From an uncultured Eubacteriales bacterium (GTDB lineage: Bacteria > Bacillota > Clostridia > TANB77 > RGIG9151), in assembly GCA_964631135.1 (NCBI GenBank), contig CAZVVZ010000001.1, positions 1 through 50,066 on the forward strand: a stretch of DNA of 50,066 bases, written 5' to 3'. Made by a program: the position numbers and the translations under genes. Position 1 is the stretch's first letter, and each line of letters begins with the position of its first letter. This document shows positions 1 to 50,066 of this stretch, one piece after another. The notes under the pieces were generated by a model that was not told where the DNA came from, did no database searches, and was given only the letters and a program-made list of their open reading frames with translations.

Positions 1-11
1 TTTACATTGAT

Positions 12-170
12 ATTAGTTACCAGTCAGACTATATGAAAAAAAGATATATGTTTTATCGGAACTCAGGATTTGCTACGAAAGACTTTAAAAAATACGGGAA
101 GTCTTTCGGCAAATATTCGTTCCTTTTAAAACATATATCTTTTTTTCATATAGTCTGACTGGTAACTAAT
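12..170 (+). repeat. T1 long-hairpin (foldback) repeat, copy A, forward orientation (CTCAGG arm first)
   Basis: Near-perfect 159-bp foldback: attagttaccagtcagactatatgaaaaaaagatatatgtttta ... taaaacatatatctttttttcatatagtctgactggtaactaat. It encloses the conserved T1 core cggaactcaggatttgc..gaaagactt-loop-aagtctttcggcaaatattcgttcc. Confidence 0.9.
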
Positions 171-192
171 ATTTTGTCGTGAATCGACATGA
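167..192 (+). repeat. M3 module, 3' hairpin part only (taatattttgtcgtgaatcgacatga)
   Basis: 26-nt match (24/26) to 46964-46989. The two differences convert a T/T mismatch into a C:G pair in the small hairpin tgtcg(t)gaa(t)cgaca. Confidence 0.6.
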
Positions 193-194
193 TA

Positions 195-224
195 TGGACG
201 AAGTCTATTTTTTTGTGATACAAT
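195..224 (+). promoter_or_regulatory. Candidate sigma-A promoter with extended -10 (tggacg-N18-TGaTACAAT)
   Basis: tgtgatacaat at 214-224 matches the extended -10 TGnTAnAAT. The -35 tggacg is weak. It lies 34 nt upstream of the ATG at 258. Confidence 0.4.
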
Positions 225-257
225 GTTCCTAGGGATAAAAGAAAAGGAGAGGAACAA

Positions 258-1994
258 ATGAAATTTACAAAAGATTCAATAAAAAATATAATTTTCTATT
301 CTGGCTTAATGCTGCTATCCTTTCTAGTTACGACACTAATCATATCGTCCGTAAACTTTTTATTTAAGGGCAGAATTAACTCAATAACGGCTGTAATTTC
401 GATCATTCTATCTATAGCTGTATTCTTCCTGGTAACTTATAAACAGCCTAAAACAGAAGCTATTTTAGGTTTAATTTTAGGCGTGGTTATTTTTGCCGTA
501 TTTATTTTTATAACTCAAAACATTTTAGATTTTGCTCATGACAGCAATTGGTACCATAAAGCAGCTTTAGGGAGTTTAGCTAATGGTTGGAATCCGGTTT
601 ATGAAGAATTTGGGGAATTTGCTAACAATTCAGATTTAAATATAACGGACATGAATTATGCAGCAATATTTACACAGCATTATTGCAAGGCTTCTTGGAT
701 TACAGGGGCTAATATATATTGCTTAACAGGTAATATAGAAACAGGGAAATCAGTTAATTTGTTAATGGCATATATATTGTTTGTGCTTACATTTCATTAT
801 TTGTCGAAGGTATATTTAAAATGGTGGCAGTCATTGATTGTTAGTGGACTTATGGTATACAATCCGCTTACTGTTTCTCAGATTTTCACGTTGTATGTAG
901 ATAATTTATTATATACTTGCTTATTTGGAATTATAGTTATGCTGTTCGGAATTTCGGATAAAAAGTATGATTTGGACGAAAAGATAAAATATTATGTATT
1001 ATTTGGCTTAGTAGTTTTTTGTGTAAATATAAAGTTTACAGGGCTGGCATATGCAGGAGTTTTCTGCTTACTGTTTTATATAATCTGGATTATACATTCT
1101 ATAGTGAATAAGAACTTTAAGCAAGTTTTCATTAAAAACACTGTTTTTTATATAATAACATGCAGCATAGCGATTTTTTTAGTTGGATTTTCTACATATG
1201 TTACAAATTATTTGGACGATGGACATCCCTTATATCCGCTGGCAGGGGAAAATAAGAGAGATATTATGACCGGAAATCAGCCAACAGCATTTAATAAAAT
1301 TAACGGTATAGATCGACTTCTTATTTCTGTATTTTCAAAAACAGAAAATATTACAGGGAAAAAATTACCTGATTTAAAATTTCCGTTTATTGTTTATGAA
1401 GAGGAGGAGGAAATAGTTTCAGTTGGACCGGATACCAGGATTGCAGGTTTTGGCCCACTCTTTGGCGGCATACTATGCTTTTCCGCTGCTATATTAACAT
1501 TTGGAACATACTGCTTATTTAAATTAAATAAATATTGGTTTGCAATTATTATTTCTAATATTGCTGTCATCTTAACGTTGTTACTTTGTATAGAAGAAAG
1601 CTGGTGGGCGAGGTATTCCCCGTATTTTTATTTGATACCTATGCTTGCATTAGTAATTATTTTTATAGCATTTAACAATGAAGTTAAGCTTTTCAAATGC
1701 TTAATAGGAGCGATTTGTGCAGTTTGCATATTTTTACTTGTGAAAAATACAAATTACTTTGTTAAGTATGTTGATAGGTGTATTATAGATTCTAAAACAA
1801 CACTTGAAAATTTAGAAAAAGTCAGAAAAGCATCAGAAGATGGGCCGGTAAAAATTTCATTGATTGTTTCTTCACATTATGGTATTGAATTTAACTTAAA
1901 AGATGCCGATATAAATTACGTTAAAGTTGAGCCGTATACTGTTACTCCGAATAAATTATATGGCGAACTTATGTATGTGGAGGATATAGAGTGA
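258..1994 (+). CDS. Large polytopic integral membrane protein; possible GT-C-type lipid-linked-sugar-dependent glycosyltransferase
   Basis: 578-aa ORF with SD aaaggagagg just upstream of the ATG. Hydrophobic helices run through about residue 500, followed by a soluble tail. The stop overlaps the GTG start of the next gene (GTGA). The functional call rests only on topology and neighbours. Confidence 0.45.
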   Translation: MKFTKDSIKNIIFYSGLMLLSFLVTTLIISSVNFLFKGRINSITAVISIILSIAVFFLVTYKQPKTEAILGLILGVVIFAVFIFITQNILDFAHDSNWYHKAALGSLANGWNPVYEEFGEFANNSDLNITDMNYAAIFTQHYCKASWITGANIYCLTGNIETGKSVNLLMAYILFVLTFHYLSKVYLKWWQSLIVSGLMVYNPLTVSQIFTLYVDNLLYTCLFGIIVMLFGISDKKYDLDEKIKYYVLFGLVVFCVNIKFTGLAYAGVFCLLFYIIWIIHSIVNKNFKQVFIKNTVFYIITCSIAIFLVGFSTYVTNYLDDGHPLYPLAGENKRDIMTGNQPTAFNKINGIDRLLISVFSKTENITGKKLPDLKFPFIVYEEEEEIVSVGPDTRIAGFGPLFGGILCFSAAILTFGTYCLFKLNKYWFAIIISNIAVILTLLLCIEESWWARYSPYFYLIPMLALVIIFIAFNNEVKLFKCLIGAICAVCIFLLVKNTNYFVKYVDRCIIDSKTTLENLEKVRKASEDGPVKISLIVSSHYGIEFNLKDADINYVKVEPYTVTPNKLYGELMYVEDIE

Positions 1995-2854
1995 AGAGAT
2001 ATTTAAAATTAATGAGAGCCCGGCATTATATTAAAAATTTGCTTATTTTATTGCCACTTGTTTTTGGTGGCAGTTTATTTAATATAGAATTATTAAGAAC
2101 CAATGTATTGGGTTTTATATCATTTTGTTTAACAGCATCATTTATATATGTCATAAACGATATTGCGGATGTGAATCAGGATAAATTGCATCCGATAAAA
2201 TGTAAAAGACCTATTGCATCTGGAGATATAGAGAAGAAAAATGCGATTATTTTCGCAATTATGCTATTTATCATTTCAGCTGTATGCAATTACTTTATTT
2301 ATGTAAAAAGCGGAGAGTTGGCTTTAATACTTTGGAGTATATATATTTTAATCAATTTTGCATATAGCTTTGGGCTGAAAAAAGTTCCTGTTATTGACGT
2401 AATAATTTTAGCTCTCGGATTTCTAATAAGAGTCTTGTATGGAGGAGCTATAAGCGGAATAGAAGTGTCTAACTGGCTATGCTTTACCGTTTTAACTATT
2501 TCTTTATATATGAGTTTAGGAAAAAGGAGAAGCGAGCTAAAAAATCAGGGAGAATGTGTGAGAAGGGTTTTAAGGTATTACAATTATAAAGCTATAAATA
2601 TTTTTATGTATATATTTTTTGTATTAACTCTTTGCTTTTATACATTATGGTGTGTGAAGACTGTATTACTAGGGCAATCTTCCATATTTTTATATTTTAC
2701 TATTTTATTGGTTTTGTTAGTTATTGCAAGATATAGTAAAGATATTGAAGGAAAAACTGACGGGGATCCGATTAGTGTATTGTCAAAAGACAAGTGGCTT
2801 ATAATAGGAGGACTTGTATATGCTTTTTGCTTATTTATAATTCTTTATTGCTAG
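1991..2854 (+). CDS. UbiA-superfamily prenyl-phosphate transferase, resembling decaprenyl-phosphate 5-phosphoribosyltransferase-type enzymes
   Basis: 287-aa polytopic ORF with a GTG start 8 nt after GGAGG. Asp-rich motif NDIADVNQDKLHP sits in the first cytoplasmic loop, as is typical of the UbiA superfamily. Confidence 0.6.
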   Translation: MKRYLKLMRARHYIKNLLILLPLVFGGSLFNIELLRTNVLGFISFCLTASFIYVINDIADVNQDKLHPIKCKRPIASGDIEKKNAIIFAIMLFIISAVCNYFIYVKSGELALILWSIYILINFAYSFGLKKVPVIDVIILALGFLIRVLYGGAISGIEVSNWLCFTVLTISLYMSLGKRRSELKNQGECVRRVLRYYNYKAINIFMYIFFVLTLCFYTLWCVKTVLLGQSSIFLYFTILLVLLVIARYSKDIEGKTDGDPISVLSKDKWLIIGGLVYAFCLFIILYC

Positions 2855-2881
2855 TGTTCTTGATATTGTTTAGAGCTAAAG

Positions 2882-2893
2882 CTGACTAGTAAC
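2882..2893 (-). repeat. Solo T1 terminus fragment (ctgactagtaac)
   Basis: 12/12 match to the right terminus of T1 copy G (cagtctgactagtaaccaat, 46861-46880). No partner arm is nearby. Confidence 0.4.
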
Positions 2894-2950
2894 GTATTCT
2901 TTATATTAAAACGGTTAAGATAAGTAAAAAACGAGTGGAGAAAACTTTAG

Positions 2951-3859
2951 ATGAAGAGGTTGATAATGGGTATTGTTATTTTAATAATGTTGTTTTTGTT
3001 GATGCTATGCATAACAGCACGAATATACGAAAAAAATTTTGGATATAGGAGCAATATAACGTTAGAAGAAACAGAAGAAATATTGGGCCAGCACCCTGAG
3101 TTAAAAAGAGAAAAAGAAGAAATCCTAACAAAAGAGGATATAAAACTAATAGGATATTGGTATAATCGAAAAGATAATCAACCTGTAATAATATTTTCTC
3201 AAGGAATTGGAACAAGGGTGATTGGATATATAAATGAAATAAGTTATTTTGCAACTAATGGATATACTGTTTTTGCATTTGATAATACCGGATCCGGGGA
3301 AAGCGAAGGGGAAAATATAAGAGGATTACCTCAGTCCGTTATTGATTTGGATTGTGTTTTGTCATATATTGAAAATTTAGAAGAAACTAAAGACAAAAAA
3401 ATATTTTTATATGGACATAGTTGGGGAGGATTTGCTGTTTGTGCGGTAAATAATTTGAATCATAGAATATCGGGAGTAGTAGAACGTTCCGGATTTAACA
3501 GTACTAGCACAATGATTCATAGTGCTGTTACATCAAGGCAAAACAAAGTAGTAGCAGACATGATAAATCCTTTTGTAAAAATATATGAATTTTTAAAGTT
3601 TGGGAAATATTCAAAACTAACTGCAGTAGACGGAATAAATTCTTCAGATATACCTATTATGATAATGCATAGTTATGATGATGATGTGGTTCCGTATGAA
3701 GTGGGGATTGCTAATTTTAAACAAGAAATTACAAACCCAAACGTTAAGATTAAAACATATGAAGATAGGAAACATACGGTAACTCATAAGAATAATGAAT
3801 ATGACTATGAAGTTTTAAAAGAGATAAAAAATTTTTTTGACGAAATTCTTATTATATAA
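2951..3859 (+). CDS. Membrane-anchored alpha/beta-fold hydrolase (serine esterase/peptidase-like)
   Basis: 302-aa ORF with an N-terminal hydrophobic anchor, a nucleophile elbow GHSWGG, and later D and H residues (HSYDDDVV, RKHTV) compatible with a catalytic triad. Confidence 0.7.
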   Translation: MKRLIMGIVILIMLFLLMLCITARIYEKNFGYRSNITLEETEEILGQHPELKREKEEILTKEDIKLIGYWYNRKDNQPVIIFSQGIGTRVIGYINEISYFATNGYTVFAFDNTGSGESEGENIRGLPQSVIDLDCVLSYIENLEETKDKKIFLYGHSWGGFAVCAVNNLNHRISGVVERSGFNSTSTMIHSAVTSRQNKVVADMINPFVKIYEFLKFGKYSKLTAVDGINSSDIPIMIMHSYDDDVVPYEVGIANFKQEITNPNVKIKTYEDRKHTVTHKNNEYDYEVLKEIKNFFDEILII

Positions 3860-3895
3860 AACGGTGAACTTTGTAAGGCCACTAAAAAAGCCTTC

Positions 3896-4036
3896 GCAAA
3901 TAAAAAATAGCACAGATGTCATATAGTTTAACGTTGCTCAGAATTCACGGCGGAAACCCTTATCATATGCTATAGGGTGGTTTTCTGTGAATATTCGCAT
4001 CTTTTTAAACTATATGACATCTGTGTTATTTTTTGC
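3896..4036 (+). repeat. T2 long-hairpin repeat, copy 1 (forward); weaker palindromic flanks extend to about 3866-4063
   Basis: atagcacagatgtcatatagtttaacgttgctcagaattcacggcggaaaccc ... gggtggttttctgtgaatattcgcatctttttaaactatatgacatctgtgttat. It is about 90% identical to the reverse complement of 20763-20887. It lies between convergent genes. Confidence 0.85.
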
Positions 4037-4063
4037 AAAAACTTTTTCAACTGCTTCACAAAG

Positions 4064-5032
4064 TTAAACTTTTTTCTTAAATGCAAATAATTTTAATAAT
4101 AAAAAAGTAACGGGTATTCCGAATATTGCAGCTAAGCAGTATACCAGTAATTTTTCCCAGCCTAAAATATTATAAAAAAGTATTACAAATCCGTTTTGTA
4201 TTAAAAAGTTTGGTATATATGAAATACAAAATTTCACAAATTTTTTTAATGATAAATTTTCCTTAAAAGTTAGAAAACTATTAAGTAAGTATGCGATAGA
4301 AAGGCTTGTTAAGTACCCTACAATAAAAGCTAGATTTACATTTTTTATTATTAGAGAATAGAGATAAGCAAAACCAATACCGTTTATTGTATTTATGACT
4401 CCAATTATTAAAAACATAATAAATTGCAATGAGAGGAATGTCTTTTTTAGTTTAGTAAATAATGAAGGTTTATATGTATCCCACCCTATTAACTTTTCTT
4501 TCTGAACGATATAGGCATTTTTTGCAATGTTTTTAAGTGGTGTGTCAGATAACGAATCTGAGTAAAAAGTGTCTATGGTTTCTTTTGGAAACACATTATA
4601 AAATCTTTTAACTTTTTCCTCACCATAGCAGTTTTCACCTGTGTATTTTCCGGTTTCTTTATCTACAACTGAAGCCATAAGCTTTTGAATTTTTAATTCC
4701 AAACAAATTGGTTCAAGTAAAAATTCCGGAGATGCCGAGATTACTATGTCACTATCAAAATGAGAACTTTTATACCATTTTTTTATCTTGTGTTTGTTTT
4801 TTTTCCAAAAATCTTTTATGTAACTGTCAATATTATTTATTCCGCTAAATACCTCAAAAAATTTCTCTTTAAATTGAGTTTTGGTTAAAAAGCCAAAAAG
4901 GTATTTTGTAAAAGCCCATGCTTGTTTAGGGAGAAACTTTAATAGGGAAGGTTGCCTTTTTATGCAGTAAAAATAGAAGTCTACTGTGCTATCTCCGTCA
5001 TATATTGTTTTATCAAAATCGTATACGTTCAT
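4064..5032 (-). CDS. Fusion protein: N-terminal HAD-superfamily phosphatase domain plus C-terminal GtrA-like 4-TM domain
   Basis: 322-aa ORF. The N-terminus MNVYDFDKTIYDGDS carries the HAD DxDxT motif. The C-terminal ~130 aa contain four hydrophobic helices with GtrA-like spacing (FIMFLIIGVINT...FLLLKLFAFKK). Confidence 0.6.
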   Translation of the reverse strand: MNVYDFDKTIYDGDSTVDFYFYCIKRQPSLLKFLPKQAWAFTKYLFGFLTKTQFKEKFFEVFSGINNIDSYIKDFWKKNKHKIKKWYKSSHFDSDIVISASPEFLLEPICLELKIQKLMASVVDKETGKYTGENCYGEEKVKRFYNVFPKETIDTFYSDSLSDTPLKNIAKNAYIVQKEKLIGWDTYKPSLFTKLKKTFLSLQFIMFLIIGVINTINGIGFAYLYSLIIKNVNLAFIVGYLTSLSIAYLLNSFLTFKENLSLKKFVKFCISYIPNFLIQNGFVILFYNILGWEKLLVYCLAAIFGIPVTFLLLKLFAFKKKV

Positions 5033-5109
5033 AGTTCTTCCTCCTACTATAATAGATACTAAAATATTTTATCATAAGTTTAGTTTGTTATTCAATGATT
5101 TTGTTGGAA

Positions 5110-5300
5110 GTTACTAGTCGGGCTATTAGTGTTTAAACTGTTACTATATGTAAATAAAATATATGTTTTAAAAGGAACGAATATTTGCAGAAAGACTTCC
5201 TCTAATTTTTTTGAAGTCTTTCGTCGCAAATCCTGAGTTCCGATAAAACATATATTTTATTTACATATAGTAACAGTTTAAACACTAACAGTCAGACTAC
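5110..5300 (-). repeat. T1 long-hairpin repeat, copy B, reverse orientation
   Basis: Perfect inverted repeat 5127-5287 (tagtgtttaaactgttactatatgtaaataaaatatatgtttta / reverse complement) around the T1 core in reverse orientation. Degenerate outer termini are gttactagtcgggct (left) and cagtcagactac (right). Confidence 0.9.
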
Positions 5301-5344
5301 CCTTAAAAGTAAAACATATATGTTATTTTCTAGGTAGTCTGACT
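5290..5344. repeat. Internally deleted T1-like mini-hairpin abutting copy B
   Basis: A 12-bp stem agtcagactacc / ggtagtctgact, made of T1 terminal sequence, encloses a 31-nt loop that retains aaaacatatatgtt. Confidence 0.6.
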
Positions 5345-5448
5345 AGCGATTTTTTGAATAATAGCATTATTTTTAATATTGACAATATTAAAAATTTGAG
5401 GTATTGTAATAATTGAATTATAACACTTATATATAGAAGGGATGAAAA

Positions 5449-6153
5449 ATGGAACCTATTATAGAAGTTAAAGATGTTACTAAAGTATATAAAGTGGGCA
5501 GTGAGCGAATAGTAGCACTTGACAAAGTAAATTTAACAATAAATAAAGGCGAATTTTGTTGCTTGCTGGGAACTTCAGGTTCCGGTAAATCTACTTTGCT
5601 TAATGTCATGGCAGGAATAGAAAAAATTACATCAGGTGAGATTATTATAAGAAACAGAAAAATAAATAAAATGAGCGAAAGAGAATTATCTATATTTCGT
5701 CAAAAGTACTTAGGCTTTATTTTTCAATCTTATAATTTAATAGCTTCACTTACTGCTTTTGAAAATGTTGAATTACCACTCATTTTTAAAGAAGTTTTGC
5801 CTAAAAAGCGGAAGAAGATGGTTCGCGATATAATAAAAGCAGTTGGGCTTTCAGGCAGAGCAAAACATAAACCGTCTCAGATGAGCGGAGGGCAACAGCA
5901 AAGAGTAGGTATCGCAAGAGCATTTGTAAGTTCACCGGAGATTGTGTTTGCAGATGAGCCAACCGGGAATCTGGACACTAAAACGACCATGGAAATAATG
6001 GGGTTAATAAAAGGAATTGCTAAAGAATATAATCAGACAATAGTTATGGTTACACATGACCCGAGAATTGCAGAATTTGCAGATAAAGTAATTAACATTC
6101 ATGATGGACATATAAAAAGTGTAGAAGAGAAAGAAAGTATTCAAAATATATAA
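5449..6153 (+). CDS. ABC transporter ATP-binding protein (MacB/LolD-like)
   Basis: Walker A GTSGSGKST, signature MSGGQQQR, Walker B IVFADEPT, H-loop VTHD. Confidence 0.9.
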   Translation: MEPIIEVKDVTKVYKVGSERIVALDKVNLTINKGEFCCLLGTSGSGKSTLLNVMAGIEKITSGEIIIRNRKINKMSERELSIFRQKYLGFIFQSYNLIASLTAFENVELPLIFKEVLPKKRKKMVRDIIKAVGLSGRAKHKPSQMSGGQQQRVGIARAFVSSPEIVFADEPTGNLDTKTTMEIMGLIKGIAKEYNQTIVMVTHDPRIAEFADKVINIHDGHIKSVEEKESIQNI

Positions 6154-6176
6154 TTGTAATCTTGGAGGAGATTTAA

Positions 6177-7835
6177 ATGAAAAAGTTTTTATTGGTTTTA
6201 TGTGCAGTTTTAATGATAATATCAACAAGCTTCAGCTTTGCAGAGGAATATGAAGCAGAGTATCCAAAGATAATTTTTGAAAATAAAACAGAAGTTATGA
6301 AAGTAAAGGCAGGAGAAAACTTTGACTTTAAACTTACTATAAAAAATGTGGGCGATGAAGGTGCAAGATACATAACTATTGCAAATGCGGATAAAGAAGC
6401 TCCAATATACTGGGAAACAGCTGTTGATACATATACGATTTATAGGATGAGCGTAGGCGGAAAAAAAGAAATAACCATAAGCTTGAGAGTAAAAGAGACA
6501 GCAGATGTCGGAACATATGCTCTTCCTTTTGATATTACTTATTCAAATTCAAGCGGTACAGAATATTCAAATAAGCAAACAATATATTTTGAAGTTGTTA
6601 AAGAGTATTCAAAGCCTTTAATTTTAGTTAGAAATGTAAAAACAAATCCGGAAGAGGTTACAGCGGATTCTGAAAACAAATTATCTTTTGAAATATATAA
6701 TAACGGCGATTTAGATGCAAGAAGAGTAAAGCTTACATTAAAAGGTTTATCTAAAGACGGATTTATGATAAAAGACTTTATAGATAACAGATATTTTGAC
6801 AATCTTGACGGAAAGGAAAGTAAAAGGGTAAATTTTGACTTATTGGTTTCAGAAAATATTCCGAAAGGCACAAACTCGTTAGATGTTGAATTACAATACT
6901 TTGATCAGGATAATAAAGAATATACAGACACAAAAACAATTTATATAAATAATGTGCAAGGAACTACAAGTGAATCCGGTAAGGGTGTTCCAAAGATAAT
7001 TGTAAGTTCATATGATGTCAGCCCTAGTACAGTTACTGCCGGAAGTACAGTAGCTTTCCAGTTTACATTAAAGAATACACATACTGAAAAATCAATAAAA
7101 AATATGAAGGCTGTAGTTGGCTCGGAGGATGGAACATTTACATTAGAAGGCGGAAGCAACTCATTTTATGTTAGTGAGTTAAAACCGCAAGAAGAAATCA
7201 CAAAGACTTTTTACTTAAGAGCTAAGGCTGATGCTTTATCTCGTGCTTACCCGGTATCTATTGACTTTGATTATGAAGATGCAGATGAGGAAGTGCATAC
7301 TTCTACTGAAAAAATAAATATTCCTGTTGTTGAAAAGACGGAACTTTCTATTGATAATATAAATGGCCCGTATGAGATGTACGTTGGAAATACAGGATAT
7401 ATTTCATTTGAATATTACAATAAGGGAAAAGCAACCATTTCTAATTTATCTGTTACAGTTGAAGGCGACTATTCTTCTGTAAATTCAACTAACTATATTG
7501 GTAACATTGAAGCCGGCAGCGGAAGCTATTCTGAAATAGAGGTAAGAGCGGACGTTGAAGGGCAAGCAAAAGGAACTTTAATATTTTCCTATGAAGATTC
7601 AGTCGGAAATGTAAAAACCTTAGAAAGATCTATAGAAGGACTGGTATATGGTGACGTGCCTGCTTCTGATACGGATTCAGAAATTGATATACCATTTCCG
7701 GAAGAGCAGGAAAAAGAGCATATGGAATGGTGGAAATTGTTACTTATAGGCTTAGGTTCGTTTGCTGTTACTTTGCTTATTGTGAGATTTATTACTATAA
7801 AAGTAATGATGAGAAAGCTAGAAGATGAAATATAA
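6177..7835 (+). CDS. Secreted beta-rich repeat-domain protein with C-terminal membrane anchor (COG1361/CARDB-like by resemblance)
   Basis: 552 aa with a signal peptide MKKFLLVLCAVLMIISTSFSFA. There are about four ~110-aa segments of similar composition (…V..G…F.F.L.N.G…). The C-terminal TM segment WWKLLLIGLGSFAVTLLIV is followed by basic residues. Confidence 0.55.
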   Translation: MKKFLLVLCAVLMIISTSFSFAEEYEAEYPKIIFENKTEVMKVKAGENFDFKLTIKNVGDEGARYITIANADKEAPIYWETAVDTYTIYRMSVGGKKEITISLRVKETADVGTYALPFDITYSNSSGTEYSNKQTIYFEVVKEYSKPLILVRNVKTNPEEVTADSENKLSFEIYNNGDLDARRVKLTLKGLSKDGFMIKDFIDNRYFDNLDGKESKRVNFDLLVSENIPKGTNSLDVELQYFDQDNKEYTDTKTIYINNVQGTTSESGKGVPKIIVSSYDVSPSTVTAGSTVAFQFTLKNTHTEKSIKNMKAVVGSEDGTFTLEGGSNSFYVSELKPQEEITKTFYLRAKADALSRAYPVSIDFDYEDADEEVHTSTEKINIPVVEKTELSIDNINGPYEMYVGNTGYISFEYYNKGKATISNLSVTVEGDYSSVNSTNYIGNIEAGSGSYSEIEVRADVEGQAKGTLIFSYEDSVGNVKTLERSIEGLVYGDVPASDTDSEIDIPFPEEQEKEHMEWWKLLLIGLGSFAVTLLIVRFITIKVMMRKLEDEI

Positions 7836-7885
7836 AAAGCAAAAAGATATATGATAATATTATGATGACATAGGGGGCGAGGAAT

Positions 7886-8017
7886 ATGGATATGACGACT
7901 TCAACCGGGACTGAATTGGATTGGCTTTTAATAGGAGTTATTGCAGGTAGTGTTATTTTAGGAATTGTTGTTGGAATTTTACTTGGAAGAAAGGCAATGA
8001 AGAAGAGAGATATTTAA
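7886..8017 (+). CDS. Small single-pass membrane protein (43 aa), absent from the ORF track
   Basis: atg at 7886 preceded by gggggcgagg. It translates to MDMTTSTGTELDWLLIGVIAGSVILGIVVGILLGRKAMKKRDI, one TM helix plus a basic tail. It fills the gap between two co-oriented genes. Confidence 0.4.
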   Translation: MDMTTSTGTELDWLLIGVIAGSVILGIVVGILLGRKAMKKRDI

Positions 8018-8031
8018 TTGGCGGTGAAAAT

Positions 8032-9327
8032 ATGAGAAGTAAGGATTTTATAAAAATGGGTCTAAAAAATCTTACTCGTAGAAAACTTAGAACATCGCTA
8101 ACGGTATTAGGAGTAGTAATAGGTACTTTCTCTATTGTTGTAATGATGTCTTTAGGAATAGCTATGAGTAGCGGATTTGAAGAGCAAATAATGCAAATGG
8201 GAAGTTTGACGACTATAAATGTAAACAAATATTATAGTGCCGATACCGGAAATAGTGATGAATGGACACCTTATAAAGAAAAAGAATTAGACGATAATTT
8301 AATTACTAAATTAAAAGCAATTCCTCATGTTAAGGCAGTTACACCTATTCAGTACATGAGTGTAGAACTTATTTCCGGTAAATATGAGTCATGGTCAACT
8401 CTTTGTGGGATAGATCCAAGTGCATTTGATTATTTTGACTTTCCTGAGCTTGAGGAAGGAAGATATTTAACTTCCGATGACACCGATGAACTTCTTTATT
8501 CTGCAAATTCTACATACTTTTATAATCCAAAAGGTTCCAGCATGAGAAGTGATGGCGATGAGTTGGTTGATATTATGGAAGACAGAGTAAAGATGACGTT
8601 TAACTCGGGAGATGATACTAAAACTAAGTATTATACAGCTAAGTTTGTGGGTAAGATGACTGAAAGCAGCGGAGATAAAGACGGATACTTATATGTTAAT
8701 ATAGAGCAACTTAAGAAGTGGAAAAAAGAGTTAAAAAAAGCCGGAATAAAGACATATGATGACGATGGGTATTCTCAAATTTGGGTATCGGTTGATGATG
8801 TCGATAATGTTGAAGAAGTACAAGATCAGATAAAAGCCATGGAATATGGAACATATAGCTTAATAGATATGGTAAAGCCTATGCAAGAAACGTCTAATAC
8901 TTTACAGCTTATTTTAGGTGGAATCGGTGCAATTTCTATGTTAGTTTCGGCAATAGGCATTGCTAATACTATGGTAATGTCAATATATGAAAGGACAAAA
9001 GAAATTGGTGTTATGAAGGTACTGGGGTGCCTTATTTCGGACATTAAAAAGCTATTCCTATTTGAAGCCAGTATGATAGGGCTCATTGGAGGAGCTTTAG
9101 GTGTTGGACTAAGTTATTTAGCTTCTTACTTTATGAATAAATATTCTAATCAAATTGGAGAAGCTTTAGGTATAGGCAGTAGCGGAAGCAAAATTTCTAT
9201 TATTCCGGCATGGCTGGTATTGCTAGCTTTAGGCTTTGCAATGCTGGTTGGAATTATTTCAGGATATTATCCTGCAAAAAGAGCAACAAAGATAAAGGCA
9301 ATAGAGGCTTTAAGAGAGTCAAATTAA
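8032..9327 (+). CDS. ABC transporter permease, FtsX/MacB family with large extracytoplasmic domain
   Basis: 431 aa. An N-terminal TM helix is followed by a ~250-aa loop and three C-terminal TM helices. Motifs include ERTKEIGVMKVLG and YYPAKRATKIKAIEALR. Confidence 0.85.
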   Translation: MRSKDFIKMGLKNLTRRKLRTSLTVLGVVIGTFSIVVMMSLGIAMSSGFEEQIMQMGSLTTINVNKYYSADTGNSDEWTPYKEKELDDNLITKLKAIPHVKAVTPIQYMSVELISGKYESWSTLCGIDPSAFDYFDFPELEEGRYLTSDDTDELLYSANSTYFYNPKGSSMRSDGDELVDIMEDRVKMTFNSGDDTKTKYYTAKFVGKMTESSGDKDGYLYVNIEQLKKWKKELKKAGIKTYDDDGYSQIWVSVDDVDNVEEVQDQIKAMEYGTYSLIDMVKPMQETSNTLQLILGGIGAISMLVSAIGIANTMVMSIYERTKEIGVMKVLGCLISDIKKLFLFEASMIGLIGGALGVGLSYLASYFMNKYSNQIGEALGIGSSGSKISIIPAWLVLLALGFAMLVGIISGYYPAKRATKIKAIEALRESN

Positions 9328-9347
9328 AAAGTTTGCATTATGCTAAA

Positions 9348-9596
9348 TTTTTAATGTAATAGAAAATTTCTACAAAAAAGCGAATAAAACGAGCAATAAA
9401 ATGGGTTATAAAAAGCTCTCCTAAATAGACGTTCAGATTGCTGTAAAAAAGTACTATATATGTTTTATCAGAACTCAGGATTTGCGACGGAAGACTTTAA
9501 AAAAATATGGGAAGTCTTTCGGCAAATATTCGTTCCTTTTAAAACATATATAGTACTTTTTTACAGCTACCAAAAAAGATACCTTAATATTTTGAC
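9348..9596 (+). repeat. M3 repeated module, copy X, interrupted by T1 copy C
   Basis: The 5' part tttttaatgtaatagaaaatttctacaaaaaagcga...gagcaataaaa and the 3' part taccaaaaaagataccttaatattttg match 18548-18621 and 46881-46972. Confidence 0.6.
9440..9567 (+). repeat. T1 long-hairpin repeat, copy C, forward
   Basis: gctgtaaaaaagtactatatatgttttatcagaactcaggatttgcgacggaagactt ... aagtctttcggcaaatattcgttccttttaaaacatatatagtacttttttacagc. This is a 128-bp foldback with copy-specific outer arms. Confidence 0.9.
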
Positions 9597-9619
9597 GTGG
9601 ACAAAGTCCACATTTTTTT
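9597..9619 (+). terminator. Rho-independent terminator candidate
   Basis: gtggac-aaa-gtccac followed by attttttt, downstream of the ABC permease and upstream of the marR promoter. Confidence 0.55.
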
Positions 9620-9625
9620 AACCCA

Positions 9626-9654
9626 TTGACAAACGTTTTCTTATGTGATAATGT
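9626..9654 (+). promoter_or_regulatory. Candidate sigma-A promoter of the fab operon (TTGACA-N17-TGaTAATGT)
   Basis: Perfect -35 ttgaca at 9626-9631, 17-nt spacer, extended -10 tgataatgt. Confidence 0.55.
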
Positions 9655-9708
9655 AATTTAAAGTTAAAATAGTTTTAATATCAAACATTTCAGAAAGGAG
9701 TGTAAAAA

Positions 9709-10170
9709 TTGACTGAGCAGCAGCAAGAGAAGTTAAATGATTTTTTTGTTGGAGTATTTAATCAGATTTTAGCTTGGGAAGGACAGACAATAAGAAATAT
9801 CGGAGTTCAGGATTTATCAATTCGTGAACTTCATGTTATAGAAGCTGTATCAGACCTTTATAAGGTTGAAAAAAATACTATGGCCAATATTGCAAAACAT
9901 ATTTCTGTATCACGTGGAGCATTATCTGTTTCTGTAAATGGTTTGGTAAATAAAGGGTACTTGGAGAGAAGTTACACAGAAAAAGATAGAAGAGTTATTT
10001 ATATAAACGTTACAGAAAAGGGCAGAAAAGTAAATGAAATTCACGAAGCTTTTCACTATGAAATGGTAAAATCTATAGGTGAGCAGTTAGATGATGAGCA
10101 GTTAAAAACACTATTATTGGCATTAGATAAACTAAAAGAATTTTTTAAAGGAAAAATTACTCAGAATTAA
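9709..10170 (+). CDS. MarR-family transcriptional regulator heading the fab operon (FabT-like by position)
   Basis: 153 aa. TTG start 7 nt after gaaaggag. Winged-HTH region TMANIAKHISVSRGALSVSVNGLVNKGYLER. It sits immediately upstream of the fab genes. Confidence 0.75.
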   Translation: MTEQQQEKLNDFFVGVFNQILAWEGQTIRNIGVQDLSIRELHVIEAVSDLYKVEKNTMANIAKHISVSRGALSVSVNGLVNKGYLERSYTEKDRRVIYINVTEKGRKVNEIHEAFHYEMVKSIGEQLDDEQLKTLLLALDKLKEFFKGKITQN

Positions 10171-10272
10171 ATTAACTTTTGTAATGCAAAAGCAGGTAAA
10201 ACGACTTGTACTTTAGTTAAGTGCATAGAAGAGAATAAGTAGAAGCACTTTCAATTCAAAGAGGGGAAAAAT

Positions 10273-11928
10273 ATGGAGACATTATACAAAAAGTTTTGTA
10301 AAGAAAAATTTGATGAAAAAGGGGAATTGATAGATTTTGAAATAAACTGCCCATCAAATTTTAATTTTGCTTATGATGTAGTGGATAGTTTAGGAAAAAA
10401 TTACCCCGATAAAATTGCTTTAAGATGGTGTAATGTTATGGGCGAGAAAAAAGATATTACATTTAAAGAAATTATGGATTTATCCAATAAAGCAGCTAAC
10501 TTCTTTATTTCAGAGGGGATAAAAAAAGGCGATAAAGTAATGCTTATGCTAAAAAGGCATTATGAATACTGGTATGTTCTTTTGGCATTACACAAAATAG
10601 GCGCTGTAGCAATTCCGGCAACACATATGCTTACATATAAAGACATTGTATACAGAGTAGAATCTGCAGATGTTAAAGCTATTGTTTGCACTTCTGAAAA
10701 TGACGTACATAATTTTATACTGGCTGCTAAGGACCACTGCGAATCGTTAGAGAAGCTATATAATGTAAGAAAGGACTTGCCGGGATTTATAAGATTAGAT
10801 AAGGAAATTGAAAAATGCAGTGATAAATTAAAAAGAATAGAAAATTCATCTGAGGATCCGTTTTTAATGTATTTTACTTCGGGAACAACAGGGTATCCGA
10901 AAGGTGTAATACATAATTATTCTTATCCGTTAGCTCATATTATTACAGCAGTTTATTGGCAGAATGTCCAAAATAATGGTTTACATCTTACCGTTGCAGA
11001 TACAGGTTGGGCAAAAGCTTCATGGGGAAAGATATATGGTCAGTGGTTAGCCGGCTCAGCTGTAATGGTATACGACTTTGATAAATTTATACCGAAGGAT
11101 TTACTTGGAATTATTGAGAAATATAAAGTTACTACTTTTTGTGCACCTCCTACAATATATAGATTTTTAGTTAAAGAAGAGTTAGATAAATATGATTTAT
11201 CATCTCTAAAGTATGCTACAAGTGCAGGGGAAGCAGTTAATCCGGAAATACTTAAAAATTTTAAAGAACATACAGGTCTTACAATAATGGAAGGATTTGG
11301 TCAGACGGAATCTACATTGATTATTGCCAATTTAAAAGGACAAAAAACCAAACTTGGTTCTATTGGACGTCCAACTCCGCTATATGATGTTAAAATTGTT
11401 GATGATGACGGAAATGAATCGGATTATGGCGAAATAGTTGTTGTACCGAGAAAAGACAGAAAACAGTATGGAATTTTTTGCAAATATAATAAAGATGATG
11501 AACTATATAAGGAAGTATGGAAAAACGGTGTGTACCACACAAAAGATATTGCGAGACGTGATGAAGATGGGTACTTTTGGTACGAAGGAAGAAAAGACGA
11601 CATAATAAAATCCAGTGGATATAGAATAGGACCTTTTGAAGTTGAAAATGTTCTGATGCAACATAAAAGTGTATTGGAATGTGCAGTTACGGGGGTACCT
11701 GATGCTATAAGAGGGACGGTCGTTAAAGCTACTGTAGTGCTTGCAAATAAATATTTACCGACTCCTGAGTTGGCAAAAGAATTACAGGAATTTGTGAAAA
11801 AAAACACAGCACCTTATAAGTATCCAAGAGTAGTTGAATTTGTAAGTGAATTGCCAAAAACGATAAGCGGCAAAACTAAAAGGATTGATATAAAAAACAA
11901 TTTACACAATCCTATAGTGCATGTATAG
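10273..11928 (+). CDS. AMP-dependent acyl-CoA/acyl-ACP synthetase (medium-chain acyl-CoA synthetase-like)
   Basis: 551 aa. AMP-binding motif YFTSGTTGYPKGV, plus EGFGQTE, GYFWYEGRKDDIIKSSGYRIGPFEVE and the C-terminal PKTISGKTKR lysine motif. Confidence 0.85.
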   Translation: METLYKKFCKEKFDEKGELIDFEINCPSNFNFAYDVVDSLGKNYPDKIALRWCNVMGEKKDITFKEIMDLSNKAANFFISEGIKKGDKVMLMLKRHYEYWYVLLALHKIGAVAIPATHMLTYKDIVYRVESADVKAIVCTSENDVHNFILAAKDHCESLEKLYNVRKDLPGFIRLDKEIEKCSDKLKRIENSSEDPFLMYFTSGTTGYPKGVIHNYSYPLAHIITAVYWQNVQNNGLHLTVADTGWAKASWGKIYGQWLAGSAVMVYDFDKFIPKDLLGIIEKYKVTTFCAPPTIYRFLVKEELDKYDLSSLKYATSAGEAVNPEILKNFKEHTGLTIMEGFGQTESTLIIANLKGQKTKLGSIGRPTPLYDVKIVDDDGNESDYGEIVVVPRKDRKQYGIFCKYNKDDELYKEVWKNGVYHTKDIARRDEDGYFWYEGRKDDIIKSSGYRIGPFEVENVLMQHKSVLECAVTGVPDAIRGTVVKATVVLANKYLPTPELAKELQEFVKKNTAPYKYPRVVEFVSELPKTISGKTKRIDIKNNLHNPIVHV

Positions 11929-11950
11929 AGTTGAAAGAGAGGGGAGATTG

Positions 11951-12910
11951 ATGAGTTTTAATATAATAGGAACAGGAAGTGCATATCCAAAGAAAGTAGT
12001 AAAGAATGATGATTTAGCGATTTTTTTAGACACAAGCGATGAATGGATTAGAACCAGAACAGGAATTGGGGAAAGAAGAGTATGCACAGACGAAAACATG
12101 AATGATTTAGCTGTTATTTCAGCTAAAAAGGCATTAGAGAATGCTAATATTTTGGCAGAAGACGTTGACTTAATTATTTGTGCAACGTTAGGCGGAGACT
12201 TTGTTACACCGTCTACCGCATGCTATATACAAAAAGAAATTGGAGCAAAGTGTCCGGCATTTGATGTAAATGCGGCATGTTCAGGTTTTATATATGCGAT
12301 GGATATAGCTTGCGGATACTTTTCAAGAGGTAAAGTTAAGAATGTTTTAATTACCGTAGCTGAATGTATGTCAAGTTTATTGGACTGGGAAGACAGATCT
12401 ACATGTGTACTTTTTGGAGATGCTACAGCTTCTGTTGTTCTGGAAGAAGGTGACGGGCTAAAGTCAATATATACTTCTGCGACAGGAAACAATAATGTCT
12501 TGAGAATAAAAGATTTAAGGCAAAATACCCCATGGAAAGAAAATAAAAATAGTGAAAAAGGTTTGTATATGAATGGACAGGAAGTGTTTAAATTTGCTGT
12601 ATCATCTATGGTGAGAGATGTAAGAAGAGTTATAAAAGAAGCCGGACTGAAAGAAGAAGATGTAGACGTTGTCCTTCCTCATCAGGCCAATATGCGAATA
12701 ATTGATTTTGCGAAAGAAAAACTAAACATTCCAAAAGACAGGTACTATACAAACATAGAGAGATTTGGCAATACATCCGCTGTTGGAATTCCACTTTTAT
12801 TGGATGAATTAAATAATATGGGAAAACTTAATAAGGGCGATATTATTGTGATGTCAGCTTTTGGAGGGGGATTAACCAGCGGTGCATGTATAATAAAATG
12901 GAATAAATAG
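11951..12910 (+). CDS. fabH: 3-oxoacyl-ACP synthase III
   Basis: The start is taken at MSFNIIGTGS, preceded by gagaggggag. Active-site context is NAACSGF; later motifs are HQANMRI and GNTSA. Confidence 0.9.
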   Translation: MSFNIIGTGSAYPKKVVKNDDLAIFLDTSDEWIRTRTGIGERRVCTDENMNDLAVISAKKALENANILAEDVDLIICATLGGDFVTPSTACYIQKEIGAKCPAFDVNAACSGFIYAMDIACGYFSRGKVKNVLITVAECMSSLLDWEDRSTCVLFGDATASVVLEEGDGLKSIYTSATGNNNVLRIKDLRQNTPWKENKNSEKGLYMNGQEVFKFAVSSMVRDVRRVIKEAGLKEEDVDVVLPHQANMRIIDFAKEKLNIPKDRYYTNIERFGNTSAVGIPLLLDELNNMGKLNKGDIIVMSAFGGGLTSGACIIKWNK

Positions 12911-12921
12911 GAGGTAATTTT

Positions 12922-13869
12922 ATGGTAAAAACTAAAATTTGTGAATTATTAGACATTGAATATCCGATTTTTCAAGGAGGAATGGCATGGATTGCTGATG
13001 CGGATTTAGCTGCTGCAGTGTCAAATGCCGGCGGACTTGGAATAATATCTGCAATGAATGCTAATGCAGAATGGCTAAAAAGTCAGATTGATAAAGCAAG
13101 ATCATTAACTGATAAGCCATTTGGTGTAAATATTATGCTTATGAGTCCATTTGCTGATGAAGTTGCACAATTAGTCGCAGATGAAAAGATAAAGGTTGTT
13201 ACGACGGGTGCAGGTGATCCTTCAAAATATATGGACATGTGGAATAAAGCAGGAGTAAAAGTTATTCCGGTTGTTGCATCTGTTGCTCTTGCAAAACTTG
13301 CTGAGAGAAACGGTGCGGTTGCTGTTATTGCCGAAGGAGGAGAATCAGGTGGACATATTGGCGAACTTTCCACTATGACATTAGTTCCTCAAGTAAAGGA
13401 TGCAGTTACTATTCCTGTAATTGCAGCCGGCGGAATTGGAGACGGAAGAGGTGTTGCGGCAGCATTTATGCTGGGAGCAGAAGGAGTACAGCTTGGTACA
13501 AGGTTTTTGGTTGCGACAGAATGCAATGTTCACCCAAATTATAAGAAAAAAATAATTGCAGCAAAAGATAGAGATACAATTACAACAGGAAAGCGACTAG
13601 GCCATCCTGTACGTTCTCTTAAAAACCCATATTCAAGAGAATTCTTTAAGAAAGAATATGATACAACTATTTCTAATGAAGAATTGGAGCTGTTTGGCAG
13701 AGGGTCTTTAAGAAGAGCGGCAGTAGACGGAGATGAAAAAACAGGATGCTTTTTAGCAGGTCAGATTGCTGCCATGGTTAAAAAAGAACAACCTGCAAAA
13801 GAAATAATTGAAGAAATATTCAGTGAAGCAGATGAAATACTGGGTGGTGCAGGCAAATGGGTAAAATAG
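12922..13869 (+). CDS. fabK: Enoyl-ACP reductase II (FMN-dependent, nitronate monooxygenase fold)
   Basis: 315 aa with IFQGGMAWI, GGESGGHIG and IAAGGIGDGRG. It lies between fabH and fabD. Confidence 0.85.
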   Translation: MVKTKICELLDIEYPIFQGGMAWIADADLAAAVSNAGGLGIISAMNANAEWLKSQIDKARSLTDKPFGVNIMLMSPFADEVAQLVADEKIKVVTTGAGDPSKYMDMWNKAGVKVIPVVASVALAKLAERNGAVAVIAEGGESGGHIGELSTMTLVPQVKDAVTIPVIAAGGIGDGRGVAAAFMLGAEGVQLGTRFLVATECNVHPNYKKKIIAAKDRDTITTGKRLGHPVRSLKNPYSREFFKKEYDTTISNEELELFGRGSLRRAAVDGDEKTGCFLAGQIAAMVKKEQPAKEIIEEIFSEADEILGGAGKWVK

Positions 13870-14786
13870 CTTTTGTATTTCCGGGTCAAGGCACACAATA
13901 TACCGGAATGGGAAAAGATATATATGAAAACAATTTAGTAGCAAGAGATGTTTTTAATCAGATAGAAGAAGTAAGACCCAACACAATAAAACAGTGCTTT
14001 GAAAGTGATATTTCGGAACTGTCGATAACAGAGAATACCCAGCCTTGTATTTTTGCAGTAGAAATGTCATTAGCTTGTGCATTAAAATCAGCAGGAATAG
14101 AGCCTGATTGCTTGGCCGGTTTTTCTTTAGGAGAGGTAACAGCATTAACTTTTTCTAATATTCTGTCTTTTAATGATGGAATAAAGTTTATATGTAAAAG
14201 GGCAGAGTATATGCAGTCAGCTATTAAGAAGATTGATACGGGAATGATAGCTGTAATGAAACTAGATAATAAAACAGTTGAGGATATTGCTGAAAAGTTT
14301 ACTTCCGTTTTTCCTGTAAATTATAATTGCCCGGGGCAGTTGGTTGTTGCAGGGGATAAATCCCAGCTTGAAGACTTTTCAAAGGCTATAGATGAAAAAG
14401 GCGGAAAGTCTGTATTATTAAAAGTAAGTGGCGGATTTCATTCTCCGTTCATGGAAGAAGCATCTAACAAGATTTTAGAGGAATTAAATAATATTAAATT
14501 TAATTTGCCAAAATACCAAGTTTATTCAAACTATACTTCCAAGGTATATACAGATGATGTAAAAACACTTTTAGCTATGCAGGTTAAAAAACCGGTGCTG
14601 TGGGAGAACACAATCAATAATATGATAGATGACGGAGTTGACACATTTATAGAAGTAGGGCCGGGCAAAGTTTTATCCGGGTTAATTAAAAAAATAAACA
14701 AAGAGGTTAATTTATACAACGTTGAGGATAATATTACATTAAAAAGCGTTGTTGACCGTTTAGGTACATTAAATAGGGAGGGCTGA
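13857..14786 (+). CDS. fabD: Malonyl-CoA:ACP transacylase
   Basis: FVFPGQGTQY and GFSLGE active-site serine motif, plus GGFHSPFM. It overlaps the fabK end by 13 nt. Confidence 0.9.
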   Translation: MGKIAFVFPGQGTQYTGMGKDIYENNLVARDVFNQIEEVRPNTIKQCFESDISELSITENTQPCIFAVEMSLACALKSAGIEPDCLAGFSLGEVTALTFSNILSFNDGIKFICKRAEYMQSAIKKIDTGMIAVMKLDNKTVEDIAEKFTSVFPVNYNCPGQLVVAGDKSQLEDFSKAIDEKGGKSVLLKVSGGFHSPFMEEASNKILEELNNIKFNLPKYQVYSNYTSKVYTDDVKTLLAMQVKKPVLWENTINNMIDDGVDTFIEVGPGKVLSGLIKKINKEVNLYNVEDNITLKSVVDRLGTLNREG

Positions 14787-14788
14787 TA

Positions 14789-15529
14789 ATGCTAAAAGAA
14801 AGAGTAGCTATTATAACAGGTGCATCACGAGGGATAGGCAGAGCTATTGCATTGGAGATGGCTCAAAACGGAGCAAACGTTGCAATAATATATGCCGGAA
14901 ATAAAGATAAAGCTGAAGAGGCTAAAAAAGCCGCAGAAGAATTTGGAGTAAGAGCCGGTATATATAAATGTGATGTTGCGAATTTTGAAGAGGTAACAGA
15001 ATGTGTTAAAAATATAGTAAATGATTTCGGCAAGGTTGATATACTAGTAAATAATGCCGGAGTTACAAAAGATTCTTTGGTTTTGTCAATGAACGAAAGT
15101 GATTTTTCGTTAGTTGTTGATACCAATCTAAAGGGAGCTTTTAACATGATTAAGCAGGTATATCCTTTATTTATGAAACAAAGAAAAGGAAGAATTATCA
15201 ATATTTCTTCAGTTTCCGGACTTACAGGAAATGCCGGCCAGGCTAATTATTCTGCTTCAAAAGCTGGAATTGTGGGCCTTACAAAAACAGTTGCGAAAGA
15301 ACTTGCAGCAAGAGGAGTTACTTGTAATGCCATTGCACCGGGATTTATAGAAACAGATATGACAGATAAGTTATCGGATAAGGTAAAAGAAGCAGCAGTT
15401 TCAGCTATACCTATGAAAAAAATGGGAAAGCCTAGTGATATAGCACATATGGCCACATTCCTGGCGAGTGACAATGCAGGATATATAACCGGTGAAGTAA
15501 TTCGTGTTGACGGTGGAATTGCTATGTAA
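14789..15529 (+). CDS. fabG: 3-oxoacyl-ACP reductase
   Basis: SDR motifs TGASRGIG, NNAG and YSASKAG. 246 aa. Confidence 0.9.
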   Translation: MLKERVAIITGASRGIGRAIALEMAQNGANVAIIYAGNKDKAEEAKKAAEEFGVRAGIYKCDVANFEEVTECVKNIVNDFGKVDILVNNAGVTKDSLVLSMNESDFSLVVDTNLKGAFNMIKQVYPLFMKQRKGRIINISSVSGLTGNAGQANYSASKAGIVGLTKTVAKELAARGVTCNAIAPGFIETDMTDKLSDKVKEAAVSAIPMKKMGKPSDIAHMATFLASDNAGYITGEVIRVDGGIAM

Positions 15530-15541
15530 TTTGTAAAGGAG

Positions 15542-16780
15542 ATGAAAAATTTGAATCGAGTTGTTGTTACGGGTTTGGGAGCAATTACTCCTATAGGGAA
15601 TAATGTTACTGATTTTTGGGCCGGACTTGTTTCCGGTAAATGCGGAATAGATTATATTACAAAATGTGATACGACAGACTTAAAAGTTAAAGTAGCAGCG
15701 GAAGTAAAAAATTTTGAACCAAGTGAATATATAGAGAAAAATTTAATTAGAAAAACAGATATGTTTACTCAGTATGCTTTAGCTGCAACAGCACAAGCAG
15801 TTAGTGATGCTAACCTTAAAGACTATAATCCGGAAGATTTAGCCGTATATTATGGCTCCGGCATTGGTGGCCTATCTACTTTTATGAAAAATTATGAGAA
15901 ATTTTTAGAAGGTGGCTCAAAAAAAGTATCTCCGTTTATGATTCCTATGATGATTTCTAATATTGCCGGCGGCAATATTGCTATAAAATATAATGCGCAG
16001 GGACCTTGTGTTACCGTAGTGTCAGCTTGTGCTACAGGAACTAATAGCATAGGTGAAGCCTATCGTGCAATTAAAGACGGATATATAAAGGCTGCGATAG
16101 CCGGAGGAGCTGAAGCAACAATTCAGCCTGTAAACATTTCGGGTTTCGCAAATTGCATGGCATTATCTACCAGAAATATACCTGATGAAGCATCTATTCC
16201 TTTTGACAAGAGAAGAGATGGATTTGTTATGGGAGAAGGTGCAGGTACGGTTATTCTAGAAGAATATGAATATGCAAAAGCAAGAGGAGCTAAGATTTAT
16301 GCGGAAATTGTGGGATATGGCAATACTTGTGATGCATATCATATGACAGCACCGGAGCCTAATGGAACGGGTGCGGCAAATTCTATAAAAATGGCGATTA
16401 AAGATTTAAATATAACTGATGATACAAAGATATATATAAATGCTCACGGAACAAGTACTCCGCTTAATGACAAAACAGAAACAAAAGCCATAAAGAAAGT
16501 ATTTGGCGAAAGAGCTAATTCGATTATGATAAGCTCTACAAAATCTATGACAGGCCATATGTTGGGTGCAGCAGGTGCTGTTGAAGCTATAGTTTGTATA
16601 AAGGCATTAAATGAGTCTATTGTACCACCTACAATTGGGTATAAGGAGAAAGACCCTGAATGTGATTTAGACTATGTACCGAATGTTGCAAGGAAAAGTA
16701 AAGTTGACTTAGCACTTTCTACTTCTTTAGGATTTGGCGGACATAACGGCTGTTTAGCATTTGTAAAGGAGGTTAGGTAG
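15542..16780 (+). CDS. fabF: 3-oxoacyl-ACP synthase II
   Basis: 412 aa with VVSACATG (active Cys), INAHGTSTPLND and GFGGHN. Confidence 0.9.
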   Translation: MKNLNRVVVTGLGAITPIGNNVTDFWAGLVSGKCGIDYITKCDTTDLKVKVAAEVKNFEPSEYIEKNLIRKTDMFTQYALAATAQAVSDANLKDYNPEDLAVYYGSGIGGLSTFMKNYEKFLEGGSKKVSPFMIPMMISNIAGGNIAIKYNAQGPCVTVVSACATGTNSIGEAYRAIKDGYIKAAIAGGAEATIQPVNISGFANCMALSTRNIPDEASIPFDKRRDGFVMGEGAGTVILEEYEYAKARGAKIYAEIVGYGNTCDAYHMTAPEPNGTGAANSIKMAIKDLNITDDTKIYINAHGTSTPLNDKTETKAIKKVFGERANSIMISSTKSMTGHMLGAAGAVEAIVCIKALNESIVPPTIGYKEKDPECDLDYVPNVARKSKVDLALSTSLGFGGHNGCLAFVKEVR

Positions 16781-16782
16781 AT

Positions 16783-17223
16783 ATGGAATTAAAAAAAGTA
16801 AGAGAATTAGTAAAAATAATGGAAGGTAATGACATAAGCACATTAGAACTTACTGAAGGTGATGTCAAGATTCGCCTTGAGAAAGGGAATTTAGGTCAAA
16901 TCAGCGAAACTAAGATAAATGGCAATTATGGAGTAAAAACAGGTGTACAAACTTTAGTAGCTGCAGAAAATTCAAGCAAAAAAGATAAAGGAATAGAAGT
17001 AAAATCTCCTATGGTCGGAGTATTTTATAAGTCTGCTTCTCCTACTTCCGAACCGTTTGTTAAGGTCGGGAGCAAAGTAAAAAAAGGTGATGTTTTATGC
17101 ATAATAGAGGCTATGAAGTTAATGAATGAAATTTATGCAGAGCAGGACGGTACTATATCTGAGGTTTGCTTAAATGACGGTGATGTAGCCGAGTATGCAC
17201 AAGTTTTGTTTAGAATAAACTGA
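16783..17223 (+). CDS. accB: Biotin carboxyl carrier protein of acetyl-CoA carboxylase
   Basis: 146 aa with biotinyl-lysine motif IEAMKLMNEI. Confidence 0.85.
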   Translation: MELKKVRELVKIMEGNDISTLELTEGDVKIRLEKGNLGQISETKINGNYGVKTGVQTLVAAENSSKKDKGIEVKSPMVGVFYKSASPTSEPFVKVGSKVKKGDVLCIIEAMKLMNEIYAEQDGTISEVCLNDGDVAEYAQVLFRIN

Positions 17224-17234
17224 GGTGGTGTGGT

Positions 17235-18575
17235 ATGTTTTCTAAAATTTTGGTAGCAAACAGAGGAGAAATTGCCGTTCGTATAATAAGAGCTTGTAAA
17301 GAAATGGGAATCTCTACGGTTGCTGTGTATTCTGAGGCTGACCGTGATTCAATTCATGTAAGTTTAGCTGATGAAAGTATCTGTATAGGTCCGGCTTTTG
17401 CTAAAGACAGTTACCTAAATATGTCAGCTATACTATCTGCCGGTGTTGCGACAGGAGCACAGGCTATTCATCCCGGGTATGGTTTTTTATCTGAAAGCGC
17501 AAAATTTGCAAATTTGTGTGCACAGTGTAGGATGGCTTTTATTGGACCGACTTCTGAGATTATATCTAAAATGGGCGACAAAGACGAAGCAAGAAGGACA
17601 ATAAAGAAAGCAGGAGTACCTGTTATTCCCGGTACGGATATAATAAATGACGTTAAAGAAGGCAAAAAATTAGCAAAGGAAATAGGCTATCCTATTTTAA
17701 TTAAGGCTCGTGCCGGCGGCGGCGGTAAAGGTATTAGGCTTGTTAACAGTGATGCAGAATTTGATAATGCATTTTCAGAGGCGACTACCGAAGCTTCAAA
17801 AGCTTTTGGCGACGGAGCTGTATATATTGAGAAGTATCTTTTTCCGGTAAAGCATATAGAGATGCAGATTTTGGCGGACAGTTTTGGAAATGTTGTTTGT
17901 TTGGGAGAAAGAGACTGCTCAATGCAAAGAAAAAATCAGAAAGTTTTGGAAGAAAGTCCATCAATATTTATAGACGATTCTATTAGAAAAAATATGATAG
18001 AAGCTACTAAAAAAGCAGTAAAAGCTGTTAAATATACTAATGCCGGTACGGTAGAGTTTTTAATGGACAGTGATAAGAACTTTTATTTTATGGAAATGAA
18101 TACAAGACTTCAGGTTGAACATACTGTCACAGAAATGCTTACAGGAATAGATATTGTTAAATGGCAGATTAGAATTGCGGCCGGTATACCGATTGATTTC
18201 AAACAGGAAAAAGTTCAGCTGAAAGGTTCTGCGATAGAGTGCAGAATAAATGCAGAAAATCCGAATAAAGGCTTTACACCAAACTCCGGTAAGGTTACGC
18301 TTTTACATATCCCCGGAGGGCCGAAGGTTCGTTTTGACAGTGCATTATATCAGGATTATACTGTCCCTCCGTTTTACGATTCTATGATTGGAAAACTTAT
18401 TGTTTATGCACCGACACGTGAAGAAAGCATAAGAAAAATGAAAGCGGCATTATGTGAGCTTATAATTGAAGGGCTTGATACTAATATCAATTTCCTTATG
18501 GATATTTTGGATGAAGAAGAGTTTAAAAAAGGGACTTATACAACTAATTTTTTGTGTAATAGAAAATTCCTCTGA
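17235..18575 (+). CDS. accC: Biotin carboxylase
   Basis: 446 aa with KILVANRGEIAVRIIRA, ATP-grasp GGGGKGIR and EMNTRLQVEH. The last ~6 codons and the stop lie inside repeat module M3. Confidence 0.95.
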   Translation: MFSKILVANRGEIAVRIIRACKEMGISTVAVYSEADRDSIHVSLADESICIGPAFAKDSYLNMSAILSAGVATGAQAIHPGYGFLSESAKFANLCAQCRMAFIGPTSEIISKMGDKDEARRTIKKAGVPVIPGTDIINDVKEGKKLAKEIGYPILIKARAGGGGKGIRLVNSDAEFDNAFSEATTEASKAFGDGAVYIEKYLFPVKHIEMQILADSFGNVVCLGERDCSMQRKNQKVLEESPSIFIDDSIRKNMIEATKKAVKAVKYTNAGTVEFLMDSDKNFYFMEMNTRLQVEHTVTEMLTGIDIVKWQIRIAAGIPIDFKQEKVQLKGSAIECRINAENPNKGFTPNSGKVTLLHIPGGPKVRFDSALYQDYTVPPFYDSMIGKLIVYAPTREESIRKMKAALCELIIEGLDTNINFLMDILDEEEFKKGTYTTNFLCNRKFL

Positions 18576-18621
18576 AAAAGCGAGCAATAAAAAAGATTTT
18601 TATTACCAAGAAAGATACCTT
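18548..18621 (+). repeat. M3 repeated module, copy Y (uninterrupted), spanning the accC 3' end and the accC-accD spacer
   Basis: ttttttgtgtaatagaaaattcctctgaaaaagcgagcaataaaaaagatttttattaccaagaaagatacctt aligns block-wise with 9348-9401 plus 9568-9585, and with 46881-46905. Confidence 0.6.
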
Positions 18622-18650
18622 CTGAAAAACTTAAATAAAGGAGAGTAGTC

Positions 18651-19514
18651 ATGTTAAATAAATTACTTTTTAAGAAGCCGAAGAATAAATTGGAAACATA
18701 CGGAAAGTTGGCTAAGATTGCTAATCCTGATGTGCCTGAAGATATGTGCATTGTGTGTCCTTCCTGCCAGCAACAGGTTTTTTCCAGTGATGTGACGGAT
18801 AATTTAAATGTTTGTCCTAATTGCAGACATCATTTTAGAATAAATGCAAGGCAGAGGTTGAATATTATTTGTGATACTGACTCTTTTATTGAGCATGATA
18901 AAGACATGATAACCGATAAAGGGCTAGATTTTCCGGGATATAACAAAAAATTAAATCAGGCCCAACTTGAGAGTGCGGAAAAAGAAGCTGTTATATGCGG
19001 TGAGGCGACCATTAGTAATATAAAATGTGCAATTTTTGTTATGGATCCATATTTTATGATGGGGAGTATGGGAACTGTAGTGGGTGAAAAAATCACAAGA
19101 CTGTTTGAGTATGCGACTGAAAATAGTTTGCCGGTTATCGGATATACTGTTTCCGGAGGAGCTAGAATGCAAGAAGGAATTTTATCATTGATGCAAATGG
19201 CTAAAGTTTCCGGTGCTGTAAAAAAACATAGTGATTCAGGTAATTTATATATTACAGTATTAACAGATCCTACGACAGGTGGGGTTACTGCAAGCTTTGC
19301 TATGGAGGGAGATATTATTTTATCTGAGCCTCAAGCTTTAATTGGCTTTGCAGGGCCTAGAGTTATCGAGCAGACTATAAGACAGAAATTGCCTGTCGGC
19401 TTTCAAAGAGCAGAGTTCCTGCTTAATAAAGGATTTGTTGACTTGATTGTGGAAAGAAAAAAGCAAAAAGAACTTCTTTCTAAACTATTATATATGCATA
19501 GAAAGGAGAAATAA
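18651..19514 (+). CDS. accD: Acetyl-CoA carboxylase carboxyltransferase beta subunit
   Basis: Zinc-ribbon CPSCQQ...CPNCRHH at the N-terminus, then the carboxyltransferase domain (GGARMQEG). Confidence 0.9.
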
Positions 19515-19516
19515 CA

Positions 19517-20284
19517 ATGACAGCATATGAAAAGGTTTGCATGGCAAGAGCTAAAGGCCGTCCTACATCTATGAGCTATATAAAAAATATTTTTGATGAT
19601 TTTATTGAGATGCATGGAGATAGAAGATTTGGCGATGATAAAGCAATTGTCGCAGGAATAGCGACGTTAAATAATAAGCCGGTGACTGTTATAGGAATTG
19701 AAAAAGGTGAAAATACAAAAGAGAGAATAGAAAGAAATTTTGGTTCTTCTCATCCGGAAGGCTATAGAAAAGCTTTAAGGCAAATGAAACTTGCAGAAAA
19801 ATTTAACAGACCGATTATTTGCTTTGTAGATACTTCGGGGGCTTATTGTGGCATTGAGGCTGAAGAACGTGGTCAAGGGCAGGCTATTGCGGAAAATTTA
19901 ATGGAGATGATGACATTAAAAGTTCCTATTATTTCTGTATTTGTTGGTGAAGGCGGAAGCGGAGGAGCGCTTGCTTTAGCTGTTGCGGATGAAGTTTGGA
20001 TGCTTGAAAATTCCGTTTATTCCGTTATTTCTCCGGAAGGCTGTGCCAGCATACTGTGGAAAGATTCTGCGAAAGTAAAAGAAGCTTCCGAATGCTTAAA
20101 ACTAACTTCAGATGATTTGCTCGCTAATAAAGTTGTTGAGAAAAAAATAAATGAAAATTCCGGTAAGTTTGAAGAAGTATATAACATTTTAAAGGATAAT
20201 ATGGTAGATACTTTAGAAAAACTGGAAAGCTTAAGCAAAGAAGAACTGATTGATAACAGATATAAGAGATTTAGAAAGTTTTAG
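19517..20284 (+). CDS. accA: Acetyl-CoA carboxylase carboxyltransferase alpha subunit
   Basis: 255 aa with [26 protein letters not shown] and [10 protein letters not shown]. Confidence 0.9.
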
Positions 20285-20294
20285 GAGGTTAAGT

Positions 20295-20708
20295 ATGAAT
20301 AAAGATGAATTGAAAAAAATTTTACCGCATAGAGAGCCGATGCTACTTGTTGAAGAAGCAGAAAAAATTGATGAAAATAAAGCTATTGGGAAATATAAGG
20401 TAAAAGGTGACGAATGGTTTTTGCAAGGGCATTTCCCGGGAAATCCTGTTGTGCCGGGAGTTGTGCTTTGCGAGATGATGGCACAGGCTTGCTGTGTGAT
20501 ACTTGCAGATAAAGTAAGCGGTGCAACACCGTATTTTACAGGACTTAATAATGTTAAATTTAAAAATAAGGTCTTGCCGGGGGATGAGCTAATTACTGAA
20601 TGTGAGATTACTAAATCTAAACACCCTTTTTACTTTGCCACAGCTAAAGGGAGTGTCAATGGAAAACTTTCGGTTTGTGCGGATTTTTCATTTGCATTGA
20701 TAAAATAA
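20295..20708 (+). CDS. fabZ: 3-hydroxyacyl-ACP dehydratase
   Basis: The start is taken at MNKDEL, 5 nt after aggagg. It carries the hot-dog motif HFPGNPVVPGV. The stop codon lies inside the 12-bp direct repeat flanking T2 copy 2. Confidence 0.9.
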   Translation: MNKDELKKILPHREPMLLVEEAEKIDENKAIGKYKVKGDEWFLQGHFPGNPVVPGVVLCEMMAQACCVILADKVSGATPYFTGLNNVKFKNKVLPGDELITECEITKSKHPFYFATAKGSVNGKLSVCADFSFALIK

Positions 20709-20713
20709 AGTCT

Positions 20714-20936
20714 CTATTCAGGGAAAAAGGGGTTGAAAAAAACTCTTCCCTAAATAATAAAACATAGCACAGAGCTCATATAGTTTAAAAGATGCGAATA
20801 TTCACAGGAAACCATCCTATAGCATAGGATAAGAGGTTTCCGTCGTGAATCCTGAGCAACGTTAAACTATATGAGCTCTGTGCTATGTTTTATTATTTAG
20901 GGAAGAGTTTTTTTCAACCCCTTTTTCCCTGAATAG
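20714..20936 (-). repeat. T2 long-hairpin repeat, copy 2 (reverse), a 223-bp foldback flanked by a 12-bp direct repeat; possible MITE insertion
   Basis: ctattcagggaaaaaggggttgaaaaaaactcttccctaaataataaaacatagcacagagctcatatagtttaa ... and its reverse complement form the arms. gataaaataaag occurs at 20699-20710 and again at 20938-20949. Confidence 0.85.
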
Positions 20937-20962
20937 GGATAAAATAAAGATTTAGTTTATAT

Positions 20963-22135
20963 TTACTCATCTTCACTATCCAATAACATTTTTGACTCAA
21001 CTTCAGCTAAACTTGTTACAGAGCTTAGTTTTCTTTGAATTTGTCTTGTTCTGACACCTACGAGTTTATCTAAGTTATCATTTGCTTGTTCCAATCGCTT
21101 TTGCGTATCGCTTAAAACTGTAGCAAAATTATCAAATTCTGTTTTTACTGCACCCAGTACTTTCCAAACTTCACTTGAACGTTTTTGAATTGCTAAAGTT
21201 TTAAATCCCATTTGCAAGCTATTTAGTAATGCAGCCATTGTTGTAGGACCTGCAATTACAATTTTATACTTTTCCTGTAATTCTTCGATAAGACCCTGTC
21301 TTACCACTTCTGCATATAAACCTTCAAATGGTAGAAACATTATTCCAAAATCTGTTGTATAAGGTGGGTAAATGTATTTTTCTTTTATCTCCTTAGCACA
21401 TAATTTTATCATTCTAATGAGTTCTTTTACACATGTATCTATTTTTTCTTGGCTTCCGTTATCATATGCTTCAAGTAAATTTGAGTATGCATCTCCCGGG
21501 AACTTAGAATCTATAGGGAGATAAACAACTCCATCTTCATCGCCCGGTAATTTTACTGCAAATTCTACCACATTAGTAGATTTTGGCTTTGTTGCAATAT
21601 CAGTTTCATACTGTTCGGGTGATAAAATCTGCTCTAAAATAGCACCAAGCTGAATTTCGCCTAAAATACCGCGAGATTTTACATTTGTTAAGACTTTTTT
21701 TAAGTCTCCTACACCTGTTGCTAAATTTTGCATTTCTCCAAGCCCTTTATATACCTGCTCTAATCGCTCACTTACCAACTTAAATGATTGCGAAATTTTG
21801 TTTTCTAAAGTTTTTTGCAATTTCTCATCTACAGTGTTTTTCATCTCATCTAATTTTTTATTATTATTTTCTTGCATCTGATTTACTTTTGTATCTATTT
21901 GAATTAGCATATCATTTACCGTTCTTTGAAGGGTGTTATTTCGTTCTGTAAGCTGGTCGTTAAGCTCTGAGAGACGCTTATCCTGCATACTGGATAAATC
22001 AGAAAGCCTTCTGTCTTGCAATTCGGCGGTTTGCTTTTGTGTAGAATTTAACATATCACCTAAAAATTTTATCGCGATAAGCACAACGATTATTATTAAG
22101 ATTGTGGCAATCGCAACTCCTATGTATATTTCCAT
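20963..22135 (-). CDS. rmuC: DNA recombination protein RmuC
   Basis: 390 aa. An N-terminal TM helix is followed by a long coiled-coil and then a nuclease-like C-terminal domain (FGIMFLPFEGLYAEV, VIAGPTT), matching RmuC family architecture. Confidence 0.8.
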   Translation of the reverse strand: MEIYIGVAIATILIIIVVLIAIKFLGDMLNSTQKQTAELQDRRLSDLSSMQDKRLSELNDQLTERNNTLQRTVNDMLIQIDTKVNQMQENNNKKLDEMKNTVDEKLQKTLENKISQSFKLVSERLEQVYKGLGEMQNLATGVGDLKKVLTNVKSRGILGEIQLGAILEQILSPEQYETDIATKPKSTNVVEFAVKLPGDEDGVVYLPIDSKFPGDAYSNLLEAYDNGSQEKIDTCVKELIRMIKLCAKEIKEKYIYPPYTTDFGIMFLPFEGLYAEVVRQGLIEELQEKYKIVIAGPTTMAALLNSLQMGFKTLAIQKRSSEVWKVLGAVKTEFDNFATVLSDTQKRLEQANDNLDKLVGVRTRQIQRKLSSVTSLAEVESKMLLDSEDE

Positions 22136-22174
22136 TTGGTTTCCTCCTTTTAGAACAATATTATAAACAAAATT

Positions 22175-22849
22175 TTAACCGAGTACTTTTAAAGTTTTTT
22201 CGTAAATTTCTTCGTGTATATCGTCAATTGTACGTAAGCTGTTATTTACAGTACAGTTAATTTCGTCCCAATTATATTTATTTATTAAGTAACAAGCATT
22301 ATCATATGCATGTTGTAAATAGTTTTCGTCTTTTTCATGAATATCCTTTTGCTTTTCGTGTGAAAATTTGTTTTCTCTCTCTTTTATTAAAATTTGACTT
22401 ACATGAGGCGGAATATTTAAGAAAAATACCTTATCTGGCTTTGGAATTCCAAACATTCCATATTCAAAGTCACATAGCCATTTCAAAAATTTTTCTTTTT
22501 CTTCTAAATTATCTATTTTACTTGATTGATGAACCATGTTAGCGGTTACATATCTATCTAACAGCACAATTCCGCCATTTTTATAAAATTTTTCATAGTC
22601 TTGTTTATATGAAGCATATCTGTCTACGGCATAAAATGTAGAAGCAATATATGCATTTACGTCATTCGGATTTTCTCCAAACTCTCCGGATAGGTACATT
22701 TTTACTAAAGAAGAAGAAGGACTGTCATATCGAGGATAAGCAAGTTTCATTACATTTTTTCCATCTGCTTTTAGCCTATTAAAAAGCTTTTCAGACTGGG
22801 TCTGCTTTCCGGAACCGTCTAAACCTTCAATTACTATTATTTTTCCCAT
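22175..22849 (-). CDS. tmk: Thymidylate (dTMP) kinase, long type-I-like form
   Basis: 224 aa. P-loop IVIEGLDGSGKQTQ, then YPRY...SLVKMYLSGEFG and DRY motifs typical of dTMP kinases. Confidence 0.7.
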   Translation of the reverse strand: MGKIIVIEGLDGSGKQTQSEKLFNRLKADGKNVMKLAYPRYDSPSSSLVKMYLSGEFGENPNDVNAYIASTFYAVDRYASYKQDYEKFYKNGGIVLLDRYVTANMVHQSSKIDNLEEKEKFLKWLCDFEYGMFGIPKPDKVFFLNIPPHVSQILIKERENKFSHEKQKDIHEKDENYLQHAYDNACYLINKYNWDEINCTVNNSLRTIDDIHEEIYEKTLKVLG

Positions 22850-22911
22850 AATATAAACACCTCTGTTATTTTTTTATACTTAGAAATTCAAAAATATATT
22901 GAATAATAAAC

Positions 22912-23068
22912 GTTATTCTTCAGGCTTATATATGAAAATAATATATATGTTTTACCGGAACTCAGGATTTACAACGAAAGACTTTAAAAAATATAGGAAG
23001 TCTTTCTGCAAATATTCGTTCCTTTTAAAACATATATATTGTTTTCATGTAATAGTCTGAATAGTAAC
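22912..23068 (+). repeat. T1 long-hairpin repeat, copy D, forward (more degenerate arms)
   Basis: gttattcttcaggcttatatatgaaaataatatatatgttttaccggaactcaggatttacaacgaaagactt ... aagtctttctgcaaatattcgttccttttaaaacatatatattgttttcatgtaatagtctgaatagtaac. Confidence 0.85.
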
Positions 23069-23161
23069 TTATAAACATAAAAACTTCAGCTTTTACATTT
23101 ACTCTTTAATCATAAATATGATACAATATTGGTGCAAAGTTGTAAAGGAGATGAATAAGAT

Positions 23162-23611
23162 ATGAAGGTTAATAATGTCAGCCTTAGTTCTTCAGGAATC
23201 ACATCCAAAACAGGCGAAGGGAAAAAAATTCATAAATCCGGGACAACCAGCTTTTCAGATACTTTTGGGGGATATGAAAGGGAAAATGAAAAGCAACAGT
23301 TAGAACAAGATTTGAAAAAAATAAATGAAAAAGGTCAGTTTATTAAAGAAAAAATGGAAATAAAGGATTTAGTGGAATATAAGCAAATGATAAAAGAATT
23401 TTTAGAACGTACGGTAAAGTTTTCTCATAAATATTCTAAAGAAACAAAATTTGGCAGAGACGGCTCATATAAAGTTATTGGGATCGTTCAAAAAGTAAAT
23501 AAAGAATTAGACGAATTAACAGAGCAACTTATGAATTCAGAAAAAGATAAGATAAACATAGTTCAGAAAATTGCCGGTATTCAGGGCTTGCTTGTAGATA
23601 TGTTGATGTAG
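23162..23611 (+). CDS. YaaR/DUF327-family protein
   Basis: 149 aa, charged and helical. It sits immediately upstream of holB, as yaaR does in Bacillus. The call rests on size and synteny. Confidence 0.5.
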   Translation: MKVNNVSLSSSGITSKTGEGKKIHKSGTTSFSDTFGGYERENEKQQLEQDLKKINEKGQFIKEKMEIKDLVEYKQMIKEFLERTVKFSHKYSKETKFGRDGSYKVIGIVQKVNKELDELTEQLMNSEKDKINIVQKIAGIQGLLVDMLM

Positions 23612-23625
23612 AAAGGAAATGTATA

Positions 23626-24357
23626 ATGATAAAAGAGTTGGAACATGATATAAGTTCGGGGAAAATAAATCATGCATATTTTTTTGAATGTAGCAATGAT
23701 GATGTCGCATTAAAAGAAGCAAAGGAGTTTGCTGAAAAAATTTTGAACGGAGGTTTGGAAAACAATCCAGATTGCGAGATTGTTGAAACAGATGAGAAGT
23801 CTATAAAAGTTGCACAAATAAGAGAACTCCAAAAAGATATTTTAAAAAAACCGATTAGTGGGGAAAGAAAAGTATATATAATTCCTCAAGCCAATAAATT
23901 AAATATAGCTGCACAAAACTGTTTGTTAAAAACTTTGGAAGAGCCACCGGAGTATGTTACGTTAATAATGACTGCTTCGTCTATATATAGTGTCATAGGT
24001 ACTGTACGTTCCAGGGTTAAAACTGTAAGGCTACCTATCAGTATTGAGCTTGACATTAAACCGGAAATAATAGAAATTTTAGATACTTTAAAGTATAAAA
24101 ACAGGGTGGAGGTATTAAAATATTCAGAATTTTTTGAAAAAAACAAAGATAACATTATAGAAATATTACATGAAATGTTAATGTACTGTAACAAGAGAAT
24201 CTTGAATGAGAAAAATCAGTTGTCAGAACAGTATATTTATGATACAATTACTTTTGCTAAGTATGTTACAATAATAAATTTAGCGGAGCAAAGATTAAAT
24301 GAAAATAGTAATTTTTCAATGACAATAGATGAAATGTTATTAAATATGAGAGGATAG
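23626..24357 (+). CDS. holB: DNA polymerase III delta-prime subunit (short form)
   Basis: 243 aa with NHAYFF, AQNCLLKTLEEPP and the sensor region GTVRSRV. Confidence 0.75.
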   Translation: MIKELEHDISSGKINHAYFFECSNDDVALKEAKEFAEKILNGGLENNPDCEIVETDEKSIKVAQIRELQKDILKKPISGERKVYIIPQANKLNIAAQNCLLKTLEEPPEYVTLIMTASSIYSVIGTVRSRVKTVRLPISIELDIKPEIIEILDTLKYKNRVEVLKYSEFFEKNKDNIIEILHEMLMYCNKRILNEKNQLSEQYIYDTITFAKYVTIINLAEQRLNENSNFSMTIDEMLLNMRG

Positions 24358-24362
24358 GTAAG

Positions 24363-25238
24363 ATGACAAAAGTTATAGGTGTAAAGTTTAAGGATAATGG
24401 TAAAACATACTATTTTAATCCTAAAGATTTAGTTATTACAAAAGATGATTGTGTAATTGTAGAAACAGTTCGCGGTTTAGAATTTGGATATGTAACGTTG
24501 ACAGATAAAGAAGTAGACGAAGAAACTTTTCAGAATCCGTTAAAAGATGTTATAAGGGTAGCAACAGAAGAAGATTTCAAAAAAAATGAAGAAAATAAGA
24601 GAAAAAGCAAAAATGCCTTGGAAATATGCATTAAGAAAGCCAAAGAGCATAATTTAGATATGAAATTTATTGAAGCAGAATATACTTTTGATAACAGTAA
24701 AGTAATTTTTTATTTTTCTGCTGAAGGAAGGATTGATTTTAGAGAGCTGGTAAAAGATTTAGCAGCAATTTTTAAAACGAGAATAGAGTTAAGACAGGTT
24801 GGAGTAAGAGACGAAGCTAAAATGTTAGGCGGATTGGGACACTGTGGCAGGGAGTTTTGCTGTCATAAATTTTTATGTGATTTTCAGTTGGTGTCAATAA
24901 AAATGGCAAAAGATCAGGGCTTATCTTTAAACCCGACTAAGATTTCAGGTGCATGTGGAAGGCTTATGTGTTGCCTAGCTTATGAGCAATGCGGGTATGA
25001 AGAAAAACTAAAAAGAGTGCCTAAGGTAGGTTCACTGGTTTCTACTCCTATGGGTGAGGGAACGGTTGTTTCCGCTAATATACTAAAAGAAGAGGTTAGT
25101 GTAAAATTAGTAGTTGGTAAAGATGACGGTGTAGACTTAGAAAATTTTAAAGTTAGTGATGTAAAACTTATAAAAGGTGTTGCAGAAAAAAATAATAATG
25201 TAGAAGATGCAGAAGAATTAAAAGATTTAGAAGATTAA
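24363..25238 (+). CDS. ricT: PSP1-domain protein RicT/YaaT
   Basis: 291 aa with a conserved Cys cluster GHCGREFCCHKF...GACGRLMCCLAYE. It follows holB as in Bacillus. Confidence 0.8.
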   Translation: MTKVIGVKFKDNGKTYYFNPKDLVITKDDCVIVETVRGLEFGYVTLTDKEVDEETFQNPLKDVIRVATEEDFKKNEENKRKSKNALEICIKKAKEHNLDMKFIEAEYTFDNSKVIFYFSAEGRIDFRELVKDLAAIFKTRIELRQVGVRDEAKMLGGLGHCGREFCCHKFLCDFQLVSIKMAKDQGLSLNPTKISGACGRLMCCLAYEQCGYEEKLKRVPKVGSLVSTPMGEGTVVSANILKEEVSVKLVVGKDDGVDLENFKVSDVKLIKGVAEKNNNVEDAEELKDLED

Positions 25239-25259
25239 ACAGTTTTGGAGGTAGTAGGT

Positions 25260-26945
25260 ATGATTGTTGAAAGAATAATTTACAATATTATTTCAATCCT
25301 TCTATTCGTTTATACTATTAAGTCATATGTTGATAAACGAAAAGAATGGTATTTAGTTATAGGCGGAGGGCAGGTAATAGCCATAACATTTAACATTCTT
25401 AATTTATTTAATAGTATTTATTATGGAAATTATCTTATAGAAAGCATAGGAGCTGTTTTAGGGGTAGTAATACCCGGATTGGTGTTTGTATCACATTATG
25501 TTTCATCTATAAGAAACAATATAGTAGGCTTACTCGGTGCAGGTAACAGTATATTTGAAAAAGGAACTGTTAATGAGTACTTTGAAAAAATCCCAATGCT
25601 TGAAGCTAAAGAGCCTTCTGATGTGGTGAAGTGGATTAGGTTGAATGAAGAAGATGTGATAACTCAACTAAAAGATAAATTTACTACTGCAGAAAGTCTT
25701 GTCGCAAATGAAAAATATAAAGAAGCTTTGGATATTTACAATGGCGCGGAAGTTTTGTTTAAAGAAAATCCTATTATATTATTTAATTCCGGAATTATTT
25801 ATATGAAAAATGCGAATTATGAGCTGGCAGTAGCAAGATTTTTAAGAGCAGCGGAATTATTGGAAAATCAGGAAACTTACGATGATTCAAGTGCTTCAAT
25901 TGCTTTTGACAGAGCTAAGAATATTATGCAAGGGATTGAGAAATTTGACGTTTACTATAACTTGGCTTTAGCTTTTGCATGTTGGAATAAACCGGAATTA
26001 GCGGTTGAGAACTTTAAAAAAGCCGGAGATGCTAAATCTAACTGGATTTTAGTATATAAACCGTTGGCTATTATTTTGGAAAACTTAAAAAGATACGAAG
26101 AAGCGGCTAAGATGTATGAAAAACTTTCAGAGTATGAGCCGGAAGACTTTGCAGGATATGGGAAAATCGGAACGTTATTTGCTTTTAAGAAAGAATATGA
26201 TAAAGCAATAATGAATTATAGAAAGGCAATAAGGCTAGATCCTAATAATGCTTCTTTATATTACAATATGGGAATATTACTATATGAAACGGATAAAATA
26301 ACAGAGGCAATAAATACTTTTAGAAATGCAATAGAAATAAATTCCGATGATTACAGATTTCATTATAATTTGGCATTAGCACTTGAACGTGCAGATGAAA
26401 AAACGTTAGCTATAGACGAATTAAGAAAAACTTTAATACTAAAACCTGACTATGCGGTAGCTTCTAATATGCTTGCCATTTTATATTGTGGTATAGGGAA
26501 TAAAGAAGCTGCAATTCAAGTTTGTGAAAGCGCAATAAAGTATGATATAGATAATTATGAGTTATACTTTAATGCTGCTATTGCATATATGGAATCTAAG
26601 GATTATGAAAATGCGAAGAAGTATTTCACTTCCGCACTTTCTAAGAATCCTAATTTGGCTGAAGCATATTTCGGGCTTGGACAAATTGCAGTTATTGTTG
26701 AAGATTATTATGGCGCGGAAACGAACTATTTGAAAGCTATTAAAGCTAATCCTGAATACCCGAATCCATATTATAATCTTTCAAGAATATATGCATATAG
26801 AAAGGAATATGCTAAAGTAATGGAGAATTTAACACAAGCTGTTAAGTTAAATCCGGCATATAAGCAGAGAATAAAAAATGATGGCGCTTTCGACTTTATG
26901 CAGAATATGAATGATTTTAAGGCACTTATAGGAGAAGAAAAGTAA
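25260..26945 (+). CDS. Membrane-anchored tetratricopeptide (TPR) repeat protein
   Basis: ATG at 25260, 8 nt after ggagg. Three N-terminal hydrophobic helices precede multiple 34-aa TPR-like repeats (A..Y..A...P.......LG.). Confidence 0.8.
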   Translation: MIVERIIYNIISILLFVYTIKSYVDKRKEWYLVIGGGQVIAITFNILNLFNSIYYGNYLIESIGAVLGVVIPGLVFVSHYVSSIRNNIVGLLGAGNSIFEKGTVNEYFEKIPMLEAKEPSDVVKWIRLNEEDVITQLKDKFTTAESLVANEKYKEALDIYNGAEVLFKENPIILFNSGIIYMKNANYELAVARFLRAAELLENQETYDDSSASIAFDRAKNIMQGIEKFDVYYNLALAFACWNKPELAVENFKKAGDAKSNWILVYKPLAIILENLKRYEEAAKMYEKLSEYEPEDFAGYGKIGTLFAFKKEYDKAIMNYRKAIRLDPNNASLYYNMGILLYETDKITEAINTFRNAIEINSDDYRFHYNLALALERADEKTLAIDELRKTLILKPDYAVASNMLAILYCGIGNKEAAIQVCESAIKYDIDNYELYFNAAIAYMESKDYENAKKYFTSALSKNPNLAEAYFGLGQIAVIVEDYYGAETNYLKAIKANPEYPNPYYNLSRIYAYRKEYAKVMENLTQAVKLNPAYKQRIKNDGAFDFMQNMNDFKALIGEEK

Positions 26946-26959
26946 AGGGGAGAATAAAA

Positions 26960-27283
26960 ATGGGAGAAAAAGCAATAAACTTGACCAATGAGAATTATGA
27001 AAGTTTCATAAACTCAAACAAACCTGTAGTAGTTGATTTTTGGGCAACTTGGTGTGGCCCTTGTAAGATGGTAGGACCTGTTATAGAAGATTTGGCTAAC
27101 GAATTTGAAGGACAGACAGATATCTGTAAAGTAAATGTTGATGAAATGCCTGATCTTGCTTCTCAGTATAAAATAATGAGCATACCTACCGTTATGATTT
27201 TTAAGAATGGCGAAGTGCTGGATAAAGCTGTTGGAGTTAGAACTAAGGAAGAATATCAGAACATGATAAAGAATGTGTTGTAA
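26960..27283 (+). CDS. trxA: Thioredoxin
   Basis: 107 aa with active site WCGPCK. Confidence 0.92.
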   Translation: MGEKAINLTNENYESFINSNKPVVVDFWATWCGPCKMVGPVIEDLANEFEGQTDICKVNVDEMPDLASQYKIMSIPTVMIFKNGEVLDKAVGVRTKEEYQNMIKNVL

Positions 27284-27296
27284 AGGATAGATGCAT

Positions 27297-28340
27297 ATGA
27301 ATATTGTTATTGCAGCCGGTGGAACTGCTGGGCATATAAATCCCGGCATTTCCATTGCTAATATTATAAAAAAATATTATCCGGAAGCTAATATTACGTT
27401 TATCGGTACAAGGTACGGACTAGAAAGCAAACTTGTTCCGCAGGCCGGCTTTAATATTAAATTTATACATTCAAAAGGATTATCTAAAAATCCTGTTAAG
27501 TTGTTAAAATCAGTTGTAGCAAATTCAGAAGGTTTATTTGAAGCAAAAAAGATATTAAAAGAGCTGAAGCCAAAAATTGTAATTGGAATGGGTGGTTACG
27601 TTTGTGCTCCAGTTCTTTTTGTTGCTAAGAAGATTTTACATATACCTGTTTTTATACATGAAAGCAATTCTATAGCAGGAAAGACAAATAAGTTTATAGG
27701 TAATTTCGCTGATGGAATTGCTGTAGGATTTGAAAGAACAAAGAATGATTTCAAGAGCAAATGTGTTTTTGTTACCGGTAATCCTGTAAATCAAGCCTTT
27801 TTTAATGTTATAAAAACTAAAGACAGTGAAAATACGATCTTAATTTACGGAGGAAGTCAGGGCGCAAAAGGGATAAACGATACGGTTACTGATATGATAA
27901 ACAATAAGAAATTATCATATAAAATAATTTATGCAACCGGAGAAAAAAATTACTTAGAAGTAAAAAACAGTATAAACAATCCTAAAGGCAACGACGTAAT
28001 GATTCTGCCGTACATAAACAATATGCCGGATATGTTTTCAAAGGTAAGTTTAGTAGTTGCAAGGGCAGGTGCTTTAACTATCAGTGAATTAAAAGCCGCA
28101 AATATGCCGGCTATTCTGATACCGTTACCTACAGCTGCTGAAAACCATCAAGAGTTTAATGCAAGAGCTTTTAAAGAAACAGGTGGTTGTGATGTTATTT
28201 TAGAAAAAGATTTAGATGAAAATATACTAAATAAAAAAATTGAAGAGATGCTAAGAAAGAATAAAAAGGCGGAAAAACCGGTAATAGAAAATGCGGATGA
28301 GAAAATTTTTAAGATTATACAACCTTTTTTAGAAAAATAA
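27297..28340 (+). CDS. murG: Undecaprenyldiphospho-muramoylpentapeptide beta-N-acetylglucosaminyltransferase
   Basis: MNIVIAAGGTAGHINPG at the N-terminus, plus GGSQGA and the C-terminal Rossmann half. An alternative ATG lies at 27291; 27297 has the better SD spacing. Confidence 0.85.
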   Translation: MNIVIAAGGTAGHINPGISIANIIKKYYPEANITFIGTRYGLESKLVPQAGFNIKFIHSKGLSKNPVKLLKSVVANSEGLFEAKKILKELKPKIVIGMGGYVCAPVLFVAKKILHIPVFIHESNSIAGKTNKFIGNFADGIAVGFERTKNDFKSKCVFVTGNPVNQAFFNVIKTKDSENTILIYGGSQGAKGINDTVTDMINNKKLSYKIIYATGEKNYLEVKNSINNPKGNDVMILPYINNMPDMFSKVSLVVARAGALTISELKAANMPAILIPLPTAAENHQEFNARAFKETGGCDVILEKDLDENILNKKIEEMLRKNKKAEKPVIENADEKIFKIIQPFLEK

Positions 28341-28401
28341 TTATATAGGTAATTTATATAATGCCGATATTATAATCGAAGTTTACTAAGGGGGTGGACC
28401 T

Positions 28402-29502
28402 ATGATTGGAGAATTAAAATTAAATTATAAAAAAATATTAAAAGCATCAATAACTTTTATATTGATTGTGATTGGGATTCTACTTGGAATAAAGATAGCG
28501 ATTTTCTTTTTGCCATTTTTAATAGCATATATAATATCAAAACTAATAAAAAAGCCGGTAGATTTTTTAGAGAAAAAACTTAAAGTGGCTAGAGTATTAG
28601 GTGTAATCTTGACAATGCTTATATTTATAAGTATAGTCGGTGTAGTATTATATTTTTTCTGTGCGGCATTGTTTAAAGAAATTATTACTTTGTCTGAACA
28701 AACTCAATATATTTTTCCACCGCTATATAATAATATTTCGCTTCAGCTTGACAGGTTTAATTTCTTTTTTAATAATTTAAATATTTCGCCGGAAATAGTT
28801 TCTGAAATAGAGAAATCAGTATTAAGCATTATTAACGGATTATTTACAACTCTAGCAAGCTGGATAAATAAGGCGGGAAATGTTGCAATAGATACAATAA
28901 TGAATTTCCCGACAATTCTTATTTATATTATAATCACGATATTAGCTACATTCTTCATGAGCTGTGATTCAAAGTATATTTCAGATTCTTTAGAAAAATA
29001 CTTGCCGTTAAAATGGTTAAAAAAAGCAGAAGACATATCGAATGGATTGTTTCATTCATTAGGTGCATATTTAAAAGCGATTGGAATACTTATTACAATA
29101 ACGTTTTGCGAATTGCTGATAGGCTTTTTACTGCTTGATATTGATTATGCAGTCATTTTGGCTATTGTGATAGCTATTATTGATGCACTACCTATTCTAG
29201 GCACAGGCACGGTTCTGATTCCTTGGGGACTGGTTTTACTTGCCATGGGTAACTATACATTAGGACTTTGCATATTGGGATTATATTTATTTATACTAGT
29301 TATAAGACAGTTAATAGAGCCGAAAATTGTTGGAAACCAAATTGGTGTGTACCCTTTATTAACACTTATTGCGATGTATACGGGTGTAAGATTTTTCGGC
29401 TTGGTCGGAGTTATTATAGGACCTGTTGTACTAATAATATTGAAGAATGTGTTCGGCGGTGTTTATGAAAAAGGGGTCTTAAAAGATTTGTTTGAAAATT
29501 AG
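28402..29502 (+). CDS. ytvI: AI-2E/PerM-family membrane protein, YtvI-like sporulation integral membrane protein
   Basis: 366 aa with about 8 TM helices. The conserved C-terminal block is LPILGTGTVLIPWG...IRQLIEPKIVG. Confidence 0.6.
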   Translation: MIGELKLNYKKILKASITFILIVIGILLGIKIAIFFLPFLIAYIISKLIKKPVDFLEKKLKVARVLGVILTMLIFISIVGVVLYFFCAALFKEIITLSEQTQYIFPPLYNNISLQLDRFNFFFNNLNISPEIVSEIEKSVLSIINGLFTTLASWINKAGNVAIDTIMNFPTILIYIIITILATFFMSCDSKYISDSLEKYLPLKWLKKAEDISNGLFHSLGAYLKAIGILITITFCELLIGFLLLDIDYAVILAIVIAIIDALPILGTGTVLIPWGLVLLAMGNYTLGLCILGLYLFILVIRQLIEPKIVGNQIGVYPLLTLIAMYTGVRFFGLVGVIIGPVVLIILKNVFGGVYEKGVLKDLFEN

Positions 29503-29571
29503 CATCTATTGCACAAAGGAGTTTTTACAAGACATTATTAAATAGTAGATAGTAAGGTTTGTGAATAATAT

Positions 29572-29630
29572 GTTACCGTGGGAACTAATAAAATAAATAA
29601 TTTATTAGTTTCCGCGGTAACTATTTTTTT
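29572..29630 (+). terminator. Rho-independent terminator with an unusually long 21-bp stem
   Basis: gttaccgtgggaactaataaa-loop-tttattagtttccgcggtaac followed by tattttttt. Both arm mismatches are G:U on the + strand (they would be C/A on the - strand), so the structure is an RNA-level one on +. Confidence 0.7.
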
Positions 29631-29677
29631 GCTAAATAAAAAAATACTTATTGCCGATAAAAAATCGAGGTGAAAAG

Positions 29678-30364
29678 ATGAAGTTTAAAAATACATTAAA
29701 AGAAATAATAATTGGGATATTCCCGGTGCTGGTAGTAATAACACTTCTGCAATTTACAATTACCCCTGTTGAAATGGAGCTGTATATAAGATTCTTGTGG
29801 AGCACGGCATTTGTTGTTATCGGATTGTTCTTATTCTTAGTGGGTATAGAATACGGCTTCCAGCGAGCAGGTGAAAGTATAGGTAAAGCAGTTGTTAAAA
29901 CCGGCAAGTTAAGTTGGATTTTGTTCATTACAATATTACTAGGGTTTGGTGTAACATTATTGGAACCTGACGTCCAGGTTTTTTCTGAACAAGCCGCAAC
30001 TATGATAGAAAGTGTAGATGCATTTGAATTTTGCTTAGTTATAGCTATTGGAGTCGGTCTATTTGTAGGAGCTGCATTCTTAAGAATGTTTTTAAATGTT
30101 CCTATAAAATATATACTTTTGGTTGGATATGCATTAGCCTTTGCTTTGGTGGCTTTCTGCCCGACAGATATATCTGCGGCTGCTTTTGATGCAGGCGGTG
30201 CGACTACCGGTGCATTAACTGTTCCGTTTTTGTTATCGCTAGCCATTGGTGTAGCATCTATGATTAGCAAGAATAAAAAGACGGTAGGAAGTTTCGGAAT
30301 AATAGGAATTGCATCTCTTGGCCCTATTTTAAGTATCTTAATAATGGGGGTGCTTACTAAATGA
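29678..30364 (+). CDS. DUF1538-family integral membrane protein (1 of 2)
   Basis: The start is taken at MKFKNTLKE after gaggtga. It is polytopic, with a conserved AFDAGGATTG block that recurs in the next gene as AFDAGGVTTG. Confidence 0.6.
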   Translation: MKFKNTLKEIIIGIFPVLVVITLLQFTITPVEMELYIRFLWSTAFVVIGLFLFLVGIEYGFQRAGESIGKAVVKTGKLSWILFITILLGFGVTLLEPDVQVFSEQAATMIESVDAFEFCLVIAIGVGLFVGAAFLRMFLNVPIKYILLVGYALAFALVAFCPTDISAAAFDAGGATTGALTVPFLLSLAIGVASMISKNKKTVGSFGIIGIASLGPILSILIMGVLTK

Positions 30365-31092
30365 TAATTGAATTCTTAGAAGTAGCGAAGGGTTGCTTGA
30401 TTGCAATATTACCTTTGCTAATTACATTTGTTTTATTTCAAATTTTTTCTATAAAAATGTCATGGGAAAAATTTAAAAGCATTTTAGTAGGTATTTTATT
30501 AACTTATGTTGGAGTGGTATTTTTAATTTTTGGGTTAGAAATAGGATATGTTGAAATCGGGAAACAAATTGGACTTGAAATATCCAAATTATCATATAGC
30601 TGGATTATAGTACCTATAGGGTTCATTTTAGGCTTTGTTATAACAAGGGTAGAGCCTTCCGTTCAGGTTTTAATAAGAGACATAGAAAAAGAAACCGGAG
30701 GTGCGATTAAGAAAAACGTACTCTTATATACGTTGGCAATAGGAGTTGCACTTTCCCTTGCTTTGGCTTTACTTAAAATATTGTTAAAAATTTCTTTATG
30801 GTATATAGTGATACCGGGATATATGATTTGCATAATTCTTGCATTTACATCAGATGAACGTTTTACATCTATTGCTTTTGATGCCGGCGGAGTTACTACC
30901 GGGGTAATGACGACAACGTTTTTGCTGGCAATGGCACTGGGTTTAGCGGAAGGAATTCCGGGAGCTAATCCTGCAACAGATGGGTTTGGACTTATTGCAT
31001 TGGTGGCAATGACTCCGATAATTTTGGTTATGTTACTTGGGAAAATATACAGTAAAAGAAAAAGGGAGGATAATAAAAATGTGGAAGAATAA
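30361..31092 (+). CDS. DUF1538-family integral membrane protein (2 of 2)
   Basis: 243 aa, paralogous to the preceding gene (LLGFGVTLLEPDVQV versus ILGFVITRVEPSVQV). ATGA start/stop overlap. Confidence 0.6.
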   Translation: MIIEFLEVAKGCLIAILPLLITFVLFQIFSIKMSWEKFKSILVGILLTYVGVVFLIFGLEIGYVEIGKQIGLEISKLSYSWIIVPIGFILGFVITRVEPSVQVLIRDIEKETGGAIKKNVLLYTLAIGVALSLALALLKILLKISLWYIVIPGYMICIILAFTSDERFTSIAFDAGGVTTGVMTTTFLLAMALGLAEGIPGANPATDGFGLIALVAMTPIILVMLLGKIYSKRKREDNKNVEE

Positions 31093-31402
31093 AAAGGAAT
31101 ATCAGTTAATTATTACGATTGTAGATCAGGGAAAAGCAGAAGACGTTATCGAGTGTGCGAAAAAAGGCGGTGCTGAGGGCGGAACAATCCTAACAGGCAG
31201 AGGTGCCGGCACAAAGGATACAGCGAAAGTTTTAGGAATTTTAATAGAACCGGAAAAAGAGGTAATTTTTACTCTTATTGAAAAAGAAAAAACAGATAGT
31301 GTTTTAGAAGCAATTTCTACAGGTATGGAGTTGGCAAAGCCGGGTAAGGGCATAGCATTTGTGATTGATGTTCCTAAGGCTATTGGAATTGCTTGCGAAT
31401 AG
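31079..31402 (+). CDS. P-II-like signal-transduction protein
   Basis: The start is taken at MWKNKKEY, 9 nt after aaagggagga. It is 107 aa with a beta-alpha-beta pattern and a GRGAGTKD T-loop-like segment. It overlaps the upstream stop by 14 nt. Confidence 0.55.
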   Translation: MWKNKKEYQLIITIVDQGKAEDVIECAKKGGAEGGTILTGRGAGTKDTAKVLGILIEPEKEVIFTLIEKEKTDSVLEAISTGMELAKPGKGIAFVIDVPKAIGIACE

Positions 31403-31419
31403 ATAATTTCTTACAATAT

Positions 31420-32538
31420 TTATTTACAGTAATATAATGTTTGAAATATTTTAAAAATAACAGTAAATACAAATAGCCCTAAAATTACGGAAAGTACTGC
31501 ATTAAAACCATATGAATTGTATTCTGCTCCTGAAAATACAGGTGTTAATAAAATTTCCGAAAAGTTTGTATAAAGTAAGGCAAGATATGTTAAAGCTCCT
31601 GCGATAATACCTTGAAGGGTTTTACCGATTAGATAGGAGCTTATTTTTATATCTGTTTTTGCAAGTACACTTAAAGTTTGAGTATGAATACTAAAGCCTC
31701 CGAAGCCAAGGACAACAGCAGTTATCACAAGTTTTTTCATCAATGGGATAGATGCGGTGGATAATAAATTTACCCCGTTTGTAACTTCAAGTATTCCTGT
31801 AAATATTGCTAAAGATACACTTCTATCTAAATTTGGAAAAATAAGTTTAGAAATTGCAGATATAATACCTGTTTCTAAAAAAATAGTTGAAATTATTGAA
31901 AAAAGTACTATAAATCCACCTATAGCCACTACACTTGATATTGAATTTTTAACAGATTCATTTAATACATTGCCTAATTTTGAAAAAGTAATTACTTCAA
32001 ATTCTATATCATTGCTTTTTAAAGAGGGCTCTTTTGATTTTTTAAGAAGAATCCCGACAACTAATGCAGAAAGATAGTGAGTGATTAGAAGGAGTGTCCC
32101 GATTTTTGGATTGTTGTATAATCCTATGCCTATAGCACCACTTATAAAAAGAGGACCGGCATTATTTGTAAATGCGATTAAATGATTTGCTGAGGTAGAT
32201 GAGATGGTATTATTTTTCCTTAAATCAGCTGTAACTTTCGCTCCTACCGGATATCCGCCTACCATTCCTAGAAAAACTGCAAGAGCAGATATTCCCGGCA
32301 GTTTAAATACAAATTGCATAATAGGATTTAATAGTTTTCCAAAAAACTTTGGAAGTGCGGTTTTTATTATTAGATTAGATAATATTAAAAAAGGGAGTAA
32401 AGAGGGCAACACTATTCTCCACCAAAGAGATATCCCATTTTTTGCAGAAGAAATCATTGATTCGGGGAAAATAATACAAAATAAGACAAGTACTGAAATA
32501 AAAATTGTAAATATGTATTTTTTCATATTTAATATCAT
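31420..32538 (-). CDS. ylbJ: Nucleoside-recognition (Gate) domain membrane protein, YlbJ-like sporulation integral membrane protein
   Basis: 372 aa and polytopic, with WWRIVLPSLLPFLILSNL near the N-terminus. An alternative start lies 4 codons downstream (MKKY). Confidence 0.55.
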   Translation of the reverse strand: MILNMKKYIFTIFISVLVLFCIIFPESMISSAKNGISLWWRIVLPSLLPFLILSNLIIKTALPKFFGKLLNPIMQFVFKLPGISALAVFLGMVGGYPVGAKVTADLRKNNTISSTSANHLIAFTNNAGPLFISGAIGIGLYNNPKIGTLLLITHYLSALVVGILLKKSKEPSLKSNDIEFEVITFSKLGNVLNESVKNSISSVVAIGGFIVLFSIISTIFLETGIISAISKLIFPNLDRSVSLAIFTGILEVTNGVNLLSTASIPLMKKLVITAVVLGFGGFSIHTQTLSVLAKTDIKISSYLIGKTLQGIIAGALTYLALLYTNFSEILLTPVFSGAEYNSYGFNAVLSVILGLFVFTVIFKIFQTLYYCK

Positions 32539-32572
32539 TCCTTTCTACAAACATTCGTTCAAACATATATAC

Positions 32573-32585
32573 TCTGACCAGTAAC
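32573..32585 (-). repeat. Solo T1 terminus fragment next to copy E
   Basis: tctgaccagtaac resembles the right terminus tctgactggtaac of copy A (11/13). It lies 12 nt outside the left end of copy E. Confidence 0.35.
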
Positions 32586-32597
32586 CGAAGATGACAC

Positions 32598-32750
32598 TGT
32601 TCAGACTGCGACTATATGAAAATAATATATATGTTTTAAAAGGAACGAATATTTGCCGAAAGACTTCCCGTATTTTTTAAAGTCTTTCGTCGCAAATCCT
32701 GAGTTCCGATAAAACATATATATTATTTTCATATAGCAGCAGTCTGAACA
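32598..32750 (-). repeat. T1 long-hairpin repeat, copy E, reverse
   Basis: tgttcagactgcgactatatgaaaataatatatatgttttaaaaggaacgaatatttgccgaaagactt ... aagtctttcgtcgcaaatcctgagttccgataaaacatatatattattttcatatagcagcagtctgaaca. Confidence 0.9.
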
Positions 32751-32785
32751 AGTACCACGAAGACTACCTTTTTATTTGATATATA

Positions 32786-32814
32786 TTGCAATTAAGCTGA
32801 AAAAATGACATACT
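32786..32814 (+). promoter_or_regulatory. Candidate sigma-A promoter for relA (TTGCAA-N17-TGaCATACT)
   Basis: ttgcaa at 32786, a 17-nt spacer and catact at 32809 with an upstream TG. Confidence 0.35.
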
Positions 32815-32852
32815 ATAAAAGGATAATTAAACAGTAAAGGGATGAAAATTAT

Positions 32853-35039
32853 ATGGCGATACCTACAGCAGACGAAATAATTGAAAGAGTAAATGTTTAT
32901 TCTAAAAATAAAGACCATGAGATAATAAGAAAGGCTTATGAATTTTCTAAAAAAGCGCATGAAGGCCAGCTAAGAGAGTCCGGCGAGCCTTTTTTTAAAC
33001 ACCCTGCCAAAGTTGCTTTAATTTTGACTAGCTTTGAATTAGATGATGCTTCTATTTGCGCCGGATTATTACACGATGTTATTGAAGATACGGAATATAC
33101 TTATGAGGATATAAAAAATGAATTCGGCGAAGAAATAGCAAATTTAGTTGATGGTGTTACAAAACTCGGTAAAATACCATATAATACGAAAGAAGAGCAG
33201 CAAGCCGAAAACTTAAGAAAAATGTTTATGGCGATGGCGATGGATATTAGGGTTATATTTATAAAATTATCTGATAGATTACACAACATGAAGACTCTTG
33301 GGTATACAGATAAACAAAAGCAAATAGACAAAGCAAGAGAGACATTAGAAATATATGCGCCTTTAGCTCATAGATTGGGAATGTATTCTATAAAGTGGGA
33401 ACTTGAGGATTTATGCTTAAGGTATTTGGATCCGGATGCATACTATAAATTGGTAGAGGCCATTTCTCAGAGAAGAAATGAAAGAGAAAAGTTTATAAAT
33501 GATATTATTACTAATATAAAAGCGAAATTAAAAGAAGTTAATATAGAAGCGGATATTGAAGGCAGGCCTAAGCATTTCTACAGTATTTATAGAAAAATGA
33601 AAGAGCAGAATAAGGAAATAGATCAAATTTTTGATTTATTTGCACTCAGGATTATAGTTAATTCGGTAAAAGACTGTTATGCGGTTTTAGGGCTTGTCCA
33701 TGAGATGTACAGACCTATTCCGGGGCGCTTTAAGGATTATATTGCTATGCCGAAGGCTAACGGTTATCAGTCTCTTCACACTACGTTAGTCGGAAATACA
33801 GGTCATCCTTTTGAAATACAAATTAGGACATGGGATATGCATAGAACCGCGGAGTATGGGGTTGCGGCTCACTGGAAATATAAAGAAAAAACTACAGATA
33901 AAAAGGACTCTTTTGACGAAAAGATTAGTTGGATAAGACGTACTGTTGAGTGGCAGAAAGAGACTAAAGACGGTAACGACTTGATGGAAAATCTAAAGTT
34001 TGACTTATTTAGCGATGACGTATTTGTATTTACACCAAAAGGTGATGTTTATCAGCTCCCTGTGCATTCTACCCCAATTGACTTTGCATATAGAGTTCAT
34101 AGCGAAGTTGGCAATAAGATGGTTGGCGCAAGAGTAAACGATAAAATGGTACCGATTGGATATGAACTTCACAACGGAGATGTTGTTGAAATAATAACCT
34201 CTTCAAATTCAAAGGGGCCAAGCAGGGACTGGCTGAATATTGTTAAAAGCGCTAATGCACGTGCTAAGATGATACAGTGGTTTAAAAAAGAAGGATACGA
34301 AGAAAATGTTGAAAACGGTAAAGAAGCTGTTGAAAAAGAGTTAAAGAGGCTAAGGCTTACAAATGCGGACTTATTTAGACCTGAATGGGTTGAGCCGATG
34401 CTAAAAAAATATAGCTTTGGAAAGCTTGACGACTGCTATGCGGCTATAGGATACGGTGCTTTGCCTGTTGGTAAAATTATTGGGCGATTAAAAGAAGAAT
34501 ATGAAAAAGAACGTAAAATCGAGGAAGCTAAAAATTTAAAACCGGAAATTACTTCTGAGAATGAGAAAAGCAAAAAAGTAAGGAAGGCTCCGCCAAGTGG
34601 CATAGTCGTAAAAGGGATAGATAACTGTTTAGTAAGACTGTCTAAATGCTGTAATCCGCTTCCCGGAGATGAAATAGTAGGGTATATAACTAAAGGCAGA
34701 GGAGTTTCAATCCACAGAAGCGATTGTCCTAACGTAACAAATTTTACCGAAGATATAAATCGTTTAATAGATGTTGAATGGTTTAAAGCAAAGAATACAG
34801 AATATAATGCTGAAATCGAAGTATTCGCAAATGACAGAAACGGCTTATTTGCCGATGTTTCGTCTGCAGTTAGTGATGCAAAAGGGAAAATAAATGCGAT
34901 AAATGCAAGAGTTTTACAAGATAGAGTGGCTATGTTTCAGGTTGAAGTTCAGCTGTCCGACATAGATCATTTAAATAAAGTTATTAAAGCATTAAAAAAA
35001 GTAGACAGTGTGTATGAAGTAAGGAGAAAAAAGAGTTAG
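32853..35039 (+). CDS. relA: Bifunctional (p)ppGpp synthetase/hydrolase
   Basis: 728 aa. It has an HD domain LLHDVIEDT, a synthetase block YRPIPGRFKDYIAMPKANGYQSLHT, and TGS and ACT-like C-terminal domains. Confidence 0.95.
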   Translation: MAIPTADEIIERVNVYSKNKDHEIIRKAYEFSKKAHEGQLRESGEPFFKHPAKVALILTSFELDDASICAGLLHDVIEDTEYTYEDIKNEFGEEIANLVDGVTKLGKIPYNTKEEQQAENLRKMFMAMAMDIRVIFIKLSDRLHNMKTLGYTDKQKQIDKARETLEIYAPLAHRLGMYSIKWELEDLCLRYLDPDAYYKLVEAISQRRNEREKFINDIITNIKAKLKEVNIEADIEGRPKHFYSIYRKMKEQNKEIDQIFDLFALRIIVNSVKDCYAVLGLVHEMYRPIPGRFKDYIAMPKANGYQSLHTTLVGNTGHPFEIQIRTWDMHRTAEYGVAAHWKYKEKTTDKKDSFDEKISWIRRTVEWQKETKDGNDLMENLKFDLFSDDVFVFTPKGDVYQLPVHSTPIDFAYRVHSEVGNKMVGARVNDKMVPIGYELHNGDVVEIITSSNSKGPSRDWLNIVKSANARAKMIQWFKKEGYEENVENGKEAVEKELKRLRLTNADLFRPEWVEPMLKKYSFGKLDDCYAAIGYGALPVGKIIGRLKEEYEKERKIEEAKNLKPEITSENEKSKKVRKAPPSGIVVKGIDNCLVRLSKCCNPLPGDEIVGYITKGRGVSIHRSDCPNVTNFTEDINRLIDVEWFKAKNTEYNAEIEVFANDRNGLFADVSSAVSDAKGKINAINARVLQDRVAMFQVEVQLSDIDHLNKVIKALKKVDSVYEVRRKKS

Positions 35040-35052
35040 TGGGGAGATTTTT

Positions 35053-35511
35053 ATGCGATTAGTTATTCAAAGAGTAAAGTATGCATCTGTAAAAGTAGAC
35101 GGAGAAGTAAAAGGAGAGATTAAGGAAGGCTTTTTAGTATTGTTTGGAGTAAAAAAAGGTGACACAGAAAAAGATTTAGAATACTGTGTGAAAAAATTGG
35201 TTGGTCTTAGAGTTTTTAAAGATGAAGAAGATAAAATGAATTTGAACATTCAAGATATAAACGGAGAATTTTTAATTATTTCTCAGTTTACTTTGTATGC
35301 AGATACGAAAAAAGGGAATCGCCCAAGCTTTATTATGGCAGAAGAACCGGAAAAAGCAGAAAAGATGTATGAGATTTTTCTAGAAAAGGTAAGAACCGAT
35401 TCAGGACGGAAAGTAGAAAAAGGTGTTTTCGGAGCGGACATGAAGGTTGAATTATTAAATGACGGTCCTGTTACTATTATTATAGAAAGTCCATTTAACG
35501 TAGGGGAGTAA
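35053..35511 (+). CDS. dtd: D-aminoacyl-tRNA deacylase
   Basis: MRLVIQRV N-terminus, SQFTLYADTKKGNRPSF, and the GPVT motif near the C-terminus. Confidence 0.9.
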   Translation: MRLVIQRVKYASVKVDGEVKGEIKEGFLVLFGVKKGDTEKDLEYCVKKLVGLRVFKDEEDKMNLNIQDINGEFLIISQFTLYADTKKGNRPSFIMAEEPEKAEKMYEIFLEKVRTDSGRKVEKGVFGADMKVELLNDGPVTIIIESPFNVGE

Positions 35512-35530
35512 AAAATTAAGGAGAATATAA

Positions 35531-36142
35531 ATGATAAAGAAAATATCTGTTGGAATAATGCCAACAAATTGTTATATAGTTTACGACGACAAGTTCAAAG
35601 AGGCACTGGTTATAGATCCCGGATATGAATCGGAAGAAATTACTAAGTTTATAAAGGAAGAAGAGCTTAATGTAAAATATATTTATTTAACTCATTGCCA
35701 TTTTGATCATATTATGGGAGTTGACTGGCTTAGAAATGAATTAAAAGTTCCGGTTGCCTGTTTAGATAAAGAAGAGGATAATATTAAAGATGAAGATATT
35801 ACTATGGGAAAAGACATTATTTTAAAAGAAATCACAGTCGTTCCGGACAAGATATTTTTTGAAAATGATGAAATTCAAGTAGGCACTCTTAATTTTGAAA
35901 TTATTCATACCCCCGGCCATACATCAGGGTCGAGTTGTTTATACGGAAATGGAATTTTAATTTCCGGAGATACTTTATTTAAAGGCACATATGGAAGATG
36001 TGATTTGCCTACGGGGAATTTATATGAAATAAAAAAATCAATAAAGACCAAACTTTTTGAATTGCCTAACGATACTGTTGTTTATCCGGGGCATGGAGAA
36101 ACAACAACAATTGGTGAGGAAAAGCAAAATGAAGAGCTTTAA
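35531..36142 (+). CDS. MBL-fold metallo-hydrolase (glyoxalase II-like)
   Basis: 203 aa with THCHFDH and HTPGHTSGS motifs. Confidence 0.85.
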   Translation: MIKKISVGIMPTNCYIVYDDKFKEALVIDPGYESEEITKFIKEEELNVKYIYLTHCHFDHIMGVDWLRNELKVPVACLDKEEDNIKDEDITMGKDIILKEITVVPDKIFFENDEIQVGTLNFEIIHTPGHTSGSSCLYGNGILISGDTLFKGTYGRCDLPTGNLYEIKKSIKTKLFELPNDTVVYPGHGETTTIGEEKQNEEL

Positions 36143-36161
36143 TCTACAGCAATGCATTCGA

Positions 36162-36304
36162 GTTGCTATTCAGACTACTAAATAATATATATGTTTTATC
36201 GGAACTCAGGATTTGCGACGAAAGACTTTAAAAAATACGAGAAGTTTTTCGGCAAATATTCGTTCCTTTTAAAACATATATATTATTTTCATATAATAGT
36301 AGCA
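36162..36304 (+). repeat. T1 long-hairpin repeat, copy F, forward, with eroded termini
   Basis: gttgctattcagactactaaataatatatatgttttatcggaactcaggatttgcgacgaaagactt ... aagtttttcggcaaatattcgttccttttaaaacatatatattattttcatataatagtagca. It is bracketed by cattcga at 36155-36161 and 36305-36311. Confidence 0.85.
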
Positions 36305-36398
36305 CATTCGATATTATGTTACAAAAATTTAATATAAAATGTCGTAAAAATATGATAAAATAATAGTCGGAAAGATTTTTTGCTGTGAGGAATTATAT

Positions 36399-37697
36399 AT
36401 GAAGAAGATAATTTACGGTTTTCTTTTAGTATTTATATTATTTAATAGCAGTTTCGCATTTGAGTTGCCTGAAACTGTACGTATTGGACTTAGTTATGGC
36501 AGTAATGCATTAAATAAGTTTACTGTGTCTGCACCGTCCGGAGTTATGATTAGCGATATTGGGAAAATGAACGGCGAAGTTACTGTTGAAAAAAGTGGTG
36601 CTAATAAGATAAAGGTAAGCAGTCCGGCTAAAAGCGATACTTGTACAGTGGATGAAGAATATGGAGTTTCAATCACTACCATTGAGGAAGATGAATTCCT
36701 TTCATATAACGGTAAAGAATATAGAGGAGCTTTAGTAATTTTTAGAATTGACGGAAGTGATTTAACGGTAATAAATGTCCTGGACTTAGAAGAGTATTTA
36801 TATGGGGTAGTTCCTAAAGAAATTGCGACGGGCCATCCCATGGAAGCATTAAAGGCTCAAGCTGTTGCGGCAAGAACATATACTTGTACAATGCTTGATA
36901 AGTATAAGAAATGGAAATTTGATTTAACATACACAACTGCGGATCAGGCTTATGGCGGAGTTTCGGCAGAACATGAAGATACAACGAAAGCTGTAGATAA
37001 AACTAGGGGCGAGATCGCGACGTATGAGGGTGAACCGATTACGACATACTATTTTTCCACAAGTGCCGGATATACTGAAAACTCTGAGAATGTTTGGACA
37101 GCTAAAATCCCGTATTTAGTGGCAGTAGAAGATAAATACCAGCCTGAAGGGCTTTCGACTTCTAACTGGTCGGTAACTTTTACGGCAGAACAAATAAAAG
37201 ATATTTTGGCAAATAAATCTAAAAAAATCGGCACATTACTTGGAATAAACAGTTTAAAAAAATCGCCGAGCGGAGCTGTTTTAGAGCTTGAGTTTAAAGG
37301 AAGCGACGACTCATATGTGGTTACTAAAGAGAATGCAAGATTTTTTTACGGGACAAGTGAAGTAAAAAGTCAGTTTTATGATATAGAAACAGATGCATCG
37401 GTATCAATAATTGATGTAGACGGCAATACTTCAACAAAAAATTTTTCTGAAGTGAGTGTAGCTAAAAGTAAAGGAACTGAAAATATTTCTTCTGAGCTGG
37501 AAAAAATAGTAGTTAAGGGTAAAGACAAAGAAACGGAATACTCTGTTATTCCCACTAAATATGTGCTAAATGGGAAAGGCTGGGGACATGGAGTAGGAAT
37601 GAGCCAAAATGGCGCAATAGGTATGGCTGAGGAAGGTTTTAAATATGATGAGATTTTAAAATGGTATTACACAGGAATAGAAATTGAAGAATTTTAG
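36399..37697 (+). CDS. spoIID: SpoIID/LytB-domain protein (stage II sporulation protein D-like)
   Basis: 432 aa with a signal peptide, plus EEYLYGVVPKEI, ALKAQAVAARTY and GHGVGMSQNGA. Confidence 0.75.
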   Translation: MKKIIYGFLLVFILFNSSFAFELPETVRIGLSYGSNALNKFTVSAPSGVMISDIGKMNGEVTVEKSGANKIKVSSPAKSDTCTVDEEYGVSITTIEEDEFLSYNGKEYRGALVIFRIDGSDLTVINVLDLEEYLYGVVPKEIATGHPMEALKAQAVAARTYTCTMLDKYKKWKFDLTYTTADQAYGGVSAEHEDTTKAVDKTRGEIATYEGEPITTYYFSTSAGYTENSENVWTAKIPYLVAVEDKYQPEGLSTSNWSVTFTAEQIKDILANKSKKIGTLLGINSLKKSPSGAVLELEFKGSDDSYVVTKENARFFYGTSEVKSQFYDIETDASVSIIDVDGNTSTKNFSEVSVAKSKGTENISSELEKIVVKGKDKETEYSVIPTKYVLNGKGWGHGVGMSQNGAIGMAEEGFKYDEILKWYYTGIEIEEF

Positions 37698-37724
37698 TAT
37701 AAATTTAGAATAATATTAGAAAAG

Positions 37725-38645
37725 ATGGGAGTGATAAATTTGTATAACGAAATTGAGAAATTTATTTCTGATAAAACTAAAATCACATATAATGAAAATA
37801 TGAAAAATCATACCAGCTTTAAAATTGGCGGTGTTGCTGACTGTTTTATTGTTGTAAATTCTGAAATTGAACTTATACAAATTCTGAAATATATAAAAGA
37901 AAACAATATCCCATTTTTTATTATGGGGAACGGAAGCAATTTACTGATATCAGATAGAGGAATAAGAGGAATCGTCATAAAACTGGGAGAAGAATTTAAA
38001 AAAATATCTTTTGACGGTAGTTATGTTACGGTTGGCGCAGCTTGCAGTGTGAATGCTTTGGCACAGAGTACTTTGGAAAATTCACTTACCGGTTTTGAGT
38101 GGGCTTTCGGGATACCGGGTACAGTGGGAGGAGCTGTTTTTATGAATGCCGGTGCATATGGCGGCTCTATGGAGGACGTTGTTGAAAAAACAATGTACTT
38201 AGATGAAGAATTTAATATATGTACGTTAGAGAAAGAAACTCATAATTTTGGCTATAGGAAAAGTGCATTTAAATTAGGAGAGATTAAAGGTATAATATTA
38301 AAATCTGTAATTAAATTAAGCGACGGTAAAAAAGAAGAAATTTGGGCAAACATGCAAAAATATATAGGTGCGAGGATAGATAAACAGCCGCTTAATATGC
38401 CGAGTGCCGGCAGTGTTTTTAAAAGGCCGGATGGACACTATGTAGGTAAAATGGTTGAGGAACTTGGACTTAAGGGATTTTCTATCGGAGGAGCGCAAGT
38501 GTCTGAAAAGCATGCCGGTTTTATAGTTAATACCGGAAATGCTACTGCAGAAGACGTAAAAGAATTGATTAAATATATAAAAATCAAAGTGAAAGAAAAA
38601 TATAATATAGAATTAGAAACAGAAATTTTGGAGGTGGGCGAATGA
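37725..38645 (+). CDS. murB: UDP-N-acetylenolpyruvoylglucosamine reductase
   Basis: 306 aa with HTSFKIGG, GNGSNLL and AGSVFKRP. Confidence 0.9.
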   Translation: MGVINLYNEIEKFISDKTKITYNENMKNHTSFKIGGVADCFIVVNSEIELIQILKYIKENNIPFFIMGNGSNLLISDRGIRGIVIKLGEEFKKISFDGSYVTVGAACSVNALAQSTLENSLTGFEWAFGIPGTVGGAVFMNAGAYGGSMEDVVEKTMYLDEEFNICTLEKETHNFGYRKSAFKLGEIKGIILKSVIKLSDGKKEEIWANMQKYIGARIDKQPLNMPSAGSVFKRPDGHYVGKMVEELGLKGFSIGGAQVSEKHAGFIVNTGNATAEDVKELIKYIKIKVKEKYNIELETEILEVGE

Positions 38646-39502
38646 GAATAGTAATTGTAACAGGTGTATCCGGTGCCGGTAAAAGCCAAGCTGTAAAAAT
38701 TTTGGAGGATATGGATTTCTTTTGTGTGGACAATCTTCCACCTGCTATTGTACCTAAGTTTTTGGAAATATGTAAAATGTCGGAAGACAAAATAGAAAAT
38801 GTTGCAATAGTTATGGACTTAAGAGCCGGGAAATTGTTTGAAAATTCTGTTTCCACGACTTTATCCACAATCGAGGATTCGGGATATAAGTATGAGATAT
38901 TGTTTTTAGATGCTTCGGATGAAACTCTAATAAAAAGATTCAAAACCACAAGGAGACGTCACCCTCTTTCACCAAATGACAGACTGGAAGTAGGCATTAA
39001 AAAGGAAAGAGAGAAATTACAGGCTATCAGAAAAAGAGCAGATTATGTTGTTGATACGTCTAATTTAACGACAAAAAAGTTAAGAGAACAGCTATTAGAT
39101 ATTTTTGAATATGGTAAAAAATTTGAGGAGCTATTTATCGGAATAACATCTTTCGGATTTAAAAACGGAATACCAAATGATGTGGATTTGGTGTTTGATG
39201 CCAGATTTTTACCGAATCCTTATCATGTGGATTCTTTGAGAGAATTTACGGGAAGGAATGAAAAAATCAAAGACTATGTTATGAGATTTCCGGAAACGGA
39301 GATACTTATTACTAAAATTATGGACTATTTAGAATTTGTTATTCCTGAGTATATAAAAGAAGGCAGAACACAGCTTATTGTCGGGATAGGTTGCACAGGA
39401 GGCAAGCATAGATCTGTTGTGCTGACCGAAGAGATAACAAAACGCTTAACTGAGCACGGACATAGAGTCCAGATGTCTCATAGAGATATAGCAAAAGAAT
39501 AA
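38642..39502 (+). CDS. rapZ: RNase adapter / nucleotide-binding protein RapZ (YvcJ)
   Basis: P-loop VTGVSGAGKSQA, plus FLDASDETLIKRF and GCTGGKHRSV. Confidence 0.9.
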   Translation: MRIVIVTGVSGAGKSQAVKILEDMDFFCVDNLPPAIVPKFLEICKMSEDKIENVAIVMDLRAGKLFENSVSTTLSTIEDSGYKYEILFLDASDETLIKRFKTTRRRHPLSPNDRLEVGIKKEREKLQAIRKRADYVVDTSNLTTKKLREQLLDIFEYGKKFEELFIGITSFGFKNGIPNDVDLVFDARFLPNPYHVDSLREFTGRNEKIKDYVMRFPETEILITKIMDYLEFVIPEYIKEGRTQLIVGIGCTGGKHRSVVLTEEITKRLTEHGHRVQMSHRDIAKE

Positions 39503-39514
39503 GGGGGTAATTTT

Positions 39515-40234
39515 ATGTATGAAGAAAACAATAATGTTATACAAGATGTAGGAGGACGTTCGAGATTTTTTGCAAGTGTATTTATGTGGATGTTTATGGG
39601 TATATTGATTACCGCATTAACATCATACGGTTTAGTTACAACAGGATTATCATATCTATTTTGGATGAATCCGATGCTTATATGGATATTTGCTATAGCA
39701 GAAGTTATTTTGGTAATATATATTTCTAAAATGCTTACATCAGAAAATATGTCATCTAGCAGAGCAAAAATAGCATTTGTGGCATACTCTGTTGTAAATG
39801 GCATTACATTGGCATCTATATTTTATGTATATAATATAGGACTTATATATAAAGCATTTATGGGAAGTGCGCTAATGTTTGGAGCTATGGCATTTTACGG
39901 ACATTATACAAAAGCTGATTTAAGTAAATTCGCATCTATACTTATTATGGGGTTATTCGGTGTAATAATAATGACATTTATAAACTATATATTTAGCTTT
40001 TTCGGAATGTATAGTGGCACATTAGATATCGCATTAGGATATATTACTTTGGTTATATTTTTAGGATTGACTGCATGGGATATGCAAAAATTAAAAGCTA
40101 TATATAACTATGCAAACGGAAATGAAGAAATGGTGCAAACATTGGCTATTTATGGAGCACTTAGTCTGTATTTAGACTTTATCAATTTATTATTATCTCT
40201 TCTTAGAATAGCAGGTGGCTCATCAAAAGATTAA
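39515..40234 (+). CDS. BAX inhibitor-1/YccA-family membrane protein
   Basis: 239 aa with 7 hydrophobic helices and a conserved C-terminal block GALSLYLDFINLLLSLLR. Confidence 0.85.
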   Translation: MYEENNNVIQDVGGRSRFFASVFMWMFMGILITALTSYGLVTTGLSYLFWMNPMLIWIFAIAEVILVIYISKMLTSENMSSSRAKIAFVAYSVVNGITLASIFYVYNIGLIYKAFMGSALMFGAMAFYGHYTKADLSKFASILIMGLFGVIIMTFINYIFSFFGMYSGTLDIALGYITLVIFLGLTAWDMQKLKAIYNYANGNEEMVQTLAIYGALSLYLDFINLLLSLLRIAGGSSKD

Positions 40235-40260
40235 AATGTTTGATATTGTTTAGAAAAAAT

Positions 40261-40297
40261 AATGGGGATTTTTTTGCATCCCCATTATTTTTTTTTA
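40261..40297 (+). terminator. Rho-independent terminator (A-tract upstream, so potentially bidirectional)
   Basis: aatgggga-tttttttgca-tccccatt followed by atttttttttt. Confidence 0.8.
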
Positions 40298-40375
40298 CAA
40301 CCTTAAAACTAGCATAGCAATTCAGCTTGGGCAATCTTCGATTTACATAACATTTAAAAAGTTTTAAAAAAGTAT

Positions 40376-40402
40376 TAAGGTATTTTAAGTTCGGGTCGAT
40401 AT
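40376..40402 (+). promoter_or_regulatory. Candidate sigma-D (sigma-28) promoter for flagellin 1: TAAG-N17-CGATAT
   Basis: taag at 40376 and cgatat at 40397. The same TAAG-N17-CGATA spacing recurs upstream of flagellin 4. Confidence 0.45.
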
Positions 40403-40617
40403 ATACTGTGAACGGATAGAGTATCCAAACTCGAATTCCGGAAAGCATAATAATCAAGGAAGATTTCAGTGTTCACGGACGAATACTTATGAAAAGAGAC
40501 CTAAAAATAAAGGGTTTATTCTCTTTGTTTTTAAGTATCTCAATTTCCGGAATTCTGAGCGAGATGCAGTATCTGTTTTTTGTTTTAAAAAAATTAAAAC
40601 AGAAAGGAGGGAGAGTG

Positions 40618-41763
40618 ATGCGAATCAATACAAATGTAATGGCCTTAAATGCACAAAATATGCTGTCTAAGAACCAAAATGATGTGGAAAAATCAATTCA
40701 GAAATTATCTTCAGGTCTTAAGATAAACGGAGCTTCAGACGATGCTTCAGGACTTGCGATAAGTGAAAAGATGAGAGCACAGATAAAAGGATTGAATCAA
40801 GCTCAATCCAATGCACAAGACGGCATATCGTTATTACAAACTGCAGAAGGTGCTTTACAGCAATCTACCGATATTCTTCAAAGGATGCGAGAGCTTGTTA
40901 TTAAGGCGCAAAACACAGGCGTATTGACGGATGAAGACAGAACGTCTATTAGTAACGAACTTAGTACACTTCGTGATGAAATTGACAGAATTTCAACATC
41001 TACAACATTCAACGGCAAGAAACTTTTAACCGGTGACATGGGAACAAAAGTGGCTACTAATAGCCTCACTAATGCAGTAGCAGTAGATGCTTCAAATGCA
41101 AAAGAGGGGATAGAGTATACATTTTCCTATGACTCTACTAAGGAAAAAATAAAAGTTTCTTGGACAGATGACGGTGTAGCAAAAACTGATTATTCAGACA
41201 AGACATATGTTTCTGATACAGATACGGTGTCAGGTCAAGTTAATTTTTCAGGAGCAGGAATAAGTATCGATTACGGTGAGACGGGTGTTACAGTAACAAA
41301 TGCTATTGCCGGTACTAAAGTAGCAACGGCAGATGTAGCAAGTGGGCAAAGAGCGGAATTTAAGATTGGCGCTAATACTTATACACAAGACGTAATGTTT
41401 GTTGGTATAAGTGACATGAGTTCGAAGGGACTAAATAAAACAGATAAAACTGAAAAATTCTCTATCGATATCAGTACAGCACAAAAAGCGAATGAAGCTT
41501 TAAGTGCAATAGATTATGCACTAAATAAAGTTTCAGAGCAAAGATCAAGCTTAGGTACCGTTCAAAACAGGATGGAATATTCCAGTAATAATCTATCCAC
41601 AACGGAAGAAAATTTAACAGCTGCCGAGTCAAGAATCAGGGATGTTGACATGGCAGAAGAAATGGTAACATACACCAAAAACAGTATTCTAAATGAGTCT
41701 GCTATGGCGATGTTATCTCAGGCAAATAAACAGCCTGAAAAAATTCTTACTTTATTACAGTAA
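40618..41763 (+). CDS. fliC: Flagellin paralog 1
   Basis: The start is taken at MRINTNVMALNAQN, 7 nt after aaaggaggg. It has conserved D0/D1 N- and C-termini (…SRIRDVDMAEEMV.YTK.SIL…LLQ) and a divergent centre. Confidence 0.92.
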   Translation: MRINTNVMALNAQNMLSKNQNDVEKSIQKLSSGLKINGASDDASGLAISEKMRAQIKGLNQAQSNAQDGISLLQTAEGALQQSTDILQRMRELVIKAQNTGVLTDEDRTSISNELSTLRDEIDRISTSTTFNGKKLLTGDMGTKVATNSLTNAVAVDASNAKEGIEYTFSYDSTKEKIKVSWTDDGVAKTDYSDKTYVSDTDTVSGQVNFSGAGISIDYGETGVTVTNAIAGTKVATADVASGQRAEFKIGANTYTQDVMFVGISDMSSKGLNKTDKTEKFSIDISTAQKANEALSAIDYALNKVSEQRSSLGTVQNRMEYSSNNLSTTEENLTAAESRIRDVDMAEEMVTYTKNSILNESAMAMLSQANKQPEKILTLLQ

Positions 41764-41836
41764 GAGTAGACTTAAGTTAATATGTAATGAAAGTCACGGA
41801 TGAAAAAAATAATTAAAATTCAGGGAGGAATTTATT

Positions 41837-42979
41837 ATGAGAATTAATACTAATGTTATGGCGTTAAACGCACAAAACAAATTAACAAAAAACCAATCAA
41901 GTGTAGAAAAGTCAATCCAAAGATTGTCTTCAGGTTTAAGAATCAACAGTGCAGCTGATGATGCTGCAGGACTTGCAATCAGTGAAAAAATGCGTGCACA
42001 AATCAGAGGTCTTGGTCAAGCTCAAGACAATGCACAGGACGGTATTTCCTTAATTCAAACAGCAGAGGGTGCTTTACAACAAACAACAGACATTCTTCAG
42101 AGAATGAGAGAGCTTGTTATTAAAGCCCAAAACACAGGTGTATTAACAGATAACGATAGAACATCTATCTCAAGCGAGTTAAGTACACTACGTGATGAAA
42201 TTGACAGAATTGCTACTTCTACAACATTTAACAGTAAAAAACTATTAAATGGTGAATTAGGAAATGAAATGGAATCTGCTAATATTGGCTCATATGCAAG
42301 AATAGATGTAGCTAATGCTGATTCAAGCACGGAATATACGATTGCAAATACTGTAGATTCAAACGGAAGATTACAAATGACATGGACTGATGAAGCAGGT
42401 AGTACACATACAGCAGTGTCAGATATATCTTTTGGTAGTGGTGCAACTGCTGTTGCAGGAAGGGTTAACTTTGCTGATGCAGGAATAATTGTAGATTTCG
42501 GCGACGATGATGTAGCATTAGCAAGTGCAGCCGGAACAATTACAACATCTGCTGCTCAGAAAAGAGCAGACTTTAAGATTGGTGCAAACACATATGAAGA
42601 AGACGTTTTATCGTGCGGCATTAGTGATATGTCCTCAACTGGATTAAACAGAGATATGAAAGCTAATGAAAAGTTCGGAATAGACATAAGCACAGCTGAT
42701 TTAGCTAATGAAACATTAGATAATTTGGACTATGCTTTAGAGACAGTTGCATCACAGAGATCCACTCTTGGTGTTATGCAGAACAGAATGGAATATGCGG
42801 TAAGCAACTTATCTACAACCGAAGAAAACTTAACATCTGCTGAATCTCGTATCCGTGACGTAGATATGGCTGAAGAAATGGTAAGCTATACAAAGGATAG
42901 CATATTAAATCAATCTGCTATGGCGATGTTAGCACAAGCAAATCAACAGCCACAAGCGATCCTTTCATTACTTCAATAA
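41837..42979 (+). CDS. fliC: Flagellin paralog 2
   Basis: 380 aa, MRINTNVMALNAQNKL..., with SD cagggagga. Confidence 0.93.
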   Translation: MRINTNVMALNAQNKLTKNQSSVEKSIQRLSSGLRINSAADDAAGLAISEKMRAQIRGLGQAQDNAQDGISLIQTAEGALQQTTDILQRMRELVIKAQNTGVLTDNDRTSISSELSTLRDEIDRIATSTTFNSKKLLNGELGNEMESANIGSYARIDVANADSSTEYTIANTVDSNGRLQMTWTDEAGSTHTAVSDISFGSGATAVAGRVNFADAGIIVDFGDDDVALASAAGTITTSAAQKRADFKIGANTYEEDVLSCGISDMSSTGLNRDMKANEKFGIDISTADLANETLDNLDYALETVASQRSTLGVMQNRMEYAVSNLSTTEENLTSAESRIRDVDMAEEMVSYTKDSILNQSAMAMLAQANQQPQAILSLLQ

Positions 42980-42999
42980 CGGAGAAGTAATGTTCTCCG
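42980..42999 (+). terminator. Weak hairpin after flagellin 2 (cggagaa-gtaatg-ttctccg), no clean U-tract
   Basis: A 7-bp stem directly after the stop codon. The downstream sequence gaattgaagttttt has only a distal T-run. Confidence 0.3.
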
Positions 43000-43050
43000 G
43001 AATTGAAGTTTTTCAAGGATGAGAAATTTCAAATTCAAGGAGGAATTATT

Positions 43051-44169
43051 ATGAGAATTAATACAAACGTAATGGCATTAAATGCCCAAAATAAGTTATC
43101 AGCAAATGAAAGTAGTGTAGAAAAATCAATTCAAAGATTATCTTCAGGTTTAAGAATTAACAGTGCAGCAGACGATGCATCAGGCTTAGCAATAAGTGAA
43201 AAGATGCGTGCTCAGATCAGAGGCTTAGATCAAGCCCAATCTAATGCACAAGACGGTATATCGTTATTACAAACAGCTGAAGGTGCTTTACAACAAACAA
43301 CAGACATTCTTCAAAGAATGAGAGAGCTTGTTATTAAAGCTCAGAACACAGGTGTGTTAACAGACAACGATAGAACATCTATCTCAAACGAACTTAGCAC
43401 ACTACAGGATGAAATCGACAGAATTGCTACATCTACTACATTTAACGGAAAGAAATTGTTAGATGGCAGTATGTCAACAAAGCTTGATGCTGGCTCAACC
43501 ATTACTGGGCTTAAAAATGTTGATGTTGCATCTGCTGATGCAGGAAAAACATTTACCTTAGCAGCAACTTTTGACAACAATAGATTAAAAATAACTGATG
43601 AAGATGGTAATGTATCATATTCAGATGTAACATTTACAAATACAAAATCTATTAGCGGTAAAGTAACATTTGCAGATATCGGAGTTTCTATAGACTTTGG
43701 TGATGAAGATGTTGAACTTGCAACAAAGACAATAAAAACAGCAGCAGTTACAAACAGAGCTGACTTCAAGATTGGTGCTAATACATTTGATGAGGACGTT
43801 TTATCAGCCGGTATCGGAGATATGTCCGCTGTAGGACTAAATAGAAATATGGGTACTGAAAAATTCTCAATTGATATTAGTAGTGCTACAACAGCAAATG
43901 ATACGTTAGATGCGATTGACTATGCACTTGATAAAGTATCTGCTCAAAGATCTAATCTTGGTGTTATCCAAAACAGAATGGAATATGCAGTAAGCAACTT
44001 ATCTACAACCGAAGAAAACTTAACAGCTGCTGAATCTCGTATCAGAGATGTAGATATGGCTGAAGAGATGGTATCTTATACAAAGAACTCTATCTTAAAT
44101 CAATCTGCTATGTCAATGTTAGCTCAGGCAAATCAACAACCACAAACAATCTTGTCATTACTACAATAG
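43051..44169 (+). CDS. fliC: Flagellin paralog 3
   Basis: The start is taken at MRINTNVMALNAQNKLSANE after caaggagga. Conserved termini, unique central region. Confidence 0.93.
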   Translation: MRINTNVMALNAQNKLSANESSVEKSIQRLSSGLRINSAADDASGLAISEKMRAQIRGLDQAQSNAQDGISLLQTAEGALQQTTDILQRMRELVIKAQNTGVLTDNDRTSISNELSTLQDEIDRIATSTTFNGKKLLDGSMSTKLDAGSTITGLKNVDVASADAGKTFTLAATFDNNRLKITDEDGNVSYSDVTFTNTKSISGKVTFADIGVSIDFGDEDVELATKTIKTAAVTNRADFKIGANTFDEDVLSAGIGDMSAVGLNRNMGTEKFSIDISSATTANDTLDAIDYALDKVSAQRSNLGVIQNRMEYAVSNLSTTEENLTAAESRIRDVDMAEEMVSYTKNSILNQSAMSMLAQANQQPQTILSLLQ

Positions 44170-44300
44170 AAAAGGATAAGTGGTCTTTAATATAAAAATA
44201 ATTGGCACTGAATATTAAAGACAATATCTAAGATACATATAAATTTAAGTGTGTTCTTAAATTATACGGCGAAAAAAATAAGAAAATACAAAAAATAAGT

Positions 44301-44327
44301 TAAGTAAATAATTGGTTTAGACGATAC
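44301..44327 (+). promoter_or_regulatory. Candidate sigma-D promoter for flagellin 4: TAAG-N17-CGATAC
   Basis: taag at 44301 and cgatac at 44322, about 95 nt upstream of the ATG. Confidence 0.4.
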
Positions 44328-44420
44328 TCTAAACAGCCGAGAGACTCTTTGCACTGGCAAGGAGTTTTTGGCGTTGACACAAGGAAGATGTCAATACAAA
44401 GAATTCAAGGAGGAATTTAT

Positions 44421-45560
44421 ATGAGAATCAACACTAACCTAATGGCGCTTAATGCGCAGAACAAATTGCGAGTAAATCAGTCAAACGTAGAAAAATCAAT
44501 CCAGAAGTTATCTTCAGGAATGAGAATCAACAGTGCTGCTGATGATGCTGCGGGATTAGCGATTAGTGAGAAGATGCGTGCTCAAATCCGAGGTCTAAAG
44601 CAAGCTCAGGATAATGCGCAAGATGGTATCTCATTAATCCAAACCGCAGAAGGTGCATTGCAGCAAACGACTGACATTTTACAAAGAATGAGGGAGCTTG
44701 TAATAAAGGCGCAAAACACCGGTGTATTGACAGACAACGATAGAACATCTATTACGAGTGAGCTTAGTACACTACGTGATGAAATTGATAGAATAGCGAC
44801 TTCAACGACCTTTAACTCAAAGAAATTGTTAGATGGTGAACTTGCAGTTCAAAGGGCAGAAAATGGTGGCACATTTGATGCCGGTATAGTGGATGTTGTA
44901 AATGCGAATACAGGTACAACGTATACGATAACTGCTAAAGAAGGAGAACGTGCATACGTTAGTTTTACTGATCCGGAAACCGGTAATACGATAAGTTATG
45001 TATCCGATATAGTGATGACAAAAACAGTTACCGGAAAAATAAACTTTTCTGATGCGGGAATTATAGTTAATTTCTGGAGAAATGAAGTATCACTGGAAAG
45101 TCTGAACGGTAAAACGATAGTAACAGCTGATGATTCCTTCGGTATTAAGGCAGATTTTAAGATTGGAGCCAACACATATTCCGAAGACATTTTAGCAATA
45201 GGAATAGGCGATATGTCATCGATAGGACTGAATGTTAAAAATGATGGGGCAAAATTTTCAATAGATATTTCTACTGCGAGCTCTGCCAACGATGTCCTAG
45301 ATGCTGTTGATTTCGCCTTGGATGCGGTAGCTTCTCAGAGAGGAACACTTGGAGCTATACAAAATCGAATGGAATATGCGATAAGTAATTTAAGTGCTAC
45401 CGAAGAAAACTTGAGTGCAGCCGAATCACGTATCCGTGATGTCGACATGTCTGCAGAGATGGTTAAGTACACAAAGAATAACATACTAAATCAATCTGCT
45501 ATGGCGATGTTGGCACAGGCAAATCAACAGCCTCAACAAGTCTTGACTTTATTACAATAA
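44421..45560 (+). CDS. fliC: Flagellin paralog 4 (visibly more G/C-ending codons in the conserved N-terminal part)
   Basis: The start is taken at MRINTNLMALNAQNKL after caaggagga. Conserved termini. Confidence 0.93.
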   Translation: MRINTNLMALNAQNKLRVNQSNVEKSIQKLSSGMRINSAADDAAGLAISEKMRAQIRGLKQAQDNAQDGISLIQTAEGALQQTTDILQRMRELVIKAQNTGVLTDNDRTSITSELSTLRDEIDRIATSTTFNSKKLLDGELAVQRAENGGTFDAGIVDVVNANTGTTYTITAKEGERAYVSFTDPETGNTISYVSDIVMTKTVTGKINFSDAGIIVNFWRNEVSLESLNGKTIVTADDSFGIKADFKIGANTYSEDILAIGIGDMSSIGLNVKNDGAKFSIDISTASSANDVLDAVDFALDAVASQRGTLGAIQNRMEYAISNLSATEENLSAAESRIRDVDMSAEMVKYTKNNILNQSAMAMLAQANQQPQQVLTLLQ

Positions 45561-45569
45561 TTAAAGTAA

Positions 45570-45598
45570 TCCCGAGAGAAATCTCGGGAATTTTTTTT
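45570..45598 (+). terminator. Rho-independent terminator of the flagellin array
   Basis: tcccgagagaaatctcggga followed by atttttttt. Confidence 0.85.
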
Positions 45599-45672
45599 GC
45601 CTTTTACTTTTATTTGGGAAAAAAATACGATAATATATACATAGGAAAAACTAAAAACAAAGGAGAACGACT

Positions 45673-46683
45673 ATGGAAGATTTAAAAACAAAAGAAAATA
45701 ACATAAAAAAAGCGAAAAGAAAAATAATGCTTATTTCTGTGGTGTTAACACTTATTATTGTACTAGCAACAGTAATAGTAATATTTTCTTTAAATAAATC
45801 CGGCAATAATAGTTACACTGTCCCCAATTCATATAAATTTTCCGGGAATATTTTAAGTACGGCTTCGGTTTCTTCGGAGATATCGCTGGTAATAGAAGAA
45901 AAGGACAATTTATTATACGGTATTACACTTAAAAATAATGAACTTGTTTCGCAAAAAGTTCTAAGTAATAATATAGACTATAGTGAAATAACTGACTTTG
46001 GAGTAGTATTATCAGAATATAATAACGACAAAAATAAAGATTTTACATACATTTATGATAAATCAGATAATGGGTACATATATAAATTTTATAGTATTGA
46101 TAGTGCAGGAAACATAGCTGATTTAGAAATAGAGAATACAACGGTAGATTCTAAAATGGCTTCTTTAAAGTTTACAAAGTCCGGTGACAAATTTGAATAT
46201 GTAGTACCTATTTTTTATTATGACGGATATAAAGTTTCTGCCGAAATCGGAGAACATAAATTAACGGAAAAAGCAAATGTAAGCAAAAAGACAATATCAA
46301 AGACCAGTAAAATAGCTATTGAAGGAAAGTATAATGCAATTCCCAGAAAATATACGGTTGGAAATGAAATATCAGAATATATCCAGAACGTAAATACATA
46401 CTTAATCGATATATCGAAAAAACAGTGCATTGAAGTTGATTTAGACGGCAATAATGAAAAAGAATATATAATCAGTACCATAAACGATAAAAAAACAAGT
46501 GTAGCTTTATTTGACAGTTCAGCTAATCTTGTAAGTAACATATTAGAAATAATCGGGGAGAAAGAAATAAGCAATATTATTGAGATTGCAGATATAGACA
46601 ATGATGGAATTATGGAAATTATAGCTGTAAAAGATAGTGACACTGTAGAAGTTCATAAGTATAATAACGGATTTTATTATTAA
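45673..46683 (+). CDS. Hypothetical N-terminally anchored extracytoplasmic protein with FG-GAP/VCBS-like Asp-rich motifs
   Basis: 336 aa with SD aaaggaga and a TM helix IMLISVVLTLIIVLATVIVIF. Calcium-binding-like motifs are DLDGNNEKEYI and DIDNDGIMEIIAV. Confidence 0.6.
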   Translation: MEDLKTKENNIKKAKRKIMLISVVLTLIIVLATVIVIFSLNKSGNNSYTVPNSYKFSGNILSTASVSSEISLVIEEKDNLLYGITLKNNELVSQKVLSNNIDYSEITDFGVVLSEYNNDKNKDFTYIYDKSDNGYIYKFYSIDSAGNIADLEIENTTVDSKMASLKFTKSGDKFEYVVPIFYYDGYKVSAEIGEHKLTEKANVSKKTISKTSKIAIEGKYNAIPRKYTVGNEISEYIQNVNTYLIDISKKQCIEVDLDGNNEKEYIISTINDKKTSVALFDSSANLVSNILEIIGEKEISNIIEIADIDNDGIMEIIAVKDSDTVEVHKYNNGFYY

Positions 46684-46710
46684 AAGAGTACGTTAAACAA
46701 AATATAAAAA

Positions 46711-46880
46711 ATTGGTTACTAGTCAGACTGCTGCTATGCGAAAATAATATATATGTTTTATCGGAACTCAGGATTTGCGACGAAAGGCTTTAAAAATACT
46801 GGAAGCCTTTCGGCAAATATTCGTTCCTTTTAAAACATATATATTATTTTCGCATAGTAGCAGTCTGACTAGTAACCAAT
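46711..46880 (+). repeat. T1 long-hairpin repeat, copy G, forward (near-perfect 170-bp foldback)
   Basis: attggttactagtcagactgctgctatgcgaaaataatatatatgttttatcggaactcaggatttgcgacgaaaggctt ... aagcctttcggcaaatattcgttccttttaaaacatatatattattttcgcatagtagcagtctgactagtaaccaat. Confidence 0.9.
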
Positions 46881-46990
46881 TTTTATGTAATAGGAAATTC
46901 CTTAAAAAACAAAGGGGCTTTTCACAGAGGTTGCTGAAAAAGTCCCTTATTTCTATAATACCTTAATATTTTGTCGCGAAGCGACATGAA
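46881..46990 (+). repeat. M3 repeated module, copy Z (contiguous), abutting T1 copy G and the rpoD stop codon
   Basis: It contains ttttatgtaataggaaattcct, ctgaaaaag and ataccttaatattttgtcgcgaagcgacatga. These blocks are shared with 9348-9596, 18548-18621 and 167-192. Confidence 0.6.
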
Positions 46991-46991
46991 G

Positions 46992-48071
46992 TTAATCTAA
47001 GTAGTCTTTTAATTTTTTACTTCTGCTAGGATGACGTAATTTCCTTAAAGCTTTTGCTTCTATCTGACGGATTCTTTCTCTGGTTACTTTAAATACTTTA
47101 CCAACTTCTTCCAAAGTTCTAGCTCTTCCGTCATCAAGGCCAAATCTAAGTTTTAATACTTTCTCTTCTCTAGGTGTTAATGTGCTTAATACATCAACCA
47201 ACTGCTCTTTTAGTAAAGTAAAAGCTGCAGATTCTGCCGGAGCAGGAGCATCATCATCAGGTATAAAGTCACCTAAATGGCTATCTTCCTCTTCACCGAT
47301 AGGAGTATCTATCGAAATAGGCTCTTGAGAAATTTTTTCAATCTCTGCAATTCTTTCAACAGGAAGCTCCATTTCACGAGCCAACTCTTCCGGAGTAGCT
47401 TCACGACCTAGCTGCTGTAATAACTGCCTTTTTATTCTTATCAATTTATTGATTGTTTCCACCATATGAACAGGAACACGTATTGTCCTAGCCTGGTCTG
47501 CTATGGCTCTTGTAATAGCCTGCCTTATCCACCAAGTTGCATAAGTACTGAATTTATAGCCCTTTGTATAGTCAAACTTTTCAACAGCTTTAATAAGTCC
47601 CATATTTCCTTCTTGAATTAAATCCAAGAAAAGCATTCCACGTCCAACATACTTTTTTGCAATACTTACAACAAGACGTAAATTAGCTTCGGCTAATCTT
47701 TTGCGAGCATTCTCATCTCCATTAGCCATATCTTCAGCTAACTTAATTTCTTCCTCCATTGTAAGAAGAGGGACTTTACCGATTTCCTTTAAATACATTC
47801 TGACAGGGTCATCTACACTGGTTCCGTCAGGTAAAGCCATTTCACTGTTTTCAACGTCTAATAATTCTTCACTGAAATTTTCATCAAAATCATCAAGTAT
47901 TTCTATTCCGTTAGATTCGAAAGTTTCGTAAATTTTTTCTATCTGCTCGGGGTCTAAATCAACCCCATCCAGTTCATTCATTATCTGTTCATAAGTAAGT
48001 GAACCTTTGCTTTTTCCTAATTCTATTAGTTTTTTTATACTCTCATTCTTATTAGTTTCTTTTCCTTCCAA
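46992..48071 (-). CDS. rpoD: RNA polymerase primary sigma factor
   Basis: 359 aa with region 2 [27 protein letters not shown] and region 4 [30 protein letters not shown]. Confidence 0.95.
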
Positions 48072-48073
48072 AA

Positions 48074-49867
48074 TTATTTCCTCCTCTCGGCAGAAACGGA
48101 ATGCAATTTAAAAATCACATCGTTTAGCCTTCTTTCCAATACTTCAGCTTCAGGTCCTTGCGGGTTATCTTTTAAGCTTTTTAAAATTTCATTTTTTTCT
48201 TTTTCTAAGTCAAATTTGCGAAGAATATCAATTGCATCAAAAAGCGCTCTCTCGTTATTATTCCCAAAATTGATATCTTCTTGCATAATTCCTGTAACAA
48301 CATTTATATCATTTTCATCTGAAAATAAATCTATGATATTTTGATGTTTTTGACTTTCAAAATACACATATAATTTTTCGGCCAATTTGCGATATAAATT
48401 AACTCTAAAATTATCATAATTCATATATTTTTTTATAACGTTAAAAATCTTTCTGTCATTCTGGCATAGCAAAAAAATCAATAATTTTTCCGCATCATAT
48501 ACGTTTTTTGGTATGTCAGGTATTTCCAAATTACTTTTTATATTTGAAACCGTATAAGAAGTTTTTACAGGCTTTGCAGCCCCTTTAGATATTTTTTTAT
48601 TTATTTCGGAATATATAGCCTCTATACCTATACCTAATTCGGTTGCAAGTTTATTTATATACAGCTCTCTTTCCATAGAATTACTTATTTTTGCTAAAAC
48701 TTCTGCTGCAGAATTTAAATAAGCTATTTTTCCGTCGGTATTAGATATATCTATATTTTTTTTCAAATTGTCCAGCTTGAATTCCACCAATGTAATAGAT
48801 TTATCCATTAGTTTTTGCATTTTTTCTGCTCCGAATTTATTTACAAACTCGTCCGGATCTTTTGCATCATGTATTTTTAACACTTTTACATTACAACCTA
48901 AAGAGGTTAATATATCTAATCCACGTAAAATGGCATTCTGCCCTGCACCATCTGCATCGTATCCTAAAATTATTTCCGGGACGTATTTTCTCATCAGACG
49001 TCCTTGAGATTCTGTAAGAGCAGTACCTAAAGACGCTACTGCATTAGGAATTCCTGCTTTGTGTAAAGATATGACGTCCATATAGCCTTCTACCATCAAT
49101 AATTTATTCACTTTTGCACGTTTTGCAAAATTCAGTGCATAAATGTTTTTACCTTTATTATAGATAAGAGTTTCAGGAGAGTTCATATATTTAGGAAGTG
49201 AGGTATCAAGAACTCTTCCGCCGAATGCAATTACTCGTTCTTTTATATCAAATATAGGGAACATAAGTCGCTGTCGGAACCTATCTACAAAATTATTTTC
49301 GTTCTGGATTATCAAACCTGAATCTACCATTTCAGTAGTAGTAAACCCTGATTCTTTAAGGTAGTTAAATAAATCATTTTTGTTGCCAAATGCAAAACCT
49401 AATCCAAATTTATTTACGGTTTCGTTGTCCAAATGACGTTTATTTAAATATTCTTGAGCGGGTTTTGCCTCGGGAGAATATAAGTTATTTCTAAAATATT
49501 TTGCAGCTACTAAATTTATCTCAAAAAGTCGCTCTTTATGCTTTATTTTAGTTAAATCTACATTAGAATTATCTTCAGGGAGTGTGATTTTTGCTCTATC
49601 TGCAAGCATTTGAACCGCTTCATAAAAATCTACATTTTCAGTTTGCATTAAGAATTTTATTACATCTCCACCGACTCCACAGCCGAAACAGTGAAAAATC
49701 TGCTTATCCGCGGAAACGGAAAAAGAAGGTGTCTTTTCTTTATGAAAAGGGCAAAGGCCTTTATATGAGGTACCTGTACGTTTTAATGTTACATATTCAC
49801 TAACTATATCTACAATGTCATTTGCTGCTTTTATTTCTTCTATTAAAGACTCCTCTAAAAATGCCAA
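48074..49867 (-). CDS. dnaG: DNA primase
   Basis: 597 aa with zinc finger [14 protein letters not shown]...[10 protein letters not shown] and a TOPRIM block MVEGYMDVI...GYDADGAGQ. It lies immediately upstream of rpoD. Confidence 0.95.
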
Positions 49868-50008
49868 TCAATCTCACCCCACTTATGTCAAAAATATCCC
49901 TAGTTATATTATTATTCTACATAATGCAATAAATTCCTTTTACGTAAACAAAAAAATAGTTACTGCTCAGAGTGATAGCAAAAAATAAAGCAAAATGGGA
50001 AAATTTTC

Positions 50009-50037
50009 TTGCATGGTTTACATAAGTGTGATACAAT
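50009..50037 (+). promoter_or_regulatory. Candidate sigma-A promoter (TTGCAT-N17-TGaTACAAT) for a + strand gene starting just beyond the window
   Basis: ttgcat at 50009, a 17-nt spacer and tacaat at 50032 with an upstream TG. An SD aaaggag follows at the window end. Confidence 0.55.
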
Positions 50038-50066
50038 AGTGTATATCGATATTAAAGGAGTGGAGA

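Follow-up and report, generated by a model that had tools for sequence, protein, structure and literature searches.

Several families of bacterial repeats are, like the elements described here, small (<400 bp), non-coding, intergenic and present in many copies, among them Correia/NEMIS (Neisseria), ERIC (enterobacteria), RUP (Streptococcus pneumoniae) and Chunjie (Geobacter). Bacterial MITEs are usually <200 bp and up to ~400 bp long and form very stable stem-loops, as the folding energies of Chunjie also indicate, and the centre of Correia elements holds an IHF site (that is, a protein-binding site) (PMC3184786). In REPINs, the ends (16-mers and REP hairpins) are conserved around a variable spacer with compensatory changes, and a single-copy RAYT presumably moves them in trans (PMC3116915). 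Template switching between the arms of inverted repeats leads to arm homogenisation, spacer inversion and arm expansion, as described in PMC8604942 and PMC13100816; it turns imperfect bacterial repeats into perfect ones, and it is well accepted that inverted repeats evolve in concert through recombination or template switching (PMC5941160). The same homogenisation, spacer inversion and outward growth of arms are outcomes reported for quasi-palindrome correction and palindrome gene conversion (plastid inverted repeats and sex chromosomes; PMC8604942, PMC13100816, PMC8327919 and PMC5941160). Those general mutational processes act on unique loci, whereas the elements reported here form a whole mobile family with several outcomes in one strain population. 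In Clostridioides difficile, recombinase-driven invertible switches between inverted repeats (for example, the flagellar switch and RecV-dependent loci) are well known; these are unique loci with ~21-bp inverted repeats, ~150–300-bp inserts, reciprocal RecV flipping and a known regulatory read-out.

Here we analyse a stretch of 50,066 nucleotides (the window) from an uncultured spore-forming Clostridia bacterium, whose T1 repeats we assign to a previously undescribed family of short, mobile, hairpin-forming DNA elements. Compared with the hairpin MITEs above, T1 and its sister subfamily XY have no sequence similarity to anything in the collections searched, are conserved between subfamilies at the centre rather than at the termini, have near-perfect arms that are far longer, at up to 92 nt, and undergo documented strain-to-strain inversion of the centre and conversion of the arms. 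Like REPINs, they are abundant intergenic non-autonomous hairpins with two-sided compensatory changes and presumed mobilisation in trans, but their centre is conserved and their arms vary, they are AT-rich and flanked by direct repeats, and no RAYT was seen in the DNA inspected. As with the C. difficile switches, a Clostridia segment between inverted repeats occurs in both orientations; however, T1/XY comprises many near-identical copies with 41–92-nt arms, a 71-nt centre and a non-reciprocal outcome, with no recombinase nearby and no promoter evidence in the window. Taken with the evidence below, we consider it likely that T1, XY and the subfamilies of related genomes constitute a lineage-restricted, non-autonomous foldback MITE-like family whose arm covariation stems from concerted evolution at the DNA level.

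A 28-nt core probe, with up to 3 mismatches allowed, matched the window exactly seven times against 0 expected from 100 shuffles (58–85(+), 5214–5241(−), 9470–9497(+), 22957–22984(+), 32680–32707(−), 36201–36228(+) and 46763–46790(+)). Together with the palindrome extents, these matches substantiate the seven copies of the original prediction, each of which indeed folds into one long imperfect hairpin (−47 to −111 kcal/mol). Copy A (+; palindrome 10–172, element proper ~16–166), located by core match and palindrome, has perfect 46-nt arms with the ends GTTACC...GGTAAC around an asymmetric 71-nt centre. Copy B (−; 5110–5299, palindrome 5115–5299) has 56-nt arms that are 95% complementary, and copy G (+; 46707–46884) 54-nt arms that are 98% complementary; copy D (+; 22912–23068, palindrome 22907–23073) is older, with arms 81% complementary. 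Copy C (+; 9432–9575) is delimited by core match and palindrome, copy E (−; 32592–32757, palindrome 32598–32750) by core match and direct repeats, and copy F (+; 36162–36304) combines decayed arms with an exact direct repeat. Across the family, elements measure 117–229 bp, with arms of 20–92 nt that are 81–100% complementary, a G+C content of 26–41% (that is, AT-rich) and no internal ORF of ≥80 aa; 11 of them lie within ~62.6 kb of one contig. The conserved centre (~95 nt) is a slightly asymmetric quasi-palindrome. It contains fixed internal loops (CTCAGGATT facing AATATTCG) and, near GACG, a 2-nt bulge, is capped by an apical loop, and is flanked on both sides by the long inverted-repeat arms.

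The window also holds two copies of XY, overlooked in the original prediction. Copy X (3902–4034, +; 94 bits) carries the T1 internal-loop motifs on different stems and shares 85% identity across 151 nt with a copy in the MAG of another species (L013), and copy Y (20711–20939, −) forms a palindrome of 229 bp, its 92-nt arms being 99% complementary. The internal-loop motifs are common to X, Y and T1, and the asymmetric loops CTCAGGATT / AATATTCG are kept in at least four subfamilies despite largely unrelated outer arms and termini. Compared across subfamilies, the internal loops vary less than the stems. A core-proximal arm motif, TAT-R-K-TTTA, is likewise conserved in all subfamilies. Within T1, the outer arms had been thought specific to each copy, but most are not: A, B, D, E, F and G share the end consensus GTTACTAGTCAGACTG (10 matches versus 0.27 expected). 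In C, a mid-arm segment was swapped in concert on both arms (GCTGTAAAAAAGTAC / GTACTTTTTTACAGC).

Fragments had been noted besides the full copies, and we located three solo ends and one centre-less remnant. The solo ends are T1-end-like 16-mers that match the end consensus: 2878–2893 (−), a probable remnant; 32570–32585 (−), directly left of E; and 49959–49974 (+), upstream of dnaG, which is missing at the orthologous place in the sister species L041. The centre-less T1 remnant (5289–5347, no strand assigned) adjoins B and retains the outer-arm motifs AGTCAGACTACC / GGTAGTCTGACT, with a 33-nt piece containing TAAAACATATAT between them. This remnant resembles the deleted F allele of other samples.

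The family appears narrowly distributed. Nowhere in the window did an Rfam covariance model match, either at the gathering score or at E ≤ 1, in keeping with the earlier impression that the element belongs to no named family, and no matches were obtained in plasmid and phage collections, viral contigs or JGI metagenomes. The motif was found in only 1 of 185,579 species-representative genomes, as five loci of one MAG; the other 12 genome matches were read as chance because they lack a hairpin fold and lie mostly in G+C-rich loci. Relatives at 92% RpoD identity had no elements in ~80 kb.

All copies are intergenic, as originally predicted: B, D and E lie at divergent junctions, C and F at co-directional ones and G at a convergent one. 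Copies are spaced 1–13 kb apart between housekeeping operons (for example, fab, relA and rpoD-dnaG). Equally in line with the prediction, no mobility gene lies nearby: the Pfam tables, which cover ~62 kb of the source contig, contain neither a transposase nor an integrase or other recombinase, no transposase is linked to the elements in this contig or in ~33 kb of MAG loci, and the ~95 kb inspected holds neither a RAYT gene nor an autonomous insertion sequence that shares its ends with the elements. Integron attC sites, which are imperfect hairpins between promoterless cassettes arrayed beside intI, were considered and rejected, given the spacing of the copies between housekeeping operons and the lack of an integrase among the genes inspected.

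Evidence for mobility comes from contigs of sister strains (99.3–99.97% identical) and of the sister species L041, among which presence/absence polymorphism was found for Y and H, and the centre of F is also polymorphic. Y is present in three samples and missing from L031, where the empty site reads GATAAAATAAAG joined directly to ATTTAG; the filled site has an exact 11-bp target-site duplication (flank test, P = 0.003), with the left copy ATAAAATAAAG at 20700–20710 and the right copy at 20939–20949, the first base of which is also the element end. H is present in L018 and L020 and missing from L019 and L041, with an 8/8 direct repeat at the filled site; its insertion brought an extra, non-palindromic 42 bp, and because a hyper-divergent tract adjoins it, H may have been imported by recombination. 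As for F, L039 and L040 lack its central 111 bp, and ATAATA microhomology marks the junction. Conversely, L041 carries an element at a place where only 20 bp separate the genes in the window species, and a different subfamily at the site orthologous to that of G. Further direct repeats flank F (CATTCGA, 7/7; 36155–36161 and 36305–36311), E (CGAAGA, 6/6; 32586–32591 and 32758–32763) and D (TAATAAAC at 22904–22911 and TTATAAAC at 23069–23076, 7/8), and the 8-mers flanking A (8–15 and 167–174) match at 6/8 positions. Such repeats, 6–11 bp long, are clear in only ~5 copies (Y, F, E, D and H), and at G and the MAG copies M03 and M13 they are absent or inverted. Taken singly, most do not reach significance in the flank test, given the AT-rich DNA.

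The co-variation between arms that drew attention to T1 is real. Double changes affect 20 of 67 pairs among the seven copies; among 14 cores, 98.5% of cells pair, 15 pairs show double changes and the covariation score is 0.453, compared with 0.189 when shuffled (reached in 0/500) and 0.05–0.12 when slid. The double change described for the apical stem of G also exists (GGCTT/AAGCC, against GACTT/AAGTC in other copies). Covariation and polymorphism are therefore both present in this family, and the covariation here does not separate selection on RNA from homogenisation of arms in DNA. A DNA-level cause for the concerted arm evolution was, in turn, seen directly, as inverted centres and converted arms between untouched flanks. 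In L022, copy A has identical flanks but a 71-nt centre that matches the reverse complement of the window's exactly (0 mismatches), and the centres of E and Y are inverted in L030. In L030, the left arm of E has also changed from GCGAC to GCTGC and is now the perfect complement of the unchanged right arm, an intermediate allele (GCTAC) being found in L031, and Y has lost a 4-nt asymmetry and changed at one position on both arms. The palindrome of G continues past the T1 end for 8 nt (AAAAATTG / CAATTTTT), with flanks that are inverted rather than direct; its orientation is identical in L018 and L019. Inversions aside, the elements vary little among strains (in L023, element and non-element rates are both ~0.16%). 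As one arm has been copied onto the other at the DNA level, we interpret the arm co-variation as concerted DNA evolution and not as a sign of a selected RNA fold.

The alternative that best withstands these data, albeit an improbable one, is that T1 encodes a selected structured RNA (a cis-acting hairpin, for example a bidirectional terminator, mRNA stabiliser or protein-binding RNA) with compensatory stems and functional loops, spread as a mobile or duplicated module. The strong covariation and the greater conservation of internal loops than of stems would suit such an RNA, as would two strand-related features. First, the forward strand is predicted to form more G-U pairs (41 versus 17) and is lower in folding energy for 13 of 16 copies, which is compatible with some strand-specific single-strand function. 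Second, the 5′ arm carries an A-run and the 3′ arm a T-run in all subfamilies, so that a U-run would follow the hairpin whichever strand is transcribed. Against this, a simple terminator scan did not call the elements, Rfam gave no match, and all three junction types are occupied; the core flips relative to neighbouring genes between strains that are 99.3–99.7% identical, sister strains lose whole elements or their centre, and orthologous sites in the sister species are empty or hold other subfamilies. Moreover, 16 of the 41 arm mismatches are of transversion type, and the remainder (17 G-T versus 8 A-C) reveal a weak bias and no clear G-U strand preference. Thus, where the original prediction offered either a foldback MITE or a selected structured element, the former is supported by polymorphism, 6–11-bp repeats and shared ends, and RNA selection is neither required nor supported.

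We regard as quite unlikely a second alternative, in which the elements are single-stranded DNA hairpins of the REP/REPIN or IS200/IS605 type and a RAYT-like HUH tyrosine transposase, encoded once elsewhere, recognises the imperfect bulged hairpin. The long hairpin with conserved asymmetric bulges and loops, the freely varying arms and the high copy density would fit, and REPIN spacers also show compensatory changes (PMC3116915). Nevertheless, T1 has no paired GC-rich REP hairpins and no invariant terminal 16-mers, its conserved and variable parts are the reverse of those in REPINs, and the DNA inspected holds no RAYT-like gene. The flanking direct repeats also speak against this origin, given that insertion of the IS200/IS605 type is not known to make any.

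It is very unlikely that the elements are multi-copy invertons, in which a dedicated recombinase would flip the core and its orientation would control neighbouring genes, even though the centres of three elements (A, E and Y) are inverted precisely between inverted repeats, the TAT-R-K-TTTA motif is kept throughout and C. difficile provides a precedent. The inversion of E is non-reciprocal, with only one arm changed, rather than the reciprocal exchange expected of such a switch, and all inversions are confined to one strain, the most divergent, pointing to an evolutionary rate rather than that of phase variation. In addition, the neighbourhood holds no recombinase gene, the window shows no enrichment of promoter-like sites (58 versus 52.8 expected; those within elements, in A, B and X, are weak matches of 9–10/12), some copies lie between convergent genes, and a 71-bp segment would be very short for synapsis. 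Finally, it is extremely unlikely that metagenome assembly created the inversions and arm changes artificially at palindromes and that the repeats are inert relics: although all three inverted centres come from one MEGAHIT contig and many short contigs end within elements, orientation should be resolvable because the 41–92-nt arms are shorter than the final k of 141, ~27 other locus-by-assembly observations concur with the window orientation, additional substitutions, a conversion and an indel accompany the inversions in the E and Y alleles, and indels in Y, F and H are independent of orientation.

The foldback MITE-like reading agrees with what MITEs generally are: the elements are small, contain no transposase gene, end in terminal inverted repeats and are dispersed as polymorphic copies, with target-site duplications of variable length (none at G, M03 and M13). 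In the scenario that we favour, an element would insert into AT-rich intergenic DNA, giving rise to 6–11-bp direct repeats (as shown for some copies), through a hypothetical mobilising enzyme presumably supplied in trans from elsewhere in the genome. Template switching at replication, or recombination between the close inverted repeats, would then copy one arm onto the other; given the non-reciprocal outcome in E, template switching may be the better candidate. Such interaction at the DNA level would keep the arms of a copy complementary, and the same interaction would invert the centre and may extend the palindrome into the flank or delete the centre. Strain comparisons show arm homogenisation, centre inversion, flank extension and centre deletion after insertion.

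In one respect these elements differ from an ordinary MITE, namely that conservation is reversed: the centre is kept over at least four subfamilies, whose outer arms and termini are largely unrelated. We suggest that the asymmetric loops probably provide a site that mobilisation requires in cis, perhaps a candidate protein-binding site comparable to the IHF site at the centre of Correia elements. A bolder and rather doubtful extension is that the conserved centre, not the termini, is the cis determinant of mobility, with the enzyme cutting wherever the base-pairing of the hairpin or cruciform ends; a weaker variant holds that the flipping core would act as an orientation switch at many loci. 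Recognition of the core would account for a single core being common to at least four subfamilies with unrelated, near-perfect arms of 20–92 nt, and for the duplication at Y bordering the whole 229-bp palindrome. If true, anything that is paired to the core, including arms that template switching has grown into the flank, would move as part of the element.

The seven copies of T1 (the hairpin repeat family, copies A–G) were matched by a 28-nt core probe with up to three mismatches, which found no match in 100 shuffles, and by a repeat finder that returned the same seven loci with arms complementary over 41–56 nt and spaced by 71–73 nt; both bear out the positions read from the sequence in the original prediction. 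Each copy is predicted to fold as a single long imperfect hairpin (−47 to −111 kcal/mol), as had been proposed, and the double change claimed for the apical stem of copy G and the intergenic placement at convergent, divergent and co-directional junctions likewise held. Two further elements had been overlooked, X (3902–4034) and Y (20711–20939, a 229-bp palindrome with 92-nt arms that are 99% complementary); these form a sister subfamily (XY) that has internal-loop motifs in common with T1 and stems that are unlike those of T1, with the differences compensated.

The surrounding DNA is chromosomal and derives from a spore-forming Clostridia bacterium (~33% G+C) whose nearest cultured relatives share ~76% RpoD identity (Acetivibrio/Hungateiclostridium and Petroclostridium); the gene content includes the fab operon, relA, rpoD–dnaG, ylbJ, spoIID and four flagellin genes. 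The flagellin genes are tandem paralogues (40489–45560; DNA identity of 64–78% in the regions compared), and their lengths vary by strain (403 and 388 aa in the window; 379 and 375 or 372 aa in the sister strains L018 and L019). The longest of the palindromes, Y, sits just downstream of an rmuC homologue (Pfam RmuC; 20963–22135). RmuC of E. coli reportedly limits inversions at short inverted repeats; the adjacency is probably a coincidence.

An alignment of 14 cores yielded a consensus hairpin of 34 pairs (that is, a basal helix, a 3-bp helix and a 17-bp apical helix) in which 98.5% of cells are paired and double changes occur in 15 pairs. Covariation scored 0.453, compared with 0.189 for shuffled alignments (0/500) and 0.05–0.12 when partners were slid. 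The arm co-variation noted in the original prediction is real, and copying between DNA arms, which can be seen between strains, is its best explanation.

Exact-protein look-ups led to sister-strain contigs in several assemblies from ENA and Logan (99.3–99.97% identity to the window), and these were scanned with a covariance model derived from the cores. The contig ERZ27279226 k141_45166 differs from the window and the other strains in that its A, E and Y cores are on the opposite strand; those of B, C, D, G and X have the same orientation in all strains compared. The inverted A allele has a 71-nt centre that is the exact reverse complement, set between 55 and 74 identical flanking bases. For E, the arms in the window are mismatched (GCGAC on the left, GCAGC on the right), the left arm of the inverted allele reads GCTGC, a perfect complement of the unaltered right arm, and the allele of a third strain carries GCTAC. 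Given that only one E arm was altered, whereas a reciprocal crossover swaps both arms or neither, the event was non-reciprocal. In the inverted Y allele, a 4-nt asymmetry has gone, which leaves a perfect 14-bp apical stem, and one position is altered on both arms.

Growth and deletion were also observed. The palindrome of G extends 8 nt beyond the T1 end, with flanks that are inverted and not direct (AAAAATTG / CAATTTTT). In two samples, F has lost its central 111 bp, and the remaining stubs of the outer arms meet at an ATAATA microhomology; a centre-less remnant similar to this deleted allele adjoins B, and solo T1 ends occur at three places in the window. Inversions aside, the elements diverge little between strains (in the sister strain L023, element and non-element rates are both ~0.16%). 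Template switching between the arms of inverted repeats has been reported to homogenise the arms, invert the spacer and expand the arms (PMC8604942, PMC13100816), and in bacteria imperfect repeats are corrected to perfect ones, with concerted evolution of inverted repeats attributed to recombination or template switching (PMC5941160). The arm co-variation is best explained by such concerted evolution of DNA arms.

A selected structured RNA, one of the two readings originally offered, is not needed to explain the co-variation, though the elements may have some RNA role (for example, as a terminator or stabiliser). The forward strand does carry more predicted G–U pairs (41 versus 17) and usually the lower folding energy; much of this bias is inherited from the shared core. 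Arm mismatches (17 G–T, 8 A–C and 16 of transversion type) show no clear G–U strand bias, and core flipping weakens the whole comparison. Against the RNA reading stand the orientation of the core relative to neighbouring genes, which flips between strains, and element sites that differ between species, with losses that lack visible compensation; the elements were also uncalled by a terminator scan, and Rfam 15 gave no match at the gathering score or at E ≤ 1. An outward promoter with its −35 box (TTTAAA) at the core edge was dropped, as it matches at only 9 of 12 positions and promoter-like sites are not enriched in the window. An encoded peptide was rejected on the basis of the XY subfamily, which lacks the ATG that initiates a frame in T1 cores, and analogies to attC, retrons, oriT/sso and bridge RNAs failed on context, since the copies form no array and genes for a reverse transcriptase, relaxase or recombinase are lacking nearby.

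The other reading, a foldback MITE, is supported by presence/absence differences between strains and species and by flanking direct repeats. Comparison of sister strains showed that the Y and H sites are filled or empty depending on the strain. Y is missing from one strain, in which the empty site reads GATAAAATAAAG followed immediately by ATTTAG; at the filled site, ATAAAATAAAG flanks the 229-bp palindrome on both sides (P = 0.003, flank test). H, an additional T1-like copy, is present in two samples and missing from a third and from a sister species (96% RpoD identity); its filled site carries an 8-bp repeat, it was inserted with an extra non-palindromic 42 bp, and a hyper-divergent tract adjoins, so that H may itself have been imported by recombination. 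That tract (L018 7780–7880 compared with L019, just beyond the window end and upstream of dnaG) spans ~80 bp in a small ORF of two strains that are otherwise >99.6% identical, and is probably an imported recombination tract. In the same sister species, the G site holds another subfamily, and an element lies at a place where the genes of the window species are only 20 bp apart; relatives at 92% RpoD identity had no elements in ~80 kb. Exact direct repeats directly flank F (CATTCGA) and E (CGAAGA), with a 7/8 match at D. In an automated symmetric test for target-site duplications, Y alone was clearly significant and H, D and M12 (a copy in a MAG) were marginal; the E and F repeats are asymmetrically placed, were missed by this test, and were spotted by eye and then located.

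The elements match bacterial MITEs as defined in PMC3184786, save for a partner insertion sequence, which would carry GTTACTAGTCAGAC or the core at its ends. Among the genes listed for the ~62.6-kb contig that carries 11 elements there is no transposase or integrase, and ORFs near the MAG copies look ordinary, as judged by eye only.

The TAATAGGRAAAT motif was rejected as part of the element, being a separate small repeat beside some copies only. A small intergenic repeat distinct from the hairpin family (roughly AATTTTTWRTGTAATAGRAAATTYCT...AAAAAGCGA) occurs in the window at 9346–9400 (just upstream of C), 18546–18600 and 46879–46915 (just right of G), within the 42-bp extra segment of H (L018, about 7725–7760) and to the right of M12 (L012 4916–4929); its AGGAAAT part resembles a SigH-type −35 box.

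The pattern of conservation differs from that of an ordinary MITE, where constraint falls on the termini: in this family it is the asymmetric centre that is kept, in at least four subfamilies from three species, and the outer arms vary freely. Fixed asymmetries separate the core helices (TC versus TTT at the base, UCAGGA versus UAUUC, a 2-nt bulge at GCGACG and the apical loop), with internal loops CTCAGGATT / AATATTCG. After two sister-species subfamilies were added, CTCAGGATT, ACG, AATATTC and TTTTAAA remained nearly invariant and the stems and outer arms varied. Most T1 copies have a common end (GTTACTAGTCAGACTG) and are alike in their arms up to it; past ~12 nt from the core, the arms have little in common from one subfamily to another. 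Because copying between arms would be expected to remove asymmetries, selection probably maintains the loops, and we infer that the centre is a putative cis-acting site for the mobilising machinery, much like the IHF site in the middle of Correia elements. Mobilisation might possibly be directed by structure, such that all that is paired to the core moves along with it. A decayed T1-like copy, Z, situated ~4.1 kb before the window begins (L022 455–571; only 53 bits with the core model), has AATAGAAGC in place of the 5′ loop CTCAGGATT and retains the 3′ half.

The original prediction recognised no named family, and the searches gave none: beyond the Rfam result, a full copy gave no blastn match in plasmid and phage collections, and a degenerate motif over both conserved loops gave none in viral contigs or JGI metagenomes. 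A scan of 185,579 GTDB species-representative genomes gave 17 matches, with the hairpin in five loci of a single MAG ('uncultured Eubacteriales bacterium binchicken_co323_74'); the other 12, which lack a hairpin fold and mostly lie in G+C-rich loci, were read as chance. The family thus appears to be undescribed and lineage-restricted.

At 11 elements in about 62.6 kb of one contig, the density is ~1 per 6 kb, which, if extrapolated genome-wide, would amount to a few percent of the host genome. Assemblies of the host are repeatedly interrupted within or at the edge of elements (many short contigs: L020, L024–L029 and L033–L037), and the repeats cap the contiguity of metagenome-assembled genomes from this organism. 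For RNA discovery the family carries a caution: well-supported covariation in a repeated hairpin is usually taken as evidence of a functional RNA, and in these near-identical strains the same pattern is made by DNA-level arm copying, alongside palindrome inversion, growth and deletion. The family is a natural example of palindrome dynamics at many loci inside one strain population.

Follow-up and report, generated by a model that had tools for sequence, protein, structure and literature searches.

The 50,066-nt stretch of DNA of an uncultured Clostridia bacterium analysed here, from here on called the window, carries a previously undescribed family of repeats, consisting of T1, T2 and their relatives, which our Rfam, plasmid, phage and literature searches set apart and which is mobile now. 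Its members are hairpin-forming elements of 130-260 bases, located in the gaps between genes, with variable ends and a conserved centre, a pattern that makes the centre a likely cis-acting recognition module. Our preferred reading, to which we would give a probability of about 0.45, is that the core, a double bubble set in co-varying helices, serves as such a module on a folded single strand.

The layout of the family is best described from T1 copy A (10..172, + strand), a 163-nt palindrome with perfect 46-nt arms and a core at 50-132. Read from the outside inwards, the central, asymmetric core of the family (~95 nt) consists of a helix (ATATATGTTTTA/TAAAACATATAT in T1), a TC/TTT loop (TC at 56-57 opposite TTT at 124-126 in copy A), a 5-bp helix, the bubble TCAGG/ATTC (63-67 opposite 115-118), a 6-bp helix, a 2-nt bulge (TA, 74-75) and an apical hairpin (76-108). 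Outside the core lie arms of 14 to more than 80 nt, which are near-perfectly complementary within a copy and different between copies. When folded as RNA, copy A forms a single hairpin of -90.4 kcal/mol (z = -18.4), and when folded as DNA it gives z = -18.8 for the top strand and -19.9 for the bottom strand. The preliminary description had read the T1 hairpin at 58-123 as GGAAC (58-62), TCAGG (63-67) and ATTTGC (68-73) on one arm and GCAAAT (109-114), ATTC (115-118) and GTTCC (119-123) on the other, which is exact to the base, and its T2 reading, GC-TCAGR-ATTCAC / GTGAAT-ATTC-GC, is likewise correct. The copy number was also as claimed, with seven T1 and two T2 copies in the window, all nine having TCAGR opposite ATTC, and the G:U and A:C examples given for copies C, D and F were accurate. 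Two of its statements were too narrow: the bubble is indeed kept but is not the sole conserved island, since the second internal loop (TC/TTT in T1) and the stretch AATATTC-N4-CTTTTAA are equally invariant; and the description of the bubble as always 5x4 holds for T1 and T2 but not for T3, where it is 6x4, nor for T1b, where a C:A closing mismatch effectively enlarges it.

The motif CTCAGRATT occurs 12 times in the window against an expectation of 0.81, a count reached by none of 100 shuffles; nine of the 12 matches are the nine elements, all of them intergenic, and the remaining three (10160, 33645 and 40551) are unrelated. This corresponds to a density of about one repeat per 5.5 kb. Besides copy A, the T1 elements are copy B (5115..5299, -), which lies between divergent genes and has 56-nt arms of 95% complementarity; copy C (9440..9567, +), with GCTGTAAAAAAG-type arms and an A:C mismatch in helix 1 (CAGAAC); copy D (22907..23073, +), an older copy whose arm complementarity is 81% and which has an A:C mismatch in helix 2 (ATTTAC); copy E (32598..32750, -); copy F (36174..36300, +), the left arm of which is shortened; and copy G (46707..46884, +), which lies between convergent genes and has 54-nt arms of 98% complementarity. 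T2 copy 1 (3885..4047, +) is also located between convergent genes and has the sequence GC-TCAGA-ATTCAC ... GTGAAT-ATTC-GC; its arms, at 3902-3931 and 4005-4034, pair well. T2 copy 2 (20711..20939, -) contains a palindrome of 223 nt at 20714-20936, and its 78-nt arms are 99% complementary.

The window has several other features. A degenerate T1 right half at about 32545-32597 (CATTCGTTC-AAACATATAT...CTGACCAGTAAC) adjoins copy E, which suggests nested or repeated insertion at one spot. Copies A and C share extra similarity to the right of the palindrome (TAATATTTTGNCGTGRA..., at 173-215 and 9568-9620); in copy C a small GC hairpin and its T-run come next (9597-9611), and T1 may also exist in a longer, composite form. 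At 29572-29621 there is an unrelated inverted repeat of 24 nt (GTTACCGTGGGAACTAATAAAATA / TAATTTATTAGTTTCCGCGGTAAC, separated by 2 nt), which is followed by a T-run and is probably an ordinary terminator or operator. At 40489-45560 the window has four tandem flagellin genes, with a product of 403 aa as compared with 379 aa in L194 and L195 (L numbers denote the related loci), and this difference in gene length between strains marks the flagellin locus as variable.

To see how far the core is conserved, we compared 24 sequences, all distinct and falling into five subfamilies; their sources were the window species, one metagenome-assembled genome (MAG) and three related metagenomic lineages. In this set TCAG was found in 24 of 24 and ATTC in 24 of 24, the fifth base being G in 22 and A in 2, with the qualification that the covariance model behind the census contains the bubble and therefore favours intact copies. 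Among all the loci examined, there was one T2 copy with GTTC in place of ATTC, and a degenerate T1 (L192:19016-19137) in which the 5' side of the bubble is gone. The blocks ATAT, TTTA, CTCAG, ATT, AATATTC and CTTTTAA are invariant and common to T1 and T2, the positions between them differ, and some of the conserved blocks lie within paired regions (ATAT, TTTA/TAAA, ATT/AAT). Helix 1 occurs as GGAAC/GTTCC, GGGAC/GTCCC, GGGGC/ACTCC or GC/GC and helix 2 as ATTTGC/GCAAAT, ATTCAC/GTGAAT or ATTTTC/GAAAAT; thus T1b reads GGGGC-TCAGG-ATTTGC / GCAAAT-ATTC-ACTCC and T3 reads GGGAC-TCAGGG-ATTTTC / GAAAAT-ATTC-GTCCC. The apical hairpins of T1, T2 and T3 are unrelated to one another. The bubble is kept in two further forms, a T1-like form with another apex in L180 and a T2 with an 87-nt insert in L183.

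Across the 24 sequences, 97.8% of the cells of the structural alignment pair, and 25 of the 40 base pairs have changed on both sides; none of 500 shuffles was as good, and slid controls came nowhere near. The helices adjoining the bubble have such double changes (AU:12/GC:12, UA:13/CG:11 and AU:11/GC:10). These observations support the conclusion that the bubble is under purifying selection while the adjacent helices co-vary. They also bear out much of what the preliminary description had proposed: the 5-bp and 6-bp helices flanking the bubble carry compensatory changes across subfamilies, the bubble does not vary freely in a larger census (TCAG and ATTC in 24 of 24), and neither of T1 and T2 derives recently from the other, the same bubble being kept also in T1b, T3, the T1-like form and the T2 with the 87-nt insert. 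Its further reading of the bubble as a specific recognition site is upheld insofar as a folded single strand with a specific site is favoured over random palindrome decay, but the covariation of the outer arms, on which that reading also drew, has a cheaper explanation at the DNA level. The same 87-nt insert is present in three T2 copies (L183:17583-17792, ~540-760 and ~19510-19740), located in each right after the ATTCAC of helix 2. Its hairpins are AAAGGTTCTAGCTAATTAC...GTAATTAGAGAACCTTT and GGACGTGTCACTGCGTG...CACGCAGTGTTACGTCC, and it has the look of a small element of its own, in the style of IS200/IS605, a hitch-hiker that then spread with T2.

The present mobility of the family is seen most clearly downstream of rmuC, where strains 99.5-99.9% identical to the window have three alleles of T2 copy 2. 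In the empty allele (L188, L189) the sequence ...CTTTATTTTATC|AACGC... contains a single copy of a 12-mer, and in the window allele a 229-nt element sits between two copies of it, as a direct duplication of 12 bp (GATAAAATAAAG, left at 20699..20710 and right at 20938..20949, both +). In the third allele, that of L187, the arms and flanks are as in the window, but the asymmetric core, a 73-nt segment between the 78-nt arms, is reverse-complemented. Since the non-palindromic end bases (C ... AGA) keep the same orientation in L187, the core must have been inverted in situ, with no second insertion. T2 copy 2 is a young insertion. A second polymorphic element, a T1 located beyond the right end of the window (L194:7592-7714), is a 161-nt insert in L194 and L196 and is absent from L195; it is flanked by AAAAAATA (8 bp), possibly in part element sequence. 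The two clear flanking repeats thus differ in length, 12 and 8 bp, and older copies have only weak flanking repeats of 6-7 nt. The sites of copies D, E and F are empty in L135, which has two other copies elsewhere, and the site of copy E is also empty in L136 and L138. Loss of the centre is seen as well: in strain L121 the 111-nt core of copy F has been deleted between ATAATA repeats, with the outer arms kept.

Core-less remnants, in which outer T1 or T2b arms are joined or a solo arm is left, were observed at L133:130-200, L133:2877-2948, L126:2313-2358 and L121:~13330-13345, and similar ones in the MAG, which suggests that these palindromes often lose their centres by deletion. The gap downstream of rmuC holds different elements in three lineages (L180:11162-11309, L183:11170-11294 and window 20711-20939), which differ in position and orientation and consist of a T2, a one-armed T2 and a T1-like form, and it may be that gene 3' ends of this kind are insertion hot spots. 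Another gap, between the convergent P-II and Gate genes, spans 17 nt in the window (31402-31420) and has no hairpin, the Gate protein ending in …YYCK*; in the relatives (L135:8761-8781 and L183:~505-530) the arms of an element encode the last residues and the stop of the Gate-domain gene (…SRKIKNQI* and …SPSDKRSK*).

At T2 copy 2 the inserted unit is the whole palindrome, including the 78-nt arms, so that the arms were not borrowed from the target, and the similarity of T2b arms across loci and genomes (92-96%) indicates that arms are inherited. Conservation rises toward the centre, the outermost arm sequences differ between copies and subfamilies, and no terminal motif common to the copies was found. 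Between the window and L187 the arms differ by four substitutions, one of them a paired change of G-C to A-T. The inversion of the core implies that the two arms exchange with each other, and this exchange, together with the paired change, means that arm complementarity can be kept at the level of DNA and is by itself no proof of a functional fold. It follows that only the short helices within the invertible core, 5-6 bp long and with compensatory changes only, give clean evidence of selection on pairing. Two other origins for the hairpins were considered and rejected. Insertion of the core into the loops of pre-existing terminators is countered by the empty allele of T2 copy 2, which is without a palindrome and shows the whole 229-nt unit to be the insert, and also by the P-II/Gate gap, which has no hairpin in the window where relatives carry elements. 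An 'onion' type of growth, with arms copied from local flanks, is not in keeping with the outer arms, which match no non-element flank in ~300 kb.

The family is confined to a narrow clade, and all its subfamilies are clearly homologous. In a scan of genomes, a single MAG (CAZXFU01, an uncultured Eubacteriales bacterium) had real copies, six of T2 and one of T1, at loci with no synteny to the window, and three other matches of that scan were due to chance. Orthologous contigs were gathered through homologues of RelA and RmuC with 78-100% identity to the window proteins, the nearest named relatives being Acetivibrio, at ~61% RelA identity. A covariance model built from 19 copies found matches in the window species, in L135 (RelA 92%), in L180 (RmuC 88%) and in L183 (GCA_964316295.1, RmuC 85%), and none in L136, L138 or L185; the two copies in L135 were found independently of the bubble, by inverted-repeat scanning and BLAST. 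The loose pattern CTCAGRATT-N-AATATTCG gave 120 matches in viral contigs, all of them chance and lacking stem complementarity, and the signature CTCAGR-N(38-60)-AATATTC-N4-CTTTTAAA gave 39 matches in metagenome contigs and one in a viral contig, again all chance; since the latter scan missed a JGI contig known to carry T3, absence from it says little. Rfam 15 had no match anywhere in the window at gathering score, and at relaxed thresholds returned only generic long-hairpin models of miRNA precursors, with scores well short of the gathering thresholds. Nothing matched in plasmid and phage collections, and a literature search found no description of the family. Six short-read contigs of this species, of 1.1-3.4 kb (L123, L124, L189, L190, L191 and L193) end inside or at elements. 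Such repeats fragment assemblies systematically, and copy counts in MAGs are therefore underestimates. As for a partner, no transposase is found in the 50-kb window, which fits a non-autonomous element, and the gene tables of ~300 kb of related sequence hold no Y1/HUH gene. A 368-aa ORF between two inverted T2 copies (L183:18244-19350) was considered for this role and set aside, since it lacks Pfam and NCBIfam matches as well as any homologue in the other related loci.

Taken together, it can be hypothesized that T1, T2 and their relatives are small non-autonomous mobile elements of the foldback type, each a single long hairpin, for whose spread the central asymmetric core of ~95 nt, and not the termini, would be needed. 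This core has two loops, TCAGR/ATTC and one of the TC/TTT type with the invariant CTTTTAA, separated by a helix of 4-5 bp whose sequence is free as long as pairing is kept, with a further 6-bp helix and a 2-nt bulge under the variable apex. A trans-acting factor would recognise the module on the folded TCAGR...ATTC strand, which may be DNA that becomes single-stranded during replication or else an RNA copy, and the whole hairpin would be moved as a unit, with the end of pairing, and not a terminal sequence, fixing its boundaries. We infer the bubble to be the site of binding or cleavage, and infer likewise the strand, the nucleic acid and the enzyme involved. Given that single copies degenerate, are stripped of their cores, and are gained and lost between near-identical strains while the core stays invariant, its conservation seems to come from selection for transposition competence and not from selection at each locus. 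The choice of strand is suggested by the isolated mismatches in otherwise perfect helices: all are transitions, and on the TCAGR strand G:T outnumbers A:C by 11 to 2, an asymmetry (one-sided binomial ~0.01) that is weak in that its 13 mismatches come from related copies; over all paired cells the numbers are 17 and 8. These mismatches suggest that it is the TCAGR...ATTC strand that folds and is active, although such an asymmetry does not separate RNA from single-stranded DNA. Counting against the recognition-module reading are the core inversion, since the orientation of the core is not fixed at its locus, the placement of most T2 copies between convergent genes, which a role as RNA explains equally well, and the failure to find a partner enzyme in the window and the related loci. 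There is also a mechanistic puzzle. We know of no target duplication in the known single-strand hairpin systems (IS200/IS605, integron attC, REP/RAYT), and DDE transposases need conserved ends, so that no known mechanism fits both the hairpin logic and the duplications of 12 and 8 bp. A bolder version of the recognition-module reading, which we consider unlikely, would place the family in a class of transposable elements of its own, new in that structure and not end sequences would define the mobile unit, the factor recognising the double-bubble core of an extruded single-strand hairpin and cutting at the hairpin base, where pairing ends, with insertion into A/T-rich DNA by staggered cuts that vary in length. 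If the unit were defined in this way, the arms would be free to drift, grow or shrink while the centre stayed fixed.

The main rival, which we hold to be on the unlikely side, is that the core works as RNA, the elements being mobile bidirectional terminators or hairpins at mRNA 3' ends. The asymmetric loop would then be recognised or cut by a double-strand-specific RNase or an RNA-binding protein, on the model of the RNase III sites of phage T7, in which a loop of this kind is also present. The placement of the elements fits such a role: six of the first eight T2 copies are located between convergent genes, directly after both stop codons, the T2 arms have A-runs on one side and T-runs on the other, so that a long stem is followed by T6-8 in both directions, and in tandem gene contexts about seven copies are in the sense orientation and one is antisense. 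In addition, mismatches of the G:U type are tolerated on one strand, the RNA folds of both strands are equally good, and on the bottom strand GAAU/CCUGA could form tandem sheared G-A pairs. A canonical k-turn on that strand (CCUGA/GAAU) was set aside, the loop being 5x4 and not 5x2. The sense bias and the convergent placement are also in keeping with an insertion bias relative to replication, and the RNA role meets several difficulties. The core flips between strains at one locus with nothing else changed, and copies are lost, decayed or absent in near-identical strains; T1 copies are found upstream of promoters in divergent regions, where a terminator would serve no purpose; a simple terminator scan does not call the elements, the loop being too long; with stems of 45-130 bp and a conserved core of 95 nt, the elements go far beyond what termination needs; and there is no match in Rfam.

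The two remaining explanations do without a functional fold. In one, the bubble never forms, and its two halves are double-stranded DNA sites for a transposase, nucleoid protein or invertase, the symmetry around them being kept up by conversion from arm to arm. That the arms interact is real enough, as seen from the core inversion and the paired G-C to A-T change within the species, and some of the conserved blocks do lie inside paired regions; but conversion needs longer stretches than the helices of 5 and 6 bp that flank the bubble inside the invertible core, and these nevertheless have compensatory changes only, conversion would erase the asymmetry unless selection kept it, and promoter-like matches in the elements are at background level. 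We therefore regard this as quite improbable. In the other, the bubble has no function and is common to all copies through a recent single ancestor, its unpaired bases having lacked the time to change. The homology of the subfamilies and their narrow clade would agree with this, but only about 29% of the other columns are invariant, as against all nine bubble positions except R in 24 sequences (0.29^9, ~1e-5), the paired positions beside the bubble have turned over completely, the apices of T1, T2 and T3 are unrelated, and neutral unpaired positions should change faster than paired ones, not slower. Common descent alone thus seems highly improbable to us. It is the covariation, and the contrast of invariant unpaired with variable paired bases, that disfavours both of these explanations.

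Comparison with known systems leaves the family without an exact counterpart. Like REP/REPIN sequences, which depend on RAYT, a Y1 HUH protein, the elements are short, very abundant, intergenic, non-autonomous hairpin repeats with compensatory stem changes, a long hairpin is the unit of replication in both, and recognition of a single strand has been proposed for those repeats too; but REPINs have conserved ends (REP 25-mers with GTAG), a variable middle and no target duplication, whereas here the centre is conserved (CTCAG, AATATTC, CTTTTAA), the ends vary without a conserved GTAG, and repeats of 12 and 8 bp stand beside the young copies. ERIC/IRU, Correia (CREE) and RUP MITEs are similar in being imperfect intergenic palindromes of 100-200 bp that are present or absent between strains and form RNA hairpins, and some of them serve as RNase targets or terminators; they, too, interrupt short-read assemblies. 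Classical MITEs, in contrast, have conserved terminal inverted repeats that match those of a parent IS, and their target duplication has a fixed length, while here the termini are not conserved, the two duplications are of unequal length, and the arms are specific to a copy or subfamily. In shape the likeness to integron attC sites is striking, with their helix, unpaired spacer, second helix with extrahelical bases and variable apex, and with IntI acting selectively on the folded bottom strand; but in attC the bubble is conserved in shape and not in sequence, RYYYAAC/GTTRRRY boxes are present, cassettes are arrayed by intI, and there is no duplication, whereas helix 1 here has no conserved AAC/GTT box (GGAAC/GTTCC, GC/GC, GGGAC/GTCCC) and the copies lie among housekeeping genes (relA, rmuC, fab, rpoD and the like). 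The ends of IS200/IS605 elements and PATEs share strand-specific recognition of irregular hairpins and the existence of non-autonomous derivatives, but there the subterminal hairpins come as a directly oriented pair, insertion takes place 3' of a fixed tetra- or pentanucleotide, and no duplication arises, as opposed to the single hairpin, 12-bp duplication and differing targets found here.

Parvovirus hairpins form the ends of a linear viral genome copied by rolling-hairpin synthesis, occur in flip and flop forms and, at the left end of MVM, have a mismatched bubble. By analogy, an asymmetric bubble such as ours could give polarity to a nicking protein, and the centre of our elements likewise occurs in two inverted configurations; but ours are internal chromosomal repeats, and their inversion is explained more simply by exchange between the 78-nt inverted arms. 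An inverton, too, has a segment inverted between inverted repeats, together with a promoter and a dedicated invertase; here the 73-nt core is inverted between the 78-nt arms from one strain to another, and no convincing promoter was found in it.

Small hairpin repeats such as REP, ERIC, Correia and other MITEs shape bacterial genomes, and to our knowledge the machinery reads the ends of the element in every well-understood case among them. The family described here has free ends and a fixed centre with co-varying adjacent helices, is active in present-day populations, and has a core that flips. Its practical effects include the fragmentation of short-read assemblies of this lineage, the rewriting of the C-termini of neighbouring genes and the supply of terminator-like hairpins between convergent genes. 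If the bubble is indeed the recognition site, the family would offer a tractable entry point, with a 9-base motif, natural mutants, and both empty and filled alleles in public metagenomes, and it might open the way to a system of structure-specific mobilisation among uncultured Clostridia.

Follow-up and report, generated by a model that had tools for sequence, protein, structure and literature searches.

Two intergenic spacers in the window, the whole 50,066-nt stretch of DNA that was analysed, are occupied by related foldback elements of a family termed T2. The first copy, W1, lies at 3902-4034 with its sense strand on the + strand (CTCAGA..AATATTCG) and scores 84 bits under model R1. It consists of a left arm (3902-3931), an asymmetric centre of 73 nt (3932-4004) and a right arm (4005-4034), with the two 30-nt arms being 97% complementary. 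An alpha/beta-hydrolase gene (2951-3859, +) runs toward it from one side, and a HAD-IB/GtrA-like gene (4064-5032, -) converges on it from the other. Outside the 30 perfect pairs, the outer stem of W1 is decayed and mismatched, and can be followed out to about 3863-4069 (+) through a G+C stem, an A6 run and the patch GCCTTCGC / GCAAAAAC...; at this full extent W1 wholly occupies the spacer, from 4 nt past the stop codon of the hydrolase gene to the stop codon of its convergent neighbour. The copy has a folding z-score of -9.6. Its centre alone folds weakly (z -1.8), and W1 is an older copy whose apical hairpin has degraded. The further contigs that cover the W1 locus, compared for strain polymorphism, are either identical to it or truncated.

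The second copy, W2, lies at 20711-20939 with its sense on the - strand, between fabZ (20250-20708, +), which stops 2 nt short of it, and the convergent gene rmuC (20963-22135, -). It scores 104 bits under model R1, and its 78-nt arms (20711-20788 and 20862-20939) are 99% complementary across a centre of 73 nt (20789-20861). The folding z-score is -22.4 for the whole copy and -6.5 for the centre alone. The layers of the arm are, in order, CTATTCAGGG, A5, GGGGTTG, A7, CTCTTCCC, TAAATAATAAAACATAGCACAG, AGC and TCATATAGTTTAA. A 12-nt direct repeat, GATAAAATAAAG, borders W2 on either side, with one copy at 20699-20710 (+), which contains the fabZ stop codon, and the other at 20938-20949 (+); these are the two matches in the window, against 0.07 expected from shuffling.

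A family of palindromic intergenic repeats

The earlier note had described a core shared by these two copies, with mirrored changes in its stem and a setting between convergent genes, and all three observations hold. The core is a foldback of 133 nt, over which W1 and W2 are 88.9% identical (133-134 nt aligned; 90.5% within the centre), and the T2 diagnostic pattern has two matches in the window where 0.00 would be expected by chance. The mirrored difference is cagatgtcat/atgacatctg in W1 and cagagctcat/atgagctctg in W2. Long perfect outer arms, also attributed to both copies, are a property of W2, whereas those of W1 have decayed.

T2 is a genuine family of palindromic intergenic repeats that had not been described before; the earlier note had set it apart from another foldback family, T1. 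Beyond W1 and W2, nine short copies and three long variants (T2L) were found in three related lineages of uncultured Clostridia, and the suspicion that T2 amounts to two products of one recent duplication can be set aside. The 11 short and three long elements measure 133-257 nt, contain no ORF, score 84-107 bits under model R1 in the case of T2 copies, and lie at different loci in at least three lineages. The metagenome-assembled genome (MAG) CAZXFU01 carries six T2 copies, locus L015 two short T2 and three long T2L copies, L021 one copy and L026 one partial copy. The hosts form a narrow clade within the uncultured Clostridia of gut and rumen; the comparison sequences are metagenome assemblies throughout, and the right-hand junction in L015 is a possible chimera.

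T2 also matches no known element in the collections searched. Rfam covariance models gave no hits at gathering score in the window or for T2L, and at a permissive threshold returned only plant miRNA hairpin models, generic long hairpins far below their cut-offs. There was no T2 match by blastn against plasmids, phages and E. coli, including a search at word size 11 of 5,426 complete E. coli genomes, and four patterns for T2, T1 and T2L found nothing in viral contigs. An invariant 19-mer had just two chance matches in JGI metagenomes, neither in a T2 context.

T1 is represented in the window at 10-172 (+), 5115-5299 (-), 9438-9569 (+), 22907-23073 (+; arms decayed, 81%), 32598-32750 (-), 36180-36288 (+) and 46707-46884 (+), with the same architecture of the centre as T2. 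On the basis of four helices and invariant asymmetric loops in common, T2 is homologous to T1 and forms its sister family, with T2L as the long variant of T2.

Arm architecture and fold-back copying

The outer arms of W1 and W2 had been taken to be unrelated, a view that does not survive the addition of further copies, which align them as a single architecture. The shared arm leads from an A-run through a G+C-rich patch and AAATAGCA to a variable patch and CATATAGTTTAA; in the alignment, the layers are a G+C stem, then A6-8 with a G+C-rich patch behind it, then AAATA..AGCA, a patch of 3-6 nt and TCATATAGTTTAA. Family-typical arms are about 50-60 nt long, with the A-run on one side and the T-run on the other, and outside this layout lie extensions specific to each locus. 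W1 and the L026 copy have some 55 nt of outer arm in common, the patch CAGATGTC among them, with the outer right arm of W1 recurring in L026 even though species and locus differ. Counted over all arms, Watson-Crick pairing accounts for 752 positions, with 27 exceptions, and this near-pure pairing extends over arms of up to 93 bp. Changes have affected both sides of 13 arm pairs and one side only of two, with three G.U cells, and they are double or transversion-type swaps (CG to GC or AU to UA, and the reverse). Transition mismatches on the sense strand are G.T in 14 cases and A.C in five, an excess that could reflect selection of the sense strand as a hairpin or a strand-biased mutation process.

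Two loci reveal how such arms arise. L021 and L015 are identical across rmuC, the left arm and the entire centre, while the right arm of L021 is its left arm and the adjoining flank in reverse complement, with AACAGAAGAGAATTAG, the final codons of rmuC and its stop, among them. This coding end is native, since the homologous end is present in relatives that lack T2. At L006, the palindrome spans the last 25 nt of hisS; the C-terminus of HisS (..EILEIIKE) is conserved in homologues, and hence the opposite arm is the inverted copy, within which the converging gene now terminates. Inverted native coding ends in the far arms show that T2 arms arise, are repaired and grow through the copying of DNA, namely by intrastrand fold-back (template-switch) synthesis. 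A nascent strand that has copied the centre would snap back onto the invariant inner arm (CATATAGTTTAA / TTAAACTATATG), copy its own other arm and then unique flank, and return at a short homology such as the T-run. The expected outcome is perfect arms, mirrored multi-base changes, and arms that reach the stop codons and coding ends of neighbouring genes. Insertion into the loop of a pre-existing local terminator was considered as a source of the outer arms and is attractive for the layer of A-run and G+C patch only; it was rejected because the arms hold coding ends and their outer layers are common to unrelated loci.

The earlier note had, by implication, read the paired changes as covariation in a selected RNA stem. 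T2 would then be a cis-acting structured RNA, either an element for stability or termination in 3'-UTRs or the gene of a small RNA. In a strong consensus fold, 16 of 52 pairs have changed on both sides, the helices are conserved across families with invariant loops, and U-runs come after the hairpin. The G.T excess among arm mismatches and the tandem-gene contexts, where the sense strand lies along transcription in six of seven cases (not significant), point the same way. However, wobble pairs are very rare in arms that reach 93 bp and consist almost wholly of Watson-Crick pairs, and selection at the RNA level would not produce inverted copies of coding ends. Moreover, copies lie in either orientation on the G-rich strand (13 to 6, not significant), no Rfam family was matched, T1 copies are located in promoter regions, and W1 has been retained despite its degraded apical hairpin. 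Because the arms are re-copied at the DNA level, the mirrored changes are mutational and provide no evidence of RNA selection; an RNA function as the explanation of T2 is accordingly considered improbable.

With fold-back copying as the origin of the arms, T2 becomes a clean natural case in which textbook-like "compensatory" stem changes arise by mutation rather than selection, and a caution for RNA discovery by covariation in genomes rich in repeats. It directly supports the view that hairpins are created and maintained by template switching. Palindromes that grow outward enter coding ends, alter the C-termini of neighbours and break metagenome assemblies; their growth possibly also breaks synteny, and these effects are relevant to annotating MAGs of the clade.

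The conserved centre and the question of mobility

The centre of T2, about 73 nt, comprises helices P1-P4 and an apical hairpin, separated by unequal internal loops that are invariant: (A/T)CG opposite CTTT, TCAGG opposite ATTC, and GAC opposite T. In an alignment of T1, T2 and T3, the proportion of cells that pair is 95.9%, and slid controls reach 37-48%; 11 of 23 pairs have changed on both sides while the loops have not. Mean pairwise identity is 87.5% in the centre and 52% in the outer 20 nt of each arm. The asymmetry and loop sequences are kept across all three families, which argues that the centre is under purifying selection. Template switching should symmetrise the centre too, and selection is invoked here as the reason why it has not. 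The centre may be read in single-stranded form by a protein, either a mobilising enzyme or a host factor, or it may serve to keep the palindrome tolerable; with its conservation over three families, it points to a partner or constraint worth finding.

One candidate partner is an HUH tyrosine transposase (RAYT/TnpA-like), present as a single copy elsewhere in the genome; T2 would then be a single-stranded DNA element like REPINs or IS200/IS605. The enzyme would bind the asymmetric centre and excise and insert the hairpin at the replication fork with no target duplication, consistent with the conserved unpaired bases of the hairpin and with the nine of ten tested short copies that lack such a duplication. 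REPINs too commonly show compensatory changes (PMC3116915), and the antisense strand carries a CGTCG at an internal bulge, conserved in T1 and T2 (T3 has CTTAG), that recalls CGTC-tagged REPs. REP units bear their unpaired tag, GTAG or CGTC, at one end (PMC3733652). This motif is internal rather than terminal, however, and the layout is the reverse of that of REPINs, with T2 having a conserved centre and variable ends (PMC3116915). Tagged REPs are unreported in Firmicutes (PMC3733652), no Y1 transposase occurs in the approximately 190 kb examined, and the excess of sense strands on the G-rich strand (13 to 6) is mild and not significant. Mobilisation of this type is an unlikely explanation.

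About equally doubtful is the bolder proposal that T1, T2 and T2L form a new kind of selfish "terminator palindrome", which would colonise terminator hairpins and then grow by fold-back during replication, with the asymmetric, multi-loop centre as the module by which a hairpin-specific enzyme recognises single strands, or with no enzyme at all. If true, such palindromes would overwrite gene ends and seed rearrangements, and their mobility and mode of growth would differ from those of DDE, HUH and recombinase-driven elements.

A classical MITE is very unlikely; it would be an insertion sequence that has lost its interior, keeps conserved terminal inverted repeats and depends on a DDE transposase, with a direct target duplication of fixed length. 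T2 copies are small and non-coding, occur in numbers at dispersed loci, and have long inverted repeats and arm blocks common to unrelated loci, and the direct repeat around W2 is significant by shuffling. Yet no direct target duplication of at least 7 nt was found at nine of ten short T2 copies or at any of the eight T1/T3 copies, W2 with its 12 nt being the sole case. The terminal inverted repeats are not conserved either: the inner arm blocks are kept while the outermost ends are copy-specific. No parent element, transposase or autonomous element with T2 ends was found in the approximately 190 kb, and the centre, which should be the least constrained part of a deletion-derived MITE, is the most conserved. 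Integron attC sites, whose hallmarks are R''/R' core sites (RYYYAAC / GTTRRRY), one-orientation cassette arrays and a nearby intI, are dismissed, since T2 has only a partial GTTAAAC on one arm, not conserved in T1, and its copies lie dispersed between housekeeping genes, in either orientation, in loci where no integrase was seen.

Two apparent leads on mobility were also rejected. Loci L010-L012 (filled) and L013-L014 (empty) share DUF2238 at 97% and rmuC at 99.6% identity and resemble a clean insertion; the whole spacer and synonymous sites in the last codons of DUF2238 differ, which indicates allelic replacement by homologous recombination, and insertion boundaries are not readable there. 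A 368-aa ORF flanked by inverted T2L copies (L015, 18244-19350) was tried as a transposase and has no Pfam or PDB similarity. The adjoining riboswitch and operon layout identify it as an ordinary gene between two occupied spacers.

A probable terminator role and comparison with known systems

A gene end (stop codon) precedes all 13 T2/T2L copies with mapped flanking genes, eight of which lie between convergent genes. Runs of A6-8 and T6-8 surround the G+C-rich patch in nine of ten short copies, and plain AAAAAAA-stem-TTTTTT terminators stand in the corresponding spacers of L013/L014, L019 and L020. This positional match suggests that T2 copies are probably bidirectional terminators for the flanking genes, and their A-run/stem/T-run shape is consistent with their having replaced the simple bidirectional intrinsic terminators of relatives. 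T2L_b is located between a c-di-GMP riboswitch and a flagellar operon, which is awkward for an obligate terminator role, and T1 copies also lie between divergent genes. Promoter and terminator consensus scans found nothing above shuffle expectation, with the simple scanner unable to score such long stems. Taken as a whole, the account of T2 as a foldback family with template-switched arms, a conserved centre and a terminator role is favoured with moderate confidence.

T2 resembles bidirectional intrinsic terminators in its A-run, G+C-rich stem base, T-run and convergent-gene spacers. It differs in its stem, 10-20 times the length of theirs, and in the conserved, structured centre within that stem; its termination activity is a predicted one. 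The enterobacterial ERIC / IRU sequences are imperfect 127-bp palindromes and, like T2 (about 130 bp), are intergenic and non-coding with a conserved central region. They have size variants generated by insertions at fixed internal sites (compare T2 and T2L), are co-transcribed with flanking genes, as T2 would be, and, like T2, have no known dedicated transposase. They belong to a different phylum, however, and have no sequence similarity to T2 (blastn, 5,426 E. coli genomes), whose arms are far longer and nearly perfect, layered with A- and T-runs and extended at each locus by sequence copied from the flank. The Correia/NEMIS, RUP, YPAL and similar bacterial MITEs form long RNA hairpins that may act as terminators or RNase targets, and are similar to T2 in size, intergenic location and foldback potential; unlike T2, they end in conserved sequences and regularly duplicate their target (TA or a fixed length).

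REPINs share with T2 hairpin repeats with mirrored changes on two sides (PMC3116915), vertical persistence, multiple copies and the lack of a target duplication. REPINs keep their ends and vary in the spacer (PMC3116915), in contrast to the 87.5% identity of the T2 centre and the 52% identity of its ends. REPINs and RAYTs are found in Proteobacteria or Cyanobacteria, whereas the T2 hosts are Clostridia, with no RAYT in the loci examined. The closest parallel for the arms is quasipalindrome template switching, an already established mechanism (PMC8794818, PMC8604942, PMC13100816) with which T2 shares arm homogenisation, multi-base changes in one event, and growth into the flank. Template-switch mutation has so far been described for short inverted repeats and the stems of RNA genes (PMC8794818, PMC8604942, PMC13100816); T2 differs in having arms of 40-93 bp, in being a family of repeated elements, and in overwriting the ends of genes.

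The T2 family and its relatives

The two copies of the T2 foldback repeat claimed in the earlier note are present in the window, W1 at 3902-4034 (+) and W2 at 20711-20939 (-), and are 88.9% identical over 133-134 nt. The arms of W1 (3902-3931 and 4005-4034) are 30 nt long and 97% complementary; those of W2 (20711-20788 and 20862-20939) are 78 nt long and 99% complementary. In each copy, 73 nt separate the arms. Folding is far stronger in both copies than in their shuffled counterparts (z-score -9.6 for W1, -22.4 for W2). The exactly mirrored arm difference described previously, cagATGtcat/atgaCATctg versus cagAGCtcat/atgaGCTctg, is borne out, as is the position of both copies between convergent genes: an alpha/beta hydrolase gene and a HAD/GtrA protein gene for W1, and fabZ and rmuC for W2. 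The GC content of the window is low, at about 33%, and G strongly outnumbers C on its + strand; the window encodes only housekeeping genes, with no transposase among them. It also carries four tandem flagellin paralogues (40489-45560; 380-424 aa, Flagellin_N plus Flagellin_C) that are 64-78% identical in their conserved end regions.

The T2 centre is an imperfect hairpin. From the base upward, helix P1 (GTTTAA/TTAAAC) is followed by an unequal loop (ACG opposite CTTT), helix P2, a second unequal loop (TCAGG opposite ATTC), helix P3 (ATTCAC/GTGAAT), a bulge (GAC opposite T), helix P4 (GGAARNC/GNYTTCC) and an apical hairpin (ATCCTAY..RTAGGAT). In the long variant, T2L, an insert of about 90 nt at the GAC bulge adds two extra hairpins, turning the centre into a predicted four-way junction.

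Searching with a pattern over the two conserved half-sites gave six matches in one species-representative genome, MAG CAZXFU01 “uncultured Eubacteriales bacterium” (loci L002-L007). Additional copies were found by walking out from RmuC homologues and by motif and covariance-model scans. Contig L015 (GCA_964316295.1) has two short T2 copies and three T2L copies (538-778, 17567-17805 and 19486-19766), contig L021, from a Hadza gut assembly, has the same rmuC-linked copy as L015, and contig L026 has a partial copy at its start. The genome-scan pattern allowed a gap of 25-55, so T2L copies would escape it. Nothing real was found in a JGI metagenome scan or in the viral contigs, plasmids, phages and E. 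coli genomes searched, and Rfam has no family for T2. Thus, T2 is neither limited to two copies nor matched to any known element, the two outcomes that the earlier note had named as fatal to its claim; it is a real, lineage-restricted, undescribed family. All comparison sequences are metagenome assemblies. T2 palindromes break short-read assemblies, and MAG copy numbers are therefore undercounts. Contigs stop inside T2 at the end of L001 (11174-11273), the end of L022, and both the start and end of L026.

The outer arms had been described as unrelated between copies, but a comparison of ten or more copies reveals one common plan: a G+C stem (GGGGCTGT-like), A6-8 and a G+C-rich patch of 6-9 nt, followed inward by (T)AAATA..AGCA, a patch of 3-6 nt and TCATAT(A)(G)TTTAA. 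T2L arms are of the same type as those of the MAG copies. The L026 copy, which comes from another species and another locus, repeats the outer right arm of W1 with hardly a base changed; the spreading unit therefore includes arms of about 55-60 nt. Outside these arms, each T2 copy has its own extension, the longest producing 93-nt arms with five A-run layers (L015 2590-2846).

The sister family T1, of which the window contains seven copies, can be aligned to T2 via the centre, as can a third type, T3 (contig L010, 11168-11301). In the joint alignment, 95.9% of cells pair, versus 37-48% with partners slid, a comparison in which the structure was derived from the same sequences and which the slid controls flatter somewhat. 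Both sides change in 11/23 pairs, as in ATTCAC/GTGAAT (T2) versus ATTTGC/GCAAAT (T1), and the loop sequences never vary across the three types. The pairing and the invariant loops show that T1 and T2 are diverged relatives, not independent inventions. Directly adjoining the T1 copy at 5115-5299 in the window is a second, diverged T1 right arm (5290-5344) with an extra small hairpin (AGTCAGACTACC.../...GGTAGTCTGACT).

Copying of arms at the DNA level

The mirrored arm changes were originally taken as compensatory. The paired changes are real, but they hold no information on selection for an RNA stem, since inverted coding ends reveal copying of arms at the DNA level; this replaces the covariation reading. 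One case comes from L015 and L021, whose RmuC proteins are 99% identical. The two contigs match through rmuC, the left arm and the entire centre, as far as TTAAACTATATG. Beyond this point, the right arm of L021 repeats the left arm and left flank as their reverse complement. The inverted copy takes in 16 nt of rmuC (AACAGAAGAGAATTAG, encoding ..T E E N stop) and then meets the DUF2238 gene at a T-run. The rmuC coding end within the L021 palindrome is the native one, because rmuC in relatives without T2 ends with the homologous ..GCAGAAGAATAA. A fold-back assembly artefact is unlikely at L021, given that the two arms differ by three bases and one A-run length and that the contig runs on into a bona fide gene.

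An independent case is found in the MAG contig L006, where a palindrome at 6704-6916 spans the last 25 nt of hisS. The HisS C-terminus (..EILEIIKE) is kept in homologues of 85-96% identity (..EILKIIK, ..EILEVLK), so the opposite arm, inside which a converging 209-aa gene now terminates, must be an inverted copy. Coding ends are likewise overlapped by the palindrome in L002 and L007.

Arm pairs changed on both sides outnumber those changed on only one side by 13 to 2; the changes include CG<->GC and AU<->UA swaps, and there are three G.U cells. With the arms of every T1 and T2 copy taken together, Watson-Crick pairing holds at 752 positions and fails at 27. Template switching during replication homogenises and expands inverted repeats, and produces “compensatory” changes in one step (PMC8794818, PMC8604942, PMC13100816). 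The T2 arm pattern is the footprint of this process. In its simplest version, the nascent strand would snap back on its own left arm once it had copied the centre and the inner arm, whose 12 nt are invariant, then copy outward into unique flank and rejoin the template at microhomology, with the asymmetric centre simply being the loop of the snap-back. Template switching itself is already known as a mutational mechanism; what is new here is the scale of arm copying, its action on a repeat family, and the overwriting of gene ends.

Selection on the centre

Identity among copies is 87.5% in the centre versus 52% in the outer arms, and the unequal centre loops are invariant in three families. These loops would be lost if template switching were primed from P3 or P2. 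Their persistence speaks for purifying selection acting on a centre structure that is asymmetric and strand-specific. Two weak hints of strand specificity come from the sense strand (+ for W1, - for W2). Among transition mismatches in the arms, 14 are G.T on this strand and 5 are A.C, the latter including three at the fringe, although strand-biased mutation could be the source of the G.T excess. Where genes lie in tandem, the sense strand runs with transcription in 6/7 cases, which is not significant; nor is the overall orientation relative to the G-rich strand (13 to 6). Candidate readers of the centre structure are an enzyme that mobilises T2, a host protein and the fold of the transcript itself.

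Spacer position, movement and known repeats

All 13 T2 or T2L copies with mapped flanking genes start only a few bases from a stop codon; convergent genes flank 8 of the 13. The same spacers hold a plain AAAAAAA-short G+C stem-TTTTTT bidirectional terminator in contigs L013/L014, L019 and L020, and T3 or another foldback in other relatives. With its A-run/T-run and G+C clamp, each T2 is a giant version of these plain terminators, and we infer that it serves as a putative bidirectional terminator. Termination cannot be the whole story, since T1 is also found between divergent genes, and in L015 the copy T2L_b has a c-di-GMP riboswitch on one side and flbD on the other. That riboswitch (c-di-GMP-I, 82 bits; 18103-18187, - strand) precedes the flbD-fliL-fliM operon; between it and flbD are T2L_b and a small terminator hairpin, and a good TTGATT-17-TATAAT promoter follows T2L_b. 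The AI-2E transporter/DUF1538 spacer is similarly varied: the window has a palindrome with 24-nt arms (GTTACCGTGGGAAC...; 29572-29621), L015 the T2 with 93-nt arms (2590-2846), L010 a different foldback family (2638-2786), and L019/L020 a plain terminator. Between rmuC and DUF2238, strains with identical RmuC have either T3 (L010 11168-11301, also L011 and L012), which is T1-like but has a large insert at its apex, or a plain terminator (L013 2448-2491). Synonymous differences between these strains reach into DUF2238 (97% vs 99.6% identity), indicating that the swap arose by allelic replacement through recombination.

Several observations favour movement of T2: related copies with long shared arms occupy unrelated loci in several species, copies within a genome are more alike than those between genomes, and relatives differ in occupancy of the same spacer. 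At L006 2870-2955, GGGGCTAT-A7-CT..TAATGTTTT..GGGGAG-T6-ACAGCCCC comprises the outer layers of a T2L-type arm around a middle of only about 18 nt, and half of the inner patch is gone; in L026 (1-75), the orthologous spacer has a T2 right arm. The L006 sequence looks like an excision or deletion remnant, a further sign of movement. Evidence against a classical transposon comes from the absence of conserved termini among T2 copies, of a transposase in the sequence examined, and of a regular target duplication. Of 18 copies examined, W2 alone is bracketed by a direct repeat, the 12-nt GATAAAATAAAG at 20699-20710 and 20938-20949, which takes in the fabZ stop codon; this duplication fits a templated insertion re-entering upstream of its exit point and a transposase cut equally well. 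At the rmuC-linked T2, L021 (1220-1484) and L015 (11100-11400) match as far as the centre extends and differ completely to the right of it, where L021 has DUF2238 and L015 the flhB flagellar export operon, reflecting either chromosomal rearrangement through T2 or a MAG chimera/misassembly at the repeat.

The T2 family is real and new. T2 is not an attC site, and it lacks the conserved termini and fixed duplication by which MITEs are defined. T2 shares its position and A/T-run framing with bidirectional terminators. By behaviour, T2 groups with the bacterial palindromic intergenic repeats (ERIC/IRU, REPIN, Correia, YPAL). REPINs are the inverse of T2, which has a conserved centre and variable ends. 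ERIC, while without similarity to T2, is the closest in plan, with a conserved centre, size variants generated by internal insertion, and no known enzyme.

What the first reader, a model, noticed from the sequence alone, without database searches (positions are those of the whole stretch)
20699..20949. 12-bp direct repeat flanking T2 copy 2, with the left copy supplying the fabZ stop codon
gataaaataaag occurs at 20699-20710 and again at 20938-20949. The two copies immediately bracket the 223-bp foldback at 20714-20936. The left copy contains the last two sense codons and the TAA stop of fabZ (ata aaa taa). This is the geometry of a target-site duplication made by insertion just after fabZ. It is the clearest direct evidence in the window that these hairpins are, or were, mobile. 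The whole palindrome, including its copy-specific outer arms, lies inside the duplication. Either the complete foldback moved as a unit, or the core inserted into a pre-existing palindromic element. Other copies show only weak or ambiguous flanking repeats, such as cattcga around copy F and an imperfect ~17-nt repeat around copy E.
Basis: partly seen in the sequence, partly recalled or inferred. Interest (0 to 1): 0.6.

Follow-up and report, generated by a model that had tools for sequence, protein, structure and literature searches.

The report
Hairpin transposon insertion scar after fabZ
The 12-base repeat on either side of the big hairpin after fabZ is a real insertion scar, because sister strains carry the same site with one copy of the repeat and no hairpin; this shows the hairpin repeats of this uncultured Clostridia bacterium are an undescribed but fairly ordinary family of small non-coding jumping elements.

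Summary
GATAAAATAAAG occurs only at 20699-20710 and 20938-20949. The two copies abut a 227-bp near-perfect palindrome (20711-20937).

Metagenome contigs from near-identical strains, with an identical FabZ protein, carry fabZ and rmuC 15 bp apart. They have a single 12-mer and no hairpin. Other strains carry the hairpin at the same site with the same duplication. So the whole foldback, outer arms included, entered as one unit and duplicated the target.

Four points qualify this reading:
- The staggered cut may be 8-12 bp. T1 relatives show decayed 8-bp duplications next to conserved GTTACTAGTCAGACT tips, and copy 2 has T1-like tips.
- The empty alleles sit on the same flanking haplotype as one filled allele. 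They may therefore be precise excisions (slippage between the repeats) rather than the ancestral state.
- The 73-bp core is inverted between strains, here and at T1 copy E.
- The outer arms are diverged homologues of other T2 arms, not unrelated sequence.

The family was found in only one other species representative and matches no Rfam family. Verdict: a new MITE-like family; the finding is solid but of a known kind.

The parts
20295..20708 (+). fabZ (137 aa, FabA/FabZ dehydratase), last gene of the fab/acc operon. Its last two sense codons and TAA stop lie in the left repeat copy.
   Evidence: Pfam PF07977 for the identical protein. The protein is identical in filled and empty alleles.
20699..20710 (.). 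Left copy of the duplicated target, GATAAAATAAAG.
   Evidence: It is present once in the empty alleles L069 and L071.
20711..20937 (.). T2 copy 2, the inserted 227-bp foldback element. It is non-coding and is absent from the empty alleles.
   Evidence: No ORF of 50 aa or more lies inside it.
20711..20788 (.). Left arm (78 nt). The tip TCT-CTATTCAGGG resembles the T1 tip GTTA-CTATTCAGAC. The inner part, from about 20756, is shared with other T2 copies.
   Evidence: (D9, I18).
20789..20861 (+). Asymmetric 73-bp core with the conserved internal loop CGAATATT...//...AATCCTGAG. It is inverted, and 4 nt shorter, in the G-type strains.
   Evidence: 69/69 identical to the reverse complement of the L067 core apart from the AAGA indel.
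20862..20939 (.). Right arm (78 nt). Its last two bases (GA) overlap the right repeat copy, which is the source of the ambiguity in duplication length.
20938..20949 (.). Right copy of the duplicated target, GATAAAATAAAG.
20963..22135 (-). rmuC (390 aa), convergent with fabZ. Its stop codon is 13 nt from the right repeat copy. In empty alleles the two stop codons are 15 bp apart.
   Evidence: (PF02646).
3861..4075 (-). T2 copy 1, an older copy between convergent genes with imperfect arms and no clean flanking repeat. Its left outer arm differs between strains by a patch of about 12 changes.
22912..23068 (+). T1 copy D, with GTTA...TAAC tips abutted by the 8-bp repeat TAATAAAC / TTATAAAC (7 of 8 matching).
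32594..32765 (-). T1 copy E. Its core is inverted between strains, with the breakpoints inside the arms.
36162..36304 (+). T1 copy F. CATTCGA flanks it. A 111-bp internal-deletion allele exists in other strains, formed between 6-bp ATAATA repeats.

Best explanation
T2 copy 2 is a non-autonomous, MITE-like foldback element. It inserted as one 227-bp unit into the 15-bp spacer between the convergent genes fabZ and rmuC. The target was cut with a stagger and the gaps were filled in, which left GATAAAATAAAG on both sides. The insertion is neutral for FabZ, because the left copy keeps the original last codons and stop. What is shown: the duplication, the natural empty site, the absence of any palindrome at the empty site, and the multi-copy family. 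What is inferred: (1) The element was mobilised in trans by a transposase encoded elsewhere. This is probably the same enzyme that moves T1, whose copies carry conserved GTTACTAGTCAGACT tips and decayed 8-bp duplications, because copy 2 ends in T1-like CTATTCAG tips. (2) The stagger is nominally 12 nt. It would be 10 nt if the palindrome's last two pairs belong to the element, or 8 nt (AAAATAAA) if the tips lie 4 nt outside CTATTCAG as in T1. (3) After insertion, host processes acting on the long palindrome changed the locus. Recombination or template switching between the arms inverted the core in one lineage. Replication slippage between the flanking repeats probably removed the element precisely in another lineage, giving back the empty site.
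For: The exact 12-bp repeat abuts the palindrome and is unique in the window. The empty alleles read ...TTTGCGTTGATAAAATAAAGATTTAGTTTATAT... in an ENA MEGAHIT contig and in a Logan contig. A 12-bp repeat cannot make a de Bruijn assembler with k = 31 or k = 141 skip the insert. Filled alleles with the same duplication occur in at least four further contigs. The element is small, non-coding, has inverted-repeat ends, and belongs to a multi-copy family. There are 9 copies in this 50-kb window. In run X1, core k-mer depth reaches about 200 against about 7 for the flanks, and loose ends show several other T2 arms. For T1 copies, the 8-mers abutting the tips match 6/8, 6/8 and 7/8 in three of four complete copies. 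Background probability is P(>=6/8) = 0.0095. Copy 2's tips share CTATTCAG with T1 copies D and F. Core inversion: the L067 core is the exact reverse complement of the window core apart from a 4-nt indel. The asymmetric tips (left TCT-, right C-) keep their orientation. The same kind of flip occurs at T1 copy E, with breakpoints inside the arms. Slippage deletions at these hairpins do occur: a 111-bp deletion allele of T1 copy F lies between 6-bp repeats. T2 copy 1 has no similar 12-mer beside it, so the repeat is not a fixed attachment sequence.
Against: No transposase is in the window. So mobilisation in trans is pure inference. Only this one copy has a perfect duplication. A 12-bp duplication differs from the roughly 8 bp seen at T1, which a single DDE enzyme would not normally produce. 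The 8-bp parse requires a 4-nt coincidence (about 0.3-0.5%). Most T2 copies lack the CTATTCAG tips, and the best-conserved part of the family is the centre, not the ends, which is the reverse of a classical MITE. Polarity is unresolved. Empty alleles differ from the G-type filled allele by 1 SNP in 2.8 kb, whereas the A-type and G-type filled alleles differ by 13-18 SNPs per 3 kb. Strains are mosaic (L108), so gain, loss and recombination cannot be told apart.
Confidence: 0.8

Rival explanations
1. Structure-defined mobility. The mobile unit is whatever is folded into the hairpin around the conserved asymmetric core. An unknown factor recognises the folded single strand, or a cruciform, at the core 'bubble'. 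The hairpin is then cut out at its base and captured at staggered nicks. The ends need not be conserved and the duplication length can vary: about 8 at T1 copies, 12 here.
For: The core loop motif is invariant across T1 and T2 while the stems covary. Arm sequences differ between copies yet stay complementary. Most T2 copies lack a shared tip. Apparent duplication lengths differ: 12 here against 7-8 at T1. In the sister species the palindromes run into the stop codon of the neighbouring gene.
Against: T1 copies do have a conserved tip motif with abutting 8-mers, like an ordinary transposase substrate. Copy 2 carries that tip. No known bacterial enzyme works this way. The known single-strand transposases (IS200/IS605, RAYT) leave no duplication.
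Confidence: 0.12
2. Site-specific integration. The 12-mer is an attachment core carried by the element and shared with the target, recombined by an integrase, and not a fill-in duplication.
For: The geometry (repeat - element - repeat, single repeat in the empty site) is identical to attL/attR/attB.
Against: The 12-mer occurs nowhere else in the window. T2 copy 1 and the T1 copies are flanked by unrelated sequences. The six copies in the sister species are not flanked by it either. A 227-bp palindrome has no room for an integrase.
Confidence: 0.04
3. No transposition. The repeat is a chance or local duplication, and the 'empty' contigs are assembly or library artefacts that drop a hard-to-sequence palindrome.
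For: Long perfect palindromes are poorly sequenced and break assemblies. Several contigs do end inside the arms.
Against: The chance expectation is below 1e-4. Two assemblers with k = 141 and k = 31 give the identical empty junction. That junction needs real reads spanning it, since 12 bp of identity cannot bridge a de Bruijn graph. The empty contigs are 15.8 kb and 2.5 kb long and carry normal flanks.
Confidence: 0.02

Closest known systems
Bacterial MITEs that fold into long hairpins (Correia/NEMIS, ERIC/IRU, RUP, bcr1; reviewed in PMC3184786)
   Same: Small (under 400 bp), non-coding, with terminal inverted repeats. Flanked by a target duplication, multi-copy, intergenic, and able to fold into a long stem-loop.
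   Different: No sequence similarity to any of them, and no Rfam hit. The arms are 78 nt long and almost the whole element is palindromic. The most conserved part is an asymmetric central core rather than the ends. The duplication is 12 bp (8-12), against TA or 2-9 bp for the named families (my recollection for those values). The cognate IS is unknown.
IS4-family elements and their non-autonomous derivatives (IS231 / MIC231)
   Same: IS4-family members make target duplications of about 10 bp, roughly one helix turn. IS1549 and IS1634 make long duplications of variable length (PMC2266710). This is the only common bacterial group whose duplication length matches 10-12 bp. IS231 has cassette or MITE-like derivatives in Firmicutes.
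   Different: The IS231 and ISH8 groups have conserved 5'-CAT ends (PMC2266710). Copy 2 ends in TCTCTATTCAG / CCTATTCAG, and T1 ends in GTTACTAGTCAG. No IS4-type transposase could be looked for.
REPINs mobilised by RAYT transposases (PMC3116915)
   Same: Dispersed intergenic hairpins of 100-200 nt whose two arms evolve in concert. No transposase lies inside them.
   Different: REPIN/RAYT and IS200/IS605-type single-strand transposition leave no target duplication. Here a duplication and a matching empty site are demonstrated. The host group also differs (uncultured Clostridia).
Precise excision of Tn10/Tn5 and of cloned long palindromes by replication slippage (established E. coli genetics; my own knowledge)
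   Same: An inverted-repeat structure flanked by short direct repeats is deleted exactly, restoring the single target copy without a transposase. This would explain empty alleles nested among filled ones.
   Different: It is inferred here from natural strain variation only. No excision assay has been done.

Membership tests
MITE (miniature inverted-repeat transposable element) | Small (usually under 400 bp) and without a transposase gene | tested here: met
   The insert is 227 bp and holds no ORF of 50 aa or more.
MITE | Terminal inverted repeats | tested here: met
   The arms are 78 nt and 99% complementary. The tips share CTATTCAG with T1 tips.
MITE | Flanking target-site duplication, with a single copy at the empty site | tested here: met
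   A 12-bp exact repeat flanks the insert. Empty alleles with one copy exist in L069 and L071.
MITE | Multiple dispersed copies in the genome | tested here: met
   There are 2 T2 and 7 T1 copies in 50 kb. Core depth is about 30 times flank depth in run X1, and there are several other arm variants.
MITE | A cognate autonomous IS with the same ends that supplies the transposase | not testable with these tools
There is none in the window.
REPIN / RAYT system | Insertion without target duplication (HUH Y1 single-strand mechanism) | tested here: not met
   A duplication and a matching empty site are present. T1 copies have abutting 8-mers.
REPIN / RAYT system | A single-copy RAYT gene flanked by the repeats | not testable with these tools
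IS4 family / IS231-type derivative | Target duplication of about 10-12 bp | tested here: met
   The duplication is 12 bp, or 10 bp on the symmetric-end parse. The family value comes from PMC2266710.
IS4 family / IS231-type derivative | Conserved 5'-CA(T) element termini | tested here: not met
   The ends read TCTCTATT... and (reverse complement) CCTATT..., or GTCT / ATCC on the 8-bp parse.
Any Rfam RNA family | Score at or above the family gathering threshold | tested here: not met
   There were 0 hits at gathering thresholds over the whole window. The best sub-threshold hit was 27.6 bits against a threshold of 100.

The most novel reading that the evidence does not exclude
The elements are not moved by an enzyme that reads their ends. 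Instead a factor recognises the conserved asymmetric 'bubble' at the tip of the folded strand, so the unit that moves is the whole hairpin, whatever its arms have become. Arms would be renewed or extended by copying one arm from the other. Duplication length would vary between events: about 8 bp at T1 copies, 12 bp here. That would be a structure-defined transposition mode not described in bacteria.
Probability: 0.12. Interest if true: 0.75.

Novelty: new member of a known kind. Interest (0 to 1): 0.45.

Why it matters
This site gives the hairpin repeats of this uncultured Clostridia lineage what most bacterial small-repeat families lack. It is a natural filled/empty pair with an exact duplication, plus alleles that document what happens to such a palindrome afterwards: core inversion, probable precise loss, internal slippage deletion and arm patch replacement. 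That settles that T1/T2 are, or recently were, transposable DNA and not only structured-RNA genes or terminators. It also defines the substrate (tips, duplication) needed to look for the mobilising enzyme. In kind, however, this is a MITE, so the biological surprise is moderate.

Tried and rejected
- Orthologous empty site in other species: the closest species representatives (RmuC 76-85% identical) do not have fabZ next to rmuC, so there is no outgroup.
- Wider distribution of the core pattern: 6 copies in one sister MAG (CAZXFU01) and otherwise only chance hits. There were none in JGI metagenomes and only a chance hit in IMG/VR. BLAST of the element found nothing in plasmids or phages.
- Rfam: no family at gathering or E-value thresholds.
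- RNA evidence: no RNA run holds the locus.
- Run X1 consists of Logan contigs that break in the arms. It could not show empty joints or the copy number of the outer arms. I dropped an initial inference that the outer arms are single-copy.
- Exact-protein look-ups for the genes next to T2 copy 1 and T1 copy G found nothing.
- Clean duplications at the sister-species copies: none. There the palindromes run into the upstream stop codon instead.
- K-turn, attC and dif-like readings of the core were considered by eye and dropped, because the defining bases or context are absent.
- Literature searches found no description of this family.

Full report
**1. The observation**

The window is low-GC (33%) housekeeping DNA. 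It holds a fab/acc operon (FabH, FabK-like NMO, FabD, FabG, FabF, AccB, AccC, AccD, AccA, FabZ). It also holds rmuC, tmk, holB, relA, dtd, murB and four tandem flagellin genes.

fabZ (20295-20708, +) and rmuC (20963-22135, -) converge.

GATAAAATAAAG lies at 20699-20710 and 20938-20949 and nowhere else in the window.

The two copies abut a 227-bp segment, 20711-20937, with no gap. Its arms (20711-20788 and 20862-20939) are 78 nt long and 99% complementary, around a 73-bp asymmetric core. It folds at -158.5 kcal/mol, z = -24.8.

The left copy contains ATA AAA TAA, the last two sense codons and the stop of fabZ. Otherwise the description is exact.

**2. Chance**

I scanned the window exhaustively for exact direct repeats bracketing a 221-233 bp segment. 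That is about 650,000 placements. It gave one other 12-mer (23386, inside a gene) and nothing longer. A 12-mer abutting one pre-specified palindrome is therefore not a chance event (expectation below 1e-4).

**3. The empty site**

The nearest species representatives (RmuC 76-85% identical, uncultured Clostridia/Eubacteriales MAGs) do not have fabZ beside rmuC.

A look-up of the exact FabZ protein found nine contigs from near-identical strains.

- **Empty alleles.** L069 (ENA, 15.8-kb contig) and L071 (Logan) read ...TTTGCGTTGATAAAATAAAGATTTAGTTTATATTTACTCAT.... They have one 12-mer, no hairpin, and 15 bp between the two stop codons. A look-up from the rmuC side confirmed them as L105 and L106. 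A third contig (L072) ends ...GATAAAATAAAGA, which is the empty continuation.
- **Filled alleles.** L068, L074 and L075 are filled and essentially identical to the window. L067 (= L104), L070, L073 and L107 are filled at the same position with the same 12-bp duplication.
- **Not an assembly artefact.** A 12-bp repeat cannot let a k = 31 or k = 141 de Bruijn assembler jump the insert, so reads must span the empty junction.

The empty site shows no remnant palindrome. So the entire foldback, outer arms included, is what is present or absent.

**4. Which allele is older**

The flanks fall into two haplotype groups:
- A-type (20696A, 21158T): window, L068/L075, L074.
- G-type (20696G, 21158C).

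A-type and G-type differ by 13-18 SNPs per 3 kb.

Filled alleles occur on both types. The empty alleles are G-type and differ from the G-type filled allele by one SNP in 2.8 kb. L108 is a mosaic of A and G segments, so the strains recombine.

The simplest history has three steps: one old insertion, later precise loss in part of the G lineage, and inversion of the core in one lineage. Two independent insertions, or transfer of the allele by recombination, cannot be excluded. I put about 60% on secondary loss.

Loss by replication slippage between direct repeats that flank a long palindrome is well established for Tn10/Tn5 and for cloned palindromes (my own knowledge). It restores exactly the original target. 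So the inference that the repeat is a target duplication does not depend on which allele is older.

A related event is visible at T1 copy F. Two contigs carry a 111-bp deletion between 6-bp ATAATA repeats, and it leaves the outer arms in place.

**5. Flip and flop**

In the G-type filled allele the 69-bp core is the exact reverse complement of the window's core, apart from a 4-nt indel (AAGA).

The asymmetric tips keep their orientation in both alleles: left TCT-CTATTCAGGG, right (reverse complement) C-CTATTCAGGG. So the core was inverted in place by exchange between the arms. It was not re-inserted.

Orientation is linked to other differences (arm SNPs, the indel) in independent assemblies of several samples. 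This argues against an assembly artefact.

T1 copy E is likewise inverted between the two strain types: 70/71 identity in reverse against 46/71 direct. An arm mismatch near the outer end did not swap, which places the breakpoints inside the arms.

**6. The family**

Copy 2 shares its core and inner arms with T2 copy 1 (about 3861-4075, opposite orientation, also between convergent genes).

T2 is homologous to the seven T1 copies. The internal loop and bulge (CTCAGGATT..C.ACG / AATATTCG...CTTTT) are invariant while the helices covary: TTTGC/GCAAA in T1 against TTCAC/GTGAA in T2.

The "copy-specific" outer arms are diverged homologues. T2 copy 1, a chimeric contig (L074) and the loose ends in run X1 all carry a (T)TGAAAAAG-TCTTCG motif where copy 2 has GTTGAAAAAAACTCTTCC.

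In X1, k-mer depth rises from about 7 in the flanks to about 200 in the core. That suggests tens of T2-type cores in that sample.

Arms are also overwritten. Between the two strain types, the left outer arm of T2 copy 1 differs by about 12 changes in a 30-nt patch. In L091 that arm is a near-perfect complement of the right arm.

The family was found in only one other GTDB species representative, the closest relative, with six copies. It was not found in JGI metagenomes, IMG/VR, plasmids, phages or Rfam. I found no paper describing it.

**7. How long is the duplication, and what moved the element**

T1 copies end in a conserved tip, GTTAC(T/C)A(G/T)TCAGACT.

The 8-mers that directly abut these tips match as follows:

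| T1 copy | Match |
|---|---|
| A | 6/8 |
| B | 6/8 |
| D | 7/8 |
| F | CATTCGA on both sides (right tip truncated) |
| G | no direct repeat; carries an 8-nt inverted extension instead |

With a background P(>=6/8) of 0.0095, three of four complete copies is not chance. So T1 behaves like a classical MITE with an 8-bp duplication.

Copy 2 ends in CTATTCAGGG, the tip of T1 copies D and F (CTATTCAGAC). The 12 repeated bases can be parsed three ways:

| Parse | Requirement | Consequence |
|---|---|---|
| 12-bp duplication | no coincidence needed | ends 3 and 1 nt outside CTATTCAG (asymmetric) |
| 10-bp duplication (TAAAATAAAG) | 2-nt coincidence, p about 0.06 | symmetric ends TCY-CTATTCAG |
| 8-bp duplication (AAAATAAA) | 4-nt coincidence, p about 0.003-0.005 | ends 4 nt outside CTATTCAG, as in T1 |

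One site cannot decide between these. I take 12 as nominal and 8-12 as the honest range.

IS4-family elements make duplications of about 10 bp, and IS1549/IS1634 make variable ones (PMC2266710). Copy 2 lacks the 5'-CA(T) ends of that family.

No transposase or nuclease gene is in the window. The most likely mechanism is trans-mobilisation by a DDE-type enzyme encoded elsewhere that recognises the tips. This step is inferred, not shown.

The main rival is recognition of the folded core rather than the tips. Several observations keep it alive. The centre is conserved more strongly than the ends. Most T2 copies lack a common tip. In the sister species the palindromes extend into the stop codon of the neighbouring gene.

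An attachment-site reading is unlikely, because no other copy is flanked by the 12-mer.

**8. Verdict**

The feature is the cleanest insertion scar of a previously undescribed, lineage-restricted family of foldback MITE-like elements. In kind it is ordinary: a new member of a known class.

The added value lies in four things:
- the natural filled, flipped and empty allele series;
- the ambiguity in duplication length;
- the T1-like tips, which give a handle for finding the enzyme;
- direct examples of the host-driven processes that reshape long palindromes (inversion, slippage deletion, arm replacement).

Noticed in passing
window 32598-32750 (T1 copy E) vs L076: The whole core of T1 copy E is inverted between strain types. 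In the G-type strain the arms are perfect, whereas the window has a GA/TG mismatch. A 12-bp indel (32555-32566) between 6-bp AAACAT repeats lies 32 nt to the left.
   Followed up: partly
window 36187-36297 (T1 copy F) vs L077, L080: A 111-bp deletion allele removes the core and inner arms between two ATAATA repeats and keeps the outer arms. It occurs in a strain otherwise identical to the window.
   Followed up: partly
window 3874-3905 (left outer arm of T2 copy 1) vs L091: About 12 differences are clustered in a 30-nt patch between strains that differ by about 0.5% elsewhere. In L091 the arm is a near-perfect complement of the right arm. This suggests templated arm-to-arm correction or ectopic conversion from another copy.
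   Followed up: partly
L074 (ENA contig, 674 bp): The left arm and core of copy 2 are joined to a different T2 right arm (…GGCATCTGTGCTATTTTTTTATTTCGAAGACTTTTTCAGAAGCC…). This is either an assembly chimera through the shared core or a recombinant between two copies.
   Followed up: no
L086 and L090 (sister species CAZXFU01): The T2-type palindromes extend 10-26 nt beyond the recognisable element. They include the last codons and stop codon of the upstream gene, and the inverted copy lies on the far side. T1 copy G in the window (46707-46714 / 46877-46884) shows a similar 8-nt inverted, not direct, extension outside its tips.
   Followed up: partly
window 40489-45560: There are four tandem paralogous genes of 380-424 aa. 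The first has flagellin N- and C-terminal domains. They are about 65-78% identical at the DNA level.
   Followed up: no
window 2879-2893, 5336-5350, 32571-32585, 49959-49973: Solo or displaced copies of the T1 tip motif GTTACTAGTCAGACT occur without an adjacent core. They are probably remnants of decayed or nested T1 copies.
   Followed up: no
L108 vs L104/L075 (rmuC region): L108 carries a mosaic haplotype: G-type at 21696-21824 and A-type at 21158, 21629 and 22313. This shows homologous recombination among co-occurring strains.
   Followed up: partly
window 258-1994: A 578-aa ORF next to T1 copy A has no Pfam match.
   Followed up: no
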